Of a stretch of 64,000 nt of DNA, positions 1-64,000 are shown piece after piece (position 1 is the stretch's first letter; every line of letters starts with the position of its first letter). A model generated the notes under the pieces. It saw nothing but the letters and a program-made list of their open reading frames with translations, had not been told where the DNA came from and did not search any database. A program made the position numbers and the translations under genes. This DNA is from an uncultured Chloroflexia bacterium (lineage in GTDB: Bacteria > Chloroflexota > Anaerolineae > CG2-30-64-16), in contig CAWEMM010000012.1 of NCBI GenBank assembly GCA_963810095.1, forward strand, positions 544,001-608,000, written 5' to 3'.

Positions 1-1
1 A

Positions 2-27
2 TCTTCGTGTCTTCGTGCCTTTGTGGT
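2..27. repeat. Right arm of CACRAAG-type palindromic repeat (family A), truncated by window edge
   Basis: TCTTCGTGTCTTCGTGCCTTTGTG at 2-25 is identical to 46004-46027. Confidence 0.75.
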
Positions 28-53
28 GAGTCACCGCTCTGAGGGAGGGATAA

Positions 54-929
54 ATGCGCGCGAGGCGAGCCCTGCTGTACATGCCGGGGGATGACGAGCG
101 GAAGATCCGCAAGGCGGCGACACTCGACGTAGACTGCGTGTGCCTGGACATGGAGGACGGCGTCGCGCTCAGCCGCAAGGACGACGCGTGGAGTCTGATC
201 CCGGCCATGCTGCGAGAATTGCACTTCGCCAGGGCCGAAAGACTCGTGCGGATCAACCCCGTGGGGTCGGGGATGGAGGCGGAGGACCTGCGGGCGGCGC
301 TCGAGGTCCGGCCAGACGGGATCGTGATCCCGAAGGTCGAGAGCGGGGACGCAATCCGCTGGGCCAGCGCTGAGATTGCGGCCTTCGAGCGGAGAAATGG
401 CTGGGACGGCGGCCAGATCGCCATTATCGTGCTGGTGGAAACCGCGCTCGGGATCGTCAACCTGAGGGAGATCGCATCGAGCGACCCGCGGCTGCAGGCG
501 CTCATCTTCGGCGCAGAAGACCTGGCGGGCGACATCGGCGCGGTACGGACGCGCGAGGGGTGGGAAGTGTTCTACGCCAGGAGCGCGGTGGTCACGCATG
601 CCGCCGCGTTCGGGCTCCAGGCGATCGACATGGTGTATATTGACTATAGGGACACCGAGGGGCTGGTGACCGAGTCAGTGGAGGCCGCCCGGCTGGGGTA
701 CGCGGGCAAGCAGGTGATCCACCCCAACCAGGTCGGGCCGGTGCAAGGCGCGTTTACGCCCGACGCCGGCGCCATTGCTCACGCAGAGCGGATCATGAAC
801 GCGATGGCGCAGCACCAGGAGGCGGGGAAAGGCGCGTTCAGCCTCGATGGCAAGATGATCGACATGCCGCTCGTGAAGGCGGCCGAGCGGGTGCTGGCGC
901 GGGCACGGGCCGCGGGGAAGGTCGCGTAA
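54..929 (+). CDS. citE: CitE/HpcH-HpaI family CoA-ester lyase (citrate lyase beta-like / malyl-CoA lyase)
   Basis: RALLYMPG, DCVCLDMEDGV, VIPKVES, LVETALG, FGAEDL, GKQVIHPNQV motifs. Confidence 0.85.
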   Translation: MRARRALLYMPGDDERKIRKAATLDVDCVCLDMEDGVALSRKDDAWSLIPAMLRELHFARAERLVRINPVGSGMEAEDLRAALEVRPDGIVIPKVESGDAIRWASAEIAAFERRNGWDGGQIAIIVLVETALGIVNLREIASSDPRLQALIFGAEDLAGDIGAVRTREGWEVFYARSAVVTHAAAFGLQAIDMVYIDYRDTEGLVTESVEAARLGYAGKQVIHPNQVGPVQGAFTPDAGAIAHAERIMNAMAQHQEAGKGAFSLDGKMIDMPLVKAAERVLARARAAGKVA

Positions 930-982
930 GCCAGAGGACAGACCTCTCAGGAACGAGGCCCACCTGACAGGCGCCCGCCCCC

Positions 983-2959
983 TTATCGCGCCGCCTTGAT
1001 CGCCTCCACTGCGGCCGGATCCTCCAGCGAGCTCACGTCCCCCGGGTCTTTCCCAAGATACGCGGCCCGAATCACCCGGTGCATGATCTTGGCGTTGCGC
1101 GTCCGCGGCAGCGCCGTCGTGAACAGGATCTCCCGCGGCTTGAGCGGCTTGCCCAGCTCCTCGATCACCAGGGCCATCAGTTCGCCCCGCAGCTGCTCGC
1201 TCGGCTCCCTGCCGGGCGCGAGGGTGCAGAAGCAGACCAACTCCTCGCCCTTGATTTCCTCGGGCGCACCGATGACCGCGGCCAGGGTGACCGCTGGGTG
1301 GCTGCACAGGATGGCCTCGACCTCCGCGGGCCCAACCCGCTTGCCGGCCACCTTGATCGTGTCGTCGGAGCGGCCCAGGATGTACCACTGCCCGTCCGCG
1401 TCCACCGTCGCCCAGTCGCCATGCACCCACACGCCGGGGAACCGCGCCCAGTATGCCTGGATATAGCGCTCCGGGTCGCGCCAGAAGCCGCGCGTCATCC
1501 CGATCCACGGCATACGGATCGCCAGCTCCCCCACCTCGCCCGGCCGGTCGCAGATCGAGTTGCCCTCCGCGTCCAGCACGTCGACCGCCATGCCTGTCGC
1601 GGGACCGCTGAACGCGGCCGGCTTGAGCGGCGTCAGCAGGTTGCCCTGGAGAATACCGCCCGAGATTTCAGTGCCGCCGGAGTAATTCAGGATGGGCAAC
1701 CGCCTTTCCCCGACGACCTCGAACAACCACGACCAGGACTCGGGATCCCACGGCGAGCCGGTGGAGCCGATCCAGCGCAGCGACGACACGTTATGTCTCC
1801 TGGCCGGTCCGTCGCCGTACTGGTGCAGGGTGCGAATCAAGGTCGGCGAGACACCCAGCCCCGTCACACCGTGCCGTTCGACCAGGGCCCACTGGCGGTC
1901 GACGTCGGGGTAGTCGGGCGCACCGTCGTACAGGAGAAAACTTGCACCCAGCAGAAGCGCGCCCCACACCTCCCACGGCCCCATCATCCAGCCCATGTCG
2001 GTGATCCAGTAGAGCACGTCGCCTGATTTCAAGTCGAAACCATGGCTGAGGTCCTGCGCCGCCTTGATGGGGAAGCCGCAATGCGTGTGGACCGCGCCCT
2101 TGGGCTTGCCCGTCGTGCCCGAAGTGTGAATGATCATGAGGGGATCTTCAGCAGAGGTGCGCTCGGTCGCCGCTTCAGGGGGCTGGCGGTCGACCAGCTC
2201 GTGCCACCAGTGATCACGGCCCGCCGTCATCGGCACTTCTTCGCCGTTACGCCGAAGCACGATCATGTGCCGGAGAGTGGGCACGTGGGCCGCAGCCGCG
2301 TCCGCGATGGGCTTCATCTGGTAGCACTTGGAGCGCCGGCATATGCCGTCGGCGGTGACCAGTGCGACGGCCCCCGCGTCGTTGAGCCGGGATGCAACAG
2401 CGCCCTCGCCGTAGCCTGAGAAGAGTGGAACGACGATCCCGCCGATCTTGCAGATGGCGAGCAGGCTGATCGCAATTTCGGGCACCATGGGCATGAAGAG
2501 GCCGATGGGGTCGCCCCTGCCCAGCCCAAGCTCCCGAAATGCGTTTGCCGCCCGGCAAACTTCAGCATTCAGTTCCGCATAAGTGAGATTGCGCACCGTC
2601 TGCGGAGCAGACGCCCCTTCCTCGCCTTCCCAGCGCAGTGCAACCGCATCTCCCCGCCCGGCCGCGATCCACTTGTCCAGGCAGTTGTGCACGATGTTCA
2701 TCACGCCGTCCACGCACCAAACGGGCCCCTCGATGCCGCCCGAGAAGTCCGCGGTGCGCGTGTAGGGTTCGTAGAACTCGATTCCGAGGTCGGCCATGAC
2801 CGCGTCCCAGAAACGCGAGACGTCGTCGAGGGAGCGGGGGGTCAAGGCATCAAGGGAGGGTGCTCCCGTCTTGCGCATGAAACGGGTGAGATTGGTTTGC
2901 TCGACCACGGCAGGATCGGGCCACCAGACAAAGTCGCCGGCGAACGCGGATTCAGGCAT
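983..2959 (-). CDS. Acetyl-CoA synthetase-like AMP-forming acyl-CoA ligase
   Basis: IIHTSGTTGKPKG, WITDMGWMMG, GRSDDTIKVAGKRVGPAEVE, LPRTRNAKIMHR; start MPESAF after GGGAGG. Confidence 0.9.
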   Translation of the reverse strand: MPESAFAGDFVWWPDPAVVEQTNLTRFMRKTGAPSLDALTPRSLDDVSRFWDAVMADLGIEFYEPYTRTADFSGGIEGPVWCVDGVMNIVHNCLDKWIAAGRGDAVALRWEGEEGASAPQTVRNLTYAELNAEVCRAANAFRELGLGRGDPIGLFMPMVPEIAISLLAICKIGGIVVPLFSGYGEGAVASRLNDAGAVALVTADGICRRSKCYQMKPIADAAAAHVPTLRHMIVLRRNGEEVPMTAGRDHWWHELVDRQPPEAATERTSAEDPLMIIHTSGTTGKPKGAVHTHCGFPIKAAQDLSHGFDLKSGDVLYWITDMGWMMGPWEVWGALLLGASFLLYDGAPDYPDVDRQWALVERHGVTGLGVSPTLIRTLHQYGDGPARRHNVSSLRWIGSTGSPWDPESWSWLFEVVGERRLPILNYSGGTEISGGILQGNLLTPLKPAAFSGPATGMAVDVLDAEGNSICDRPGEVGELAIRMPWIGMTRGFWRDPERYIQAYWARFPGVWVHGDWATVDADGQWYILGRSDDTIKVAGKRVGPAEVEAILCSHPAVTLAAVIGAPEEIKGEELVCFCTLAPGREPSEQLRGELMALVIEELGKPLKPREILFTTALPRTRNAKIMHRVIRAAYLGKDPGDVSSLEDPAAVEAIKAAR

Positions 2960-3126
2960 CGTTCTCCCCTCCCGTCCCCTGTCCAAGCCCTTGCCACAAC
3001 CGGCGCGGGACTCTCCACGCTGCGCCGCACGGCGCGGTGCTCTCGTCGAGGGCTCTCCGTTTGGCATCTGCGGACGAAGTGTAGGTGATGCCGGCGCGCG
3101 GTTCTATTACCTAGCTTCCACCCGGC

Positions 3127-4368
3127 TCAATCCATGGCGATGCTGCCTCTAATCGAAGAGGCAGTAAACGGGCCGGGCTGCGCAATCAGTTCGCGGGCCG
3201 CGTCCGTCTTGCCCCACACGTCCCACAAGAGCACGCCGCGCACCCGGCCCTCCTTAAGGTAGTACACCACGCCCTTACGGAAGGGCTCCTCCCAGTCGGC
3301 CACCGTCTCCAGGCGCGCATCCAGCTCGCCCACGGCCTCGTAACCGAGGTCGAAGAGGTCCGAGTAGAAGGACGGCAGGTGTGTATACTGGACGGGCTCG
3401 CCTGCGACGATGCTGTGAGCCATGGACTTGCCGGCCGCCATTCCCATCGTGTTGGCGTTGTCCTCGTGCTCCACCCGCATCCACTTGTCGAGCGCAGGGT
3501 TGTAGAACTTCGCCACGTCGCCCGCGGCGTAGATGTCGGGCTCGGTGGTGCGGAGGGCCGCGTCGACCACGATGCCGCCGTCGACCTTGAGCCCTGCCGC
3601 CTCGGCCAGCTCGGTGGCCGGGATGATGCCGATGCCCGCGACGACTCCGTCCCCGCGCAGTTCACGGGAGGCGCCGGTCTGCTCATCCCGGACCAGCACC
3701 CTGAAGCCCGCGCCATCCCGCTCGGCGCCGACCACCGCGGCCTGGCTTACGATCCCGACCCCCTTCTGACGATAGTAATCGGTGATGAAGGCCGCAAGGT
3801 CTCGGGGGAAGACACGCTGCCCAATCAGTTCGTCCGGGAATACCATGGTCACACGCTGGCCACACATGCTAAGAGCGGCAGCGACCTCTGACCCGATGAA
3901 GCCGCCACCGATTACGACAAACTCCTCACGGGCATCCACCAGGTCGCGCAGACGCCGGTAATCCTCGAGCGTACGATAGTAGATGATGCCTGGGCCGCCG
4001 GCGGTTGAGCCAGCGTCAAAAGGCAGCCGCCTGGGAGAACCCCCGGTCGCCAGGAGCAGCCTTTCGTAGGAGTACACGGTCCCCTGGTCATCGATCGCCT
4101 GGTGCGCGGCGGGGTCGAGGGCCACGACACGCCGGCCCAGATGCATGTCGACCGATCGCTCCACGGTCCCGCGCCAAATCTTGTCGACCGGCTTCCCCTT
4201 CCACAGCGCCTTGCTGAGCGGAGGGCGGCTGTAGGGCGCATCCGGCTCGGCGCCGATCAGCCCAACAGAGCCCGACGCATCACGGCTGCGAATTCCCCGC
4301 ACCGCCGCATCGGCAGTCATGCCCCCGCCTACGATCAGGTAACGATAGTGGTTAGTCGAAGCGGCCAT
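3127..4368 (-). CDS. NAD(P)/FAD-dependent oxidoreductase (ferredoxin reductase-like)
   Basis: IVGGGMTA, PYSRPPLSK, LLLATG, IGGGFIGSE, IYAAGDVA motifs. Confidence 0.85.
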   Translation of the reverse strand: MAASTNHYRYLIVGGGMTADAAVRGIRSRDASGSVGLIGAEPDAPYSRPPLSKALWKGKPVDKIWRGTVERSVDMHLGRRVVALDPAAHQAIDDQGTVYSYERLLLATGGSPRRLPFDAGSTAGGPGIIYYRTLEDYRRLRDLVDAREEFVVIGGGFIGSEVAAALSMCGQRVTMVFPDELIGQRVFPRDLAAFITDYYRQKGVGIVSQAAVVGAERDGAGFRVLVRDEQTGASRELRGDGVVAGIGIIPATELAEAAGLKVDGGIVVDAALRTTEPDIYAAGDVAKFYNPALDKWMRVEHEDNANTMGMAAGKSMAHSIVAGEPVQYTHLPSFYSDLFDLGYEAVGELDARLETVADWEEPFRKGVVYYLKEGRVRGVLLWDVWGKTDAARELIAQPGPFTASSIRGSIAMD

Positions 4369-4446
4369 GTGTTGATCCTCCTGACGTGCAAGTAGTGGGG
4401 GCGAGCTTTAGCTCGCCCAGCGCGACGTGCGAGCTGAAGCTCGCCA

Positions 4447-5097
4447 CTACAATAGAGACGCGTTTCCGAGGGGGCCCATCTGGACTTCCAGGTCGCGCTT
4501 CAGTTCGGCGTCGTGCTGGAACGCGCCAAGCAACGTGCGCGTGACCATGCGCGCGCCAGGCTTTTGCACCCCCCGGAGCATCATGCACAAGTGCACGGCT
4601 TCGACCGCCACGGCCACGCCTTTCGGGGCCAGCGCATCCGAAAGGCACTCGGCAATCTGCTGGGTCATCTGTTCCTGCAACTGCAGGCGGTGCGCAAACA
4701 TATCTACGATGCGCGGGATCTTCGACAGGCCAACCACCTGGCGGTCGGGCAAGTAGGCCACGTGCACCCGGCCAAAAAACGGCAGCAGGTGATGCTCGCA
4801 CAAGCTGTGGAACGGGATGTCTTTCACCAGCACGATCCCCGCGTACTCGGTGGGAAAGAGCGCACCGTTAATCAAGGCGTGTGAGTCCATGTCGTAACCG
4901 GACAGCAGCTCACGGTACATCCGCGCCACACGGTCGGGCGTCCGCTCGAGGCCCGGCCGCTCCACATCCTCGCCGAGCGACGCCAGAAGAGTGCGCACGC
5001 TGGCCGCCAGGGGATCGCCGGCCGGCCCATCCGCCTCCCCTTCCACGAAGATCGTATCTTCAAGCCGGCTAGCCGGCTGCAGGTCCACAGGTTTCAT
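4447..5097 (-). CDS. folE: GTP cyclohydrolase I
   Basis: TPDRVARMY, SLCEHHLLPF, GLSKIPR, LQLQE, HLCMMLRG; RBS AGGAGG before ATG at 5097. Confidence 0.93.
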   Translation of the reverse strand: MKPVDLQPASRLEDTIFVEGEADGPAGDPLAASVRTLLASLGEDVERPGLERTPDRVARMYRELLSGYDMDSHALINGALFPTEYAGIVLVKDIPFHSLCEHHLLPFFGRVHVAYLPDRQVVGLSKIPRIVDMFAHRLQLQEQMTQQIAECLSDALAPKGVAVAVEAVHLCMMLRGVQKPGARMVTRTLLGAFQHDAELKRDLEVQMGPLGNASLL

Positions 5098-5364
5098 AAC
5101 CCCTCCTGGCATTTGCTTCGCTTCCGGGACGCCGCCGGCAGGTGCTCTGGACCTCGTCCCCTGGCGCTGCAGTAGCCAATTTCGTAGTTGCTGTAACAAC
5201 TACTAGTATTACAACAGCAGAGCGACCACTTATGTAAGGAGGCGTGCCAAACGGAGACGTTTGCGCCCATCCCGGCTCTGAGCGAGTACCCTTCCCGACG
5301 GAAAGCAGGTATACTGTCGAGCCTTGAATGGGGCAGAACTGAATCGACTAACGGGAGGTTGACA

Positions 5365-5877
5365 ATGGATGCTGTCTCTATGTTGCGGACGCAGATGCGC
5401 GAGGCGCACGACTTACTGGAATCCACGCTGGGCGATATCACGCCCGAGCAGTTGCATTTCGTCCCGCCCGGCCGGGCGCTGCCCATCGGTGCGGCCTACT
5501 CGCACGTGCTCTTCTCCGAGGACATCCTCGTCCAGCACACGAAGGGCGAGCCGCCGCTGTACGAGTCGGGCACGGCGACGGGCGCCAGCGAGCCGCACCC
5601 GAACTTCATGCGGGACGACTGGAGCGTCTACCCCGCATGGACGCATAGCGTCCGGTTCGATCTGCCGCAGCTCAGGGCCTATGCGCAGCGCGTGTACGCC
5701 AACACCGACGCTTGGCTGGCGGGGCTGACCGACGCGGACCTGGACAAGGCGGATGATTTCCTGCAGCAAAACGTGGGCCACCTGATCACCCGCGCCATGA
5801 TTGCCCATGCGGACAATCTGACCGGGGAGATTTCGGCGATCAAGGGCGTCCAGGGATTACAGGGCTATCCGTTCTGA
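5365..5877 (+). CDS. DinB/YfiT family protein
   Basis: Four-helix DinB pattern with H(VLFSED) and HADNLTGEI; GGGAGG RBS. Confidence 0.7.
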   Translation: MDAVSMLRTQMREAHDLLESTLGDITPEQLHFVPPGRALPIGAAYSHVLFSEDILVQHTKGEPPLYESGTATGASEPHPNFMRDDWSVYPAWTHSVRFDLPQLRAYAQRVYANTDAWLAGLTDADLDKADDFLQQNVGHLITRAMIAHADNLTGEISAIKGVQGLQGYPF

Positions 5878-5885
5878 GGGCGTGG

Positions 5886-6572
5886 ATGATGGACGTACAG
5901 GACAAAGTTGCGATCGTGACCGGCGCGTCCGAGGGCATCGGCGAGGCAACCGCCCGGCTCCTGGCCAAGGAAGGGGCACAAGTGGCCCTCGTCGCGCGCT
6001 CGACGGAGAAGCTCGAACGGCTGGCCGCCGAGCTGCCCCGGTCGTTCGCCTACACGGCCGACCTGCGCGACATGGCCGCGGTTCGGGGCATGGTCGAGGC
6101 CGTCGCGCAGCATTACGGCCGCCTTGACATTCTGATCAATAACGCGGGCCGCGGCCTGCACGGGACGCCGGTCGAGCAGATCCCCATCGACGACTTCCGC
6201 GAGCTCTTTGAGCTCAACATCGTCGGCCCGCTCGTCGCCATGCAGACCGCCATCCCCATCATGCGGCAGCAAGGCGGCGGCGTGATCGTCAACATCAGCT
6301 CGCGACTCTCGAAGCTGCGCGTGCCCGGCGTCGCGGCATACGCGTCGACCAAGTACATGCTCAACGGGCTGACTCTCACGGCCCGCGAGGAGCTTGCCCG
6401 GGACAACATCCGCGTCTCGCTGGTGCTGCCAGGCCGCACCGCAACCCGCTTCCAGCTGAATTCGATGGGCCGGTCGGCCGATCCCCGTCCGCAGGGCGAT
6501 TCGGCCGAGAAGGTGGCCGAGGCTATCCTGGCCGCGATCCGGACTGAAGAGGCCGAGGTGACTGTATCATGA
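5886..6572 (+). CDS. Short-chain dehydrogenase/reductase
   Basis: TGASEGIG, NNAG, YASTK. Confidence 0.9.
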   Translation: MMDVQDKVAIVTGASEGIGEATARLLAKEGAQVALVARSTEKLERLAAELPRSFAYTADLRDMAAVRGMVEAVAQHYGRLDILINNAGRGLHGTPVEQIPIDDFRELFELNIVGPLVAMQTAIPIMRQQGGGVIVNISSRLSKLRVPGVAAYASTKYMLNGLTLTAREELARDNIRVSLVLPGRTATRFQLNSMGRSADPRPQGDSAEKVAEAILAAIRTEEAEVTVS

Positions 6573-7280
6573 CTGCCGGACCCGAATCTCAGGGCGAGCT
6601 GTGGTCGGAAGTGGATCGTTACCTGGTCGACCTGATCGTCCGGCCAGATGCATCACTGGAGGCCGCCCGCGACATCGAGCGCGACCGCGGGGCTGCCGTC
6701 GATCGAAGTCTCGGCCAACCAGGGCAAACTGCTGATGGTGCTGGCGTTGGCAGTGGGCGCGAAGCGTGTCCTGGAAATCGGCACGCTCGGCGGCTACAGC
6801 ACGATCTGGCTGGCGAAGGCGATGGCCGAACCGCTGCAGCGCGGCGAAGGCTGCCTTCTCACGGTCGAGATGGAGCCGAAACATGCCGCGCTCGCGCGGG
6901 AGAACATCGCGCGGGCCGGGCTGTCCGGGGTCGTCGGCGTGCGCGAAGGCCGGGCCGCCAACGTGATGGCCCAACTCGCCGCGGAAGGACTCGGGCCCTT
7001 CGACCTGATCTTCATCGACGCGGACAAACCGGGCTACGTCGAATACTTCGAGCTGGCGCTCAAGCTCTCCCGGGTCGGGACGGTGATCTTCGCGGACAAC
7101 GTCGTCCGGCGGGGCGCCGTGCTCGATCCCGACAGCAGCGACCCGTCGGTGCAGGGTGCGCGGCGGTTCAACGAACGCCTCGCCGCCGAGCCGCGCGTCG
7201 TCGCAACTGCGATACAGACCGTTGGCAGCAAGGGCCACGACGGGTTTGCGCTGGCGGTGGTGACGGCGCCCACGCGCTGA
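6569..7280 (+). CDS. SAM-dependent O-methyltransferase (COMT/CCoAOMT-like), one frameshift near 6675
   Basis: N-terminus WSEVDRY in one frame continues as GLPSIEVSANQGKLL, LEIGTLGGYSTIWLA, FIDADK, DNVV in another. Confidence 0.85.
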
Positions 7281-7395
7281 GACCCCGAAACAAGCGGAAC
7301 ACAGCCGCCCGTACTACCCCTCGGTGCTCGCCCTGAGGCGGGCTCCGAGGCGCCCCTCCCCTCCCGATTCCGCCTTCAACTCGCACCCGGCCAAT

Positions 7396-7439
7396 TTGAC
7401 ATCCGGCCGCGTCTGACTTATATTTACACCGTAAATATA
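7396..7439 (+). promoter_or_regulatory. Sigma70 promoter overlapped by a probable TetR operator
   Basis: TTGACA(7396)-N17-TATATT; palindrome TATATTTAC-ACC-GTAAATATA at 7419-7439. Confidence 0.7.
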
Positions 7440-7461
7440 CTACGTATAATTAATGGAGAAT

Positions 7462-8226
7462 ATGACCCGGCCTAAGCGTGAAGGGGGTCGAGAGCGTTCG
7501 CAGACGGTCAGCCGAATCAAGGCGATCGCCCACTCGCAGATGGCCCAGTACGGCACAGCTGGCCTGTCTCTGCGCGGCATCGCCCGAGAGATGGGCATGA
7601 CTGCGCCTGCGATTTACAACTACTTTCCCCGCCTGGACGATCTGATCACCGCGCTGATCGTCGACGCATTCAGCGCTCTGGCCGTCTCCATGGAGACGGC
7701 GGAGGGCGAGTTGGATTCGAGCAGCCCCTACGAAAACGTGGTTGAGTTGTGTGTCGCGTACCGCGCCTGGGCCGCCGGCCACCCGTTCGAGTTTCAGCTG
7801 ATCTACGGCAATCCCATTCCCGGCTACCACGCGCCCGAAGAGATCACGATTCCGCTGGCCCGGCGCCCGTTCCTGGGTCTGTTCCGGTGGTTCCTGACCG
7901 CGTACGCCGCCGGGGAGCTCGCAATCCCTCCGGAATACTCCTCCGTGCCGGCTCCGATGGCGGAGGGAATTGCGGTCTGGCGGAACCTCTCGGGCATCGA
8001 CGTGCCAGATCCGCTGCTCGGGCTGCTGATGAGCGGCTGGAGTAGGATGCACGGCGCGGTGATGCTCGAGCTGTTCGGACACATTCAACCCCTCGTGGGC
8101 GACCCCGAGGCATTTTTCCGCTACGAGATCGGTGCGTTCGCCAGCAGGCTTGGTTTGCGCAAGCCGGAGCGCACCGAACGGCACACACAACAGCATAAAC
8201 AACCTCAGGAGCAAGATCATGTCTGA
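7462..8226 (+). CDS. TetR/AcrR family regulator with WHG C-terminal domain
   Basis: LSLRGIAREMGMTAPAIYNYF HTH; WSRMHG motif. Confidence 0.88.
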   Translation: MTRPKREGGRERSQTVSRIKAIAHSQMAQYGTAGLSLRGIAREMGMTAPAIYNYFPRLDDLITALIVDAFSALAVSMETAEGELDSSSPYENVVELCVAYRAWAAGHPFEFQLIYGNPIPGYHAPEEITIPLARRPFLGLFRWFLTAYAAGELAIPPEYSSVPAPMAEGIAVWRNLSGIDVPDPLLGLLMSGWSRMHGAVMLELFGHIQPLVGDPEAFFRYEIGAFASRLGLRKPERTERHTQQHKQPQEQDHV

Positions 8227-9178
8227 GTTGCACGTCGTGCTTGGCGCAGGTCCGGTGGGGCGGTCGGTCATCGAAGAGCTGATGCGCCGCGGCAAGCGGA
8301 TCCGGGTGGTCAGCCGATCGGGGAAGATGGCAGAGGCACCGGCGGCCGAGGGAGCGAGCGTCGAGCTCGTCGCCGGCGATTTGTACGATGTACCCACGGT
8401 GCGGCGGCTGACCGAAGGCGCCGCAGTCGTCTACCAATGCAGCCAGCCACTGTATTGGGAGTGGTCGCAAAAGTTCCCCCCCTTGCAGGCCGCGATCATC
8501 GAGGGGTTGGCCGGGTCGGCCACACGGCTCGTGGTCGTAGAGAACTGTTACATGTACGGCGACACGGACGGGAAACGACTGACCGAAGATCTTCCGTATG
8601 CGGCGCAGACCCGAAAAGGGCGGGTGCGGGCAGCCATGAGCGAAGCTGCGCTCGCCGCGCATCGCGATGGGAAGGTCGCAGTGGCCCTCGGCCGGGCGTC
8701 CGACTTCTTTGGCCCGTGGGCGCTCGATTCGGCGTTCGGCGACAGGGCCTTCTACCCCGCTCTCGCCGGCAAAGCGGCGAGCTTCGCCGGCGCGCTGGAC
8801 CTGCCGCACACGGCGACCTACGTCGCGGACTTCGGCCGCGCGCTGGTCATCCTTGGCGAGCGAGAGGAGGCCTTGGGCAGGGCCTGGCATGTGCCGAGCG
8901 ACTGCCCGGAGATCACGCAGCGCCAGTTTGCCGAGCTCATATTCAGAGAAACGGGCCACCCGACCAAGGTCAGTGCGATGGGCAAGACGATGATGGCCAT
9001 GGCGGGGCTCTTCATCCCGGGTGCCCGGGAGTCCGTAGAGATGATGTACGAATTTGATAAACCGTTTGTGGTCGATGCGAGCAGCTTCGAGCGCGCATTT
9101 GGCATGCGGCCCACGCCCATCGCTGAGGCAGTCAAGGCGACCGTGGAGTGGTATCGCACACATCCTCACAAGAAGTAA
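8219..9178 (+). CDS. NAD-dependent epimerase/dehydratase family protein
   Basis: VLGAGPVG, ENCYMYG, RASDFFGP. Confidence 0.85.
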   Translation: MSELHVVLGAGPVGRSVIEELMRRGKRIRVVSRSGKMAEAPAAEGASVELVAGDLYDVPTVRRLTEGAAVVYQCSQPLYWEWSQKFPPLQAAIIEGLAGSATRLVVVENCYMYGDTDGKRLTEDLPYAAQTRKGRVRAAMSEAALAAHRDGKVAVALGRASDFFGPWALDSAFGDRAFYPALAGKAASFAGALDLPHTATYVADFGRALVILGEREEALGRAWHVPSDCPEITQRQFAELIFRETGHPTKVSAMGKTMMAMAGLFIPGARESVEMMYEFDKPFVVDASSFERAFGMRPTPIAEAVKATVEWYRTHPHKK

Positions 9179-9188
9179 GGGGGCAAGA

Positions 9189-9232
9189 CAAGAGGGGGGC
9201 GCCTCTGCAGCCGGAGGGGGCGCCCCCTCTTG
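9189..9232. terminator. GC-rich hairpin between convergent genes
   Basis: CAAGAGGGGGGCGCC ... GGCGCCCCCTCTTG. Confidence 0.55.
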
Positions 9233-9275
9233 CCCGTCTGGCGGCGGCCGGCCTGCGACACTCGAAGCGTGGAAG

Positions 9276-10229
9276 TTACATCCGAAGAGCCTCGGCTGTG
9301 CGCCAGCCTTGTTCCCAGCGCGACGCGATCGCGGGCTCGACCAGGAAGCTGCGCTCGTCCTGCGCGCTGCCCCATTCGAGGCGCAGCTTCACCCTGGCCA
9401 ACGGGACGCCGTCTGTCACGGTCATCTCCGCCACCCGATCCAGCGGAATGTAGGTGAAGATCCAGCCGTATTCGCCGTCCGTCTTCTTCCTATGCCACAC
9501 CGACGCCCGCTTCTCCTCGATCACGACCGCCTTGCGATCGGTGAGCGCGAATAAGGTGTTGGGCGTGACCTGCTGGGGGAGGATGCCGCGGCGCTGCCAG
9601 ATGGCGGGCTGGAAAACCGCGGCATGGAGCAACTCCCCCGGCTCCAGCGAGTAGTAGCGCAACCCGTTGGCGAACTTGAACGGCAGCTTCCTGATGACGG
9701 CAGTATTGAACGCCAGGGCCTCCGCATCATCACAGCTCGAAGCGACCGGGCTCGCTTCGGAGATAAAGCGTCCGAGCGGCTCGCGCAGCGCCTGCCAGAT
9801 CACCGTGTTATATTCCAGGCGCACCTCTGCTGGCTGGCTCCCGCAGTCCGCCTTGAACTCGAGCAGGCCGTACAGCAGCAGCAGGCTGGACCGCAGATAC
9901 AGCAGCGCCCCGACGTCGATCATCGTAACCCGCGACTGCGTGTCCTCCGTTCGAGCCGCCACATGGAGCACGGCGCCCTCCAGGAAGACCAGTGCCCGCT
10001 CGGGCACATACTCCCAGTGCACCTTCTTGCGCACAAAATACTCGGGCGGGAAGACGAGCGCGCCGCGCACGGCCCGGCCGGGCGGCAGCGCCGGACGGGC
10101 CACTTGGAGGAGGCTCGGGGGCAAAGCTTCCACGCTGTCGTAAAATTCCGGCATGGGATGGCGGCGCAACCGGAGCCATTCGGACAGACCGACGCGCGGC
10201 GTAATCGGGACGGAACTGGCAGACATCAC
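9276..10229 (-). CDS. Hypothetical protein (possibly two tandem PH-like domains)
   Basis: 317-aa ORF, stop/start coupled to the upstream DinB gene; no recognised family. Confidence 0.6.
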   Translation of the reverse strand: MMSASSVPITPRVGLSEWLRLRRHPMPEFYDSVEALPPSLLQVARPALPPGRAVRGALVFPPEYFVRKKVHWEYVPERALVFLEGAVLHVAARTEDTQSRVTMIDVGALLYLRSSLLLLYGLLEFKADCGSQPAEVRLEYNTVIWQALREPLGRFISEASPVASSCDDAEALAFNTAVIRKLPFKFANGLRYYSLEPGELLHAAVFQPAIWQRRGILPQQVTPNTLFALTDRKAVVIEEKRASVWHRKKTDGEYGWIFTYIPLDRVAEMTVTDGVPLARVKLRLEWGSAQDERSFLVEPAIASRWEQGWRTAEALRM

Positions 10230-10693
10230 TCACTCCTGGCGGCGCGCGCCTCCCACAGTTGGCGCGTCAGTTGAGCGTGACCGGCATGCATGGCGGTGTG
10301 CTCCAGCGCATGCAGCAGCGCCCACCCAACCGTCACCTCGCGGCCGTCACGCGGTGAGGTGCGGGTCTCGGCCAAGTGGCCGACCGTTAGCCGCTCGAGC
10401 GCGGCCTGCGCGTAGACGAGCGAACCCTGCAGCCGCTCGAGCGCTTGCCCCCCGGTCACTCCCTTCGTGAGGAACTCGCCCGGCCGGTTGCGCTCTAGCG
10501 AATCGTCCAGCGCGATGTCGCCGATCCAAAATCGCTCGGCGCCCGCGCTGTGCACGGCCAGGACTGCCAACGAGTTGGTCCCTTCCCCGGGCGACCAGTT
10601 GACCCCTTCGTCGGGGAGCCCGTCGATGGCGCGGTTGAACTCCCCGTGCATAGTCTTGAGGAGGCTGAGGTAGTCTACAAAGAATGGCTCCAC
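10226..10693 (-). CDS. DinB family protein (DUF664/DUF1572-like)
   Basis: NSLAVLAVHSAGAERFW and HALEHTAMHAGH; GTG start after AAGGAG. Confidence 0.8.
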   Translation of the reverse strand: MEPFFVDYLSLLKTMHGEFNRAIDGLPDEGVNWSPGEGTNSLAVLAVHSAGAERFWIGDIALDDSLERNRPGEFLTKGVTGGQALERLQGSLVYAQAALERLTVGHLAETRTSPRDGREVTVGWALLHALEHTAMHAGHAQLTRQLWEARAARSE

Positions 10694-10846
10694 GATCGTC
10701 TCCTTCGGCGCCAGCCCTCCCGGCAGTCGCGCTCCGCGCTGCAGCCTGCCATTGTACTGAGCATGCATCCGCCAGGCACTGCTTGTCAAGCCCTTGCTTT
10801 CTCGCTACACTGTGTACAACTTTCATACCACCACAACGAGGCCAGC

Positions 10847-11356
10847 ATGAACCATTTCACCGAGATTTCGCCGGTCGACATCCACCACAATCCGTTCCAG
10901 CTCGTGGGCCGGGATTGGATGCTGATTACCGCGGGGACCATCGACTCCTTCAATACGATGACGGCCAGTTGGGGCACGCTCGGGCATCTCTGGGAGCGCG
11001 ACGTTGCAATCTGCTTTGTCCGGCCCCAGCGCCACACGTACGGCTTCATGGAGCGCGGCGGCGTCTACACGCTGAGTTTCTACGAGGAAGCCTGGCGCCC
11101 GGCGCTCGACTACTGCGGCAGCCATTCCGGGCGCGAGGTCGATAAGGCCCGCGAGACCGGACTGGTCCCGTTCGAGACGCCCGGCGGCGCGGTCGCGTTC
11201 GAGCAAGCGCGTCTCGTGTTGGAGTGCAGAAAGCTGTACGCGGGGGATATCCGGGAAGACAACTTCCTCGACCCCGCGTTGGTGGACGAGGTCTACGGCC
11301 GTCGCGACTTCCACCGGTTCTACGTGGGTCAAATCACCCGGGTGCTGACCAGGTAA
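10847..11356 (+). CDS. Flavin reductase-like (flavoredoxin) protein
   Basis: WMLITAG, NTMTASWG, FVRPQRHT, CGSHSGR. Confidence 0.85.
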   Translation: MNHFTEISPVDIHHNPFQLVGRDWMLITAGTIDSFNTMTASWGTLGHLWERDVAICFVRPQRHTYGFMERGGVYTLSFYEEAWRPALDYCGSHSGREVDKARETGLVPFETPGGAVAFEQARLVLECRKLYAGDIREDNFLDPALVDEVYGRRDFHRFYVGQITRVLTR

Positions 11357-11397
11357 ACAACGCGACTGCCCGGGGGAACTGACGCGGGGGGGTGCGG

Positions 11398-12285
11398 ATG
11401 CACGTACGCGAGATCGAGGCGAAGACCTTGCTCTCTGCCTGCGCGAAGCCCGATCCATGGTTCGGGATCAAGTACACGATGAACCTGTATCGGGGCTGCG
11501 GGCATCACTGCATCTACTGCGACAGCCGCAGCGAGTGCTACCAGATCGCGGACTTCGACGGCGAGGTGCTGGTCAAAGCGAACGCGCTGGAGTTGCTGAA
11601 GAAGGAACTGCCGCGAAAGCGCGTGAAAGGCTACGTCAGCACTGGATCGATGAACGATCCGTACCAGCCGCTCGAACGGGTGCGCGGCTTGACGCGCGGC
11701 GCGCTCGAGATCGTCGCGGCCCATCGCTTTCCCGTCCATATTATCACCAAGGGCGACCTCGTCGTGCGCGATGTCGACCTGTTGTGTGCGATCCGCGACG
11801 CAACGGGGCCACGCGGCGCGGTCGTCAGTTTTACCATTACGACGCCCGACGACGACCTCTCGCGAAGACTGGAGCCGGGCGCGCCGGCGTCGTCGGCCCG
11901 GTTTGCCGCCTTGGCAGCACTTGCCGCGCGCGGCCTTTGGGCCGGCGTCACCCTGATGCCCGTGCTGCCCTTGATCGAGGATGACGAGGAGAGCGTGCGG
12001 CGGCTCGTGGAGCGTGCCGCAGGGTGTGGAGCGAAGTATGTGATTCCGGCCTGGGGGCTGACGTTGCGGAACCGACAGCGCACGTACTATTACCAGCAAC
12101 TGGACCGGCTGTTTCCAGGGCTACGGGAAAAGTATGAGCGTGCATACCGGGAGCGGTACTCGGCCGGCTCGCCGAACGCGCGCCGGCTCGAAAGAGTTTT
12201 CGACGGGCTGGCCTCGGGCCATCGTCTCGAACGATGCGTACCTCCGTACCAACCCCCTGAGGCGGAGCAACTCGCCCTGTTCTGA
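11398..12285 (+). CDS. Radical SAM protein (SplB/Rv2578c-like)
   Basis: NLYRGCGHHCIYCD CxxxCxxC motif; DPYQPLE. Confidence 0.88.
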   Translation: MHVREIEAKTLLSACAKPDPWFGIKYTMNLYRGCGHHCIYCDSRSECYQIADFDGEVLVKANALELLKKELPRKRVKGYVSTGSMNDPYQPLERVRGLTRGALEIVAAHRFPVHIITKGDLVVRDVDLLCAIRDATGPRGAVVSFTITTPDDDLSRRLEPGAPASSARFAALAALAARGLWAGVTLMPVLPLIEDDEESVRRLVERAAGCGAKYVIPAWGLTLRNRQRTYYYQQLDRLFPGLREKYERAYRERYSAGSPNARRLERVFDGLASGHRLERCVPPYQPPEAEQLALF

Positions 12286-13296
12286 CCCGCCAGCGCGGGC
12301 CTGAAGTCCGGTCGGGTTCAGGTCGCCCGAGCGTGCCGATCGCGCTCGCCGGCTCCGCCGCGCCGACCGCTGGTATTCGTCGAAGGCCACGGCCCCCAGG
12401 AGAATCAGCCCGCGCACGACGAACTGTGCGTAGATGCCCCAGCCGGCAAGCTGCATCCCATTGCCCAAGATCGCCAGCACGAACACGCCGGCCACGAGCG
12501 CAGGCACGTTGCCCTCGCCGCCCATGAAGCTAACCCCGCCCAGGATCGCGGCCGTCAGTGCCGTGAACTCCGTCCCCGGCCCGAAGGACGAGTGCGTCGT
12601 GTTTGCCTTGGAGACCATCACCATCGTTGCCACGGCGGTGAGGAAACCGCAGACCGTGTACGTGGAAATCTTGAGGAACTTGGTGTTCATCCCCGCAAGT
12701 CGCGACGCTTCTTCGTTGCCGCCCAGTCCGACGATCCGCAGCCCATAGACCGTTTGGTAGTATACAAGGCTCGCAACGACAACCACCGCGAGTGCCAGGA
12801 TTACGTCCAGCGGGACGCCAAGCACCTGGCCCTTCGTGATCACGAGAAACTGCTCAGGGTAGTTGCGGTACGTCTTGGATTGGCTGAGCATGTACGAGAT
12901 GCCCTGGAAGATGACAGCAGTGCCAAGCGTCGCAATAAGTGGGAAGATCTTCAGCCGAGTCACGATCAGGCCATTGACCAAGCCCAGAATCGTGCCCAGA
13001 ATCAGCCCGAGCAGGACCGCAGCCCACGGCGGCACGCCGTATACCGTCATCGCCATCGCGGTGACCACGCCGACAAGCGACATTTGGTAGCCGACCGACA
13101 AGTCCACGCCGCCGCCGATCATGACGAACGACAGCGCAACCGCCACGATTACGAAGTAGGTATTCTGCGTGACGATGTTGGTGAGGTTCCGGACCGTCAG
13201 GAAGTAGGGGCTGGAGAACGAAAACAGGGCCACCAGCGCGAACAGCACGAGCATGATGGCGTATTTTTGGAGGCCGCTGATTCTCGAATTCGACAT
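12121..13296 (-). CDS. Sugar ABC transporter permease (RbsC-like); the C-terminal tail is probably read-through from an indel (true stop likely near 12318)
   Basis: GGGVDLSVG, GGNEEASRLAG, AAILGGVSFMGGEG. Confidence 0.85.
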   Translation of the reverse strand: MSNSRISGLQKYAIMLVLFALVALFSFSSPYFLTVRNLTNIVTQNTYFVIVAVALSFVMIGGGVDLSVGYQMSLVGVVTAMAMTVYGVPPWAAVLLGLILGTILGLVNGLIVTRLKIFPLIATLGTAVIFQGISYMLSQSKTYRNYPEQFLVITKGQVLGVPLDVILALAVVVVASLVYYQTVYGLRIVGLGGNEEASRLAGMNTKFLKISTYTVCGFLTAVATMVMVSKANTTHSSFGPGTEFTALTAAILGGVSFMGGEGNVPALVAGVFVLAILGNGMQLAGWGIYAQFVVRGLILLGAVAFDEYQRSARRSRRARSARSGDLNPTGLQARAGGSEQGELLRLRGLVRRYASFETMARGQPVENSFEPARVRRAGRVPLPVCTLILFP

Positions 13297-13309
13297 ATTT
13301 CGGCGCGCC

Positions 13310-14100
13310 TTATCCAAATGACCGGTACTGGACTTCGGGTGCAGGGGTCCCGTTCTGGTCCTTGCCCTTGACGATCATCGTCACGACGTCGTCAAGGGTT
13401 ACCTTGCTCACGTCCATCACGTCCTGACGCTGGCCGCCTTTGAGGACGAAGACCCGATCGGCGATAGCGAGAACATCCGGGATCCGCTGCGTGATGAGCA
13501 GGACCGACAAACCGCGGTTTCGCAGGTCACGGATGAGCCCAAGCAGCTTGTTGGCCTCAGTAACTCCTAGGGCTGCAGTGGGCTCATCCATGATGAGGAT
13601 CTTGGAATCAAAGGCAATCGCGCGGGCGCATGCCACCATCTGTCGCTGACCGCCCGACATTCGCGCTGACGCTCATCCTGGGCGACTTAATGTCCACGCG
13701 GCAGTTCTTTGATCAGTTCCTCGGCCCGCCTGTACAGAGTCCGCTTGTCCAGAAACATCCCCAGCGGCCCGCGTGTACACTCTCGACCGATGAAGATGTT
13801 CCGGGCGACGTCAAGGTTGTTGAAGAGGGCGAGATCCTGGTAGATCATCGCGATCCCCATCCGGGCCGCATCCTGTGGGTTACGGATGTGCGCGACTTGC
13901 CCATCGATCAGAATGCTCCCCTCGTCGGGCAGGTGCGCGCCGGAGAGAACCTTCATCAGGGTCGACTTGCCGGCGCCGTTGTCGCCGACAAGCCCCATGA
14001 TTTCCCCCCGGCGCAGCTCCAGGTTCACATCCGCCAGCGCGCGCACGCCGCCGAAGCTTTTGCAGATGCTGCGCATCTCAACGACGTAGTCTGATTGCAT
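13310..14100 (-). CDS. Sugar ABC transporter ATP-binding protein (frameshift near 13700)
   Basis: [10 protein letters not shown] in one frame; [19 protein letters not shown] in the other. Confidence 0.88.
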
Positions 14101-14148
14101 TGTGCCATCCAAGTGCGGCGCTCGATCCAAGTAGCTGTGGGCGCCCGC

Positions 14149-15369
14149 TCAGGGCGTTCCGCTGACGACGCCAGAGTTGGCGACCGGCTTCACATCCAGT
14201 TTGCCGTCTACCGCAGTCGCCAGAGCAAGCGGGTCCCAAGTGACCTCCGAAAAGGGCTCGCCGCTCAGGATCTTTTTGGCAATCGCAACGGTGGAGCCCG
14301 GCAGATCGCCGCCGCCGAAGGCCACCGCGCCCCTAAACGCGCCCTTGCCCTGGGCCGCCTCCATAATCGCGTCGCCTTCTGGCCCGAACATCCCGACGCC
14401 GAAGACTGCAACCTTGCTCAGGTCCTTGATTGCGCTGGCAGAACCCTTGGCAACCTCGTCCACGATCGCCTTCGAGGCGCCATTTCCGCCGTCAGACGCG
14501 TAGGCGACCACAAGTTTGACGTTCGGGTTGGTCGTGAGGACATTCTGCATCGCTGTCTGGCCCGCCTGAAACATCTCAGCGCTGGGGGTCTGCACGATCT
14601 TGACTGCCGGGCTATACACCGGGTTGGCGACCCGGTCTGCGTCGCCTTTGCCAGCGAGATAGTTCCCCTTCGCATCGGAGATCGCGACGCCCATTTTGTC
14701 GATCAGTTCGCCGGCCGAGTTTTTCAAGTAAGGTTCGCTGATCATCAACAGGCCGTTGGAGCGTTCGACCGCCTCGGGATTGAGCGACGAGAGAAAGACG
14801 ACGGTCTCGATCGAGCCGGGCGCGGCATCGGGATAGGTTTGCTCGACCCATCGCTTCGCCATCAGCGCAGCATACTCGCCTGCCAGGAACTGGTCCATCT
14901 TCATGACGGCGTCGCGGCCCGACTGCCCCGGCTCACCTCCGGCAACCATCACTTTGACCCCCGCCTTGCGAGCGGCCTCAAGCTTCGGCAGCAGGCTGCT
15001 GGCTTCAGCCGCCATGGCGAAGAGCAACTTGGGTTTCATGGCCGTGAAGTTCTCGACCTGGGTCGCCTGAGTGTTCGGGTTACCGTCCGCACTAGCTGTC
15101 TGGACGTCGTACTCGTTGCCGAACTCCTTGACGAACGCGTCGCGGAGCGCCAGCATCAGAGGGTTATCCATGGCAGGCAGCGCCACCGCAAGGAGCGGCT
15201 TACCCGTGTTCTCGGGCGGCACAGTTGCCGCCGGCGCCTCTTTCGCGGGTGCGGTTGTCGCCGCTGGTTGGGCCGGCGCGGGTGCTGCGGGCGGAGCCCC
15301 TGTGCACCCGGCAAGTAGGATCAGAATGCCGAGCAGCGCGAGGGTGAGCGTGAGGGACAGACGGTTCAT
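14149..15369 (-). CDS. Sugar-type ABC substrate-binding lipoprotein (type I PBP)
   Basis: Lipobox LAGC, PA/T linker, ALPAMDNP, SADGNPNTQATQVE. Confidence 0.85.
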   Translation of the reverse strand: MNRLSLTLTLALLGILILLAGCTGAPPAAPAPAQPAATTAPAKEAPAATVPPENTGKPLLAVALPAMDNPLMLALRDAFVKEFGNEYDVQTASADGNPNTQATQVENFTAMKPKLLFAMAAEASSLLPKLEAARKAGVKVMVAGGEPGQSGRDAVMKMDQFLAGEYAALMAKRWVEQTYPDAAPGSIETVVFLSSLNPEAVERSNGLLMISEPYLKNSAGELIDKMGVAISDAKGNYLAGKGDADRVANPVYSPAVKIVQTPSAEMFQAGQTAMQNVLTTNPNVKLVVAYASDGGNGASKAIVDEVAKGSASAIKDLSKVAVFGVGMFGPEGDAIMEAAQGKGAFRGAVAFGGGDLPGSTVAIAKKILSGEPFSEVTWDPLALATAVDGKLDVKPVANSGVVSGTP

Positions 15370-15477
15370 CGTTCTTCTCCTTCCGATTGGTAGCCATCAT
15401 CGGCATAACCGGCATCATACCAGGGAGAATGTTCGAGCTGGCAGAACTGCCGCACTTGTCTTGTTGGACGAAATCTT

Positions 15478-15528
15478 GTCTTATGATATGATACGACGCA
15501 TCATAGCACGGGTCACCGCGCTTGTCAA
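15478..15528 (-). promoter_or_regulatory. Sigma70 promoter of ABC operon 1 with 17-bp operator
   Basis: Minus strand TTGACA(15528-15523)-N17-TATGAT with extended TG; operator GTCTTATGATATGATAC at 15478-15494. Confidence 0.75.
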
Positions 15529-15621
15529 TAGTTTCACGAAGGCTCGTGGCGCCGGCGAAGCATCGGAGGGCAAGGGCGCGAAACAAACAGGCGTAAACTA
15601 GGTCGTAGATCAAACGTGTAG

Positions 15622-15642
15622 TACGATATCACATAGTGAAAC
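15622..15642 (+). promoter_or_regulatory. 17-bp operator upstream of iclR-type gene (probable autoregulation)
   Basis: ATATCACATAGTGAAAC at 15626-15642, overlapping -10-like TACGAT. Confidence 0.6.
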
Positions 15643-15694
15643 GATTTCCGGCCGGACAGCCTTCGGGCCCAGCAGTTGAGCAAGGAATGCCAGC

Positions 15695-16468
15695 GTGAAC
15701 AGAGATCCGAACGAATACAACGTGCGTGCGATCGAGCGCGCCCTCCAGATCCTGGAGTGCTTTGACGACGAGCATCCTGCGCGGGGCGTTTCGGAAATTG
15801 CCGAAGCGGTTGGCCTCCACAAGGCAACCACCCACCGCCTGATCACGACGCTGGCCAATCACGGCTATCTCGAGCGCCTCCCCGGCGAGCAGCATTACCG
15901 CCTCGGCATGCAATTGGCGACGCTGGGCTTGTCGATCCTGCGCGGCATGGATCTGCGCCGGGAGGCCGTGCCCTACATCGCGAACGTCGTGGCGCGCTGC
16001 GAGGAGACGTGCGACATGAGCGTGCTCGACCGGGGCGAGGCGTTGATCGTCGAGGTGATCCGCAGCCGGCACGTTCTCGCCATGGCGACGAGCGTCGGGC
16101 AGCGGCTCCCCCTGCACGCGACCGCCGGCGGCAAGGTGTTCCTCGCGTTTGCCCCCGAAGAGGAACGGGAGGCGCTGCTGGGGCGGCCGCTCAAGCGCTA
16201 CACGCCGAAGACGATCACGGACCCCGAGGTACTGCGCGAGGAAGCGGCGCGCTTCCTCGCGCAAGGGTATGCGTTTGACGACGAGGAATTCGAGGTGGGC
16301 GTGCGTGCGATCGCCGCACCCGTGCGGAATGCGCTCGACCAGGTCACGGCTGCGGTGAGTATGCCCGGACCGGTCACGCGCATCACGCCGGATCGCATCG
16401 CGGAAATCGGGCAGGCGATGATGGAGACGGCCAATGCGATCTCGCAGCGCCTGGGCTGGCGTGCCTAA
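15695..16468 (+). CDS. IclR family transcriptional regulator
   Basis: AIERALQILECF, GLHKATTHRL HTH; PLHATAGGK, GYAFDDEE, AIAAPV. Confidence 0.93.
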   Translation: MNRDPNEYNVRAIERALQILECFDDEHPARGVSEIAEAVGLHKATTHRLITTLANHGYLERLPGEQHYRLGMQLATLGLSILRGMDLRREAVPYIANVVARCEETCDMSVLDRGEALIVEVIRSRHVLAMATSVGQRLPLHATAGGKVFLAFAPEEEREALLGRPLKRYTPKTITDPEVLREEAARFLAQGYAFDDEEFEVGVRAIAAPVRNALDQVTAAVSMPGPVTRITPDRIAEIGQAMMETANAISQRLGWRA

Positions 16469-16491
16469 CCGTCTATCCTGCCAAGCAACAC

Positions 16492-16527
16492 AGACGCCCG
16501 ACAGCACTTGCCGGGCGTCTACTTTTT
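16492..16527 (+). terminator. Intrinsic terminator after iclR-type gene
   Basis: AGACGCCCG...CGGGCGTCT followed by ACTTTTT. Confidence 0.6.
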
Positions 16528-16903
16528 ATCCAGCCGCGGCGGTCGGGATGTTGTGCTCTGACTGCATGACGCCTTCACGGAACTCCTGCACGTCCACCGA
16601 AAGCGAGAGGTAGCCCGTCGCGTACCGTTCGCCCAGCGTCTCTTTGAGCGCGCCGAAGACCCGGGCGGCGATCTCCTGCTGCACTTCGTGCGGCCGGCCC
16701 GCCTTGATCCACAGGGTGACATGGGCGAAAGCGTAGTCCGGGTTGCCGTCGCCCACGCGATACTCCGTCAGGCGAACCGCCCGGCTCTTGATAGCATTCT
16801 GCTTGATTGCGCCGGTTGCGGCCAGCTCCGCGTGCAGCCGGCCCAGCAGGGCCTGCACGTCGAAGACCAGGTTATCGGTATATTCCAGGGTCAGTTGTGG
16901 CAT
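16526..16903 (-). CDS. 5-carboxymethyl-2-hydroxymuconate isomerase (CHMI/HpcD)-like tautomerase
   Basis: Catalytic Pro-1 (MPQLTLEYTDNL), IKSRA, FAHVTL, GR, C-terminal HN. Confidence 0.85.
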   Translation of the reverse strand: MPQLTLEYTDNLVFDVQALLGRLHAELAATGAIKQNAIKSRAVRLTEYRVGDGNPDYAFAHVTLWIKAGRPHEVQQEIAARVFGALKETLGERYATGYLSLSVDVQEFREGVMQSEHNIPTAAAG

Positions 16904-16941
16904 GATGCACCTCTTCGAGGTGAATGACCTCGTCTGGCCGC

Positions 16942-17898
16942 CTATTCTACCCGCGGGGTCCCGTGCTCGTGAAACGACGCGATCGTCTGCAAGCCCCAGG
17001 CCTGGCCCTTCTTGCGCTCGGCCTCGCTCCAGACCACTGCCGGCCAATCGGGCGCAAGGATCAGGCGGGCGCCTGCGTTCGCAACCTCGAAGCGATTCCC
17101 GCCCGGCTCATACAGGTATAGAAAGAAGGTCTGCTGGATGGCGTGCTTGTGCGGCCCGGTCTCGATGTGGACGCCGTGCTCCAGGCAGATGTCCGCCGCT
17201 CGCAGCACCTCTTCGCGGCTGTCCACCGCATACGTCACATGATGAAGCCTGCCGTGCGCGCCGTAACGGTCTTCGGCAATGGCCACGTCATACGACTTGT
17301 TGCATACCGTCAGCCACGCGCCCTTCTCAGATCCGTCGTCGAAGATGATCTGCTCGGTCAGCCGGCAGCCGAGCGCGTCCTGCATGAAGGCACGATTCGC
17401 GGCGACGTCTGCCGCCAGCAAGTTGATGTGGTCGATCCGGCGGACGTTCGCCCCCCGCCCCGGGAAACGCGAGGCCTGGTTCTTCAGCGCGGGGCGCAGC
17501 TCGGCCGGCGCCTGGTACCACTCGGTCTCGTAGTAGATCTGGAGGTGGTGGCCGTCGGGGTCACGGAACTCGTAGGCCGGACCGTGCCCCAGTTCGCCGT
17601 CGGTCCAGCCGGCGCCGAGGCCCGTGCGCTCGACCGCCGCGACGCGGCGCTCGAGGGCAGCCTGGCTCGTCGCGCGGAACGCGTAGTGCCCCAGCCCGGG
17701 CTGTTTGGCGGCGGTGAGCTTAAGCGTGTGATGCTCGTAATCGTCCCACCCGCGCAGGTAGACCGAATCGCCCTGGCGGCCGCTCTCGACCATGCCCATA
17801 ATGTCTTTGAAGAAATGCAGGCTCTCGTCGGGCAGGGGCGTCAGCATCTCGACGTGCGCCAGGTGTGCGAGATCATATATGGGTTCAGCACCGGCCAT
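16942..17898 (-). CDS. Catechol 2,3-dioxygenase-type (VOC family) extradiol dioxygenase
   Basis: LAHVEMLTP, RIDHINL, LHHVTY, GPHKHAIQQTFFLYLYEPGGNRFE. Confidence 0.9.
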   Translation of the reverse strand: MAGAEPIYDLAHLAHVEMLTPLPDESLHFFKDIMGMVESGRQGDSVYLRGWDDYEHHTLKLTAAKQPGLGHYAFRATSQAALERRVAAVERTGLGAGWTDGELGHGPAYEFRDPDGHHLQIYYETEWYQAPAELRPALKNQASRFPGRGANVRRIDHINLLAADVAANRAFMQDALGCRLTEQIIFDDGSEKGAWLTVCNKSYDVAIAEDRYGAHGRLHHVTYAVDSREEVLRAADICLEHGVHIETGPHKHAIQQTFFLYLYEPGGNRFEVANAGARLILAPDWPAVVWSEAERKKGQAWGLQTIASFHEHGTPRVE

Positions 17899-17899
17899 C

Positions 17900-18541
17900 T
17901 TATCCTCCCCGGTTGCTCTCGACCACTGCCCGCAGACCGTGAACGTCGTAGGTCTGCGCACCGTCGAGCAAGCGTCCCCGCAGCGCATCTTCGCGCGCAC
18001 TGCGGGCGGCAGCGGCTTCGAGCACTTCCGTCGTGCGGGCGGCGGGAACACACACCGCCCCGTCCGCATCCAAAACGAGCAGGTCGCCTGGCGAAATGCG
18101 CATCCCGCCCACGGTCACCGGCACGTCCAGCCCGCCCACGATGTCCTTCGTTGCACCTTTGACCCGCACGTAGCGCGCCCAAATGGGCAGGCCGACGCGC
18201 GCCAGTTCGTCGTAGTCGCGAATGGCTGCGTCGACCAGCACGCCGGCCGCATGCCGCACGCGCACCTGGATCGCGAGCAGCTCGCCCATGAGCGCCACGG
18301 GCCGCGGCTCAGGCATGGTCAGCACCACGATGTCGCCGGGCTCGATCCGCTCGATTGCCGCGTGGACCATCAGGTTGTCGTCCTGGCCGCACGCGACCGT
18401 CCGTGCCGGCCCGGCAACCGAGCTCTGCGGCACGACCTGGATCAGAGGGACGTCGATGAGCCCTTCCCGGCCGCCGGCTTCATACACCGTCGCGACGCCG
18501 AGCGCCGCGAACCGGCTGCACATCTCTTTATCTACAGGCAT
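17900..18541 (-). CDS. galC: 4-carboxy-4-hydroxy-2-oxoadipate (HMG/CHA) aldolase, RraA family
   Basis: GVATVYEA, AGPARTV, DDNLMVHAA, MGELLA, DAAIRD, PGDLLVLDADGAV. Confidence 0.85.
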   Translation of the reverse strand: MPVDKEMCSRFAALGVATVYEAGGREGLIDVPLIQVVPQSSVAGPARTVACGQDDNLMVHAAIERIEPGDIVVLTMPEPRPVALMGELLAIQVRVRHAAGVLVDAAIRDYDELARVGLPIWARYVRVKGATKDIVGGLDVPVTVGGMRISPGDLLVLDADGAVCVPAARTTEVLEAAAARSAREDALRGRLLDGAQTYDVHGLRAVVESNRGG

Positions 18542-19248
18542 GTCACCACCCAAGGCAGCGTCCGCTGCAGCGCTTCGGCGTAGCGAACCTCCTCGCGGCC
18601 GGCAATGCGTCGGGCATGGTTGCCGCGGCGTGCGGCCAGGTCCGTATAGTAGCTCTGCAAGTATGCCTGCGCCTTCATCGCGGCCATCGCCTCGACCTTG
18701 CGACTGAAGACAGGCGTGATGTCGAGAAACGTATTGGGCGTGAAGCCACACAGCTCGGGTTGGTGCGGCTCAAAATAGTAGAGGTCCGGGGGTGTAATCC
18801 GGTCGAAGGCGCTGGCCACGCCCGCGCCCGCAGCCAACAGCCGCGCTTTCTGCACCGCCTCACACGCGACGGGATGGTCGGGATTGAACGGGTCGACGGG
18901 GGTGTGCGTGAGCACGATCGTTGGCCGCCACTGCCGGAACAGCGCCACCAGCGCGTCGAGTGCCCCCCCATCCACGACGAGGGGGTAGTCGCCCAGGTCC
19001 AGGCAGCGGAACGACGCACCGACCGCGGCCGCGGCCGCCTCCGCTTCCGCGTGGCGGATCTGCTTGACGTTTTCGACCGTCTGGCCGGGCCGCTTCCACA
19101 GCTCGCCCGATTCGCCCCGCTCGCCGTACGAAAGCGCGACGACCTCGGCCAGCCCGCCTTGCGCCACGGTCACGGCTATTGCGCCCGCGGCCCGCCAGAC
19201 AAAATCCGCGGCGTGCGCGCCGATGACCAGCAAACGTTGTTCCGCCAA
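18532..19248 (-). CDS. galB: 4-oxalomesaconate hydratase, PIG-L/LmbE family
   Basis: GAHAADFVWRAAGAIA, LSYGERGESGELW, DPFNPDHP, FEPHQPELC; adjacent to CHA aldolase. Confidence 0.88.
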   Translation of the reverse strand: MAEQRLLVIGAHAADFVWRAAGAIAVTVAQGGLAEVVALSYGERGESGELWKRPGQTVENVKQIRHAEAEAAAAAVGASFRCLDLGDYPLVVDGGALDALVALFRQWRPTIVLTHTPVDPFNPDHPVACEAVQKARLLAAGAGVASAFDRITPPDLYYFEPHQPELCGFTPNTFLDITPVFSRKVEAMAAMKAQAYLQSYYTDLAARRGNHARRIAGREEVRYAEALQRTLPWVVTCL

Positions 19249-19269
19249 GGCGTCCTCCTCGCAGGGCGA

Positions 19270-19320
19270 AAAAACCAGGTTTCTGCGCCAGCTTCGCTAG
19301 CGTGGAGAAACCTGGTTTCT
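19270..19320. repeat. Family B repeat: two AGAAACCNGGTTTCT palindromes with a 21-bp spacer
   Basis: AAAAACCAGGTTTCT-GCGCCAGCTTCGCTAGCGTGG-AGAAACCTGGTTTCT; inverted copy at 40819-40869. Confidence 0.8.
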
Positions 19321-19323
19321 GGA

Positions 19324-20245
19324 CTATTGTGCGACCGTCTTCCGGCAGCCATCCAGGAAGTCCAGCACCCGGGCGACATTCTCGGGCGTCTCGAAGGCCG
19401 GGTCCGCGTGGCCCGCGCCTTCGAGCAGTTCCAGGGTGACCGGGACGCCCGGCGGCTTCGAGTTTGGCGGCCAGGTTGACGGACTGCTGAACCGGGACGA
19501 TGGCATCCTGCGTGCCGTGCTGGAGGAGGAAGGGCGGCAGTCCGGCCCGCACATAGCTCTCGGGGTTCGCCCGCGCCACCAGCTCGGGGGCCTCGGTGAT
19601 GGTGTGGCCCAGCAGCAGCGATTCGGGCGAGTGCGGCTCGTCGTGTCGCAGGCCGGGCGGCGGCAGCAGGCCGCTTTCGGCAAGCTGCGCGTCCATCTTG
19701 AGGAAATCGGTCGGGCCGAACCAGGCCACTACCGCCTGCACGGCTGAGCTTTCCCCGCCGTGGCCCAGGTTCGCGTCCTCCAGCTCGGCCACTCCGCCGG
19801 AAACGCCGGCCATGGTCGCCTGCCACCCGCCCGCCGAGCCGCCCCACGCGGCGATCCAACGCGGGTCCAGACCGTACTCGGCCGCGTGCCCGCGGAGCCA
19901 GCGGATCGCGGCTTTCAGATCCTGGATCAGCGCGGGGAATTTTGCCTCGCCGCTCAGCCGGTAGTTGACCGCGGCCACGGCATACCCCCGCTTCAGGCCC
20001 TCGAGCATGGGCAACACCTGCACGTCGCCCTTGTCGCAGCCCATGAAGGCGCCGCCGTGGATCGACAGGACTACGGGGAATGGACCCGGCCCCTGGTCGG
20101 GCAGGTACAGGTCCAACCGCTGTGCGGTTGACAGGGGCGCGTACTGCAGGTCGATGAACTTCCGCTTGATGTAGCGGGTATCGGCGGGGGGCGGTGGCTC
20201 TGGCACCGCGTAATGTTCGCCTCGGTCCTGGCTGTTTGGGATCAT
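19324..20245 (-). CDS. Alpha/beta hydrolase esterase (BD-FAE/Aes-like), frameshift near 19455
   Basis: LDLYLP, IHGGAF, NYRLS, WGGSAGG, HGTQDAIVP, GAGHAD. Confidence 0.85.
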
Positions 20246-20294
20246 ATGGCTGCCTGTCTGCTGTCACGGGCGCTGTGGACGCAATATCAGGATC

Positions 20295-21299
20295 TCACGC
20301 CGAGACCCTCGCGACGGTCTCCTTGGCCTTCCGGTTCTTCTGGTAGGTATCGAAGCCGACCGCGGCCAGAAGGACAACACCTTTCACGACGTTCTGTGAG
20401 AAATCAGGGAAACTGGCAAGCTGCATGGCGTTGTTGAGCACGCCGATGATGAGCACGCCCGTTATGAGGCCGAAGATCGACCCTTCACCCCCGATGAAGC
20501 TGACACCGCCCAGCAGCGCAGCCGTCAGGCAGTCGAACTCAATGCCGGCACCCGTCGAGACCTGGCCGGCAAAAACCCGCGACAGCAGCAGGATCGAGGT
20601 GATGGCGGATGCGAAGCCGCAAATCGCAAACAGCATCAGCTTCATGCGGTTGGTGTTCACGCCCGCAAGGCGGGCCGCTTCGGCGTTGCCGCCCAGCGCA
20701 AAGGTAAACCGCCCGAAGTACGTCTTCACGAGCACGAAGTTGGCGATCAAAGCCACGATAATCATGACCACAATGGGCACCGGGATCGGACCCAGGTAGC
20801 CCTGGCCGAAGAACCGGAAGACATTCGGGAAGCCCATGATGTTTCTGGAGTTGGCGATGATGTACCCGACGCCCTTGTAAATCGACGCGGTGCCCAGCGT
20901 CACGATCAACGGGTGAACTTTCAGCTTAATCGAGAGCAGCCCATTCACCGCGCCCAGTGCCGTCCCCAACACCAGAATCAGCGGGATGGCGACGCCAAGC
21001 GGAACTTTGGCGTAGGCGAGCATGATGGACAAGACGATGTTGGTGAGAATGATCTGCGACCCGATGGAGAGGTCAATGGCCCCGCCGACCATCACGAACA
21101 TCAGACCCACCGCGCTGATCGCGACGAAGGAGACCTGCCGGACCAGGATGACGAGGTTATAGGGTGTCAGGAAATTGGGCGAGATGATGGAGAAGAGGAT
21201 CACGAGGCCCAGCAGGATCATCTGTGGGGCGAATTTTTGCAGGCGCGTGCCGATGCCAACGCCCGTTCTGGAAACAGGTACGCTCTGGCTATTCATCAT
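20295..21299 (-). CDS. Sugar ABC transporter permease
   Basis: GGAIDLSIG, GGNAEAARLAG, AALLGGVSFIGGEG. Confidence 0.9.
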   Translation of the reverse strand: MMNSQSVPVSRTGVGIGTRLQKFAPQMILLGLVILFSIISPNFLTPYNLVILVRQVSFVAISAVGLMFVMVGGAIDLSIGSQIILTNIVLSIMLAYAKVPLGVAIPLILVLGTALGAVNGLLSIKLKVHPLIVTLGTASIYKGVGYIIANSRNIMGFPNVFRFFGQGYLGPIPVPIVVMIIVALIANFVLVKTYFGRFTFALGGNAEAARLAGVNTNRMKLMLFAICGFASAITSILLLSRVFAGQVSTGAGIEFDCLTAALLGGVSFIGGEGSIFGLITGVLIIGVLNNAMQLASFPDFSQNVVKGVVLLAAVGFDTYQKNRKAKETVARVSA

Positions 21300-21306
21300 G
21301 CGGCTC

Positions 21307-22795
21307 CTAATGTACGCCCGACGCGAGGTCGAGAATATGATCCTGGCTGAACTCCGCCCGGGTTACCTCGCCGGCCAGCCGGCCTTCACACAGCACGATG
21401 ATCCTGTCTGACATGCCGAGCAACTCCTCCATGTCGGACGAAATCATCAGGATCGCGATCCCGCTGTTGGCTAACTCGCACATGAGGTTGTAGATTTCCT
21501 GCTTAGCGCCGACGTCGATGCCGCGGGTGGGCTCGTCAAAGATCAGTATGCTGGAGTCGGCGGCGAGGGCCTTGGCCAGAACCACCTTCTGCTGGTTCCC
21601 GCCGCTCAGGTTGATCACCCGCTGCAACAGGCTTGGCGTCTTGATGTTGATCCGCTGTCTGTACTTCTCGGCGATCTCGTTCTCGGCCCGCGTATCGACG
21701 ACGCCGCGCTTGGAGAGCCTGCGGACGATCGGAAAGCTGATGTTCCACCCCACGCCCATTTCGAGGAAGAGCCCTTGCCCCTTGCGGTCTTCAGTCAGCA
21801 GCCCGATGCCATTCTGCATGGCATCTTGGGGCGACCGGAGCCGTACCGGCTTGCCGCCGACGAGTATTTCGCCGCTCTCGGCCGGCACCGCGCCGAACAG
21901 CAGCATGGCCAGCTCGGTCCTTCCTGCGCCGACCAGGCCCGAGATTCCCAAGATCTCGCCCTTGCGGACCGAGAAAGAGATATCACGGTCGCCGTTGCCC
22001 GTGAGGCTGCGCACCTCGAGCGCCACCTCGCCCGGCGCGGCTGCCCGCTGCGGGTAAGTCTCCTTCAGTTCGCGGCCCACCATCAGGCCGATCAGTTCCT
22101 TGCGATTGGTGTCCTGCGTCAGCCTGGTCGCCACGTACCTTCCGTCGCGCAAGACGGACACCCGATCGGAGATCCGGAAGACTTCCTCAAGCCGGTGCGA
22201 AATGTAGATCACAGTCACCCCGTCCTGCTTGAGGCGCCGTGATGATTTCAAACATGTGCTCCACTTCCGAAACCGAAAGCGGTGCGCTCGGCTCGTCCAT
22301 GATCAGGATCCTGACGTTCTTGGACACGGCCTTGGCGATTTCGACGATCTGCTGTTTCGCCGGCGGCAGATCCCGAACGAGGGCATCCGGATCGATATCG
22401 ACGTTGAAGAGCTTGAATAGCTCGCGTGTTTTGCTCTTCATGGTCGCGTAATCGACCAGCGCGGATTTGCTCACCCGGTCGCCCAGAAAAATGTTCTCGG
22501 CAACCGACATGGTGGGCACGAGGTTAAATTCCTGGTAGATGACCTCGATCCCCAGGCTCCTGGAGAGGTGCGGGGTCATGTTCGGGCATTCGTGCCCGTT
22601 CACGGTGATGAGCCCGCCGTCGAGACCAATCGCGCCCGCAACGGCCTTGATGAGCGTGGACTTGCCCGCGCCGTTTTCGCCCAGCAACGCGTGGACTTCG
22701 CCCGCCACGAAGCCAAGCGAGACGCGATCGAGGGCTAACACGCCGGGGTACTTCTTGGTGATATCTTTGAGAGAGAGAACGACATCGGCATTCAT
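21307..22795 (-). CDS. Sugar ABC transporter ATP-binding protein (RbsA-like, two NBDs), frameshift near 22240
   Basis: [18 protein letters not shown]; [29 protein letters not shown]. Confidence 0.9.
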
Positions 22796-22822
22796 GTGCG
22801 CAGCAGCCTCGGTGGTGGCCTT

Positions 22823-22894
22823 CAACACAAAGACACAAAGGCATCACTTGAAGCAGGTAGGCTTCAGTGCTTGTGCCCTTGTGTCTTTGGGTTG
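22823..22894. repeat. Family A palindromic repeat
   Basis: CAACACAAAGACACAAAGGCA ... CTTGTGCCCTTGTGTCTTTGGGTTG. Confidence 0.75.
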
Positions 22895-22902
22895 CAAACA
22901 GC

Positions 22903-23960
22903 CTACTTGACTTCGCAGAAGATCGGCTCCAACACGTCGTTGGTGATCTTCGGGTATTCGACGCCCTGCATGACCTTCTTCAGCAGATCGTAGGTCACCT
23001 GGTCAAGGTTCGTGCCGCCGATGGCGACGAGGCCCTTGTACGGGTCCTTGCAGCTCTTGACGGTCTCGATCATGGTCGGATCCATGTCGCCCGCAAAGAC
23101 GGCGTACTTCGAGATGTCGACGTTCGGCAAGGCCTTGATGGTCTGGGCAACGCCCTGCGCATGCGCGCTGGACGACGCCAGGATGACCTTGACGTTCGGA
23201 TGCGCGGTCAGGATGTTCTCGGCCGTGCTGGCTCCGATTTGCATGCCCTCAGTCGAGATATCGACGAACTGCACCATGTTGGCCTTGGGGCAGCTTTTCG
23301 GCGATGGTGCGCATGCCCTGGGCCCGCAGCTTCATCTGCAGGTCGCCCGACTCGTTGCCGATAATGGCCACGTCGACACTTTTCTCCTTGGCGTCGGGGA
23401 ACGTCTTGGTGATGAAGTCGCATGCCATCTGGGCCATCTTGGTGCCGTCTTCGAGTTGGTCGGTGTGCATGATCGCGTCAAAGGGCTTCAGTTCCCCAGG
23501 CGGGACGCCGATGACCTTAATGCCCTTCTTTTGGGCTTCTTCGACGGCGGGCAGCACGTTCTCGATGGAGCCCGGAGCCATGACGATCATCGCCTTAATG
23601 CCCATCGAGATGCAGTTCTCGATCTGGGCATACTGTTGGGTTGCCCCGCCGTCGTCGGCGCCGAAGACGGACACTTCAACGCCGTCGGCCGCCGCCTTGG
23701 CCTTGACCGAATTGGCCAGGTTGTTGAGGAAGGTGTTGGACAGCGCAGGAATCAGGTAGCAGGCCTTCTGCCCCTTGATGTCGGCGCTGGGGCCGGCGGC
23801 TGCAGCAGGCGCTTGGGTGGGTTCGGGGGCCTTGGTGGGCTCGGCCACGGGGGCCTGGGTGGGCGCCGCGGCGGGAGCCGCGGTCGGAGCGGGTGCAGCA
23901 CAACCCGCGAGGAGCGCAAGTGTGAGGACGACCAGTACGACCGTGTACAGTGGTCTTCAT
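22903..23960 (-). CDS. Sugar ABC substrate-binding lipoprotein (about two frameshifts)
   Basis: LLAGC lipobox, PTKAPEPTQAP linker, LSNTFLNNL, AENILTAHPNVK spread over three frames. Confidence 0.82.
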
Positions 23961-24007
23961 GGTGAACTCCTTCTCCTGTGGTGCAATGCGTGATCGGGCG
24001 AAACAGC

Positions 24008-24056
24008 GTATTGCGTGCTAAGACGGCACGTTAGCATGGCCGCGGTTGATTGTCAA
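24008..24056 (-). promoter_or_regulatory. Sigma70 promoter of ABC operon 2/gal genes with 17-bp operator
   Basis: Minus strand TTGACA(24056-24051)-N17-TAACGT with extended TG; GTATTGCGTGCTAAGAC at 24008-24024. Confidence 0.65.
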
Positions 24057-24118
24057 TCGCAAGAAGTCTTGCCGGCAGACCCGGACGACAGCCGGGATCG
24101 CCGCCTGCGTTAGAGCAT

Positions 24119-24346
24119 TTATCCGCCGGACAGGTAAGGGAAGAAGCAGAAGCCGTGCTCCCGCTGGCACACAGTCCTCCAGGCTCGTGCTGCACGCCGT
24201 CGATCGTGAGGAGGCCGATCAATTCGGCATCCAGGCCGAGCAACAGGGCGACGTCGGCCGCCGAGACCGGGTGGCCCGGCTGCAACTGTGTTGCCGCGTG
24301 GCTGGCGGGGAGCCAGGCCGCCGAAGAGTTCGACCTCGATCGTCAT
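24119..24346 (-). CDS. MoaD/ThiS family sulfur-carrier protein (frameshifted)
   Basis: MTIEVELFGGL ... LLTIDG ... FFPYLSGG C-terminal Gly-Gly. Confidence 0.75.
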   Translation of the reverse strand: MTIEVELFGGLAPRQPRGNTVAAGPPGLGGRRRPVARPGCRIDRPPHDRRRAARAWRTVCQREHGFCFFPYLSGG

Positions 24347-24486
24347 GCCCGGCGTGCTTCTCCCGACGTCAAGAGTGGTACAAGGCCCGGATAGGGCCAC
24401 GGCCCTGACAACAGCTCTCCTGGCACGGCGGAGCGCCGGTCTCGGCGCCGGCGCTCCGCCACCACCAAGGAGAAAAGGACACACTT

Positions 24487-25451
24487 TCAAGGCGGATAGG
24501 CGACGGTATAGAGGTGTTTCCCACCGTTCAGGGGGCCCTTCAGCAGGGCTTCAATCTCGGCCGGGTCGCGCATGGTCATCTTTTCCGCGGGCGGCAGGCA
24601 GCCGGCCGGGAAACGGGTCATGATGTCGCCGATGAATTTGACCAGCAGTCGAGCAGCACTTCCAGGCCGGGGTACGCCTTGTTGGCGTCGGCGAGCGTCG
24701 GCCGGCCGATGACGCCCTCAGGGTACACCGCGACCTCGATCCCGCTGCCGCCGATGTGCTCGTGCCCCTTGATCGGCGCGTGCATGATCTCGCCGCCCTT
24801 GTCGATGTAGCCGGCGGGCAGGAAGCCTTCGCCCTTGGTGTCGACCGCGTTCTCCATCGTCATGAACTCGGGGAACAGGGCCAGCGAATAGGACGCTTCG
24901 ACCTCGCACGCGTGTTGGAACGGGGTCTCGAACGGCCCGCCGTGCGTCTTGTCCTTCAGATAATCGTGGATCACTGTGGGCCAGTGGACCGAAAACAGCA
25001 TGGCCGGCACCTGGTACTTCTTCGCCAATTGGTGCAGCGCGAGCGGGATGACCTCTTCCTGGCCGTGACCGTTCAGAAAGATCTGCTTGCGGAAGCCGGC
25101 ATTCCAGAAGCCCGCGATGACCGCACGCAGGTTGGCGAGGAAGGGGTCCTCGGGAATGACGACGGTGCCGGGCATGCCCAGGTGGTTGTACGGGTGCGAG
25201 CCGTACCAGATCGGCTCGGCCACCGTGCAGCCGGTCTTCTGCGCGACCATCTCGGCCATCCGCGTGACGAGGAAGGTGTCCTCGCCGAACGGCTGCGCGT
25301 CGCCGTGACACTCGGTGCTGCCGACCGGAATGATGATCAGGTCGTTCGTTTGCAGCCGCTCGCGCAACTGCTTGACGTTCATGGTCTGGTAGTAGATGCC
25401 GTCGGGCCGTTCCATGTGACCGCCCGCGGGCGGCAGCTGCCAGTTCCCCAT
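24487..25451 (-). CDS. iolN: Creatininase-family hydrolase, close to 3-dehydro-scyllo-inosose hydrolase (frameshift near 24645)
   Basis: IIIPVGSTECHG, EDTFLVTRMAE, NGHGQE, HACEVE; tail DIMTRFPAGCLPP in a shifted frame; resembles Thermotoga IolN as recalled. Confidence 0.78.
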
Positions 25452-25484
25452 GCGCTCACTCCTCTCAGTCAGCCAGGCGTTGCA

Positions 25485-25572
25485 CCAGCCAGACACAAAG
25501 ACCCACTAAGCACGGGGGATAGGTTCGAAGCTGTCCCTGGTGACGCCTTGTGCCTGTGCCTGGTCCTGTGTT
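25485..25572. repeat. Degenerate family A repeat
   Basis: AGACACAAAGACCCAC ... CCTTGTGCCTGTGCCTGGTCCTGTGTT. Confidence 0.5.
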
Positions 25573-25580
25573 AGACCGGC

Positions 25581-26496
25581 CTAGATCTGCGGGATGTGCA
25601 GGTCGCTGGCGAACGCCTTGGACTGGGTCAGGTTCGGATAGTAGCAGTTCAGCATCTCGACGATGATTGCGGCCTGGGCGGCCATCTTCTTGCCCTCGGC
25701 GGCCGACGTCATCTCGCCGTGCCCGCTGACGACCGAGTTGCCGGTCTTGCAGTGCAGCGGCGCAGCCACCCGGACGATTTCGGGCGCTTCGTAGGTGCGG
25801 ATGAAGCCGCCGGAGCCGGGCGGGTTGTCCGTGTGGATATCGAGCGGGACCTTGACGGCCGCGCGCAGGGCGGCATGCATGGGGATTTGCAGGTCGCGCA
25901 CCGGGTTGATGCTGTCCGCGCCCAGGCTCTCCAACAGCTTGAAGGAGGCCGGGTTGCAGTGGCCGAGGTGCGCCGAGGTCTTGAAGGTAATGTCGGCGGG
26001 CAGCGCGCCGTCCTTGCGCATCTGGCCCACGACCCACAACATGCCCTCATCATAGATCAGGAAGCCGCGCACGCCGCAATCGTAGCCGCGCTTGATATCC
26101 TCGATCGCCCGCAGGAGCTGTTCCATGCCGCGCAACCGGTAGCTGATGCGGACGCCCTGCTGCGAGAGCACCGGTCGCGCCCGTGTCGTACGTGGCGCGA
26201 GGGCCGACCGACATGAGGAGTTCCGCACCGTACGCGTTGCACAGCTTGCAGTACTCGTGGAGTTCCTGCCGGGTGTGGCGGAACATGCCGTAGGTCTCGG
26301 TCACGCGGTTGATCGTGATGCCCAGTTTCAAGGACGTCTCCAGCAGGGCCTCAACCGCCTCGGACGAGTTGACCGTCGGCACTTCGATGCGGAAGGCAGC
26401 ACCGTCGGGGAAGCGCAGGGCCGAGCTCGGCATGTCGTAGCAATCGCCGGACGGCAAGCCCAGCTTCTTCATGTACTCGCGGGTTTCTTCAAACAT
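25581..26496 (-). CDS. U32-peptidase-like TIM-barrel protein of unknown function (frameshift near 26175)
   Basis: RFPDGAAFRIEVP, GVRGFLIYDEG, SAHLGHCNP, LGADSINP, PLDIHTD. Confidence 0.7.
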
Positions 26497-26539
26497 GGTT
26501 TTGCTCCTGGTGATGCGCCACCGTTCGGTGGCAATGGTG

Positions 26540-26902
26540 CTATTTGCAGTGGGCCGGCAGTGGGGGGCAGTAAGCCCACACGATGCGCAACGGCTCGTCG
26601 CCGATGTTCTCGACGCGATGCTTCTTGCCAAGAGGCGAGTAAAAGGCCGTCTCGGGGCCGATTTCCCACTCACCCTCGCCGTCGATCACGATCTTTGCGC
26701 GGCCACTGATGAGGAACAGGACTTCCTCCGATTCCTCGTGCATGTGGTCCGGAATCATGCTGCCGACCTCGGTGATGTTCATCCCCATCGAGACGTTCTG
26801 GACCCCCCCGAACTTGGGGGCGAGCAACAGCTTGGAGACGCGCGGTGGGATGCGGTGCTCCCCCTCCACATCGGCGGCTCTGACGAATGGTGGTTTTTCC
26901 AC
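26540..26902 (-). CDS. Cupin domain protein
   Basis: HMHEESEEVLFLISG ... PLGKKHRVENIG. Confidence 0.85.
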   Translation of the reverse strand: MEKPPFVRAADVEGEHRIPPRVSKLLLAPKFGGVQNVSMGMNITEVGSMIPDHMHEESEEVLFLISGRAKIVIDGEGEWEIGPETAFYSPLGKKHRVENIGDEPLRIVWAYCPPLPAHCK

Positions 26903-26943
26903 GGTATCCCCTCTCCTATGTGACTGATCTTGGAAACCCTTTT

Positions 26944-28087
26944 CTAAACGGCTGCGTCTTTTACAGCCCCGTCCCGGCCGTGCTCACGCCCAGGAGGGCG
27001 TGCTACGCCCACGAGGTTCGCCACCGCGGCCAGGTCTGCCTGCACCTTGGGCGGGAGCAATACGCCATCGCGCTCGACGCGCTGCGTGCTCTCATATTCT
27101 TTCTCGCCCGCGGTGTAGATCGCGCGCTTCGCTCGGGGCGCGGCGGGAGGCGCGCAGCTCGCGGGTGATGCCGCCGGCAATGCGCTTGAAGACCGGCAGC
27201 GGGACGAAGTGCTCGATGTCGATCGCCATGAAGAAATGGCCGATGCGCAGGAACTGGGGCTTGCCCTCGGCGTCGAAGTCGACGAGACCCGAGAGATAAG
27301 TGCCGTCTTGAAACGCCGCTGAGAAGATCTCGACAATGGTCGCCAGGCCGTAGCCCTTGTAGCCGGCCATCAGCTCGCCCATGCCGCCCAGCGGCAGCAG
27401 CGCGGCAGTCTCGGCCGCAAGATCGGCAATGAGCGTCTCGCTGTTGGTTGCGGGCGTGCCGTCCTGCTGGATGACCCAGCCCTCGGGGATCGGCTTGCCG
27501 GCCCGCGCCAGGACCTCGATGCGGCCGCGCGGGGTGATGGAGGTCGCGGCATCGTACAAAAAGGGAAACGGCTCGTCGGTCGGTGCGGCCACGGCGATGG
27601 GGTTCGTGCCCAGCATCGGCTGCACGCCGAAGGTGGGCGCAATCGAGGGATGTGCGTTCGTGAAGCTGAGCCCGACCATGCCGGCCCTGACCGCCATGAG
27701 GGTGTAGTAACCCGCAACGCCGTAGTGGCTGGAGTTGCGCACTGCGACCGCGCCCAGCCCGAACTTCCGCGCCTTCTCGATTGCCAACTGCATCGCATGG
27801 TGACCCAGCACCATACCCATGCCGTTGTTGCCGTCAATGACGGCGGTCGTCTCGGTGTCTTTCACAATGTCGGGGCAACTGGCGGGGAGCTGGAGACCTT
27901 GCTGGATGCGGTCGTAGTACATCTTGAGGTGCGCGACGCCGTGCGACTTAACACCCCAGAGGTCGGCCGTTATGAGGACATCGGCGGTAATCTTCGCATC
28001 TTCCGGGGGCAGCCCCATCCCCTCCAAGCAATCGACCATGAAGGCGGTCAGGACAGGCACGGGAATCTGGATGGTCTCGTTGGACAT
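26944..28087 (-). CDS. Ldh_2 (malate/L-lactate dehydrogenase type 2, AllD/ComC-like) oxidoreductase, frameshift near C-terminus
   Basis: ADLWGVKSHG, VRNSSHYG, GTNPIA, GYKGYGL. Confidence 0.88.
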
Positions 28088-28111
28088 CGTTGGCCTCGTC
28101 GGGTCACTGAG

Positions 28112-28183
28112 GTTTTATCTAATGAGACAGTGTCTTGTATAACAATACATGTACACCATATCACAGAGTATCTGGGTTGTCAA
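28112..28183 (-). promoter_or_regulatory. Sigma70 promoter of the ldh operon with tandem 17-bp operators
   Basis: Minus strand TTGACA(28183-28178)-N17-TATGGT with extended TG; GTTTTATCTAATGAGAC at 28112-28128 and GTCTTGTATAACAATAC at 28132-28148. Confidence 0.78.
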
Positions 28184-28268
28184 TCACCAATTTTAGGGGT
28201 TTCGTGGGGCCGGGACCGGTCGATGCACTCCTGCCCGCTCCTTCCTGCCCCCGTGTTGACGTTTGCCA

Positions 28269-28329
28269 TTGACAAACGCGCGGCGGAGTGATATGCTGAT
28301 TTATGAGACGACACTTCACCTAGTGATAC
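28269..28329 (+). promoter_or_regulatory. Sigma70 promoter of tannase gene with operator-like sites
   Basis: TTGACA(28269)-N17-TATGCT with extended TG; half-site ATGAGAC ending 28309 and ACTTCACCTAGTGATAC at 28313-28329. Confidence 0.72.
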
Positions 28330-28649
28330 AGTGGCGTCACCCGATGACGTTGCAGCGCGCACCGCCCTGGGCCGCTTTCGCCCGTACCATCGGCCCTATG
28401 AATCCTTCTCTGCCCGGCGGCTGAACACCGGCCACTTTCCTCGCCTGGGTTCTCAAGAGGTTGGCATGCACAAAAGCGCCACCGCCCGGCCCGCAGGTCC
28501 CCTCGACGCTCTCTCGCGCGCTCCCTCGATCGAGTTACCGACCTACTCTGTCTTGGGCGTTTCCACGTCTCCCTGACATCGAGCTTGCGGGCGACAACTG
28601 TCCTAATCAATGACGACCCGGACCAAATCGCTTCAAAGGAGAACGGATT

Positions 28650-30512
28650 ATGAAGTCGAGCAAAGTCGTGACCCTCGTCCTGTCCATCGTGTTGCTGCTC
28701 ACGCTGCTGCCCAGCATGGTCGGGGCGCAAGGGGCGGACCCCCTGGCCCTACCGGCTGCGCCTGCGGGAACGCTGGCCGTGACCGTTGACGGCACCCCCC
28801 TGACCCTGACGTACTATCGGGTGATCTACGTGGCGAACCCCGTCCCCGTGAAGAACCCCCAAGGCGGAGCCGTCACGTACGATTACGAGACGATGAACAT
28901 CTACATCCCGTCGAACGCCACCGCCGATTCGCCCGTCATCCTGCAGATTAGCAACAGCGGTTGGATGCCCAGCAAAGTGCCGGCCGTGATCGCGAACGGT
29001 GCGAGCTACGCCAGCGCCGCCAACCAGACCGGCGCGGCGTTCAAGGCCGGGTATGTGATCGCGGCCGCCGGCACCCGCAGCCGCAGCTTGCAAGACATGG
29101 ACGGCGCATATGTCGGGCATGCGCCCGCCGTGGTCGTGGACACCAAGGCGGCGATCCGCTACCTCCGACACAACGATCCCGCCATGCTCGGCACCACCGA
29201 GCGCCTCTTCATCACCGGGACGAGCGGCGGCGGCGGCCTCTCCGTGGCCATCTCGGCCAGCGGCAACAGCCCGGCCTACTTCCCCTACCTGAACGCGATC
29301 GGGGCGGCCGGCGTCGGCTATGACGCAGCGAGCGGCAAATACGCCTCCACACTCCGCGACGACGTGTTCGGGACCGTGGCCTACTGCCCGATCACGGACC
29401 TGAACAACGCGGACGCGGCCTATGAGTGGACCTACAACAACACCCGGAAGGAGCTCGGCATCTATTCCGAAGATCAGATGGCGGCCTCCGAGTGGCTGAT
29501 GGACGATTACGTCCCCTACTTCAACAAGCTGGGCTTGCGGGATCAGAACCGTAAGCGGCTGGTGGCCGATAATCTGGACGAGGCCATCACGAAGATCGTC
29601 GAGAAGGAGATTGAGGAAGCGTACGTCGAAGTGGGTCCGACCCAGATGGCCGCCGACATCAATGCCCTGGCCTACAAGGACAACAGCTGGTACTCGGTCG
29701 ACGCGAACGGCAAGGCGACCCTGGACTATGACAAGTACCTGTACTTCGTCGTCCAGAACAAGGCCCTCAAGACGCCGCCGGCGTTCGACAACTACAAGTC
29801 GGTGCTGCAGGGCCAGATGAACGAGTCGAACCTGGCCGGCACCTCGACGCAGGAATACAGCCCCTTCTCCGAGTGGGCGTGGGAGCATAACGGCGCGGCC
29901 GGCGATGGCGTGGGCTCGGACGACGTGGGTCTGCCCTGGGACGCCTACGTCCAAACGGACGCGGGCAAGGCGGTGGTGCAGCAGATGGACATGGTCGACC
30001 CCATGCCGTACGTGCTCAATGCCAAGAACGGCGACAGTGCGCCGTACTGGTATTACCGGCATGGCATGATCGACCGCGACACGTCCTTTGCAGTCGAAGT
30101 CGGTCTCTACTACGCGATCCTGACCTCGCGCAGCGTCCAAAACGTGAATTTCGAGCTGGCGTGGCTCAAGCCGCATTCGGGCAACTACGACGTGCCGGAG
30201 GCCTACGAATGGGTGGCCGAAGCTGTCGAGAATGCGAACACCTTCGACGCGGTCGACGCACTGATCGGCGATACGGTGACCGAGGGCTTCAGCCTCCCCA
30301 CCGGACCCGGCATCACTTACACCAGCAGCAATCCGAGCGTCTTCAACGTCGTGGACGGCCAGGCCAGCGTGAACCGGCCCAACAAAAAAGATGCCACCGT
30401 GGTGTTGGCAGTCCGTGTCGTTAGCGACGGCGTCGCCGGCAACGGCTACAACTACGGCCGGGTCGACGTGACCCGCACCTTCACGTTCGTCGTGCCGGCC
30501 GCGGGCAAGTAG
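28650..30512 (+). CDS. Secreted subtype B tannase (tannin acyl hydrolase) with C-terminal Ig-like domain
   Basis: Signal peptide; APAVVVDTKAAIRY, GTSGGG nucleophile, YCPITDLNNADAAYEW, RHGMIDRDTS, PHSGNYD (Lactobacillus TanB-type motifs). Confidence 0.85.
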   Translation: MKSSKVVTLVLSIVLLLTLLPSMVGAQGADPLALPAAPAGTLAVTVDGTPLTLTYYRVIYVANPVPVKNPQGGAVTYDYETMNIYIPSNATADSPVILQISNSGWMPSKVPAVIANGASYASAANQTGAAFKAGYVIAAAGTRSRSLQDMDGAYVGHAPAVVVDTKAAIRYLRHNDPAMLGTTERLFITGTSGGGGLSVAISASGNSPAYFPYLNAIGAAGVGYDAASGKYASTLRDDVFGTVAYCPITDLNNADAAYEWTYNNTRKELGIYSEDQMAASEWLMDDYVPYFNKLGLRDQNRKRLVADNLDEAITKIVEKEIEEAYVEVGPTQMAADINALAYKDNSWYSVDANGKATLDYDKYLYFVVQNKALKTPPAFDNYKSVLQGQMNESNLAGTSTQEYSPFSEWAWEHNGAAGDGVGSDDVGLPWDAYVQTDAGKAVVQQMDMVDPMPYVLNAKNGDSAPYWYYRHGMIDRDTSFAVEVGLYYAILTSRSVQNVNFELAWLKPHSGNYDVPEAYEWVAEAVENANTFDAVDALIGDTVTEGFSLPTGPGITYTSSNPSVFNVVDGQASVNRPNKKDATVVLAVRVVSDGVAGNGYNYGRVDVTRTFTFVVPAAGK

Positions 30513-30543
30513 CAAGCCGGCCCTGATTTTCCAGACACGGGAT

Positions 30544-30578
30544 GCAGCCTTCGGGCGGTCCGTCGGCCCGAGGGCTGC
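30544..30578 (+). terminator. Hairpin downstream of tannase
   Basis: GCAGCCTTCGGGC...GCCCGAGGGCTGC. Confidence 0.5.
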
Positions 30579-30592
30579 GCCTCGCTCCATGC

Positions 30593-30685
30593 TTAGAATC
30601 TATCCGAACATGCTCTGCCGCTGTCCGACGGAGCCAGACGGGCACGGTCAGAGACCGGCCCGGCCAATTCTCGGCTAGATACTTA
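30593..30685. mobile_element. MITE-like element (family C), copy 1
   Basis: Imperfect TIRs GAATCTATCCGA / TCGGCTAGATAC flanked by TTA on both sides; homologous to 53006-53118 in opposite orientation. Confidence 0.6.
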
Positions 30686-30701
30686 CGCTAAAACCTGCCA
30701 C

Positions 30702-30773
30702 TTGACACGGGATGCACAATGTGATAATGTGCCTCCGTATCACATAACAAAACTTTGTCTCATATAATAAGAC
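30702..30773 (+). promoter_or_regulatory. Sigma70 promoter of nitroreductase-maeB operon with tandem 17-bp operators
   Basis: TTGACA(30702)-N17-TAATGT; GTATCACATAACAAAAC at 30737-30753 and GTCTCATATAATAAGAC at 30757-30773. Confidence 0.78.
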
Positions 30774-30835
30774 AAGCGACCTCGACGGGCATGCCACGCT
30801 CGCCCCGTTCTGCGATCTCAACAAGGAGGTAAGGG

Positions 30836-31519
30836 ATGCCAGAAACGTATTCGCTTGAGGACGCCGCCATGAAGGTCATTCTGGACCGCCGCAGCGTCCG
30901 CGAGTTCACCTCAGAGCCTGTATCAGACGAGGACCTGGACAAGATCCTGGAGGCCGGGCGACAGGCTCCGTCGGGCGAGAACGCGCAGCCGTGGCGGTTC
31001 ATCGTGGTGAAGAGCGAAGCGACCCGCAAGGCCCTGGCGGCGTTGTCGGGCGGCGGCAGCGGCCGGCGGTTCACGGCCGAGTTCGTTACCAAGCAAATGC
31101 AGGAACGTTTCGCCAACCTGCAGGACGAGGCGAAGAAGCGTGCCGCCTTCGAAAAGCTCACTTCGGGCCAAGTCTCCGCCTTTGTCGGCGACGCCCCGGT
31201 CATCCTGGTCGTCGTGGGCAAGAAGGACGTCTGGGACCTGCCCTACGACACCTCTGCCGCCATCGAAAACATGCTGTTGATGATCACCGCGCTCGGCTTG
31301 GGCGCCTGCTGGGTGATCGCCCCCTGTATCGACATCCGCGACGAATTGCAGATCAAGGAGATGCTCGCGATCCCGGAGGGCTTCAAGGCCATTAGCCTGA
31401 TTTCGGTGGGCCATCCCTCTCGCCCGCATCGTCCGCGGCCCCGCCTCCCCATCACACAGATCGTTTACGCCGAAGCCTGGGGCGCGCCCTACTACAAACC
31501 GGCGGAGGAAAAAGCATGA
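30836..31519 (+). CDS. Nitroreductase family flavoprotein
   Basis: RRSVREF, APSGENAQPWRF, ENMLL, GLGACW. Confidence 0.9.
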   Translation: MPETYSLEDAAMKVILDRRSVREFTSEPVSDEDLDKILEAGRQAPSGENAQPWRFIVVKSEATRKALAALSGGGSGRRFTAEFVTKQMQERFANLQDEAKKRAAFEKLTSGQVSAFVGDAPVILVVVGKKDVWDLPYDTSAAIENMLLMITALGLGACWVIAPCIDIRDELQIKEMLAIPEGFKAISLISVGHPSRPHRPRPRLPITQIVYAEAWGAPYYKPAEEKA

Positions 31520-31992
31520 CCGGCCCAAGCATTTCCCTCGCTTATGCCAACAGCCTCATTTTCGAGCTGGAGAAAGCCTTCTACGACGAGCGCGGCAAGG
31601 GCGCGCGCTTCCGCACGACGACCGTCGGCCGGCAGTATTTCGAGGAGCGCTGCCAGCACTGCCTCCAGTCGGACGACGTCGCCGAGATCACGCACGACAT
31701 CGAAGCGGTGCTCGCCGAGGACGGGCTGGTCGAAGCGGTCGCTCTCAAGCAGGAAGAGCGGCTGCTGCGGCTCCATGTCGCGGGTTGCGTGCACCGGCCG
31801 GTCGAGGAACACATGCTGGCGTGCGGCGTCCAGCCGTTCACGTGCATGCCGGGCAATCTCCTCGTGCTCGCACTTGAGGCGAAGCTCAACCGGCCGGTCG
31901 AACTTGCCGAGATCAAGCTGGACGAAGGCGGCCCTGCAGGGGGCTGCGATCTCCTGCTTGTCCTGTTCGAGAAGCGCCCGGTCTTGGGGTAG
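31516..31992 (+). CDS. Hypothetical protein, V4R/ligand-binding-like with three spaced Cys
   Basis: GCVH...FTCMPG...GGCDL pattern; overlaps the nitroreductase stop (ATGA). Confidence 0.6.
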   Translation: MTGPSISLAYANSLIFELEKAFYDERGKGARFRTTTVGRQYFEERCQHCLQSDDVAEITHDIEAVLAEDGLVEAVALKQEERLLRLHVAGCVHRPVEEHMLACGVQPFTCMPGNLLVLALEAKLNRPVELAEIKLDEGGPAGGCDLLLVLFEKRPVLG

Positions 31993-32001
31993 GAGGCGCG
32001 C

Positions 32002-32901
32002 GTGTCGAAGCTGACCACGCTCAAGGAAGCCGTCGCGTCGATCCCGCCGGGCTCGCACATTGCCTTGTCCGGCTTCGCCATCACCCGCTGCACCATGGCG
32101 TTCGCCCATGAGGTCATCCGCCAGGGCATCGGGCACCTCACGATCTCTCAATGCGTCGGCGCGATGGACGCAGACCTGCTCACCGGCGCGGGTGCGGTCG
32201 ACCGCCTGATCTACGGCGGCGGGTCGCTGGACCGGTTCGGGCGGCTGGCGTGTGTGAACCGCGGCATCGAGAACGGTACGCTGATCGCCGAAGAGCACAG
32301 CAGCCTGTCGATCGCGTTCCGTTACCTGGCCGGCGCACTCGGCCTGCCATTCATCCCCATCCGCTCGCTGGGCGGCTCGGACCTGCTCGGCTGGCTCAAC
32401 GGCCGCCCCACGTCTGCGGTCGCCTCGGTCACCGACCCCTTCACCGGCGAGCAGTGGCGGGCGCTGCAGCCGCTGCTGCCCGACGTGGCGGTCGTGCAGG
32501 TGCAGGCGGCCGACGAACAGGGCAACGCCTGGATTCTCGGGCCGCGCTGGGACAACCTCGAACAGGTGCGGGCGAGCAAGCGGACCATCGTCATTGCCGA
32601 GGAAATCGTGAGCACGGACGAAATTCGCAGCCGGCCCGAGATGACGGTGATCCCGGGGCTGATGGTCTCGCACGTGGCGCCGGTCCCCTTTGGCGCACAC
32701 CCCACGTCGGTATACCGCTGTTACGACTACGACGCGGCGCACATCGAGGAGTACGTGCGGGCCACGGCGACCCCGCAGAGCTTCCGGGCGTACCTCGACT
32801 GCTACGTGTACGGGGTCAGCAGCCACGAAGAGTACCTGGCGCGGGCCGGCGGCCTGGCCGGCGTCGAGGCCCACCGCGCCCGGCCTGAACTGGGATATTG
32901 A
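32002..32901 (+). CDS. CoA-transferase subunit A (GctA/PcaI family)
   Basis: FAHEVIRQG, GALGLPFIPIRSLGGSDL, PDVAVVQVQAADEQGNA, PFGAHP. Confidence 0.88.
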   Translation: MSKLTTLKEAVASIPPGSHIALSGFAITRCTMAFAHEVIRQGIGHLTISQCVGAMDADLLTGAGAVDRLIYGGGSLDRFGRLACVNRGIENGTLIAEEHSSLSIAFRYLAGALGLPFIPIRSLGGSDLLGWLNGRPTSAVASVTDPFTGEQWRALQPLLPDVAVVQVQAADEQGNAWILGPRWDNLEQVRASKRTIVIAEEIVSTDEIRSRPEMTVIPGLMVSHVAPVPFGAHPTSVYRCYDYDAAHIEEYVRATATPQSFRAYLDCYVYGVSSHEEYLARAGGLAGVEAHRARPELGY

Positions 32902-32909
32902 GGGGTGCC

Positions 32910-33708
32910 ATGATGAGCGAGAACTCGCACGCGGAGGCGACCTTGGCTCGCCCCTACACAGCGAACGAACTGATGGCTGCTGCCGGCGCGCGTGAGCTCA
33001 AGGATCACCAGGTGGTCGCAGTGGGCCTTGGCCTGCCGGTCGTGGCTTCGTTCCTCGCCAAGCACACGCATGCGCCCAACATGACGATCCTCTTTGAGCT
33101 CGGCATCATCGACCCCGAGCCCATCCACACCGGCGTGGGCCTGGCAGATCCGCGCGTGTGGCACCGGGCCCCGGTGATGAGCGGTTTTGTCGACATCCTG
33201 GGCGCGATTCTGCACCGCGGCCGTGTGGACGTCGGCTTCCTCGGCGGCCTCGAAATCGACCCGTTCGGCAACCTGAACACCACGCTGCTCGGCGATCCGC
33301 ACGGGAAGTTCCGCCACATGATCGGCAGCGGCGGCGCCAACGACATCGCCTCCTGTGCGCAGAGCACGATCATCATCATGCGGCACGAGGAGCGCAAGCT
33401 GCGGCAGCGCCGTCTCCTTCATCACCAGCCCCGGCTACATCACGGGCGGCGACAGCCGGCACGCAGCCGGTCTGCGCGGCGGACCGAGCCGGGTCATCAC
33501 GGACAAGGCCGTCTTCGGCTTTGACGACGCCACGAAGCAAATGGCGCTGATCTCCATTCACCCGGGCAACACCCTGCAGGATGTCCTGGACACGATGGGG
33601 TTCAGCCCGCTTGTTCCCGCGCACGTGCCCTTTACCGAGCCGCCGACCGCCGAACAGCTCCGCCTCATCCGGGAAGTCATCGACCCGGAGCGCAAGTATC
33701 TCGGCTAA
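32910..33708 (+). CDS. CoA-transferase subunit B (GctB/PcaJ family), frameshift near 33405
   Basis: VGLGLP, ILFELG, GFLGGLEIDPFGNLN, GSGGAND; VSFITSPG...VITDKAVF in a shifted frame. Confidence 0.87.
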
Positions 33709-33758
33709 CTAATTCCACCTGCCGACGGCTGCCAGCCGGCGTCAACAGGAGACAACGA

Positions 33759-33948
33759 ATGGCATATGTTGTGAGCAGCGAGTGCATCCTGTGCGGCGCG
33801 TGCATCGCGGGCTGCGAGTCTGCGGCGATCACCGAGGGGGAGACCCAGGCCATCATCGACCCGGCCATCTGCATCGAGTGCGGCACCTGCGAGCGGAACT
33901 GTCCTTCGCAGGCCATCGTCGTGGGAAGAGGAGCCTGTCAGCGCCTGA
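33759..33948 (+). CDS. 2x[4Fe-4S] ferredoxin
   Basis: CILCGACIAGC and CIECGTCERNCP; true stop probably 33948 after removing one extra G. Confidence 0.85.
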
Positions 33949-34054
33949 CGTCCGGCCACTTATCCCGCACCGACAACGCCTGTGGCGTGACCTCGCCATA
34001 GGCCGGCTGAATCCCGAGCGTACCACCTTCCAAAGAAGGAAGAGAGAGGGGCTC

Positions 34055-34790
34055 ATGGCCTCGCAGTTTCTGAGGGTTGAGGACTTACAAAAATCGTTCG
34101 GCGGCCTGATGGCGGTCCGCCGCCTCGGGCTGGAAGTCGAGCAGGGCGAGATCATCGGCCTCATCGGGCCGAATGGTTCTGGTAAGACCACGACCATGAA
34201 CCTGATCACCGGCTTCCTCAAGCCCGACTCCGGCAAGATCACCTTCCAGGGCAAGGACATCACCGGCCAGCCGCGGTACAAGATGTCGTCGTCCGGCATC
34301 GCCCGCACGTTTCAGTTGGTCAAGCCCTTCCTCGGCTTCACCGCGCTGCAGAACGTCATGGTCGGCCAGCTCTACGGCCAGGCGCCCGCCCGCAGCCCCA
34401 AGGCTTCCGAAGAGTGCGTGCCGCGAGGCGCTCGAACGTGTGCGGCTGCTCGACAAGGCCGACGTGCTGGCCAAAGACCTGACGCTGATGGAGCGCAAGC
34501 GACTCGAGTTGGCCCGAGCGCTGGCGGCGAAGCCCGATCTCCTGCTCCTTGACGAGCTCATGGCCGGCCTGAACCACGTCGAAGCCGAAGATGCCATGGC
34601 GCTCGTCCGCGAAATCCGTGCCTCGGGCATCACGATCATCATCGTCGAACACATCGTAAAGGCGATCTGCGGCCTCTCCGATCGCGTCATCGTGCTGAAC
34701 ATGGGCGAAAAGATCGCCGAGGGCGCGCCCGACGCGATCATCAACGATCCTGAGGTGATCAGGGTGTACCTGGGGAAAGCGCATGCCTAG
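34055..34790 (+). CDS. livG: Branched-chain amino acid-type ABC ATP-binding protein (frameshift near 34420)
   Basis: KSFGGL, GPNGSGKTT, ARTFQ; LLLLDELMAGL, VYLG. Confidence 0.87.
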
Positions 34791-35529
34791 CATCACGCCA
34801 AGCCCGATGCTCAAGCTGGACCACATCAACGCCGGCTACGGCGACCTGCAGGCCCTCTGGGGCATCTCGCTCCAGGTGAACGAAGGCGAGCTGGTTGCCC
34901 TCGTGGGTCCCAACGGCGCGGGCAAGACGACGACGCTCCGTGTCATCACCGGGCTGCTCAGGCCCTGGTCGGGTACGACGGAATTCTGCGGTGCGGGTGG
35001 CGACCTGCAGGACCTGGGCAAGCACACCGCCTTCGACATCGTCGAGCTCGGCATCTCCATGGTGCCCGAGGGCGGCAAGATCTTCGCCGGCATGACCGTG
35101 CTCGAGAACCTCGAGCTGGGCGCCTATCTGGGCCGGGCGCGCAAGAACCGGGCCGAGACCCTCAAGCAGGTTTACGAGATTTTCCCGCGGCTCGAAGAGC
35201 GCAAGACGCAGCGAGCGGGCACGCTGAGCGGCGGGGAACGCCAGATGCTGGCCATGGGCCGGGCGCTGATGTCGCAGCCCCGGCTGCTGATGCTCGACGA
35301 GCCGTCCTTCGGCCTCGCACCGATCCTCGTCGAAGCCATGTTCGAAATGATCACCACCATCAACGGGCAGGGCGTCACCGTCCTGCTCGTCGAGCAGAAC
35401 GTCCGCGCCGCGCTCGAGCTGGCCAACCGGGCTTACGTGATCGAGAACGGCCGCATCGCCGGCGAAGGCGCCGGCTCGTTCCTGCTCTCGTTCGACTCCG
35501 TCCGCAGCGCTTACCTGGGCTGCGAGTGA
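34783..35529 (+). CDS. livF: Branched-chain amino acid-type ABC ATP-binding protein
   Basis: GPNGAGKTT, LSGGERQMLAMGRALM, LLVEQN. Confidence 0.9.
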   Translation: MPSITPSPMLKLDHINAGYGDLQALWGISLQVNEGELVALVGPNGAGKTTTLRVITGLLRPWSGTTEFCGAGGDLQDLGKHTAFDIVELGISMVPEGGKIFAGMTVLENLELGAYLGRARKNRAETLKQVYEIFPRLEERKTQRAGTLSGGERQMLAMGRALMSQPRLLMLDEPSFGLAPILVEAMFEMITTINGQGVTVLLVEQNVRAALELANRAYVIENGRIAGEGAGSFLLSFDSVRSAYLGCE

Positions 35530-35541
35530 GAGAGGCACCTG

Positions 35542-36423
35542 ATGATCCAACCCCTGGCGCAGAACGTCGTCTTCGGGATCCTCGTCGGCGCGCTCTACGC
35601 CCTTGCGGCCGTCGGCCTGTCCCTCGTCTTCGGCGTCACCAAGTTCCTCAACGTGTCCCACGGCGAACTCCTCATGCTGGGCGGGTACGCGGCCTTCTGG
35701 GCCTTCACGCTGCTCGGCATGGATCCGTTCATGACGCTGATCCCCACGATTATCGCCCTCGTGATCATTGGGGCCGTCCTCTACCGGCTCCTCTTCTCCA
35801 GGATGGTGAAGCTGCCGGAGGAGAGCAAGATCCAGAAGACCCTCCTGGTCGGCTTCGGCCTGTCGCTCATCCTGCAGAACCTGGCGCTCCGTTTCTGGAC
35901 GGCCGACACCCGGGGCATCACGACCCCCTACTCGGGCAAGGCGTTCACGATCCTCGGCGTGCGCTTCCCGGTCGTGCGCGTCGCCAGCCTGGTGATTGCG
36001 CTGGTCGTGCTCCTCGCCCTGCACCAGTTCCTGCGCCGGACCTACACCGGCAAGGCCCTCCGGGCCACCGTCGAGAACTGGGAAGCGGCCACGCTCATGG
36101 GCATCAATATCCACGGCGTGTATCTGCTGGCGTTTGTGATCGGTGCGGCGCTGGCAGGCGTGGCCGGCGCCCTCGTCGCCGTCGGCTATGCGATCGAGCC
36201 GGTCATGGGCCTGAACTGGACCCTCAAGGGGATGATCGTCATGGTGCTCGGAGGGCTCGGCAGCATTGTCGGGACGCTTGTCGCCGGACTCATCCTCGGG
36301 GTCACCGAGTCGCTGACGGGTGCGCTCATCAGCGGGCCCTATCGCGAGGTGGTGGGGCTGGTCCTCTTCCTCCTGGTCCTCCTCCTGCGTCCGCAGGGCC
36401 TGTTCGGGTCCAAAGAGGGTTGA
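35542..36423 (+). CDS. livH: Branched-chain amino acid-type ABC permease
   Basis: YALAAVGLSLVFG, NVSHGE, VLGGLGS. Confidence 0.9.
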   Translation: MIQPLAQNVVFGILVGALYALAAVGLSLVFGVTKFLNVSHGELLMLGGYAAFWAFTLLGMDPFMTLIPTIIALVIIGAVLYRLLFSRMVKLPEESKIQKTLLVGFGLSLILQNLALRFWTADTRGITTPYSGKAFTILGVRFPVVRVASLVIALVVLLALHQFLRRTYTGKALRATVENWEAATLMGINIHGVYLLAFVIGAALAGVAGALVAVGYAIEPVMGLNWTLKGMIVMVLGGLGSIVGTLVAGLILGVTESLTGALISGPYREVVGLVLFLLVLLLRPQGLFGSKEG

Positions 36424-36426
36424 TCC

Positions 36427-37410
36427 ATGAGCAGAGGCATTAAGCTCGTCCTGCTGGCGCTGGCGCTCGTCGCACTGGGCGCCGTGCCGCTCGTCGTCAA
36501 GAACGACGCGATCCTCAACCTGGCCGTGCTGGTGCTGCTTTACCTATGCCTGGCTTCGAGCTGGAACATCCTCGGTGGGTTCACGGGTCAGACGAACCTG
36601 GGGCATGCCGCCTTCTTCGGCGTGGGCGCACTGGCGACCCGGACGCTCTGGCTGAGCGGCTGGAACCTGTTCCCCAGCCTGATGGCGGGGGGACTCGTGG
36701 CGGTGGCGCTGGCCGTGATCGTCGGCGTGCCGGCCTTCCGGCTGCGCGGCGTCTATTTCGCCATCGGCACGCTGGCCCTCGCGCAGATCCTCTACATCAC
36801 GGTCGGCAATGCGCTGCCTGAGATTTCGTCCCTCCCGGCCGACTGGCTGGCGAATTACAAGCTGGCACCCCGCTACTACGTGTTTTTCGGTCTGGCAGTC
36901 GCCGTGACGCTTGCCAGCCTCTGGCTCTCCCGCTCGAAGCTTGGGTTGGGCATGACCGCAGTGCGCGAGGAAGAAGACGCCGCCGAGTCGCTCGGCGTAA
37001 ATGCGCTCCTGCACAAGCTGGCCGCATTCGGTGCAAGCGCCTTCTTCGCCGGCCTGACCGGTGGTGCGTTCGCCTACTATCACGTGGGCTTCTACCCACA
37101 GATGCCTTTCGGACCCGAGTGGACGTTTGACGCCATGATGATGGCCTACATCGGCGGCGTCGGCACCATCGCCGGCCCCATCGTCGGCTCCATCTTCTTC
37201 GTGCTGCTGAAGGAGTTGCTCGCGCTCAGGCTGGCCGAGTACCACTTGATCGTCTTCGGCGTGCTGTTCATCCTCGTCGTCCTGTTCCTGCCCACCGGGC
37301 TGGTGGGGGCCTGGAACAAGATCACTAAGTCGGCCCGGCTGCGGCTCGGCGGCAAGACGCCGCGGCAAAAAGAGGAGCCGGGCGCAGCCGCGCCGCGGCT
37401 GGGAGTCTGA
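36427..37410 (+). CDS. livM: Branched-chain amino acid-type ABC permease
   Basis: SWNILGGFTGQTNLGHAAFFG, RLRGVYFAIGTL, AVREEEDAA. Confidence 0.9.
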   Translation: MSRGIKLVLLALALVALGAVPLVVKNDAILNLAVLVLLYLCLASSWNILGGFTGQTNLGHAAFFGVGALATRTLWLSGWNLFPSLMAGGLVAVALAVIVGVPAFRLRGVYFAIGTLALAQILYITVGNALPEISSLPADWLANYKLAPRYYVFFGLAVAVTLASLWLSRSKLGLGMTAVREEEDAAESLGVNALLHKLAAFGASAFFAGLTGGAFAYYHVGFYPQMPFGPEWTFDAMMMAYIGGVGTIAGPIVGSIFFVLLKELLALRLAEYHLIVFGVLFILVVLFLPTGLVGAWNKITKSARLRLGGKTPRQKEEPGAAAPRLGV

Positions 37411-37672
37411 GTACAAGGCCGGTCATCCGACTCGATGTGACAAAAAGGCGCAGGCCCCTGAGGGAGAGGCCGCGAAAGTCGCCATCAGTTCGGCCCGCGG
37501 AGTGACTGCGCCGGCCGAACGTGACCCAAGTCTCGCGATCAGATTCGCCCATCAGCGTAAGCCTTTTGACGGGAGGGCGCCTATGGTGTGACGCAAGCGG
37601 GCTTCCCGCACGCACATCGGCCACAAAATGATTTCCACTCAACAATCAACCAAGGAGCAAGGAGGGTTCGCG

Positions 37673-39008
37673 ATGAAAACTAGAAGCGCAACTACGGTAG
37701 TTGTCTTGCTGCTGATCGCCGTGATCGCGCTCGGGTGCGCGTCGCCGGCGCCCCAGCCAGCCGCACCCGCGCCCGCCGCTACTCAAGCGCCGGCAGCCGC
37801 ACCCACGACGGCTCCGGCCGCCGCTCCGACTGAGGCCCCTGCCGCGGCCGCCAAGCCCGCGACCGGTGCTGCCCCCGAGTTCATCGAACTCGGCGCGTCG
37901 ATCCCCCTGACGGGCCGGTTCGGCTCCCTGGGCACCCAGGTCAAGCCCGGCTACGAGATCGCCATCGACGACATCAACAAGGCCGGCGGCGTCTACGTCA
38001 AAGAGTACGACAAGAAGATCCCGCTCCGCCTGACCGCATACGACGACGAATCCGACCCGACCAAGGCAGTCAGCAAGCTCGAGACGGTCTTCGCCGAGAA
38101 GAACCCGGTCGCCTACCTGGGCGGCGCGGGCAGCGACATGCACGTTGCCACCACCGCCATCGCCGAGAAGAACAAGGTGCCCTACTGCGGCATCTCGTTT
38201 GCGCTGTGGAAGGTTCATCAGAAGGGCTACAAGTACCTGTTCTCGCCGTTCGTCAAGTCGCCGGCGCAGGGCAACGACGTCTACGAGTACCTGAACGCTC
38301 AGATCCCCGAAGGCCAGCGCCCGACCAAGGTGGCGATCTTCCAGGAAAAGAGCGACTGGGGCAATGAACTCGGCGCGCTGTGGAAGGAAAACGCGCCGAA
38401 GTACGGCTACGAGATCGTCGACGTTCGAGGAGTATGCGGGCGGCACCAAGGACTTCTCGAACATGATCACGAAGGCCAAGTCGGCAGGCGCCGAGGCCCT
38501 CTTTGCGATGCCCACCCAGCCCGATGGCGTCGCGATCTTCAAGCAGATGGCCGAACTCGGTTGGACCCCTAAGTTCAGCCTGATCATCCGCGCGCCTGAG
38601 AACGTCAAGTGGTACGAGACGCTTGGCAAGACCGGCGACTACGTCACCATCTTCCCCAGCTGGCACAATGCGGAGAAGTTCCCCGGCGTGGAGCAGCTGA
38701 ACCAGGAATACCAGGCCCTGAACAAGCGGCCCGCCGACCTGCTGACCGGCCCCGCCTACGCCTGCGTCCAGATCGTGGCCAACGCCATCGAGAAGGCGGG
38801 CACGCTCGACCGCGAGAAAGTGCGTGACGCCATGGCCGCGACCGACATGATGACGGTCGTTGGCCCGGTCACCTTCAACCCGGACGGCACGGGCAAGGTG
38901 CTGAACCCGTTGATCCAGTGGCAGGACGGCAAGCTTCAATTGGTGTGGCCTGCCGACCAGGCAAGCGCCAAGCTGGTCTACCCGGCGCCCGCGTTCGATC
39001 AGCGGTAA
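37673..39008 (+). CDS. Liv-type ABC substrate-binding lipoprotein (frameshift near 38425)
   Basis: ALGC lipobox, GASIPLTG, INKAGG, YDDESDP; GPVTFNPDG, QWQDGK. Confidence 0.87.
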
Positions 39009-39079
39009 AATCCATCACGGCCGGCCTGTCGGGGCGAAGAATCCCGGCAGGCCGGCGGTGTCCATCCCCACGAGGCAAC

Positions 39080-40789
39080 ATGAAACTGATCTACGTTGAC
39101 ATGCATGAGCGAGAAATCCGGGAGGTCGAGGAGCCCCGTTACGAGCACTTCGGCGGCCGCGCGCTGATCGATCACATCCTGCTGGACCAGGTGCGGCCCA
39201 CCTGCGACGCGCTCGGCCCGCACAACAGGCTGATCTTTGCGCCGGGCTTGCTGGCGGGCTCGGGCGTCGCGACCGCGGGCCGGCTATCGGTGGGCGCGAA
39301 AAGCCCGCTGACCGGCGGGGTCAAGGAAGCCAATGCGGGCGGAACGGCCGGCGACACGCTGGCCAAAATGGACATCAAGGGGATTGTGGTCGAGGGCCAG
39401 CCCGAGCCGGGCGCACTCTGGCTGCTGCATGTCACGGCCGACGGAGCGCTCCTGCTTCCCGCCGAAGATCTGAAGGGCCTTGGCACCTACGCGACCGGCG
39501 ACAAGCTGCAGGAACGCTTTGGCGCGGACGCCACGGTGATCTGCATCGGGCCTGCGGGCGAGCAAGTGCTGACGGGCGCCAGCATCGCGGTCACCGGCCT
39601 GGCCGACCAGCGCAGCAACCATGCGGCCCGAGGCGGGCTCGGCGCGGTCATGGGCAGCAAGGGGCTGAAGGCGGTCGTGGTGAGCGGTAAGGGCGCGCGG
39701 CTGCGTAAGCCCGCCGAACCCGAACTGTTCAAGACCTCGAGTAAGCACTTCGCCGAGGTCCTCATCAGCGATCCGAAGACCGGCACAAAGGGATCTCAGC
39801 ACCTCTACGGCACCGCCTCCATCGTCGCGGCAGTGAACGAGATGGGGTCCATGCCCACTCGGAACTTCAGCACCGGCAGCTTTGCCGAAGCTGCGAACCT
39901 GACCGGCGAACACATGCGCGAGGTGATCCTCGAGCGCGGGGGCCTGGTGGGCACCCGGTGCATGCCCGGCTGCACGATCGCCTGCCGGAACAATTACGTG
40001 GACCAGGCGGGTGGATCGGTCGTCGGCACCCTGCAGTACGAGACCATTGCGTTGCTCGGCTCCAACCTGGGGCTGGGCAGCCTCGACCACGTCGCCCGGC
40101 CTGAATTACCTGTGCAACGACCTGGGCCTGGACACGATCGAAACGGGCGCGGCCCTGGGCGTGGCGCTCGAGGCCGGCTTGGGCGAGTTCGGCGACATGG
40201 CGAGCATCGAGGCGCTTCTCTGCCAGGTCTATGAGGGCACAGTAACGGGCAAGATGATCGGCAACGGCGCGGCGGTGACCGGGCGGTGCTGGGCGTGCGC
40301 CGCGTGCCCGTGGCACTCGGGCAGGCAATGCCGGGCTACGATCCGCGGTCGCTCAAGGGCAACGGCGTGACCTATGCCACTTCGCCGCAGGGCGCGGATC
40401 ACACGGCAGGCAACGCGTTCGGCGCGCGCAAAGAGGTCAACCCGCTTGGCGCCGGTGGACAGAAGGCCCTCTCCTTGAAGCTGCAATTGATCGGTGCTAT
40501 GCTGGACAGCACCGGGCTGTGCCTCTTCGCCCGTCCGCCCGTCCTGGCCGAGCCGCAGTTAATGGCCGACATGATCAATGGGCTGTACGGTTGGGGGTGG
40601 ACCGCGCAGGACGTAGACGCGGCCAACCGCGACGTGCTTCGGACCGAGCTGGAATTCAACCGCCGCGCTGGTCTGACCGCGGCCGACTACCGCATCCCCG
40701 AGTACATGTGCGAGGAGCCGCTTGCGCCGCACAATGCGGTGTTCGACGTGCCCGACGCCGACCTGGACTCGGTTTTCGAGACGCTGTAG
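39080..40789 (+). CDS. Aldehyde:ferredoxin oxidoreductase (W/Mo-pterin AOR family), two frameshifts
   Basis: KSPLTGGVKEANAGG, IGPAGE, ARGGLGAVMGSKGLKA, CMPGCTIAC, DLGLDTIE, YATSPQGADHTAG. Confidence 0.9.
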
Positions 40790-40818
40790 TCTTCGAGCGG
40801 CCGTTCGCCGGCGAACCC

Positions 40819-40869
40819 AGGAACCGGGTTTCTCCGGGCCAGCGACGCTGGCGCAGAAACCTGGTTCCT
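40819..40869. repeat. Family B repeat, second full copy
   Basis: AGGAACCGGGTTTCT-CCGGGCCAGCGACGCTGGCGC-AGAAACCTGGTTCCT. Confidence 0.8.
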
Positions 40870-40888
40870 ACAGAGGCTGAGAGTCTTC

Positions 40889-42201
40889 GTGAGAAAAACC
40901 TATCACGTCCCGTACAGCAAGAGCACGATCGAGTTTAGCGTCCCGCCCGGTATGCTCGTCCACACGGCCGCGTCGCAGCCATGCGAGCCCGTGAGCGACG
41001 TGCCCCACGCCATTGCGCAGGCCCTTGCCCAGCCAATCGGTTCGCCGCGCCTGGCCGAGCTGGCTTCGGCGGGCACAGCGGGTGTGCATTGTCTTCACCG
41101 ACATCACCCGCGCGAGCCCCGACCACCTGCTCGTGCCGCCGCTGCTGGCCGAGCTCGAGCTGGCCGGCGTGCGGGACGAAGACATTACCCTGCTCTGCGG
41201 CATTGGGATGCACCGGCCTTCGACCCCGGCTGAGAAGATCGTCAAGCTCGGCGCGGAGATCGTGGCCCGCTACCGGGTGATCGACAACGAGCCCACTGAC
41301 CCTACTGCGCTCGTGGACCTCGGCGTGACCCCGAACGGCGTCCCCGTCCAGGTGCACCGGGCGGCAGCCGAGGCCGATCTCCTCATTGCAACGGGCATCG
41401 TCGAGCCACACCAGTATGCCGGCTACTCCGGCGGGCGCAAAACGCTGGCCGTCGGCGCGGCGGGCGAGCCGCTCATCGCGCATTCGCACGGACCCGCGTT
41501 TGTGGACCACCCCGGCACGCGCCTGGGCCAGATCGAAGGCAATCCCTTCCACGAGGCCATCACCGAGGCCGCCCGCCGCGCCAACCTGCGCTTCATCATT
41601 AACGTGGTGCTGGACGACGACAAGCGGGTGCTGAAGGTGGCCGCGGGTGCGACCGAGCCGGCGTTTGAGGCGCTGGTCGCGTTCGCCCGTTCGGTCTACG
41701 AGGTCGCCGGTGCCCCGCCAGTATGACATCGCGGTGGGCGGCGTGGGCTTCCCGAAAGACTGCAACCTCTACCAGGCCAGCCGGGCCCCCACCTACCTGT
41801 TCTTCGCGCCGACGCCCGTCGTGCGTTCCGGCGGCTTCCTGATCATCCCCGCCCGCTGTGAGGAAGGTGCGGGTGCAGGGCTGGGCGAGCAGCGTTTTCT
41901 CGCCGCCATGCGCGATGCGCCCAACATCCAGTGGATTTTGGACGACGCCCGCGCGCACGGCTACCCGCCCGGGCAGCAGCGAGCTTTCGTGCTCGCCAAG
42001 ACGCTGGAGCAGGCTAAGGTCGTGATCGTCGGCAGCGAATGCCCCGACCTGGTGGCGGACTGCAAGATGATTCCGGCCGCCACGATGGACGAGGCGTTCG
42101 CGATGGCCAGCGCCGCGCTGGGAAGCGACGCCAGCGTGCTGGTCGTGCCGCACGCCATGCTGACCCTGCCCGTCGTCACGCGTGGGCTTGCGGGGGCATA
42201 G
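40889..42201 (+). CDS. larA: Nickel-pincer-dependent lactate racemase (LarA) family protein, two frameshifts
   Basis: DITRASP, GMHR, EPHQYAGYSGGRK, NPFHE, NLYQA, CEEGAG. Confidence 0.87.
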
Positions 42202-42211
42202 GGGACTGCGA

Positions 42212-43232
42212 ATGACAAAGTCACGCCTCATGCCGGCGCTCCAGATCACCCGCCCGCGCACGTTTGTGCCGGTCGAGGTGCCCATCCCGACGCCCGAGTC
42301 CGTGTCCGTCCCGGCGATCCTCGTCCGGACCTTCTGTGTCTCGCTGTGTGGCAGCGACATCCCGAAGTTCACCGGCAGCAAGCGCCTGTTCGGCTATCCG
42401 CTGCCGCCGGGGTCCAGCGCCCACGAGTGCCTGGGCCAGGTCGTCGAAAGCACCTCTGACCAATTTGCGCCCGGGGAGTGGGTCATCGCGCTGCCCGAGA
42501 GCGACAAGGGGCTGGCGCAGTACTTCGTCGCGCAGGCCGCCAAGGCCGTCAAGCTGCCGTCCGACTTGGCGACCGCAGAAGAAAACACGCTGATCCAGCC
42601 GCTCTCGACCGTGCATCAGCGCGGCGGACCGTCTGCCGCCCGTTGCGGGCAAATCCGTCGCGGTCGTGGGCCTGGGCTCCATCGGGCTCATGTTCTGCTG
42701 GCTGCTGCGCCAGCAGGGTGCGGCCAGGATCATGGGGATCGACCCTTGCGAGTCACGGTGCGAACTGGCGCTGCAGTTCGGTGCGACAGACGTGCGGCCG
42801 GCGCGGAGCCTCGAAGTGGTGCACGCGGCCCGGCAGAGCCCGCAGCAGTGGGAACAGCCCGACATCATCGTGGAGGCGGTCGGCCACAACACCGAGACCA
42901 TCAACGACTGCTTCGAACTGGTCAAGCGCCGGGGGACGGTCCTCGCGTTCGGCGTGCCCGACCAAAACGTTTATCCGATCGAATACGAAAGCTTCTTTCG
43001 CAAGAACGCTCATTTGATAGCCGCGGTCACTCCCGACTGGAGCCCGTACCTGCTCAAGGCACGCGATCTGTTCCTGTCCTGCCGCAACGAGTTACGACCG
43101 CTGATCACCCATCATTTCTCAATCCTGGAGGCCGGCGCGGCCTATACAATGTACGAGCGGCACGCAGCGGGCATCATCAAGCCCCTGCTGGACGCCTCGT
43201 GCTGGGAGCTTTCGGGCGAATGCGCCGGCTGA
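42212..43232 (+). CDS. Zinc-binding (MDR) dehydrogenase, frameshift near 42620
   Basis: LCGSD, HECLG, GLGSIG, IVEAVG. Confidence 0.85.
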
Positions 43233-43271
43233 ACCGGAGCGATGCGCCGAACCATTTCGGCGGGGAGCGGT

Positions 43272-44565
43272 ATGACAGCCATCGACATGCTTGAGCGGCC
43301 ACCCGAGTCCGCCTATCTCAACTGCATCAAGTGCGGGCTTTGCCTCGCGGTCTGCCCCACCTACCGGGAGGCCATGACCGAGACCCAATCACCCCGCGGC
43401 CGCGTCATCATGGCCCGCAAGGGACTGGAAGGCGAGCTGGAACTGGGCACGGGCTTGACCGATCAGATGTACACCTGCTTTGCCTGCATGGCGTGCAACG
43501 AGATTTGCCCGGTCGGGATCAAGCCGGCCGACCTCGCGCTTGCCATGCGCAACATCGAAGACCGGGCGCGACCCCGCTGGTGGAAGAAGCCCCTTTTCGA
43601 GGCCCTGCTGCCGCATCCGGCCCGCATGGAAGCGGCCATGCTGCCCCTGCGGCTGTACCAATTGTTGGGGGTCCGCAAGCTGGCTTATGCGACCGGCGCG
43701 ACGCGGCTGCTGCCGTCACAGCTGCGCGACATGGAATCGCAGCTGCCCCATCTGCCGCAACGCCCCTTGCGCCGGGTGCTGCCCGAGACGACCTACCCGA
43801 TGGGCGCTAAGGCCGAACACCGGGTCGGCTTCTTCCTGGGCTGCGCACAGAGCTTGTTGTTTGCCGAAGAGAGCGCGGCGACCGTGCGGGTGCTCGCGCG
43901 CAATGGCTGCACCGTCGATCACCCCGCGCGAGACGCAGTGCTGCGGCATGCCCGCCCGCGGCTACGGCCGGGCCGACCTGGTGCAGGCACAGGCGCGCCA
44001 CAACATCGCACTCTTTGAGCGCCATAACGTCGATGCGATCATTACCGACTGTGCGACGTGCGGCTCGACCCTCAAAGAGTACGGCTCGTTCCTCTCCGGT
44101 CGACGACGAGTGGGCCGGCCGCGCAAAGGCATTCAGCGCCAAGGTCTACGACATCAGCGAGTTTCTGGCGAAAATCCCGCTCGCAGCCACCTACGGGCCG
44201 CGTCGAAGCCTCCGTGACCTACCACGATCCCTGCCATCTGCGCCGCGCGCAAGGGGTGTGGAAGCAGCCGCGCGCAGCTGCTGTCGATGATCGACGGCCT
44301 CGAGCTGCGCGAGATGCCCGCGGCAGACAGCTGCTGCGGCTCGGCCGGCAGCCAGTTGATCAGCCACTACGAGACGTCGCTGAAGGTGCTGAAGCGCAAG
44401 ACGGACAACCTGGCGAAGACCGGCGCGGACATGGTCGCATCCGGCTGTCCGGGCTGCCAGATGCAGCTGAGCGTGGGGATCAAGCGCCAGGGCCTCGACA
44501 TGCAGGTGGTCCATCCGATCGCGCTGCTGGACCAGGCTTACGGAGGCAACGATGGCAAACGCTGA
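43272..44565 (+). CDS. glcF: GlcF-like Fe-S oxidoreductase (2x4Fe-4S plus CCG domains), several frameshifts
   Basis: CIKCGLCLAVCPTY, SPRGR, CFACMACNEICP, QCCG, YHDPCHL, CCGSAG, CPGC. Confidence 0.85.
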
Positions 44566-45949
44566 CCGCAGTGGCCCGCACGCCGGCCTGGCAGCGCGCC
44601 TGGTGGCGATCGTGGGCCAGGACGGAGTCTTAACATCACCCGAGGACATGGTCGCGTACAGCTATGACGGCACCTTTGTCGAGAGCCGTCCCGACGTCGT
44701 GGTGCTGCCCCGCAGCACGGACGAGGTGAGCCGCATCGTCAGGCTGGCGGGCGAGCTGCACACGCCGATCGTCCCGCGCGGCATGGGCTCGGGGCTGGCG
44801 GCTGCGTCCGTGCCCGTGGGCGGCGGCATCGTCGTGTGCCTCACCCGCATGAACCGCATCCTCGAGATCGACACTGCAAATGCAACCGTGCGCACCGAGG
44901 CCGGCGTGATCACGGCCGAGCTGCAGGCCGAGGTCGAGAAGCTCGGCCTCTTCTACCCGCCCGACCCCTCGAGCATCCGCCACTCGACCATCGGCGGGAA
45001 TATCGCCTGCAACGCCGGCGGGCCGCGCTGCCTCAAGTACGGCGTGACGGGCGATTACGTCATGGGCTTGACGGTGGTGCTGGCCGACGGCGGTGTCATG
45101 CGCACCGGCGGCAAGCCTGTCAAGGACGTGACCGGCTACGACATGAATGGCCTCTTCACGGGGTCCGAGGGCACCTTAGGCATCATTACCGAGGCCCTTC
45201 TGCGCCTGGTTGCCAAGCCGCGTTTCGCCCGCACCGGGCTTGTGGAGTTCGCCAGCCTGGACGACGCGTCGGCCGCGGTCAATGCCATCCTGTCTGCCGG
45301 CATCGTGCCCGCCACGCTCGAGCTCATGGACCAGACCGCCATCATCTGCGTCGAAGAAGCGATGCACCTGGGGCTGGCGACCGACGTCGAGGCGAGCCTG
45401 ATCGTGGAGACGGACGGCTCGGACGAGCAGACGGTGCTGCGCGAGATCGAGGCAGCCGCGGCCATCTGCACCCGGTCGGGCGCACGCTCGGTCAAGATCG
45501 CGCAGAGCGAGGCCGAGCGGGCCGCGCTGTGGCGGGCCCGCCGCTCCATCTCGCCTGCGCTCGGGCGGCGCGCGCCCAACAAGCTGGGCGAGGACATCAC
45601 GGTGCCGCGCTCCGCCATCCCGGAAGCCGCGCGGCGGCTGCGCGCGATCAGCGAAAAGCACGGTCTGCCCATCGTGATTTTCGGCCATGCAGGCGACGGC
45701 AACTTGCACCCCAACATCCTGTTTGACAAGCGTGATCCGCAGCAGTGGGCCACGGTCGAGGAGATGGTCAAGGAGGTCTTCGCACTGTCGCTCGATCTGG
45801 GCGGTACGCTGTCGGGCGAGCACGGCGTCGGCGTCCTGAAGCGCCCGTACCTGGAGGACGCGCTCGGCCCCGTCTCGATCGGCGTGCAGCGCAAGATCAA
45901 GCAAGCCCTCGACCCGGAGAACATTTTCAACCCAGGCAAGATCTGGTAG
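44552..45949 (+). CDS. glcD: GlcD-like FAD-linked 2-hydroxyacid dehydrogenase
   Basis: [51 protein letters not shown]. Confidence 0.9.
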   Translation: MANADRSGPHAGLAARLVAIVGQDGVLTSPEDMVAYSYDGTFVESRPDVVVLPRSTDEVSRIVRLAGELHTPIVPRGMGSGLAAASVPVGGGIVVCLTRMNRILEIDTANATVRTEAGVITAELQAEVEKLGLFYPPDPSSIRHSTIGGNIACNAGGPRCLKYGVTGDYVMGLTVVLADGGVMRTGGKPVKDVTGYDMNGLFTGSEGTLGIITEALLRLVAKPRFARTGLVEFASLDDASAAVNAILSAGIVPATLELMDQTAIICVEEAMHLGLATDVEASLIVETDGSDEQTVLREIEAAAAICTRSGARSVKIAQSEAERAALWRARRSISPALGRRAPNKLGEDITVPRSAIPEAARRLRAISEKHGLPIVIFGHAGDGNLHPNILFDKRDPQQWATVEEMVKEVFALSLDLGGTLSGEHGVGVLKRPYLEDALGPVSIGVQRKIKQALDPENIFNPGKIW

Positions 45950-45962
45950 GGGAGCAAGCGTC

Positions 45963-46029
45963 AACACAAACACAAAGCCACGGAGGAGCTGCCCATCCGC
46001 TCGTCTTCGTGTCTTCGTGCCTTTGTGTT
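45963..46029. repeat. Family A palindromic repeat
   Basis: AACACAAACACAAAGCCACGGAG ... CTTCGTGTCTTCGTGCCTTTGTGTT. Confidence 0.78.
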
Positions 46030-46092
46030 CAGCGCGGCTCTCCCACTCACCCACATACCATGAGAATCAATTGACACCCAATGGAGGGAGAG

Positions 46093-48363
46093 ATGCGTAA
46101 AGTAACGCCCGAAGATGCCCTGGAGTATCACAAGCTTGGCGGCAGACCCGGCAAGTTGGCGATCACACCGACCAAGCCCATGTCGACGCAGTACGACCTG
46201 GCGCTGGCCTACACGCCCGGCGTCGCGGTGCCGGTGCTGGAAATCGCAAAGAATGCCGACCTGGCCTACGACTATACGGCCAAGGGTAACCTTGTGGCCG
46301 TGGTCACGAATGGCACCGCCATCCTGGGCCTGGGCGACCGCGGCGCGTTGGCGTCCAAGCCCGTCATGGAAGGCAAGGCGGTCCTCTTCAAGAAGTTCGC
46401 CGACGTCGACGTCTTCGATATTGAGTTGGACACCCACGACCCCGAGATCATCATCCAGACGGTCAAAGCGCTCGCGCCAACCTTCGGGGGCATCAACCTG
46501 GAGGACATCAAGGCGCCCGAGTGCTTCTACGTCGAGGAAACGCTGCGGGCGGCGTTGGACATCCCCGTGTTTCACGACGACCAGCACGGCACCGCGATCA
46601 TCTCGGGCGCGGCCTTACTGAACGGGCTGGAGATCGTCGGCAAGCGAATCGAGGACGTGCGGGTGGTCATTTCCGGCGCCGGCGCCGCGGCCATCTCGTG
46701 CGGCGAGCACATGGTGCGCCTGGGCGTGCGCCGGGAGCATATCCTGCTCGTCGACTCGAAGGGCGTCGTGTACCGGGGCCGCACCGAGGGCATGAACAGC
46801 TACAAGGCGCGCTTCGCCGTCGAGACAGGCGCTCGCACGCTGGCGGATGCCTGCCGCGGCGCCGACGTCTTCTACGGCCTGTCGGCTGCCGACGTGCTCA
46901 AGCCCGAAATGCTGCTGACGATGGCCGAACGGCCGCTCGTCTTTGCCATGGCCAACCCCGACCCGGAAATCCGCTACGACCTGGCGCGCGCCACCCGGCC
47001 CGACGCGATCATCGCGACCGGCCGCTCGGACTACCCGAACCAGATCAACAACGTGCTCGGGTTCCCGTTCATCTTCCGGGGCGCGCTCGACGTTCAGGCG
47101 CGGGCGATCAACGAGGAGATGAAGGTGGCGGCCACGCACGCGCTCGCACAGCTGACCCGGGAGGACGTGCCCGACAGCGTGCTGCGCGCCTACGGACTGG
47201 ACAGCCTGCGCTTCGGCCCCGACTACATCGTGCCGAAGCCGCTCGACCCCCGGCTGATCGAGTGCCTGCCGCCGGCCATCGCCAAGGCCGCCATGGAGAC
47301 GGGCGCGGCCCGCAAGCAGATCGACCTCGACGAGTACCGCGAGCAGCTCGCGGTGCGCCTGGGCAAGGGCGAGCAGGTGCGCCATTTCCTGACCCACTGC
47401 GCGCAGCGGTCGGGCGGCACGAAACGCATCGTGTTTGCCGAGGGCGAGGAGCCCAAGATCCTGCGCGCGGCCGTCCGCCTCGTGCACGAGCAGATCGCGC
47501 TGCCGGTGCTGCTGGGCCGGCCGGACGTGATCCATCGCGAGTTGGAGCGGCTGGGGCTGGAGTGCTGTGCGGAGGTCGTGGATCCCAGCGATTGCGGGCG
47601 CCACGAGGCATACGCCCAGGCGTACTACGAGCTACGCCGGCGCAAGGGCGTCACGCGGGCTGAGGCGCAGCGGCTGATGCGCGACCCGAACGTCCTCGCA
47701 CCCATGATGGTCAAGATGGGCGAGGCCGACGCTGCCGTTTCCGGGCTCAGCCACCATTACCCCGAAGTCATCCGGCCTGCGCTCCAGATCCACCACACCG
47801 GACCCGGCACCCACCTCGTCGCCGGCGTATACCTGATGATCGTCACCGACGGGCTGGGCCGCCAGCGCCCCTACCTGTTCACCGATACGACCGTGAACAT
47901 CGATCCGTCGGCCGAAGACCTGGCCGACATTGCCTGTCTGGCGGCCGATTTCGCGCGGCGGCTGGGGCTCGAGCCGCGGGTGGCCATGTTGTCGTTCTCC
48001 AACTTCGGCAGCACGCGGCATCCGTTTGCCGAGAAGGTGCAGCGGGCGGTTGCATTGGTGCGTGAGCGCTGCCCGGGGCTCGCCGTCGACGGCGAGATGC
48101 AGGCGGACACGGCCGTCGTGCCTGAGCTGATCGACGAGCGGTTCCCGTTCAGCCAGGTGAAGGATGCCAATGTGCTCGTGTTCCCGTCGCTCGACGCGGC
48201 GAACGTGGCCTACAAGCTGCTGGCGCGACTGGGCAACGCGGAGGCCATCGGGCCGATCCTCCTCGGCATGGGTGCGCCCATCCACGTGCTGCAGGCCGGC
48301 GACGACGTGCGCGATATCGTCGACATTGCGGCGGTCGCGGTGATGGACGCGATGGGCTGCTAA
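46093..48363 (+). CDS. maeB: NADP-dependent malic enzyme fused to a phosphotransacetylase-like domain
   Basis: [54 protein letters not shown]. Confidence 0.95.
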
Positions 48364-48381
48364 GAAGCGCAATCCCAGCCA

Positions 48382-48426
48382 AATAATGAAGAAGCGCAGG
48401 CCGGCGGCCTGCGCTTCTTCATTATT
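48382..48426. terminator. Bidirectional terminator between maeB and glgE
   Basis: Perfect 21-bp inverted repeat AATAATGAAGAAGCGCAGGCC with 3-nt loop. Confidence 0.75.
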
Positions 48427-50441
48427 GGTAATAGTCGAAGTCGTGTTCCGTTCGCACCCTACGCCGGATCACGAAGATGTGTGCGGGCACGCCCCCCGGG
48501 TCGAGCTCCACGTAGTTGTGCGCCCCGTGCCATAAGTAGCGCGAGTCGGTCAACAGGTCGTGCACCTGGAAGGGCTGCCACGGGTCGAGCCGCATCTCGT
48601 CCAGCGGGAGATTGACGAAGCCTGACTGCCGGTAGTGCGGGTCAAGGTTGACCATCACCAACACTTCGTTCGCGCCATCCGCGCTCGTCTTCGAGTAGGC
48701 GATGATCTGCTCGTTGCTGACATCATGGAAGCGCAGGTTGTGGTTCACCTGGAAAGCCGGGTTCTCGCGCCGGATCTGGTTGACGCGGGCAATGAGGCCG
48801 TGAAGGCTGCCCGGCTGCGCCAAGTCCCACGTGCGAATCTGGTACTTCTCCGAATCCAGGTACTCCTCTTTGCCGGGCGCAACGGCCCGGTTCTCGCACA
48901 GCTCGTATACCGGCCCGTAGATGCCGTAGGTCGTGCCGAGCGTCGCGGCGAGAACAAAGCGCACGATGTGCGCGGCCCGCCCGCCGTACTGCAGGTACTC
49001 GGTCAGGATATCCGGCGTGTTCGGCCAGAGGCTCGGTCCCAGGTACTCGCTAACCCCCGTACGGGTCAGCTCCGTCAGATACTGCGTGAGCTCCCACTTC
49101 GTGTTGCGCCACGGGAAGTAGTTGTACGACTGGGTGAACCCGATCTTGGCCAGTCGCTGCAGCACCTTCGGCCGCGTAAACGCCTCGGCCAGGAAGATCG
49201 CGTCGGGGCACTCCCGCTTGATCTCCGGGATCAGCCATGCCCAGAACGGGAAAGCCTTCGTGTGGGGGTTATCCACACGGAAGATGCGAATGCCCTGATC
49301 CACCCAAAACTGCACGACGCTCTTCAGCTCGGCCCACAGCTCGCGCCAATTCTCCGTCTCGAAGTCGAAAGGATAGATGTCCTGGTACTTCTTCGGCGGG
49401 TTCTCCGCGTACTGGATCGTGCCGTCGGGCCGCCGGCGAAACCACTCGGGATGCTCCGTGACGTACGGATGGTCAGGCGCGCATTGAAACGCGATGTCAA
49501 GCGCCAGCTCGATGCCGAAGCGGGCCGCGGCATTCACGAGCGCGTGAAAATCGGCCAGCGTTCCCAACTCGGGGTGGATGTCCTTGTGGCCGCCCTCGCC
49601 CAAGGCGCCTGGGTCGCCCCCGATAGCCCACGGGCTGCCCGGGTCAGTCGGTCCGGCAGACCGTGGAGTTGTTCGGCCCCTTGCGGAAGCTGCGCCCGAT
49701 AGGGTGAATCGGGGGCAGGTAGAGCACGTCAAAGCCCATCGAGGCCACATAGGGCAGCCGCGCGATCACGTCGTGGAAGGTGCCGTGCCGGCCGGGAACC
49801 GGCGACGTCGAGCGCGGGAACAGTTCGTACCACGCGCCGAATCGTGCACGGGGCCGGTCGACCACGATGCTGAACGCTTCAGACATGCATGCATAGCGGC
49901 GATCGCCGTAGCGGCGCATCATGCCGGCCAGTTCGGGCGAGAGGGCCCGGCCGATGCCGTCCTGGCCCCCGCCCCGGATCAGCGCCGCGTCCGCTGCAAG
50001 CTGCGCCGCGTCCGCGCCATCCGCGTTCTGGCTTGCCGCGCCGATGAGACCCGCGCCAATGACCAGGTCGACCGCGACGTCCTGGCCCGCGTTGACCCGC
50101 TTGGCCAGGTCGCGCGCCCAGGTCTTGAAGTGGTCGACCCACCCGCAGACGGCGAACACGGACACGCCAACCTCAGTTACGGCAAACGCGCCGCGCCAGC
50201 GGTCGCCGCTCTGGCCCGTGCCGACCAACTGCTCCATCAGCACGTGGGGCCATTCTTGCCGCGGCTGTCCCTCGCGGCCATAGAACACCGCGCAGGATAT
50301 GGCATCGTGGCCGTCAGTGAACACGTCGGCCTCCACGACGACGACGTCGCCGACGATGCGCTTAACCGGAAACTCACCGTCGTCTACCCGCGGCGTCACG
50401 TCTTCGATGATCACCCGCGACCTACCGTCTTCGATCGGCAT
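48422..50441 (-). CDS. glgE: Alpha-1,4-glucan:maltose-1-phosphate maltosyltransferase (frameshift near 49660)
   Basis: WYELFPRS, YLPPIHPIG, YAENPPKKYQDIYP, FRVDNPHTK, FLAEAFTRP. Confidence 0.93.
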
Positions 50442-50475
50442 GTTCCATCCCTCCCTTCAGACCACTCCGCCCGCC

Positions 50476-51720
50476 TTACAACGACCGGTACAATGCCAAC
50501 GTCCGCTCGGCAATCGCCGTCCAGCTAAAGTGCTCCTCCACGCGCCGCCGCCCGTTCCGGCCGTACTGCTCGGCCAGCGCGGGGTCCAGTGCCACCGCGT
50601 TGATTCCCTCGGCCAGCGCCCGGGAGTATCGCGCCGCGTCCACCGGCTCGAACGTCCCCGGCTTCAGCTCAAGGTCGACCAACAGGCCCGTCGGGTCAAG
50701 CCCCGCTTGACCTGGGGGCACCACCACCTCGGGGATGCCGCCGATCGCGGACGCCACCACCGCCGTGTCACACGCCATCGCTTCCAGGTTGATGATGCCG
50801 AACGGCTCATACACCGAGGGACAGCAGAACACCGCCGCATTCGAGTAGTACTGGATGACCTGGTCGCGGGGCAGCATTTCCTGGATCCAGATGACGGGCG
50901 CACCGCCCGCGGTCTGTCGCGCCGCGCTGACCTCCGCCACCCGCGCTGCCATCTCCCGGCCGATCTCCGGCGTGTCGGGCGCACCCGCACAAAGCACGAT
51001 CTGGAGCGAGGGATCGATCTCGGGGATCGCATTGACCAGGTGAATAATGCCCTTCTGCCGGGTGATCCGTCCCACGAATAACACGAACGGCCGGTCAGGG
51101 TCTACCCCCCTGGATACGAGCGCGTCCACTACTGGAGTCTTGCGGTACTCGGCCAGGTCAATCCCATTGTGGATCACCTTGACCCTGTCGGGGTCCACAC
51201 CCGGAAAACAGCGCAGTACGTCGTTGCGCGTCTCCTGCGACACGGCGATAACCGCATCCGCATCCAGGATCCCGTTGCGCTCGATCCATGCACTGAGGTG
51301 ATACGCATTCCCGAGCTGCTCCACTTTCCACGGCCGCAGCGGCTCGAGCGAGTGCGTCGTCAATACAAATGGGATGCCCCACAGCTTCTTGGCCAGGAAG
51401 CCGGCAAACTGCACGTACCAGGTGTGGCAGTGGACGACACTGGCGTCCAACTGGTCCTTCGCCATGGCCAGGCTGCGGTACATCGCATCCAGTGCGCCGC
51501 CAAAACGGGGATCCGTGTTCTGCCGCGCCTCCGGCCACGCACCGTAACCCTTCACGCAGAGCTGCGGGCTTTCAACCGTCTGCTCGCCGAAACAGCGAAC
51601 TTCGACCGGCACCAGCCGGGCCAGCTCGCGCGCTAGGTATTCGGCATGGACGCCGGCACCCCCGTAGATGTGTGGAGGATACTCGTTCGTGAAGAGAGCG
51701 ACTTTGCTGATCTCGGGCAT
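50476..51720 (-). CDS. glgA: GT4 glycogen synthase / maltose-1-phosphate synthase (actinobacterial-type GlgA/GlgM)
   Basis: EYPPHIYGGAGVH, HCHTWY, HSLEPLRPWKVEQLG, VGRITRQKG, YEPFGIINLEAMAC. Confidence 0.9.
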   Translation of the reverse strand: MPEISKVALFTNEYPPHIYGGAGVHAEYLARELARLVPVEVRCFGEQTVESPQLCVKGYGAWPEARQNTDPRFGGALDAMYRSLAMAKDQLDASVVHCHTWYVQFAGFLAKKLWGIPFVLTTHSLEPLRPWKVEQLGNAYHLSAWIERNGILDADAVIAVSQETRNDVLRCFPGVDPDRVKVIHNGIDLAEYRKTPVVDALVSRGVDPDRPFVLFVGRITRQKGIIHLVNAIPEIDPSLQIVLCAGAPDTPEIGREMAARVAEVSAARQTAGGAPVIWIQEMLPRDQVIQYYSNAAVFCCPSVYEPFGIINLEAMACDTAVVASAIGGIPEVVVPPGQAGLDPTGLLVDLELKPGTFEPVDAARYSRALAEGINAVALDPALAEQYGRNGRRRVEEHFSWTAIAERTLALYRSL

Positions 51721-51968
51721 GATCTTCTCCTTGCTCAAGCGCGGGTTGAGATGCATCAGCGGGGATTTGAGAAAATAGTATCAAAGGAGCGTGACCTTGG
51801 CAAGCGTTCGCGAGCGAGCAACGCACCCCGAGTGAGCGGGGGAAGGAGGCGACCAAAACGGCGGACGGAGCTCACTGCCGGCAAATTGCTCCCCGAACCC
51901 ATCTCATCTACAATCCAACGCATCCTCGCACGACGGGCTGCATTGCTACAAGACAGGAGTCCTGCCTC

Positions 51969-52878
51969 ATGCACCAACCAGCCGCACCGGTCCCGGCCGC
52001 GCCTGCTACGCCGGGAGCGCTCGAGGCGCACATCGTATCCGAGCTTTGCGCAGCGGCCGGGATCAGGCCGGGCAGTTGGCAGCAGCGCGCGCTCACTGTC
52101 CCGCTGGGCCGGCCCATTAAGAAGGTCGCCCGGCTCTGGAGCGACTTCGACGCAGCCATCGGTCGCGATGGCATCGCCGCCGGGTTCGCCATGCTCGTCA
52201 GCAACTTTGTTCAGGACCCCCATGTCGTGGGACTCGAGAACGTGCCGCCTGAAGGGCCGCTCGTCGTCGCCTCGAACCACCCGGGTGCGTATGACTTCAT
52301 GCTGATCGAGCGCGCTGCTGGGCCGGCGCGACCTGCGCATTATCAGCAGCACGGTTCCCCTCTTCCACAGGATGCCGAACTTCCACGCACACCTGATCGA
52401 GGTCGGCACGACGCCCGAGGAGCGCCGGCTCGCCATCCCCGCGACCGTTCGCCACCTGGAGGACGGCGGCGCAGTGCTGATCTTTCCAAGCGGGCTCGTC
52501 GATCCGGACCCGGACGTGCAGCCGGGCGCACACGACGCACTGGCTACCTGGCGGCCGGGCATCGCCGCGCTCGCCACTCGGGCGCCCGGGGCGGCTGTGG
52601 TGGAAGTGATTGCCAGCGGAATGCTGTCGTCGCGGTGGATCAACAGCCCACTGCTGCGATTTCAGAAAGTCGACTGGCAGCGCCGGAAGCTCGCCGAGAT
52701 GCTCCAGGTGATCCAGCAACTCGTATGGTCTCGGACGCGGAAAATCAGCCCGCGTCTGACATTCGGCCCGGCCGTCACGGGGGAAGCGCTGCGGTGCGAG
52801 GCCGGCTCCGAAAATGTCTTGCCGCTGCTCATCGCACGCGCCCAGGCACTGCTGGGGCAGCACATGGCGCCGGTTTAG
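51969..52878 (+). CDS. Lysophospholipid acyltransferase (PlsC-like), frameshifted near 52330
   Basis: VASNHPGAYD, LIFPSG. Confidence 0.75.
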
Positions 52879-53005
52879 ACCGGCATTCTGCTCGAGTCAG
52901 ATATGTTCGGCCGGCAAACAGCACGGAGCCTCGCAAGGCGCGAGACCTCCGCCCGCTAACGTGAGGGTGTCAGCGGGCGGAGCGCAAACAGGTATGTGGC
53001 AGGCG

Positions 53006-53118
53006 TAGTATCGATCCAAGAATTAGCTGGGGCCGGTCTCTGACCGTGCCCCGCCTGGGCCGGGAGCCGGTAAAACTGGCGTACGAGACCGGCCGGAGCA
53101 TTTTCGGATCGATCCTTA
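53006..53118. mobile_element. MITE-like element (family C), copy 2
   Basis: GTATCGATCCAAGAATT...GGCCGGTCTCTGACCGTGCCC...GAGCATTTTCGGATCGATCC; matches the reverse complement of 30593-30685. Confidence 0.6.
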
Positions 53119-53520
53119 GTAAATGACGCGGCGGGGAAGCACCTTCGCGTGTTCGACCCAATTCGAGACCTCGCGCTGCGTGGGCAGCCGGCGCACCAGG
53201 CGCTTCTCCTCGTTCACCTCGGTGATCTTGTTGAGGAGGTTAACGGGGTTGCGCTGGGCCAACTCGGGCACCGTATCCACGCCCGCAGCCTCGAGCAGAT
53301 CCGAGTATTCCTCGGCGACACCCTTGATCCGGAAGAGATCGGCGCGATTGACCCAGTCAAGGATTCTTTCGTGGGGAATGCCGGTCTTTTCCTCGATCTC
53401 ACGGCGCCCCTGGGGCGTCGCGCCCTTGCCGAGGAGTGCTTCCGTGGTCACGAGACCAATTTCGAACAACTTCTCCGCGTAGGCATCCCCGATGCCCTCG
53501 ATCTGCTTGAGGTTCGCCAT
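53116..53520 (-). CDS. DUF4332 (helix-hairpin-helix) protein
   Basis: IEGIGDAYAEKL, WVNRADLFRIKGV, LLEAAGVDTVPELAQRN. Confidence 0.85.
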   Translation of the reverse strand: MANLKQIEGIGDAYAEKLFEIGLVTTEALLGKGATPQGRREIEEKTGIPHERILDWVNRADLFRIKGVAEEYSDLLEAAGVDTVPELAQRNPVNLLNKITEVNEEKRLVRRLPTQREVSNWVEHAKVLPRRVIY

Positions 53521-53881
53521 GGTGCGCCTCCGTAGGTGGTGAATATGGGAAGTCACGAGACGAAAGAGGATGTGTGCAACAGGTCGGGTCGGCAGGAGAC
53601 CTTGTGCTCACAGCGCAAGTATACGCGCTTCTCGGCAAAACGCAATTCCTAATTCGTTCGTGAAGCCTTGCCCTGATCAACAGCAAAGAGTGACATACCC
53701 GAAAACTGGTACGCGCGCCAAGCTCTGTACCCAATTTCACCAGCCGCATCTCCATCACCCTTGCGATGCCGCGAGCCTTGGCTTCCTCTATACTCTGACT
53801 GTAAGCATCGATTTTGATCCTGTCTCATCATGCAGCGTAAGCGCTGCGTCCATCCCGCCCAAGCGCCAACTGGAGGATACC

Positions 53882-56246
53882 ATGGCAGTCACCATCTCCT
53901 ACGAGCTTTCCGCTCCCCTCCCCGACGAGGCCAGCGGGGCCACGGACACGATCCAGACGCCCGCGCGCCCGGTGTCGCCGGTCTGGCACAGCGCGCGGCT
54001 TGGACTGGAGCGCGGGGCGCAGTGGGTCGTCGCCATCATTGGCGGCCTCAGTATGATCGAGTTCGGCACCGGTCTTGGCTGGCTTGCCGATTTTGTGATC
54101 GGCTTCCTGGTCATCGGCCTGCTCTACTCGGGCTTGAACGCGCTGGTTACGCTCCTTTGGAAGCTGGCCCGCGAACTGGTCAAACTCGCCGGCCGCCTTC
54201 TGAGCCGCTGGCTGCCCGAAGAGAAAGCCATGGCGCCCTATCGCTTGATGAACCGCATTCGCGGGCAGTCCATCGGCGCGGTCATTGCCCCGCTTGCCAT
54301 CATCATGATGGACAAGGTCAAGATCGGCGGCGCGAGCATGATCAGCCAGCCGGGGGTGACGGAGAGCCTGATCCCGTTCGCGATCGTTGCGTGCGTCCTC
54401 GGGTCCGTGGCGACGGTCGCCACGCTGAAGCCGTGGGTTCGCATCACGACTGCAGCGCTCGCCGTCGTCGTCCTCGCGGCGCCCATCGCCTGGTACCTGT
54501 GGCCGGGTACGAGCGGCTACCTCGCCCGGCCCGACTACGAGGCGTTGGCCGGGTTCCCCGAGTTTACCTTTGAAAACCCTGCCCAACCCGGGCCTTACGC
54601 GGTACAGACCATCACCTACGGCAGCGGCCAGGCGCGCCGGCCCGAGTTCGGCAAGGCAGCCGGCCTGATCACGCCGACCGTGGACCCGTCGAAGGCATAC
54701 GGCGGCTGGGACGGCATGGGTGCGGCCTACACAGGGTGGCTCTTCGGCTTCGACTTCAAGCACCTGCCGCTTGCCGGCGACGTGTGGTATCCCGAGGGGA
54801 ATGGACCGTTCCCGCTGGTCCTGATCGTCCACGGCAACCACATGGCATCCGATTATTCCGACCCGGGCTATGCGTACCTGGGCGAGCACTTCGCCAGCCG
54901 CGGCTTCATCACGGTGTCGGTGGACGAAAACTTCCTGAACGGCCATGCGCTGTGGGACGGCAAGGGCAACGAAATGCCGGTCCGGGCGTGGATGCTGCTC
55001 AAGCACCTCCAGGTTTGGCGCGAGTGGAACGACACGCCGGGCAATCCCTTCTACGGCAAAGTGGACCTGGACCGGGTGGTCCTGATGGGGCACTCTCGCG
55101 GCGGCGAGGCGGTCGCACATGCAGCGATGCTGAACAACCGGCTGAATGCGCCCACGAGCAGGCTATCGGTCGACGGCGAGTTCGGTTTCGGCATCCGCGG
55201 CGTGGTGGCAATCGCCCCCGCGGACGGCCAGTGGAAACCCATGGGCACGGATCGCAAAGTAACGGACGTGAGCTACCTGCTGATCCAGGGTGGACACGAC
55301 CAGGACCTCTCGTCGCTGGCGGGCATCCGGCAGTACAACCGGGTGAACTTCGAGGCCAATCCGGACGCATTCAAGGCGGTCGCGTACATCTACCGGGCGA
55401 ATCACGGGAACTTCAACACGATCTGGGCGGACCGCGACCACGGCGCCTCGGCCTCCATGACGCTGAACCGGGCGGCCCTGCTTGCAGGTGAGGAGCAGCG
55501 GACTGCGGCAAAGGTCTTCATGACCGGCTTCCTCGAGGCAACGTTGCACGACAAGGCCGAGTATCGCAAGCTGTTCGTGACGCCGGCCGGCGCGGCGCAA
55601 GTGGCTGCCCGACGATATCTTCGTGACGGAATACCAGGACGCCAGTTTCAAGGTCGTGAACACGCACGACAAGCCGGGCAAGATGGACAGCGCGGACATG
55701 GTCGACGCAAAGGCGAGTTTCTCGGGGCTCGTGCAGCCTGCACGACCCGCGCTCCTCCTCCGCGATGGCGTAGCACAGCAGAACTCGGCCTTCCTCGCCC
55801 AGTGGGAGGCGGGCGCGAACCCGACCTACAGCCTGACCTTGCCGCAGGGGTCAGACGCGAATTTCGCCCTGAAGGGGGACGAACGGTTGGCTTTCGAGCT
55901 CGGGCAGGCAGGGGACACGCCGGCGCCGGTCTACGTGACCGTCGAGTTGGTGGATGCGCACGGAGCCGTAGCCGTGCAGCCGGTGAACCGCTATGGCGTC
56001 GTGGCGCCGCTTATGCCGGCCAAGCTGGAGAAGTCAAAGCAGGTCTCGCAGGTACTGGGCTACGATTTCTTCGCTAAGGTGAAGACGCCCTACGAGCGGG
56101 TGCTGCAGAGCTTCGAGATTCCGCTGTCGGCCTTTACCACCGTCAACCCGGAGTTCGATGCAACGCAGATCAGCACCATCCGCTTCCGCTTCAACGACGA
56201 GCAGCCGGGCAAGGTGTATGTGGACGAGATAGGGTTCAGGGGATAG
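53882..56246 (+). CDS. Membrane-anchored alpha/beta hydrolase (frameshift near 55595)
   Basis: N-terminal TM helices; VWYPEG, LIVHGNH, GHSRGGEA, ANHGNFN; C-terminal beta-sandwich ending VYVDEIGF. Confidence 0.8.
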
Positions 56247-56270
56247 GCAAGCGGGTTCTCCTCGCGGGAG

Positions 56271-56317
56271 CATGGGCCGCTATCACGGCGCCGCTGGCGC
56301 CGTGATAGCGGCCCATG
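56271..56317. terminator. Perfect 22-bp hairpin between convergent genes
   Basis: CATGGGCCGCTATCACGGCGCC-GCT-GGCGCCGTGATAGCGGCCCATG. Confidence 0.7.
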
Positions 56318-56322
56318 TTGCG

Positions 56323-57123
56323 TCAGGGCGCGATCGCCATTGACAGGATGTAGCTCGCCGTTCCTGTCCCCGCGGCGACCCGGACATTGATCTGGTAGTC
56401 CTGCGTGCTGGGCAGCACGAGGGTGAAGAACGGATCTCCGACCTCCACCCGCTTGTAAGGCTGGCCGTCGGTCAGGCCGACCACGGAGAAGTTGGCGCTG
56501 CGGTTGGCCGAGACCAACGCCACCCGCATCCACTGGCCGCCCCGGGCCCGCACGACGTACGACTTCATCCCCGTATCGCTGACGCGCCCCTGCACGCTCG
56601 CCACAGTTGCGCCCGGCGGGAAGTTGATCCGTTCGCCCTGGGGCGGCGGCTCCGGCGTTCCGCCACGGGCAATAATCTGCACGTAGAACGGGGTTGCGCC
56701 GCTGGCGCCGAGACCGAATAGCTGCCCGTTCGACCGCCGGAATTTCCAGTCGCTGCGATAGACGCCTTCGGCGGCGGGCGCCTGCATCTTGATGCTGATG
56801 TTCGCGCTCTGCCCGCCCTTCACCGATTCGTTCAGCGGCACCCGGGTCGCGCTGGTCATCATTGTGCCGCCCACCATCTCGAGGCTATCCACGCTCGTCC
56901 CCGGGCCCCACGGGCACGTCCCATCGTTGCGCAGGCGCCAGGTCTTTACGAACGGCTTGCCGGGCGCGGTGATCGTGTTGTCCGGCATGGTCACGTCGCT
57001 GATAAAGGTCGCACGATACGTACATGCGGCTTTTCGCGGCGACTGGGCCCCGGCGGCCGGTGCGCCAAACGCCAACAGGATGAGGATCAAGGCAATTGTT
57101 CGAGCCACTACGTGCGCTTTCAT
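56323..57123 (-). CDS. Secreted NBR1-Ig-like domain protein with C-terminal PPC-like domain
   Basis: Signal peptide; ATFISDVTMPD, FVKTWRLRNDGTCPW; ERINFPPGAT. Confidence 0.8.
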   Translation of the reverse strand: MKAHVVARTIALILILLAFGAPAAGAQSPRKAACTYRATFISDVTMPDNTITAPGKPFVKTWRLRNDGTCPWGPGTSVDSLEMVGGTMMTSATRVPLNESVKGGQSANISIKMQAPAAEGVYRSDWKFRRSNGQLFGLGASGATPFYVQIIARGGTPEPPPQGERINFPPGATVASVQGRVSDTGMKSYVVRARGGQWMRVALVSANRSANFSVVGLTDGQPYKRVEVGDPFFTLVLPSTQDYQINVRVAAGTGTASYILSMAIAP

Positions 57124-57788
57124 CCAGTACCTCCCACACTTAACGTCCAGGGCGGCCTGTCGGCCGTGGGGAGCATCCCGGCTGCGGCCGCCCACAGTCC
57201 CAACAGGTTCACGTTCCGCTTGGGTTGGTCGTGGCGCAGCGCCGGCTGGCTGCGCAAGTAGGCTACCAGCGCGGCCGCATCCTCGTCGGTCAGGCCCGCA
57301 TACTGCTGTGTCGGATGACCGATGAGCGGCAGGCCCACCTTGTCGACACCCTCCCGGATTGCCCGGACCAACTCACCATCCGTCCATGCCTGGACGGGCC
57401 CACCCGGCGTTAGGTTCCGCCCGTATATCGCCCCGTAAGGTCCCCAGCCCGCCGCGAGGTTTGTCGCTCCACCGTTCAGATACGGGCCGCCATCCGCCGA
57501 GTGACACGGGACGCACGACTGCGCCAGCGTCTGGCCCCGGCTAACGAGCTCGGGCGTCGCAACCACCTTGAGGGCAACGGCCGGCCGGGCACGCGGCACA
57601 TTCGTCTGCCACAACCCGTAGAAGGCCCCCCCGATGGCCGCGACAACCGCCAGCGTCAGCAGCCCGCTGAAGAAGCCGCCCACGATCTTGACTGCCAGCT
57701 GCTTGGAGCGGATCGCTCTGAGGAAAAGCGTGAAGAAGACGTACGCGAGGAAGATCAGCATCGCGAGGCCGAGCAGGTTGAGCAACAT
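57120..57788 (-). CDS. Membrane-anchored c-type cytochrome
   Basis: Two TM helices, CVPCH heme motif, NLTPGG...WTDGELVRAIREG. Confidence 0.8.
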   Translation of the reverse strand: MLLNLLGLAMLIFLAYVFFTLFLRAIRSKQLAVKIVGGFFSGLLTLAVVAAIGGAFYGLWQTNVPRARPAVALKVVATPELVSRGQTLAQSCVPCHSADGGPYLNGGATNLAAGWGPYGAIYGRNLTPGGPVQAWTDGELVRAIREGVDKVGLPLIGHPTQQYAGLTDEDAAALVAYLRSQPALRHDQPKRNVNLLGLWAAAAGMLPTADRPPWTLSVGGTG

Positions 57789-57817
57789 GACGTCCTCCGC
57801 TGTGAATCCGGCAGCCG

Positions 57818-57940
57818 TTTACGCCCGGCCCATTCTGCGCTAGAATGCCAGGATCAGCCTCGCAGCCCGCCGGCAAACCGTCGTCGTGAAGTGATTCTAG
57901 CGCAAGCGCGAAGCAAACTCAAGTGTGACGCAAAGTCACA
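57818..57940. promoter_or_regulatory. Face-to-face sigma70 promoters plus CRP/FNR-like site
   Basis: Plus strand TTTACG(57818)-N17-TAGAAT; minus strand TTGAGT(57922)-N17-TAGAAT; TGTGACGCAAAGTCACA at 57924-57940. Confidence 0.5.
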
Positions 57941-57979
57941 TGTGACGCTCACATGTGACGCTCACGTGTCACGCTCAAG
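57941..57979. repeat. 13-bp tandem repeat x3
   Basis: TGTGACGCTCACA TGTGACGCTCACG TGTCACGCTCAAG. Confidence 0.75.
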
Positions 57980-57991
57980 TACCGAGGTGTC

Positions 57992-58816
57992 ATGGGCAAT
58001 CTGGCCCCACCCGTCAGCCAACTCGATCGCACGCCGGGGATCGTGCTCATCCTCGCGGCGATTGCATTCTATATCATCGCAGCCATCGCCCTGTCGCTCG
58101 TCTCGCGCCGGCTCGCCCGGCCCATCGTGGTGCTCGGCCGCCGGCTTCCGGGGAAACACACGATGGCCCCGTCGCGGCAGAAGACGCTCGAGAGCCTGAT
58201 CGCCAGCCTGATCTCCCTGCTCGGCTTCGTGCTGGCGCTGGTGGGCGTTTTCTCGTTATTCGTCGACTCCGAGCGGCTTATCTGGATCATCGGCCTGTTC
58301 AGCGCAGCATTTGGGCTCGGTGCGCGCGGCCTGGTCGCAGACATCCTCGCCGGCACCCGGTTTATATTCCGCAACACTTTTACCATCGGCGAGAAGGTCG
58401 AGCTCAATGTGGCCGGGGTCGTGGTCGAAGGCACGGTTGAAGAGGTCAACGTCACTAACACGTTGGTCCACGCGCTGTCCGGCGAAGCCTACGTCGTGCC
58501 GAACGGCGACATCAGCGTCATCCGCAACTTCAGCCGGGCGCCTTACTCCGCCGCCCGCATCAAGTTCCTAATCAAGAGCGAGCACCTGGGCCACGCACTG
58601 GACGCGCTGGGCGCCATGGCCGGCCGTGCCGAGGCTGAGGTTTCAGAGCTGATCGAACCCTTTCAGGTGCTGTCGACGTCTGATACGATGGGAAATAAAG
58701 TCGAGTTGACCATCATGGCGCACTGCGCCTATGCTAAGGCCGCGACGGTGAAGCTGCGGCTTATGGACCTGGTCTACCACGGGCTGCGCGAGGCCGGGGT
58801 AGAGGTCGTCGATTGA
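57992..58816 (+). CDS. mscS: Small-conductance mechanosensitive channel family protein
   Basis: AFGLGARGLVADILAG, FTIGEKV, GTVEEV, VPNGDI...RNFSR. Confidence 0.85.
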   Translation: MGNLAPPVSQLDRTPGIVLILAAIAFYIIAAIALSLVSRRLARPIVVLGRRLPGKHTMAPSRQKTLESLIASLISLLGFVLALVGVFSLFVDSERLIWIIGLFSAAFGLGARGLVADILAGTRFIFRNTFTIGEKVELNVAGVVVEGTVEEVNVTNTLVHALSGEAYVVPNGDISVIRNFSRAPYSAARIKFLIKSEHLGHALDALGAMAGRAEAEVSELIEPFQVLSTSDTMGNKVELTIMAHCAYAKAATVKLRLMDLVYHGLREAGVEVVD

Positions 58817-58832
58817 GGCCAAGGAGTGATTC

Positions 58833-60001
58833 ATGAAACAGACCCAATTATTGGCCCGTATCACTGCCCTGTTCGCCATCGTGGCGCTGCTTGGTGCGGG
58901 CTGTGCGCCCATTCCCGTTGGTCCGCAACCGGCGACGTCGCCGACGTCGGCCGTCTTCCTCCCCGGGGTCGCGGCCGCTCCTGGCGCCCTGACGTCGCCC
59001 TTGCAGCCGACCGCCGTCATCACCGGCACAACCGCACCCTTGCCGACGCCCCCACCCACGCCGACTTCGTGGGAGCCGACCGCAACACCCTTGCCCACGC
59101 TCGTCGGCCCGACCTGGGAGTGGGTGTCGTCCACGTTTAAGGACGGGACCGTACTCGCCCCCGGCGATCCGTCCCGCTATACCTTCCAACTGCTGGGAGA
59201 CGGCAACGCGCTGGTGCAGGCCGACTGCAACTTTGGCACCGGCACTTACGAGGAGTCGGGCGCCAGCATCTCGTTCGGCGCGATCGGCACGACGAAGATG
59301 GCCTGTCCCCCCGACTCGATGGATTCGGCCTTCCTCGCGCAACTGAAGAACGCAGCCACGTTCACCCTGGAAGGGGACAACGCCGTGCTGTCGCTCGAGG
59401 ACGAGGCGGGAACAATGCAGCTGCGGCCCGTGCCGGGTGAGGCGTCCGCCTCCACGCCGGGAACTGTGGCACCCGCCGCTTCGTCGACACCGCTGCCGAC
59501 CGACACGCCCTGGCCTGCAACGGCCCAGCCACCGGCACCCTCTGCCACACCGACCGCACTGCCGCCGCCCCTACCAACGCCCGCGCCCGTCCTGATCGGC
59601 ACGCCGGTGGCCCTGCCGACCGGCGTCGACGGCAGCGCGGCGGCGCGCTGCCCGCGCTTGCCGGTACGAGCTGGGTGCTGACAGGGCTGATCGCCAATGG
59701 GCAAGCCATTCCCCCGCTTGGCGACGCGCCCGTGACCCTGGAGGTCGATCCGAACGGCGGTCGCATCAGCGGCACGACGGGGTGCAACCTGTATCGCGCG
59801 ATCCTGAACAGCGATGCGAACGGCGCCACCATCATGGGCCCGGCCCTGATGACCCAGAAAGCGTGCGCGGCGAACCTGATGGTGCAGGAAGTCGAGTTCA
59901 TCGACTCCCTCCTGCGCACCCACAGCTACACGGTGAGTGGCACCGAGCTGACGCTGCTGGACACGGGAGGACAAACCCTCCTGGTGTTTGCAAAGAAGTA
60001 A
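58833..60001 (+). CDS. Lipoprotein with two META (HslJ) domains and P/T linkers (frameshift near 59655)
   Basis: GAGC lipobox; ADCN...TKMACP; TTGCN...TQKAC. Confidence 0.82.
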
Positions 60002-60055
60002 CCGGCGGCAGGCAGCAGCAGGTGTTATCGAATTGAAGACGCTAGAAAGTAACAG

Positions 60056-60763
60056 ATGCAAGAAAGAAGACCGGTGCGCCAGCCTTCGGGCTGGCGTTAC
60101 GTATTGATAGGCGTATTGACCTTTGTCTTTGCGGCATCGCTGTTGATGGCCGGGTTGGTGCTCGGGGGCGGCGCCGCGCTCGTCGACCGGGTGCTCCAGG
60201 GCTTCGGCCTGGTTCCGAGCGCCGCACCTACGCCCACGTTCATCTCTGGCGACGCCATCGTGCAGGAAATCCGCCAGGTGAGCCGGCTGGAAACGACGAC
60301 CTACACCATCGAGCGCGTCATCGAGGCGAAGCAATCCGACCCGGCCTGGCCCGATTGGCTGCGCGGCGACCGGCTGCTCCTGATCGCCAACGGGACGGTG
60401 GTTGCGGGGGTGGACCTGGAGAAACTGCAATCGAGCGACGTAGTCGTTGGCCCCGACGGCCGGTCCGTGACGGTGACCCTGCCGCCTGTCGAGATCTTCA
60501 ACCCGAACAGCATCTTGAACAACGCCAAGACGCGCGTGTACGACCGCCAGACGGGCCTGCTTGCCGTGCCGAACCAGGACCTGGAAACCCAAGCCCGCCA
60601 GGCCGCCCAGGGTCAACTCCTACAGGCCGCGTGCGACGAGGGCGTCATGGATCGTGCGGCCGAAGACTCGCGGGAGGCAGTCAGCAAGATGCTCTCGCTC
60701 TCAAATCTCCAGGCGACCGTGCGCGCCGCTCCGGTGCCCGATTGCCCGTGGGGGTCGGAATAG
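60056..60763 (+). CDS. DUF4230 domain protein
   Basis: N-terminal TM; [27 protein letters not shown]. Confidence 0.82.
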
Positions 60764-60792
60764 AACCGGCAGGCGGCACCTGCAAGTGAGCC

Positions 60793-60807
60793 AGAAACCA
60801 GGTTTCT
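60793..60807. repeat. Single family B palindrome
   Basis: AGAAACCAGGTTTCT. Confidence 0.6.
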
Positions 60808-60810
60808 TCT

Positions 60811-62080
60811 TCAGGAGCCGGCAGGTTCCGCCGTACGCCAGGTCGAGCAGTTGCATCGTGTGGTAGATCGCCAGGGGCTGCCCGTTGCGCTGCAGGTGGG
60901 TCTTGATCTGCACCAGGCAGCCGATGTTGCCTGCCGCGACCGCATCCGCGCCGGTCCTCAGGATGTTCGCGGCTTTGCGCTGCCCCAGCCGGGCCGCGAT
61001 CTCGGGCTGCTCGATGTTGTAGGTGCCGGCGGAGCCGCAGCAGATCTCCCCTTCGGGGATTTCGACCAACTCCAGATTCGGGATGGCCCGTAAGAGCTGC
61101 CTCGGCGGCGCGGTGACGCCCTGCGCGTGCGCGAGGTGGCACGCATCGTGATAAGCCACCTTGAGCGACTGGGGCAGTGGCGGGGGCGTCACGAGCCCCA
61201 GCTGGGCCAGGAACACGCTGACGTCGACGGTGCGGCCGGCCAGCAGCCGGCCGGCTTCCTCCTCGGGCAGCCCCGCGAACAACAGCCCATACTCGCGCAT
61301 GCCCGATCCGCAGCCCGCCGCATTCGTGATCACCGCGTCGACGTCGCCGGGAAAGGCGGCCAGGTTGCGCCGCGCCTGGCTGCGCGCCCGATCCTGCTCG
61401 CCCTGGTGCATCAGCAGCGCACCACAGCACCCCTGCCCCTGCGGAATGACGACCTCGACACCGTTCCGAGCCAGCACCCGCAGCGTTGCCCAATTGATCC
61501 CCGGGTCTAGCACCTGCTGCACGCAGCCCGCCAGCAGCGCCACACGGGCCCGCCGGACGCCTTGAGCCGGATACAAGGCCGGGAGCGGCCGCGCAGGCGG
61601 GAGACTGTCGGGCACCAGGTGCAGCATCGGCCTCAGAGCGGCGGGGGCGAGCACCTGCACCGGCCTCGTTGCCTTGCCCAGCCGTGCCGCGTGCCGGAAG
61701 CGCGCGGGATAGGGCAGCGTCTCCCGGATCAGCATCCGCCGGACCCGGTGCATGACCGGGCGCTTCCGCCGGCCTTCCGTGTACGCTCGATAGGAAGAGA
61801 CGAGTTCCCCGTACTGCACGCCCGAAGGGCACGCGGTCACGCAGCCCAGGCAGCCCAGGCAGCGGTCGATGTAGGGCAGGGTCTCCTCCAGGGATAGCTC
61901 CCCTTCTAGCGCTGACTTCATCAGGAAGATGCGGCCGCGCGGGGAATCCATCTCCTCGCCCAGTTCCCGGTAGGTGGGACAGGCGGGCAGGCAGAAGCCG
62001 CAGTGGACGCACGCCTCGATGGCATGCGCCATGGCGGGCCCCTGGGCACCTAAAGTCTCGACTCGAATCTTATGTTGCAT
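60811..62080 (-). CDS. glcF: Glycolate oxidase Fe-S subunit (ORF reads to 60701; true stop probably 60811)
   Basis: [52 protein letters not shown]. Confidence 0.9.
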
Positions 62081-62135
62081 CGGCCTCTAAATCATTCGCA
62101 GCATCAAAACGCGTCCCGGCCCCGGCCGGCCTGCC

Positions 62136-63219
62136 TCATCGCACGGGGAAGCGTCCGCCCGGGTTCATCGCGGACCGCACGCGCTCCTCGAACGGCCGGC
62201 CGTTCGAAACCCCGAGTCGCACCTTCGCGCCCCCACCCATCAGGACAAGGGCCGGCAATCCCAGGGTGCGCAGGGCGACTGTCGATCTCCGCAACGGGCG
62301 CGTTGGTCGCCACCCAACCCACCTGGCCCCCGCCGCTGTACCGCCGTAGCACGCCGGGATCGAGCCCGAGAAGCGCGGCCTCCACATCGGGAATCTGGCG
62401 CGGCGTGAGCGGGATCTTCAGCAGAGTCCACGGTCTCGGCGCCCAGCGGAGCTCTTGCACGTCTTCCCACAGCGCGGCGTCTGCGTCGCCCGTGACGGCC
62501 GTTGCGCGCTCGAGCAGGCCTGCCAGGCGCTCGAGCCGCTCGGGGAGTGCCTCGGGCAGGCCGGCGAGCCGCGCCCAAACCGCATAGCAGTGGGGTCCGC
62601 CCGGCACCAGGTCGAGCGCGTGGATATCCATTCCCGACGCGGCAGCCTTGTGCAGGACGTCGACGGCCTCCGGCGGGTCGACGCACGGCACGACAAGAGT
62701 GGCATACGCCCGCGGCGCCGGGAACACCTTGAAAGTCAGCTCGGCCAGTATACCGAACATACCCAGGCTGCCGGCCATCAGCTTTGGGATGTCGAATCCG
62801 GCCGCGTTCTTGACCACCTTGCCCCCGGCCTTGATCAACTGGCCGCCGGCATCCACGTAGCGCACTCCCAGGATAAAATCGCGCACGCCGCCATAGCGGT
62901 ACCGGCCCGGACCGCTCAACCCGCTGGCCGCGGTCCCGCCCAGCGTAGCGCCGGTCTTCACCAGGGGTGGATCGAAGGGCAGGAACTGGCCGTGGTCGGC
63001 GAGCACCGAGCTAATGAACGAGAGCCGGGTCCCGGCGTATGCGGTAAACGTATACTCGCCCGGCTCGTACTCGAGCACCCCCGCCAATCCGGTCATGTCG
63101 ATCTGCTCCACACCCGGCAGGGGCGCGGAGAGTGCCGTCTTGCTCCCACAGCCCACTGCCTGCACCTGTGGCGCAGACAAGACCGCCTCACACAATTGCT
63201 CCACCTTCGCCGGCTTCAT
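62136..63219 (-). CDS. glcE: Glycolate oxidase FAD-binding subunit (frameshift near 62275)
   Basis: YEPGEYT, FDPP, ATLGGT, GLSGPGR, GGKVVKNAAGFD. Confidence 0.88.
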
Positions 63220-63257
63220 TGCCACCCCAGGCATATACTCCTCCTGAGACTGAGGAC

Positions 63258-63349
63258 AACCACGAAGTCACCAAGTCACCAGGTCCCATAAAGAAGACCG
63301 ATCACAAAAATCGCTGTGTGAAGCCTCGTGTCTTGGTGTCTTTGTGGTT
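63258..63349. repeat. Family A palindromic repeat
   Basis: AACCACGAAGTCACCAAGTCACCAGG ... CCTCGTGTCTTGGTGTCTTTGTGGTT. Confidence 0.75.
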
Positions 63350-63354
63350 CACGT

Positions 63355-64000
63355 CTACTCGCGCGAAATGACCCCCGCCTTCTCCAACGGATGCGGGCCG
63401 GCGTGGCTCAGGCTGGGAGCGTCGCCGCCCGGGAACATCTTGCCCGGGTTGGAGATCTCCAGCGGGTCGATCGCCCGGCGAATGCGCTGCATCGCTTCGA
63501 CGTCTGCCGGCCCGAACATGCGCGGCAGGTAGGCCCGCTTCTCCACGCCTATGCCGTGCTCGCCGGTGATCGATCCGCCGAAGGCGATGCACATCTCCAG
63601 GATTTCGCCCGCCAGCGCCTCGGCCCGCTCGTACTCGCCCGCTGCGCGGCCGTCGTACAGGATCAACGGGTGGAGGTTGCCGTCGCCCGCATGGAACACA
63701 TTAGCCACCCGGATACCGTACTGTTTGCTCAGCCGCTCGATCTGGGCCAGCGCCTGGCCCAGCTTGCCCCGGGGCACCACGCCGTCATTCACGATGTAGT
63801 CGGGACTTAGCCGGCCCACCGCGGAAAACGCGCTCTTGCGCCCCTTCCAGATGCGCAGCCGGTCGGCTTCATCCTGTGCCACCCGCACTTGATAGGCACC
63901 CGACGACTCGATGATGGGCAGCAGGCGTTGGAACTCCCGCTCGACTTGCCCGCCGCCGTCGCCACCAGGGGTTGGCACCTTCGCCATCCAGTTCCACGAT
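63355..64000 (-). CDS. glcD: Glycolate oxidase subunit GlcD, C-terminal part (runs off window)
   Basis: [39 protein letters not shown]. Confidence 0.9.

Follow-up and report, generated by a model that had tools for sequence, protein, structure and literature searches.

What does a 36-kb catabolic island in the genome of an uncultured Chloroflexota bacterium (G000), probably a member of the Anaerolineae, degrade, and do its O2-requiring and O2-sensitive enzymes belong together? The window analysed is a stretch of 64,000 nucleotides, in which the island spans positions 12121..48363 (~36 kb). A preliminary description read it as a system that dismantles hydrolysable tannins completely, down to the polyol core. 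Judged from its sequence, the region is best explained as a single IclR-type regulon, and very probably a genuine phenolic one. By a modest preference, we favor a regulon for gallate-type hydroxybenzoates and plant esters that would open rings by two routes, an oxic gal branch and an oxygen-independent core.

Gene content of the island

Pfam and NCBIfam assignments placed every previously named gene at its position, and three proteins score above curated NCBIfam cut-offs: tannase_B, catechol 2,3-dioxygenase (TIGR03211) and IolN. The island also encodes two sugar-type ABC sets, one IclR regulator, an RraA/GalC-like protein, a CHMI-family protein and a BD-FAE esterase, followed by both CoA-transferase subunits, a ferredoxin, a Liv-type ABC importer, an aldehyde:ferredoxin oxidoreductase (AOR), a LarA-type racemase, a Zn-ADH, GlcF/GlcD and MaeB. 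The Liv importer and genes for a nitroreductase, a V4R-like protein, a TIM-barrel protein and a cupin were missing from the preliminary description and proved to be the best conserved components of the island. Transport and peripheral genes are as follows.

12121..15369, minus strand: sugar-type ABC importer 2, whole set (Pfam, NCBIfam)
12121-13296, minus strand: permease of importer 2
13310-14100, minus strand: ATPase of importer 2, frameshifted
14149-15369, minus strand: binding protein of importer 2
20295..23960, minus strand: sugar-type ABC importer 1, binding protein and ATPase frameshifted (Pfam)
34055..39008, plus strand: Liv-type ABC importer, LivG, F, H, M and K, with G and K frameshifted (Pfam)
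40889..45949, plus strand: LarA-type 2-hydroxyacid racemase (start approximate), Zn-ADH and GlcF, all three frameshifted, and GlcD (Pfam, NCBIfam)
46081..48363, plus strand: NADP malic enzyme MaeB (Pfam, NCBIfam)

Importer 2 is an accessory module found also in G042, G044 and G610; importer 1 comes first in the gal operon, both here and in the congener G001.

A shared operator

15458..15494, no strand: tandem operator upstream of the importer 2 operon (rank 3)
15695..16468, plus strand: IclR-family regulator (Pfam)
23988..24024, no strand: tandem operator upstream of the importer 1-esterase-gal operon (rank 12)
28112..28329, no strand: two divergent promoters, one with the tandem operator 28112-28148, the other with 28293-28329
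30737..30773, no strand: tandem operator upstream of the nitroreductase-to-maeB gene run (rank 2)

All five island promoters (15458, 23988, 28112, 28293 and 30737) carry two tandem copies of a 17-bp palindrome separated by 3 bp, which bears out the shared operator proposed earlier. Among 6,130,817 genome positions, the leave-one-promoter-out ranks were 3 for 15458, 12 for 23988, 1 for 28112 and 2 for 30737, and the operator at 28293, which lay outside the training set, ranked 9. A lone half-site occurs at 15626, upstream of iclR. The operators at 28112 and 28293 each lie directly 3' of a sigma70-type -10 box, which the second overlaps, so both occupy the position expected for a repressor. Of 18 related island regions, 17 contain the operator at scores above the block-shuffle maxima, versus none of three controls; at locus L044, one site lies immediately upstream of galB. 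The IclR protein, which shares 35% identity with one IclR of the G001 island, is the likely ligand of the tandem operator.

The conserved core and its linkage across genomes

24490..25451, minus strand: IolN-like creatininase-family hydrolase, C-terminal frameshift (NCBIfam)
25581..26496, minus strand: 'U32-like' TIM-barrel protein, frameshifted
26540..26902, minus strand: small cupin (Pfam)
27092..28087, minus strand: Ldh_2-family 2-hydroxyacid dehydrogenase (Pfam, NCBIfam)
30836-31519, plus strand: nitroreductase
31516-31992, plus strand: V4R/RdxA_C-like protein
32002-32901, plus strand: GctAB-type CoA-transferase, alpha subunit
32910-33708, plus strand: GctAB-type CoA-transferase, beta subunit, frameshifted
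from 33759, gene block ending at 33920, plus strand: 2x[4Fe-4S] ferredoxin
39080..40789, plus strand: AOR of the ordinary type, frameshifted (Pfam)

The conserved unit consists of cupin, TIM barrel, IolN-like hydrolase and AOR together with nitroreductase, V4R-like protein and CoA-transferase. The modules are found again, rearranged, across Chloroflexota genomes: they occur in G001 in a different order between corresponding flanks, and are linked, again reshuffled, in G041, G042, G044, G045 and G049, in agreement with the synteny expected from the preliminary description. At the level of sequence, the gene families, the common operator and the linkage across genomes are thus established. CoA-transferase is present in 30 of 33 distinct core genomes, which are related and hence not independent samples and nine of which were assigned from IolN identity alone with the neighborhood unseen, versus none of 10 controls and none of three gal-only genomes. 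In 20 metagenome core loci of at least 12 kb, cupin and IolN were each found in 20, IclR and AOR in 19, Liv in 17, Ldh_2 in 15 and CoA-transferase in 12-13.

The IolN-like protein, which we propose hydrolyzes a cyclic 2-hydroxy-1,3-dione, scores 441 bits against NF041098 (cut-off 245) versus 81 bits against the creatininase model; the NF041098 match lies at 24618-25451. A branch with SH-aLRT 99 sets the core IolN sequences apart, in a clade separate from inositol-pathway IolN, and several genomes carry both types. In 75 of 80 loci the cupin, a proposed ketol isomerase, is a neighbor of the TIM-barrel gene. The TIM-barrel protein is a proposed metal-dependent aldolase. U32 Fe-S hydroxylases (UbiU/V, RlhA) have a conserved Cys cluster, whereas in 50 TIM-barrel sequences no column that is invariant or 90% conserved holds a Cys. 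Its structural matches are CutC (Z 16.2, rmsd 2.8, 203 aligned), the U32 protein Mk0906 (Z 14.9, rmsd 2.7, 185 aligned) and the class II aldolase YdjI (Z 14.7, rmsd 3.2, 209 aligned). Assignment of the AOR as BamB was rejected: the G032 orthologue matches AOR over its full length (E 2e-76) but BamB over the N-terminus only (E 4e-17).

Proposed ester release and a probable oxic gallate branch

16526..16903, minus strand: CHMI-family tautomerase with N-terminal Pro (Pfam)
16942..17898, minus strand: VOC (type I) ring-cleavage dioxygenase (TIGR03211, 343 bits, cut-off 320.2)
17900..18523, minus strand: RraA-family HMG/CHA aldolase, GalC/LigK-like (Pfam, NCBIfam)
18532..19248, minus strand: GalB 4-oxalomesaconate hydratase (5CGZ, E 7e-60)
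19324..20245, minus strand: cytoplasmic esterase of the BD-FAE family with GxSxG at residue 135; frameshift probable, C-terminal end approximate (Pfam)
28650..30512, plus strand: subtype-B tannase (NF041556, 323.8 bits, cut-off 300)

The tannase starts with a hydrophobic stretch that looks by eye like a signal peptide and has, aligned with 6YQ4, the triad S192/D475/H509 with motifs at 190, 471 and 508; K374, E392 and D477 align as well. The galloyl site of subtype-B tannases is described as Lys/Glu/Asp (PMC4233993), and these three residues are the probable equivalents of the L. plantarum positions. Like other subtype-B tannases (L. plantarum TanLpl; PDB 6YQ4, 4J0C), the enzyme combines an HMM score above cut-off with triad motifs and probable galloyl-site motifs; unlike them, it has the apparent export signal and a C-terminal extension and lies within a ring-cleavage regulon, not beside gallate decarboxylase. 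It is an accessory component: subtype-B tannase occurs in five of the 33 core-bearing genomes and in none of 10 other gal-module genomes. A PF07519 esterase lies beside the core in 12 of the 33 versus none of 10 controls, tannase-family esterases in sum reach 15 of 33 versus 0 of 10, and 18 of these 33 (incomplete MAGs) have neither family. Description as a tannin island was therefore sound as to tannase motifs and esterase association but too narrow.

The dioxygenase retains the metal ligands H157/H220/E271, present in 84 of 84 homologues. Tyr203 aligns with the second-sphere His of 3LM4, Tyr fills this site in 83 of the 84, and the second-sphere His of catechol 2,3-dioxygenase-type enzymes is accordingly absent from the island enzyme. 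This His is His200 of homoprotocatechuate dioxygenase (PMC5291488), and the motif suggests that Tyr203 is its positional equivalent. We propose that the enzyme is a gallate dioxygenase. The only PDB match of GalB at E<=1e-10 is the solved 4-oxalomesaconate hydratase 5CGZ, and the RraA-family aldolase scores 173 bits against NF006731 (cut-off 179) and 162 bits against TIGR02798 (cut-off 304.5). Among 80 dioxygenase loci, galB is nearby in 41, galC in 40, an adjoining CHMI gene in 10 and LigM in four; about half have no galB nearby. LigI had no match in G000, so gallate is favored over protocatechuate.

The P. putida KT2440 gal pathway comprises GalA, GalD, GalB, GalC, GalR and GalT/GalP (PMC9942251). 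The island resembles it in that a single operon combines a GalB homologue and a candidate RraA-type CHA aldolase with a dioxygenase and a tautomerase, but its dioxygenase is VOC type I with the His-to-Tyr change, not LigAB type II, its regulator is of the IclR instead of the LysR type, and ABC importers serve for uptake. Neither a LigAB-type GalA nor GalD nor GalR was detected in the cluster by Pfam; the single PF02900 match of the genome lies on a different contig, and a CHMI-fold protein, a proposed stand-in for GalD, is found where GalD is expected. Replacement of GalA and GalD by the VOC dioxygenase and CHMI is probable.

A two-route model

Tannase and esterase would probably free gallate, which would then be imported. 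Under oxic conditions, the dioxygenase would probably open it to 4-oxalomesaconate, CHMI would tautomerize this product, GalB would hydrate it to CHA, and GalC would split CHA into pyruvate and oxaloacetate. The core may open the same type of ring without O2; we regard the chances of such anoxic ring fission as evenly balanced. Speculatively, CoA-transferase would activate the acid, and nitroreductase, V4R-like protein and ferredoxin would dearomatize it to a 2-hydroxy-1,3-dione at the level of dehydroshikimate or dehydroquinate. The IolN-like enzyme could hydrolyze this ring, the cupin convert the terminal ketol to an aldehyde, and AOR oxidize the aldehyde to a 2-hydroxy acid, which LarA, Ldh_2 and GlcDF could turn into a 2-oxo acid; the TIM barrel might split the latter into pyruvate and a C4 acid handled by MaeB and fumarase. 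This exact order is doubtful. Simple two-electron reduction of gallate would lead to a 2-oxo acid that is short of the 4-OH on which aldol cleavage depends; the scheme would therefore need an additional hydration.

The earlier view that O2-requiring and O2-sensitive enzymes share one regulon stands; the genome encodes three heme-copper oxidases. Only a minority of core-bearing genomes combine the two routes: GalB occurs in only five of 26 core genomes (unbiased sample), and none of 80 metagenome core loci has a gal gene in its 10-kb flanks. Core IolN is present in seven of 10 Chloroflexota genomes bearing the VOC-gal module versus 25 of 400 sampled genomes of the class. Beside its core, G495 carries hydroxycinnamoyl-CoA lyase (NF006588, 422 bits, cut-off 276), a second AOR and corrinoid methyltransferase genes; L158 has a corrinoid methyltransferase set after IolN, and a reductive dehalogenase like 4RAS (E 6e-88) also occurs beside the core. 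Together with the esterases, these neighbors suggest that the core is a hydroxybenzoate hub. The corrinoid methyltransferases may act on other methyl donors instead.

Alternative interpretations

Complete tannin breakdown, as first envisaged, finds support in the linked sub-clusters and their common operator; the cyclitol role given to the IolN operon does not. The operon probably does not serve a sugar or inositol core: the island has no IolG, IolM or IolO, its IolN belongs to a clade of its own, and it travels instead with the CoA-transferase module and phenolic-acid tailoring enzymes. A related but rather unlikely possibility is that an ester is divided between the modules, its aromatic half going to the gal module and its cyclitol half to the core; quinate or shikimate would be oxidized twice to a 1,3-dione, which IolN would hydrolyze and which would then be converted either into CHA or into oxaloacetate and a C3 unit. 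Such a route would reach CHA from the quinate skeleton with no added hydration, and it fits the IolN score above the inositol-pathway cut-off, the two sugar-type importers and the frequency of Zn-ADH (29 of 80 core loci). In G474 and G513, IolN is followed by an insertion comprising IolM (537 bits, cut-off 450), an IolG-like gene and a carboxylate permease, which keeps a quinate-type cyclitol acid a candidate; L152 has an IolG-like gene and the permease downstream of IolN. However, the CoA-transferase module, nearly always present with the core, is not needed by a quinate route, the accessory enzymes act on aromatic acids, the intact island ADH had no NCBIfam match at 1e-20, IolM included, and Pfam detected no shikimate dehydrogenase or dehydroquinase family in the island.

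It is quite improbable that the gal module alone opens rings and that the core handles aliphatic products of plant esters (sugar acids, amides, aldehydes, 2-hydroxy acids). The creatininase, Ldh_2, LarA, GlcD and Liv families mostly use aliphatic acids or amides, distant TIM-barrel paralogues adjoin galactonate-dehydratase-like genes in three of seven fetched loci, and no recognized aryl-ring reductase was found in the island. Nevertheless, the IolN score far exceeds that for creatininase, and 21 of the 26 unbiased core genomes lack GalB; several of these still have esterases, dehalogenase or hydroxycinnamoyl-CoA lyase next to the core and would therefore need another way of using aromatic acids.

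Decay is highly improbable, as is a chance pile-up of unrelated operons, which the conserved operator and linkage rule out: the 14 frameshifts in 28 genes relative to intact homologues (0.52 per kb, three times the 0.17 per kb in homologue-tested genes outside) compare with a reference-free count of eight, below the 90th percentile of nine (genome mean 5.1 per 36 kb; 872 genome-wide), and related-strain contigs are one base shorter at 23293/23294 and at 22240, adjoining two breaks.

Relationship to known anaerobic pathways and implications

The inositol pathway of Thermotoga maritima reportedly runs IolG-IolM-IolN-IolO (NF041097-9 in NCBIfam). The island resembles it in IolN and the proposed retro-Claisen hydrolysis, but cupin, TIM barrel, AOR and CoA-transferase take the place of the usual partners; an IolO-like gene lies on contig C14.

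The anaerobic tannin/phloroglucinol pathway (PMC10470551) comprises tannase, gallate decarboxylase, transhydroxylase, PGR, DPGC, TfD and TAL. The proposed logic, dearomatization followed by hydrolysis of a cyclic 1,3-dione, is similar, but Pfam revealed no PGR, cyclase-family DPGC, TfD, TAL or transhydroxylase family among 48 island ORFs; the island thus has no SDR reductase, cyclase-family hydrolase, BKACE lyase, Mo transhydroxylase or UbiD. Three UbiD genes lie elsewhere in the genome.

Tentatively, and at somewhat less than even probability, members of the Anaerolineae may cleave the gallate/protocatechuate ring independently of oxygen and with no need for decarboxylation to pyrogallol, for phloroglucinol or for benzoyl-CoA reductase, by means of CoA activation, flavin/ferredoxin dearomatization, IolN-type hydrolysis, a tungsten AOR and a new family of TIM-barrel aldolases. 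If so, this would be an undescribed pathway, into whose core interchangeable esterases, O-demethylases, hydroxycinnamoyl-CoA lyase and dehalogenase would funnel lignin-, tannin- and halophenol-derived acids. Facultative lineages would have brought the VOC gallate dioxygenase with its His-to-Tyr change under control of the same operator, as a shortcut for oxic conditions.

Gene content and frameshifts

The host genome is represented by a 6.1-Mb assembly of 16 contigs that is 88.5% complete; the nearest homologues with names point to Chloroflexota and probably to Anaerolineae. Open reading frames in the window were chosen with a codon model and assigned to families using Pfam (48 ORFs) and NCBIfam (43 ORFs). 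Beyond confirming every gene named in the preliminary description, these scans brought to light a Liv-type ABC importer, a nitroreductase and a cupin, along with two genes left unassigned. The GC content of the island equals that of its surroundings. Split genes are frequent in the island: comparison with intact homologues yields 14 shifts in 28 genes (0.52 per kb), as opposed to 17 in 80 genes (0.17 per kb) outside it, and a reference-free count gives 8, where the genome averages 5.1 per 36 kb and totals 872. Contigs of related strains are one base shorter adjoining two of the island's breaks, and assembly error is a likelier cause of the frameshifts than decay. Sequencing-run DNA was used solely for two indel sites; the share of words found in DNA runs was at most 0.20, no habitat is claimed, and no RNA runs containing the sequence were listed.

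The permease frame of ABC2, one of the two sugar-type ABC importers (window 12121-13296), overlaps the convergent radical SAM gene (11392-12285) by 165 bp and exceeds the length of its homologues, probably owing to another frameshift. Two intergenic gaps of the island carry a pair of 50-nt inverted repeats (19273-19322 and 40817-40866) that are 88% complementary and probably belong to a scattered REP-like element. A short frameshifted ORF after the IolN gene (24119-24347, minus strand) is MoaD/ThiS-like by eye, with no Pfam match for the window piece; the island-bearing genome G032 has a ThiS-family gene downstream of its AOR. Beyond the island lies a second glcD-glcE-glcF set (60701-63987, minus strand), found in the congener at about 70-89% identity.

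Linkage of the modules in related genomes

Close orthologues of both the tannase and the dioxygenase were found in the congener G001 alone among 40 relatives. There, the modules are reordered, with the same genes on their flanks as in the host; ABC2 and maeB are absent, and an extra tannase/feruloyl esterase of PF07519 is present. Further reshuffled versions occur in G041, G042, G044, G045 and G049, with a partial one in G046. Thus, the proposed linkage of the sub-clusters holds in related genomes, with shuffled copies in G001, G041, G042, G044, G045 and G049, and the persistence of linkage despite shuffling argues for one function. Several copies carry a SnoaL-like gene 3' of the CHMI tautomerase gene (L042:11271-11939; G001:C21:87961-88579) that is missing from the host genome. 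The larB and probable larE/larC genes for the nickel-pincer cofactor adjoin the island in G045 (L121:16866-19638) and are located on contig C2 in the host.

A conserved core comprises genes for a cupin, a TIM barrel ('U32-like'), an IolN-like protein and an AOR, together with nitroreductase, V4R-like and CoA-transferase genes. Among 80 metagenome loci with an orthologue of the TIM barrel, 75 contain the cupin, 72 IolN, 50 IclR and 39 AOR. For the 20 loci that span 12 kb or more, these numbers are 20, 20, 19 and 19, and Liv genes are found in 17, Ldh_2 in 15 and the CoA-transferase in 12-13. Neither gal genes nor tannase B were found within the 10-kb flanks of the 80 loci.

IolN homologues (E<=1e-90) are encoded in 53 of 401 genomes of the class, 25 of them reaching 65% identity to the G032 query; the core IolN type amounts to 25 of 400 sampled genomes of the class. 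We mapped 22 IolN neighbourhoods, a number that excludes the 2-kb stretch of G610. The TIM barrel and AOR genes adjoin IolN in all 13 with 67-81% identity and in none of the nine with 51-62% identity, five of which have an IolO-like gene. In a quick-search tree built from 52 of 89 sequences, 15 metagenome rows being kept, the 33 core-context rows fall on the same side of one branch (SH-aLRT 99).

The CoA-transferase accompanies 32 of 35 core handles, or 30 of 33 once two duplicates are removed, nine of the 33 being classed as core by IolN identity only; it is missing from all ten control genomes, which have only the other IolN type, and from all three genomes with the gal module only. This module consists of the VOC dioxygenase, GalB and a GalC-like RraA aldolase, in some cases with the CHMI tautomerase. 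GalB is encoded in 5 of 26 core genomes that were picked without regard to the gal module (0/10 controls), and the core IolN in 7 of 10 gal-module Chloroflexota genomes; since related genomes are not independent, these tallies are descriptive. The island is real and conserved.

A shared operator

The suggestion that the island shares an operator motif was borne out. The operator is a 17-bp palindrome repeated in tandem with a 3-bp spacer, and it occurs at five sites in the window.

Operator sites in the window and their ranks among 6,130,817 positions
15458, leave-one-promoter-out rank 3
23988, leave-one-promoter-out rank 12
28112, leave-one-promoter-out rank 1
28293, outside the training set, rank 9
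30737, leave-one-promoter-out rank 2

A scan with a matrix derived solely from the window, its threshold set at the maximum of 10 block shuffles, detected sites in 17 of the 18 related island regions and in none of three controls; the sole miss was the island of G032, which has no match above its block shuffles. Where gene coordinates are known, the sites mark operon starts, and the one in L044 is immediately 5' of galB. At the divergent tannase promoters, the operators are placed 3' of sigma70-type -10 boxes, which suggests repression. Operator binding is predicted, and we infer which IclR is responsible; G001 has two IclR genes, of which one was compared and shares 35% identity with that of the window. 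A repeat finder run on the DNA missed the operator. Contig C10 has one operator-like half-site some 3 kb away from fumarase genes; as it has no tandem partner, it was dropped.

Tannase and a probable oxic branch

The window tannase scores 323.8 bits against the NCBIfam tannase B model (cut-off 300). It has the triad S192, D475 and H509, and K374, E392 and D477 align with 6YQ4 (residue roles as given in an excerpt of PMC4233993), so that it is a credible tannase by predicted activity. The window-type enzyme was not found in 10 of 10 other gal-module genomes. The tannase B family is present in 5 of 33 core genomes (three above the cut-off), PF07519 in 12 and either family in 15, whereas each is found in 0/10 controls with the other IolN type alone. 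Of the original picture of a whole-tannin island, the ester theme is therefore retained (either family in 15/33) but not the single tannase enzyme (tannase B in 5/33); the tannase is an accessory part of the system.

The VOC dioxygenase belongs to a widespread subfamily with 592 confirmed places. Among the best 80 of these, galB lies within 10 kb in 41, galC in 40 and the CHMI gene in 10, and the loci include LigI-like genes in 12 and LigM in four. The identity of GalB is secure and that of GalC holds at the family level, as judged from sequence. No match to LigI or LigM was found in the host genome, which favours direct gallate cleavage over protocatechuate 4,5-cleavage. In Alphaproteobacteria, an NMT1-like gene adjoins the His-to-Tyr VOC dioxygenase and galB/galC in 25 of the best 80 of 592 loci (e.g. 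L061:8900-9847), and 12 of the 80 also have the LigI-like gene, an amidohydrolase.

Conversion of gallate to 4-oxalomesaconate requires a cut between two hydroxylated carbons, and an H200F change is capable of giving intradiol cleavage. The metal ligands of the dioxygenase are invariant, and Tyr203 occupies the position of a His in 3LM4, this position being Tyr in 83 of 84 homologues; His200 is described as a second-sphere residue in an excerpt of PMC5291488. The same Tyr is present in 9WGJ, the closest chain of known structure (E 8e-115), whose label is catechol 1,2-dioxygenase; we found no literature on this structure. The host genome encodes three heme-copper oxidases. The oxic half works like the Pseudomonas putida gal pathway, as outlined in an excerpt of PMC9942251, yet is not a member of it; DesB is a type II dioxygenase (PMC3962378, excerpt).

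A proposed anoxic branch

The 'U32' gene encodes a TIM barrel (pLDDT 87 for the alignment-based model, 49 for the single-sequence fold). The family has invariant acidic and His residues but no conserved Cys, and an Fe-S U32 hydroxylase was rejected on this ground. Its profile retrieved nothing from the PDB, and the family comprises 4,465 matches among 8,000 candidates scored. Distant paralogues (about 40%) adjoin galactonate-dehydratase-like genes in three of seven fetched loci, two of which are also near family-4 alpha-galactosidases:

L133:10072-12172, paralogue locus
L135:10252-14300, paralogue locus
L139:8264-10382, paralogue locus

Because these paralogues sit where a 2-keto-3-deoxy acid aldolase is expected, we infer an aldolase role for the TIM barrel; the paralogues are possibly an unrecognised 2-keto-3-deoxy-aldonate aldolase family.

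The AOR is an ordinary member of its family, and a BamB-type reductase was rejected. The CoA-transferase is nearest to glutaconate CoA-transferase, and a 158-aa gene product resembles RdxA_C/ATC-hydrolase-type clusters, a lead only. A nitroreductase–V4R fusion was rejected, as no longer homologue appeared among those scored, itself weak evidence. Profile searches of the PDB returned nothing for the ABC2 binding protein and weak matches only for that of Liv. The weak points of the proposed anoxic order are the unassigned dearomatising step and a missing hydration, the latter because a quinate-level dione leads to the aldolase substrate CHA, which simple reduction of gallate does not yield. The described anaerobic tannin route proceeds via phloroglucinol (PMC10470551, excerpt) and, in the steps given there, uses other families, none of which is found in the island (Pfam, 48 ORFs).

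Entry into the core

Genes found beside the core in other genomes bear on its substrate. G495 has a hydroxycinnamoyl-CoA hydratase/lyase (422 bits, cut-off 276) as well as class III CoA-transferase, second AOR and corrinoid methyltransferase genes. In locus L158, a three-gene corrinoid methyltransferase set 3' of IolN would constitute an aryl O-demethylase. Similar methyltransferase genes occur in the host genome far from the island (L260:6188-8092, on contig C12 at about 442-444 kb; contig C9, 529-533 kb). Several island copies have, before or after the Liv genes, a reductive dehalogenase (TIGR02486 score 171, cut-off 160) akin to 4RAS (E 6e-88), which presumably acts on halogenated hydroxybenzoates. 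An acetylene-hydratase-like molybdopterin enzyme located between IolN and AOR (L188:5305-7557, G548:C4; E 5e-135 to 2E7Z) is putatively kin to catechol dehydroxylases. Since these accessories would strip phenolic acids of their esters, methyls, side chains and halogens, a hydroxybenzoate is the simplest candidate for the hub. Speaking against this is an insertion 3' of IolN in G474 and G513, made up of IolM (537 bits, cut-off 450) with IolG-like and carboxylate permease genes, which fits a route in from a cyclitol acid of the quinate type. The phenolic and cyclitol-acid entries may converge on one dione.

Implications

It is probable that the oxic half is coupled to a hitherto undescribed anoxic route. 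In the literature searched, which included few subscription papers and no supplements, we came across neither a VOC gallate dioxygenase nor this core. The island offers enzymes that can be tested, namely a type I dioxygenase that is a candidate for gallate cleavage and whose active site is altered, a tautomerase of the CHMI fold and the TIM-barrel family, and its defined operator can be used for regulon mapping. Phenolic breakdown is thought to limit carbon release from anoxic soils and sediments. A second anaerobic route, if true, would give the poorly understood Anaerolineae a defined role in the turnover of polyphenols and lignin monomers.

Follow-up and report, generated by a model that had tools for sequence, protein, structure and literature searches.

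The window, by which we mean the whole 64,000-nucleotide stretch of DNA analysed here, carries on its minus strand, from 20245 to 16526, five genes in the order esterase, GalB, GalC, two-domain VOC extradiol dioxygenase and CHMI-family protein (Table 1). Neighbouring genes overlap or are separated by at most 76 nt: the esterase-galB gap measures 76 nt, galB shares 10 nt with galC, and 1 nt and 38 nt separate the dioxygenase gene from galC and from the CHMI-like gene, respectively. Gene calls, Pfam assignments and the measured spacing confirmed the co-oriented, tightly packed arrangement described in an earlier sequence-only reading. For the esterase this applies to the presence of the gene but not to a single clean open reading frame, as a three-frame reading placed the final ~40 residues, among them the catalytic-His motif GAGH, in a different frame owing to one indel near 19445-19450. 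Orthologues that are intact have 302-314 aa. Frameshifts in this assembly affect three of nine operon genes (binding protein, ATPase and esterase).

Table 1. Genes and gene groups of the region, with positions in the window and a supporting family model
Feature	Position	Strand	Support
CUT2 ABC transporter 2	12121..15369	-	Pfam
Transporter 2, permease	12121..13317	-	
Transporter 2, ATPase, in two parts	13310..13660, 13687..14130	-	
Transporter 2, binding protein	14149..15369	-	
IclR-family regulator	15695..16468	+	IclR_C, 155.9 bits
CHMI-family (tautomerase superfamily) protein, 125 aa	16526..16903	-	PF02962, 91.4 bits
VOC (type I) two-domain extradiol dioxygenase, 318 aa	16942..17898	-	TIGR03211, 343.9 bits
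GalC-like 4-carboxy-4-hydroxy-2-oxoadipate aldolase, divergent, 213 aa	17900..18541	-	PF03737, 115 bits
GalB, PIG-L-fold 4-oxalomesaconate / KCH hydratase, 238 aa, TTG start	18532..19248	-	PF02585, 69.3 bits
BD-FAE-family alpha/beta-hydrolase esterase, cytoplasmic, accessory cluster member	19325..20245	-	PF20434, 211 bits
CUT2 (sugar-type) ABC transporter 1	20295..23848	-	Pfam Peripla_BP_4, ABC_tran, BPD_transp_2
Transporter 1, permease	20295..21299	-	
Transporter 1, ATPase, split into two overlapping ORFs	21307..22828	-	
Transporter 1, binding protein, split into two overlapping ORFs	22903..23848	-	
Subtype-B tannase, 620 aa	28650..30512	+	NF041556, 323.8 bits

The permease of transporter 1 is nearest in type to AraH and RbsC, and homologues of this transporter, 63-80% identical, adjoin the cluster at seven loci. 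Homologues of the transporter 2 binding protein (56-63% identical) were found downstream of the CHMI-like gene at five loci. Both transporters are of the sugar type, and no gallate-binding relative of them is known. The IclR gene is convergent with the end of the operon, a place that IclR genes of 33-38% identity occupy at seven loci, and it is likely to encode the operon regulator. At 8 kb from the operon, the tannase exceeded the NF041556 cut-off of 300 bits and matched the PDB entries 6yq4 (E 7e-53), 3wa6 and 4j0c; its N-terminus, MKSSKVVTLVLSIVLLLTLLPSMVGA, is hydrophobic and, judged by eye, signal-peptide-like. Three loci have a tannase homologue downstream of the CHMI-like gene, and the tannase of the window is the likely source of gallate.

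Within the operon, GalB aligned over its full length (residues 6-235) with the P. putida 4-oxalomesaconate hydratase, PDB 5cgz (E 7.4e-60). The RraA-like GalC matched the HMG/CHA aldolase 3noj (E 1.3e-36) with its 'VDAxxRD' stretch aligned; it missed the NCBIfam equivalog cut-offs, scoring 174.5 bits against NF006731, slightly below the cut-off of 179. The dioxygenase passed the cut-off (320.2 bits) of TIGR03211, 'catechol 2,3-dioxygenase', which is also the public annotation of its 120 closest proteins. Its residues H157, H220, E271, H252 and Y261 are invariant, the first three forming the 2-His-1-carboxylate metal site, and the predicted structure (pLDDT 93.2) superimposes on AphC 7q2a with a TM score of 0.94. 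The change that defines its clade is the replacement of the second-sphere catalytic His of other extradiol dioxygenases by Tyr: Tyr203 occupies the position of XylE His199, and each of the 16 outgroup sequences, like XylE, has the His. The clade forms a monophyletic group (support 100/98), and in several phyla orthologues 60-78% identical to the dioxygenase adjoin GalB and GalC. In the literature searched, no gallate assay with product identification was found for any protein of this clade.

In the CHMI-like protein a Pro directly follows the initiator Met. This Met-Pro start is invariant among 40 members of a tight subfamily (51-79% identity). The N-terminal proline is the general base in tautomerase-superfamily enzymes, among which CHMI and 4-oxalocrotonate tautomerase convert muconate-type diacids in an analogous way, from the dienol or 2-oxo-4-ene to the 2-oxo-3-ene form. 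Against the HpaF equivalog NF011605 the protein reached only 59.9 bits, far from the cut-off of 215.

The window lacks a LigAB/GalA-type dioxygenase, a PrpF-type GalD and a semialdehyde dehydrogenase, as the sequence-only reading had stated, and this holds beyond it. A search of all 6.13 Mb of the genome (88.5% complete) found no match to PrpF, and the single LigB-family match, on another contig, is a YgiD-type 4,5-DOPA dioxygenase (NF007914, 280 bits). None of the 10 aldehyde dehydrogenase matches in the genome falls on the contig of the window.

The gene association was followed in 80 genome loci, scored for GalB and GalC within 7 kb of a clade dioxygenase, and in a CHMI-centred scan of 80 metagenome loci, of which 67 were informative (at least 300 bp upstream). 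GalB and/or GalC lay within 7 kb in 45 of the 80 genome loci (both in 36) and neither in 35; in all five genomes tested that lack the close link a GalB homologue was nevertheless present, at ~18-27 kb by coordinates if the same contig is assumed. A clade dioxygenase was directly upstream of the CHMI-like gene in 66/67 informative metagenome loci, and where upstream DNA sufficed GalC was also present in 16/17 cases and GalB in 12/13. This conservation implies that the gene arrangement is more than chance. The CHMI-like gene and PrpF were never found together (0/80 genome loci, 0/80 metagenome loci). In Acidobacteriota, Alphaproteobacteria and Actinomycetota a PrpF-type 4-oxalomesaconate tautomerase adjoins the cluster, and in Chloroflexota-type loci the CHMI-like gene occupies its place. 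The order VOC-GalB-GalC-PrpF was seen in four loci, including those of Terriglobales, whose PrpF scored 527 bits against the 440-bit cut-off of the NCBI 4-oxalomesaconate tautomerase equivalog, and of Enterovirga; the Nonomuraea order is GalB-GalC-PrpF-VOC. A canonical GalC (TIGR02798, 329.6 bits against 304.5) likewise adjoins the clade dioxygenase in other phyla, and on the walnut Agrobacterium pAt the PGAP annotation lists PIG-L, VOC, CHA aldolase, 4-oxalomesaconate tautomerase, tannase, alpha/beta hydrolase and sugar ABC transporter genes. Since the same cluster carries an equivalog-passing PrpF in other phyla, the shared intermediate should be 4-oxalomesaconate. Many loci with GalB and GalC have neither a CHMI-like gene nor PrpF nearby, so that a dedicated isomerase may be dispensable. 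Of five other cluster-bearing genomes, four have no LigB-family gene.

These data make it most likely that the operon degrades gallic acid from plant tannins with a VOC dioxygenase and a CHMI-like tautomerase in place of GalA and GalD. We assign a probability of about 0.6 to the window being a tannin or gallate-ester utilisation locus whose core ring-cleavage operon performs two steps with enzymes unrelated to the textbook ones. The secreted tannase, perhaps together with the cytoplasmic BD-FAE esterase, would free gallate from galloyl esters, and one or both sugar-type ABC transporters may import gallate or small galloyl esters. The VOC enzyme, in which the metal-site residues are present and which we propose as the gallate dioxygenase, would cut gallate between two hydroxylated carbons; as gallate cleavage yields 4-oxalomesaconate directly, no dehydrogenase is needed. 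With its N-terminal proline as general base, the CHMI-like protein would then move the double bond in 4-oxalomesaconate or its enol, 4-carboxy-2-hydroxymuconate, and give 2-keto-4-carboxy-3-hexenedioate, thereby replacing GalD as the proposed isomerase. This would be the GalD / LigU reaction, by which 4-oxalomesaconate from gallate cleavage is converted in known pathways (PMC12314914). By homology, GalB would add water to yield 4-carboxy-4-hydroxy-2-oxoadipate, which GalC, homologous though divergent, would split into pyruvate and oxaloacetate. The identification of the VOC enzyme as gallate dioxygenase and of the Pro-1 protein as 4-oxalomesaconate tautomerase, put forward in the sequence-only reading, is thus supported at the level of sequence by the gal-linked clade, the mutual exclusion of PrpF and CHMI, the absence of LigB from four of five genomes and the tannase, and all computational tests run favour that interpretation.

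The esterase brings 3-O-methylgallate, of the syringate branch, into consideration: the VOC enzyme would produce the methyl ester CHMOD, from which the esterase would remove methanol to leave 4-carboxy-2-hydroxymuconate for tautomerisation by the CHMI-like protein, and GalB and GalC would finish. The known CHMOD methylesterases MgaC and DesC are alpha/beta-fold hydrolases, and Pseudomonas sp. NGC7 has the order dioxygenase, esterase, isomerase, then GalD, GalB and GalC (PMC12314914); in this operon and in 6 of the 19 related loci with enough DNA, an esterase gene immediately precedes galB. Moreover, on a Roseomonas plasmid an alpha/beta hydrolase gene overlaps the start of a clade dioxygenase gene near a LigB-type dioxygenase and VanAB-like O-demethylase genes, a context that points to syringate or 3-O-methylgallate. 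However, the esterase is missing from 13 of the 19 informative CHMI-type loci and from the four PrpF-type genome loci, and therefore the core operon works without it. It is also of the BD-FAE / Abhydrolase_3 type, whereas MgaC and DesC are described as MenH-type, no O-demethylase was seen near the operon (7.4-33.5 kb of the window scanned), and a gallate-yielding tannase is present, all of which makes this substrate unlikely. Protocatechuate, cleaved in the 4,5 manner to a semialdehyde that a dehydrogenase encoded elsewhere would oxidise to 4-oxalomesaconate or its enol, with the remainder as in the gallate route, seems quite improbable. A 68%-identical clade member with an NKTYD motif on a Thermus oshimai plasmid, near aldehyde dehydrogenase, PIG-L, CHA aldolase and 4-hydroxybenzoate 3-monooxygenase genes, does point to protocatechuate there, and 14 of 80 loci contain a DUF1932 NAD-binding gene. 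Nevertheless, the contig of the window has no aldehyde dehydrogenase, the scanned 7.4-33.5 kb revealed no DUF1932 homologue, none of 90 CHMI-type loci was seen to hold such a gene inside the operon, the exception being DUF1932 upstream in four loci, and the tannase context favours gallate.

The usual substrate of the CHMI family, to judge from Pfam and NCBIfam names, is 5-carboxymethyl-2-hydroxymuconate. The CHMI-like protein might accordingly act on a true 2-hydroxymuconate-type product, formed by 2,3-cleavage of gallate, as drawn by Cai et al. (PMC8442903), or from a different 1,2,3-trihydroxy aromatic, for example pyrogallol or 3,4,5-trihydroxyphenylacetate, with GalB and GalC working on non-canonical substrates; the divergence of GalC below the equivalog cut-offs would fit. 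We give this little credence, as the clade is elsewhere paired with an equivalog-passing PrpF and a canonical GalC, the operon encodes none of the enzymes (decarboxylase, dehydrogenase or hydrolase) that a semialdehyde or muconate route would use, and the score of the CHMI-like protein falls far short of the HpaF cut-off. That the enzyme is a plain catechol 2,3-dioxygenase from a meta-cleavage pathway, placed beside gal genes by accident, is hardly credible, whatever the TIGR03211 score and the annotation of its relatives suggest: the operon is kept in nearly all CHMI-centred loci and in several phyla, a semialdehyde dehydrogenase or hydrolase is missing from it, and the clade lacks the second-sphere His of the outgroup and XylE.

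The gallate reading has one published precedent for the exchange of the dioxygenase. In Rhodococcus opacus PD630, which has no DesB/LigAB homologue, deletion of the VOC-type C23O AHK27425.1 ends gallate consumption, and E. coli expressing it removes gallate (Cai et al. 2021, Sci Adv, PMC8442903). AHK27425.1 also cleaves 4-methylcatechol; its product from gallate was not determined there, 2,3-cleavage to a semialdehyde rather than to 4-oxalomesaconate was proposed, and the portions of the article drawn on here give no link to GalB, GalC or GalD (PMC8442903). Its reported iron ligands, His158, His221 and Glu272 (PMC8442903), have a spacing identical to H157, H220 and E271 here, and from this residue numbering we infer that it may belong to the Tyr clade. 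The closest solved relative, PDB 9wgj (323 aa, E 7.7e-115), shares an NKSYD motif and the ligand spacing, and numbering would give it the ligands His158, His221 and Glu272; it is deposited as 'Catechol 1,2-dioxygenase', a name without mention of gallate, and a literature search on 9WGJ found no paper. The Foldseek comparison used a database copy to April 2026 that does not include 9wgj. The tannase, the two ABC transporters, the esterase frameshift, the His-to-Tyr change, the Rhodococcus precedent and the possible 3-O-methylgallate role of the esterase are absent from the sequence-only reading.

For the exchange of the tautomerase, no description was found in the literature searched. With E. 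coli HpcD / HpaF (PDB 1otg) and 4jcu the CHMI-like protein shares Pfam family, length and N-terminal proline, and, like theirs, the reaction proposed for it is a 1,3 keto-enol shift of a 2-hydroxymuconate-type acid. Unlike HpcD / HpaF, whose equivalog it misses widely, it forms a separate subfamily behind a gal-linked dioxygenase, without hpa neighbours (dehydrogenase, decarboxylase, hydratase, aldolase). GalB/GalC are likewise accompanied by an alpha/beta-hydrolase esterase, a dioxygenase and a small isomerase of non-PrpF type in the syringate pathway of NGC7 (MgaAB, MgaC, MgaD, GalD, GalB, GalC; PMC12314914) and in Sphingobium SYK-6 (DesB, LigU, LigJ, LigK); their dioxygenases, however, are LigAB-type and GalD or LigU is retained, and the scanned 7.4-33.5 kb shows no O-demethylase here. 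MgaD is SnoaL-like, which shows that unrelated folds have already taken over isomerase steps around 4-oxalomesaconate. The gal system of P. putida KT2440 offers a full-length relative of GalB, a GalC of the same aldolase family, and a route with the same proposed intermediates, ending likewise in pyruvate and oxaloacetate (PMC12314914). It differs in its LigB-type GalA, PrpF-type GalD, LysR regulator GalR and uptake by GalT and GalP, for which VOC and CHMI / tautomerase folds, an IclR protein and ABC transporters stand here, and in having no tannase and esterase attached. Altogether, the comparison supports the view that the locus probably encodes a known pathway with two exchanged enzymes.

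The five co-oriented minus-strand genes probably constitute a gallate operon in which, as predicted from sequence, a VOC dioxygenase and a CHMI-like isomerase would stand in for GalA and GalD; we assign this explanation a probability of roughly 0.6. Comparative genomics supports the interpretation, put forward in the sequence-only reading, of a VOC gallate dioxygenase combined with a CHMI-type tautomerase, through the linkage to GalB and GalC and the mutual exclusion of PrpF and CHMI-like genes. The gene content described there was likewise borne out, with esterase, galB, galC, VOC dioxygenase and CHMI-like genes being co-oriented and packed. Because the G+C content of the window is high (~65%), genes were picked by codon-position G+C combined with family matches. 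galB and galC overlap by 10 nt, galC and the dioxygenase gene are separated by 1 nt, and the dioxygenase and CHMI-like genes by 38 nt; judged from this tight packing, the five genes form an operon. A scan for promoters and terminators gave match counts similar to those of shuffled sequence, and a GC-rich inverted repeat without a T tail was recognized by eye directly 3' of the CHMI-like stop codon.

Genes of the candidate gallate locus and its surroundings (window positions)
Feature	Position	Strand	Remarks
BD-FAE alpha/beta-hydrolase esterase	within 20245-16526, first of five genes	minus	211 bits
PIG-L-fold gene (galB)	rest of 20245-16526	minus	
RraA-like gene (galC)	rest of 20245-16526	minus	
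Two-domain VOC dioxygenase gene	rest of 20245-16526	minus	
CHMI-family gene	rest of 20245-16526	minus	125 aa, residue 2 is Pro
Convergent IclR gene and second ABC transporter			downstream of the operon
Sugar-type (first) ABC transporter	23848-20295	minus	upstream of the operon, same strand
Four genes between tannase and first ABC transporter	24618-28087	minus	
Subtype-B tannase	28650-30512		620 aa; NF041556, 323.8 bits vs 300
Nitroreductase-family gene	30836-31519		right after the tannase gene

Frameshifts split the esterase gene, two genes of the first transporter (binding protein and ATPase) and the ATPase gene of the second. Overlapping same-strand ORF pairs are numerous in the window (7453-9178, 13310-14130, 21307-22828, 22903-23848, 37628-40234, 48422-50441 and 56323-57788, among others), and the two parts of each of the three pairs located between 13310 and 23848 match one protein family. 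These pairs look like frequent single-base frameshifts, suggestive of an assembly prone to indels rather than of extensive gene decay, and error-prone assembly is the favoured cause of the frameshifts. For the stretch at the esterase frameshift site, the fraction of sequence words found in any one sequencing run was at most 0.26, and the public contigs gave no cover at 19421-19674.

The GalB protein aligned over its full length (residues 6-235 of 238) with GalB of P. putida (PDB 5cgz, E 7.4e-60), and the AHxADF, GERGES and DHP stretches, which we take to be catalytic, aligned identically or nearly so. GalC matched PF03737 (115 bits), which has the RraA-like fold, and the HMG/CHA aldolase structure 3noj (E 1.3e-36); its VDAAIRD stretch aligned with VDAGVRD of 3noj, the Arg-Asp pair of which presumably belongs to the active site. 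Both equivalog scores of GalC fell below the cut-offs (NF006731, 174.5 bits vs 179; TIGR02798, 163.9 vs 304.5), and on these scores the protein is classed as a divergent member of the GalC/LigK group.

The AlphaFold model of the dioxygenase (pLDDT 93.2) has the two-domain VOC fold, with Foldseek TM scores of 0.94 to AphC (7q2a) and to 3lm4 and of 0.85 to XylE (1mpy). Residues H157, H220, E271, H252 and Y261 are invariant in 32 aligned sequences and align with XylE H153, H214, E265, H246 and Y255, of which we take the first three to be the 2-His-1-carboxylate metal triad and the last two the conserved His and Tyr of the C-terminal domain. The second-sphere His is missing: the window protein carries Tyr203 at the position of XylE His199, which we assume to be equivalent to the acid-base residue His200 of homoprotocatechuate dioxygenase (HPCD). 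Tyr occupied this position in 15 of 15 in-clade rows of the dioxygenase alignment, His in all 16 outgroup rows and in XylE, and the Tyr group formed one branch of the tree with support of 100/98. The motif NK[S/T/G]Y[D/E] was present in all 15 in-clade rows as well as in Agrobacterium, Thermus and Nonomuraea proteins and in 9wgj, the PDB entry closest to the dioxygenase. Of 8000 candidates scored in the search for relatives, 7978 passed at E <= 0.001; the nearest 120 (72-91% identical) are publicly annotated as catechol 2,3-dioxygenase.

The gene neighbourhood of these relatives points to gallate metabolism. In the set of the 80 best genome loci with a dioxygenase relative (64-78% identical), GalB and/or GalC were found within 7 kb of the dioxygenase in 45 and both in 36. 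In 23 of the 80, mostly from Bradyrhizobium, the dioxygenase gene has a HerA-like gene as its only adjacent partner. All five tested genomes without a close link, four of them from this group, nevertheless contain a GalB 76-77% identical to that of Bradyrhizobium locus L018, at ~18-27 kb from the dioxygenase by coordinates if the numbered contig is the locus contig. The order dioxygenase-GalB-GalC-PrpF was seen in Terriglobales (L063), Enterovirga (L065) and two further loci (L057, L058); the Terriglobales PrpF passes the 4-oxalomesaconate tautomerase equivalog (527 bits vs 440) and its GalC passes TIGR02798 (329.6 vs 304.5). In Nonomuraea (Actinomycetota) the order is GalB, GalC, PrpF, dioxygenase, and on a pAt plasmid of Agrobacterium tumefaciens from walnut (L162) the annotated order runs PIG-L, VOC, CHA aldolase, 4-oxalomesaconate tautomerase, tannase, alpha/beta hydrolase and sugar ABC transporter. 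A LigB-family gene is wholly absent from four of five genomes with such clusters. It is quite likely, judging from gene contexts, that the window dioxygenase would make 4-oxalomesaconate from gallate.

Other contexts may point to a broader range. The Bradyrhizobium L018 cluster comprises TetR, a 171-aa membrane-like protein, GalB, GalC, a 4,5-dihydroxyphthalate-decarboxylase-like protein (6130-6990; PDB 9jp7, E 5e-23; similar in other Bradyrhizobium loci) and the dioxygenase, and clusters of this type contain neither PrpF nor a CHMI-like gene. On the Thermus oshimai JL-2 plasmid pTHEOS01 (L163), a clade dioxygenase (68% identical, motif NKTYD) neighbours a divergent aldehyde dehydrogenase gene, GntR, DUF6282, PIG-L, CHA aldolase and an NAD(P) oxidoreductase, and a 4-hydroxybenzoate 3-monooxygenase gene lies close by, which suggests a protocatechuate-type variant of the same pathway. 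Plasmid pRo-1 of Roseomonas gilardii (L165) has a clade dioxygenase gene in translational coupling with one for an alpha/beta hydrolase, and alongside them are genes for a class III (LigB-type) dioxygenase, an amidohydrolase, DUF1932 and CHA aldolase as well as VanA/VanB-like genes; this locus resembles a syringate or 3-O-methylgallate cluster with two ring-cleavage enzymes. LigAB accepts several 3,4-dihydroxybenzoates, and because of the Thermus, Roseomonas and Bradyrhizobium contexts the clade may do so too. A gene with NAD_binding_2 and DUF1932 domains adjoins gal-type clusters in 14 of the 80 genome loci, from several phyla, and in two further loci (L103, L104); it is also annotated on the Agrobacterium and Roseomonas plasmids, and no copy was seen in the scanned part of the window.

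The CHMI-like protein matched PF02962 with 91.4 bits over profile positions 1-120 of 124, and its Met-Pro N-terminus, invariant in the CHMI-like alignment, provides the N-terminal Pro typical of the fold; the alignment to 1otg and 4jcu begins at the first residue. The subfamily is tight, with 79 protein clusters and a mean column identity of 77% among 40 aligned members. In a CHMI-centred scan of metagenome contigs yielding 80 loci, the clade dioxygenase lay directly upstream of the CHMI-like gene in 66 of the 67 loci with at least 300 bp of upstream sequence, GalC was also present in 16/17 loci with at least 2 kb and GalB in 12/13 with at least 2.7 kb, and none of the 80 loci contained PrpF. 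The sole exception of the 67 (L132) lacks all three genes (dioxygenase, GalB and GalC) in its 3.6 kb of upstream sequence. Concordantly, ten dioxygenase-centred loci, all labelled Anaerolineae, Anaerolineales or Chloroflexia, carry a CHMI-like gene and four carry PrpF, with no co-occurrence; numerous others have neither nearby. Such mutual exclusion is the pattern expected if the CHMI-like protein does the job of GalD. The CHMI-like gene was not found in 400 other sampled genomes of the same phylum; the cluster is therefore sporadic. CHMI and 4-oxalocrotonate tautomerase act on muconate-type acids through an N-terminal Pro, in a double-bond shift analogous to that of GalD. According to PMC12314914, GalD and LigU convert 4-oxalomesaconate into 2-keto-4-carboxy-3-hexenedioate by shifting its double bond. 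By analogy, GalD-type chemistry would fit the CHMI-like protein, and on balance we lean towards 4-oxalomesaconate isomerase as its predicted function.

The canonical enzymes declared missing in the sequence-only reading are indeed missing. No PrpF (PF04303) match was obtained in the whole genome (6.13 Mb in 16 contigs, 88.5% complete), and of its 10 aldehyde-dehydrogenase matches none lies on the contig of the window, leaving the window without a semialdehyde dehydrogenase. No LigAB/GalA-type dioxygenase is present in the window either, since the single LigB-family match of the genome is on another contig; this YgiD-like protein was rejected as a hidden GalA, having only 279 aa and passing the 4,5-DOPA-dioxygenase equivalog. 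An ordinary catechol 2,3-dioxygenase would be in line with the pass of the TIGR03211 equivalog (343.9 bits vs 320.2), but is countered by the clade-defining Tyr and by the gene context, which is not that of a meta-cleavage pathway, with GalB, GalC and the CHMI-like gene as neighbours and no aldehyde dehydrogenase on the contig. A homoprotocatechuate pathway, to which a CHMI-family protein would belong, was discarded as no Hpa genes were found and the CHMI-like protein scored far under the HpaF equivalog NF011605 (59.9 bits vs 215). Finally, the esterase could be a methylesterase for CHMOD, the methyl ester arising from 3-O-methylgallate cleavage. Gallate is favoured as substrate of the window pathway because no dehydrogenase is encoded on the contig, no O-demethylase was found in the 7.4-33.5 kb of the window scanned, and a tannase is present.

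The tannase aligned with the solved tannase 6yq4 (E 7e-53), its GTSGGG matching the Ser motif GTSAGG, and its N-terminus looks by eye like a signal peptide. Of 21 loci that extend 2.5 kb or more downstream of the CHMI-like gene, two (L118, L130) have a tannase homologue in this downstream part, as does L123 at a contig end; the binding protein of the second transporter recurs there in 5/21 loci, and the esterase recurs upstream of galB in 6/19. The most fitting reading of the locus is one of tannin or galloyl-ester utilisation, with the esterase as an accessory part. Of the four genes that separate the tannase from the first ABC transporter, one passes the IolN 3-dehydro-scyllo-inosose hydrolase equivalog (441 bits vs 245); the remaining three are an unassigned ORF of 215 aa, a small cupin gene and the gene of an Ldh_2-family dehydrogenase. 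The four could act on the polyol core of tannins or belong to an unrelated inositol route. In L086 an Ldh_2 homologue is encoded close to the CHMI-like gene, and in Nonomuraea (L164) a cupin homologue adjoins the dioxygenase. A 76% identical homologue of the nitroreductase is encoded beside an IclR gene downstream of the CHMI-like gene in an Anaerolineales locus (L014). Clade members ~60% identical are located on conjugative pAt-type plasmids of A. tumefaciens from walnut and A. vitis from grapevine (hits H18-H25, H38-H51 and H62-H63), both tannin-rich hosts; in the one Agrobacterium locus opened (L162), tannase and carboxylesterase genes are neighbours of the dioxygenase.

Gallate is a monomer derived from hydrolysable tannins and syringyl lignin, and textbooks describe its aerobic degradation as proceeding through a LigB-type dioxygenase. 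We give even odds to the joint proposal that "catechol 2,3-dioxygenases" with the NK[S/T/G]Y[D/E] motif are widespread mis-annotated VOC-fold gallate (or gallate and protocatechuate) dioxygenases that replace GalA/DesB/LigAB in at least five phyla, with Tyr for the second-sphere His, and that a CHMI-fold enzyme was recruited as 4-oxalomesaconate isomerase in the Chloroflexota-type branch. If so, a large set of "catechol 2,3-dioxygenase" genes would be tannin/gallate-pathway genes, and metagenomic read-outs of aromatic pollutant degradation would miscount them; clade relatives were found in bacteria from soil and sediment and in those living with plants, Agrobacterium plasmids of walnut and grapevine origin among them. 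The CHMI-fold recruitment would be a second independent non-homologous replacement within one four-step pathway and would add a tricarboxylate to the substrates of the tautomerase superfamily. To our knowledge, all studied extradiol dioxygenases need the second-sphere His, and a natural clade with Tyr in place of His200 makes it possible to probe directly the role of that His in O2 activation. In gallate-producing lignin-valorisation strains without GalA, the clade dioxygenase gene is a target for deletion or use, with an empirical precedent in R. opacus.

That precedent is the only one found for the dioxygenase half of the proposal. As reported by Cai et al. [quoted passage not shown] In the literature searched, with most subscription journals outside, neither a VOC dioxygenase linked to GalB, GalC and GalD nor the Tyr signature nor a CHMI-type 4-oxalomesaconate isomerase was found; the tautomerase half and the His-to-Tyr signature appear new within that literature. 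Rhodococcus names were absent from the cluster look-up of P0200, P0201 and P0216. The iron ligands reported for the R. opacus enzyme (His158, His221 and Glu272; PMC8442903) have exactly the spacing of those in the window dioxygenase and also match the numbering of 9wgj as aligned, and because of these matches we suspect the R. opacus enzyme and 9wgj to be members of the Tyr clade. In contrast to gallate dioxygenases of the GalA/DesB/LigB type, the window protein matches Glyoxalase/VOC Pfam families only and not the LigB (class III) fold. The CHMI-like protein differs from CHMI (HpaF/HpcD) in lacking homoprotocatechuate-pathway neighbours, with gal genes instead in 66/67 loci, and from GalD/LigU in belonging to the PF02962 CHMI family rather than having the PrpF fold.
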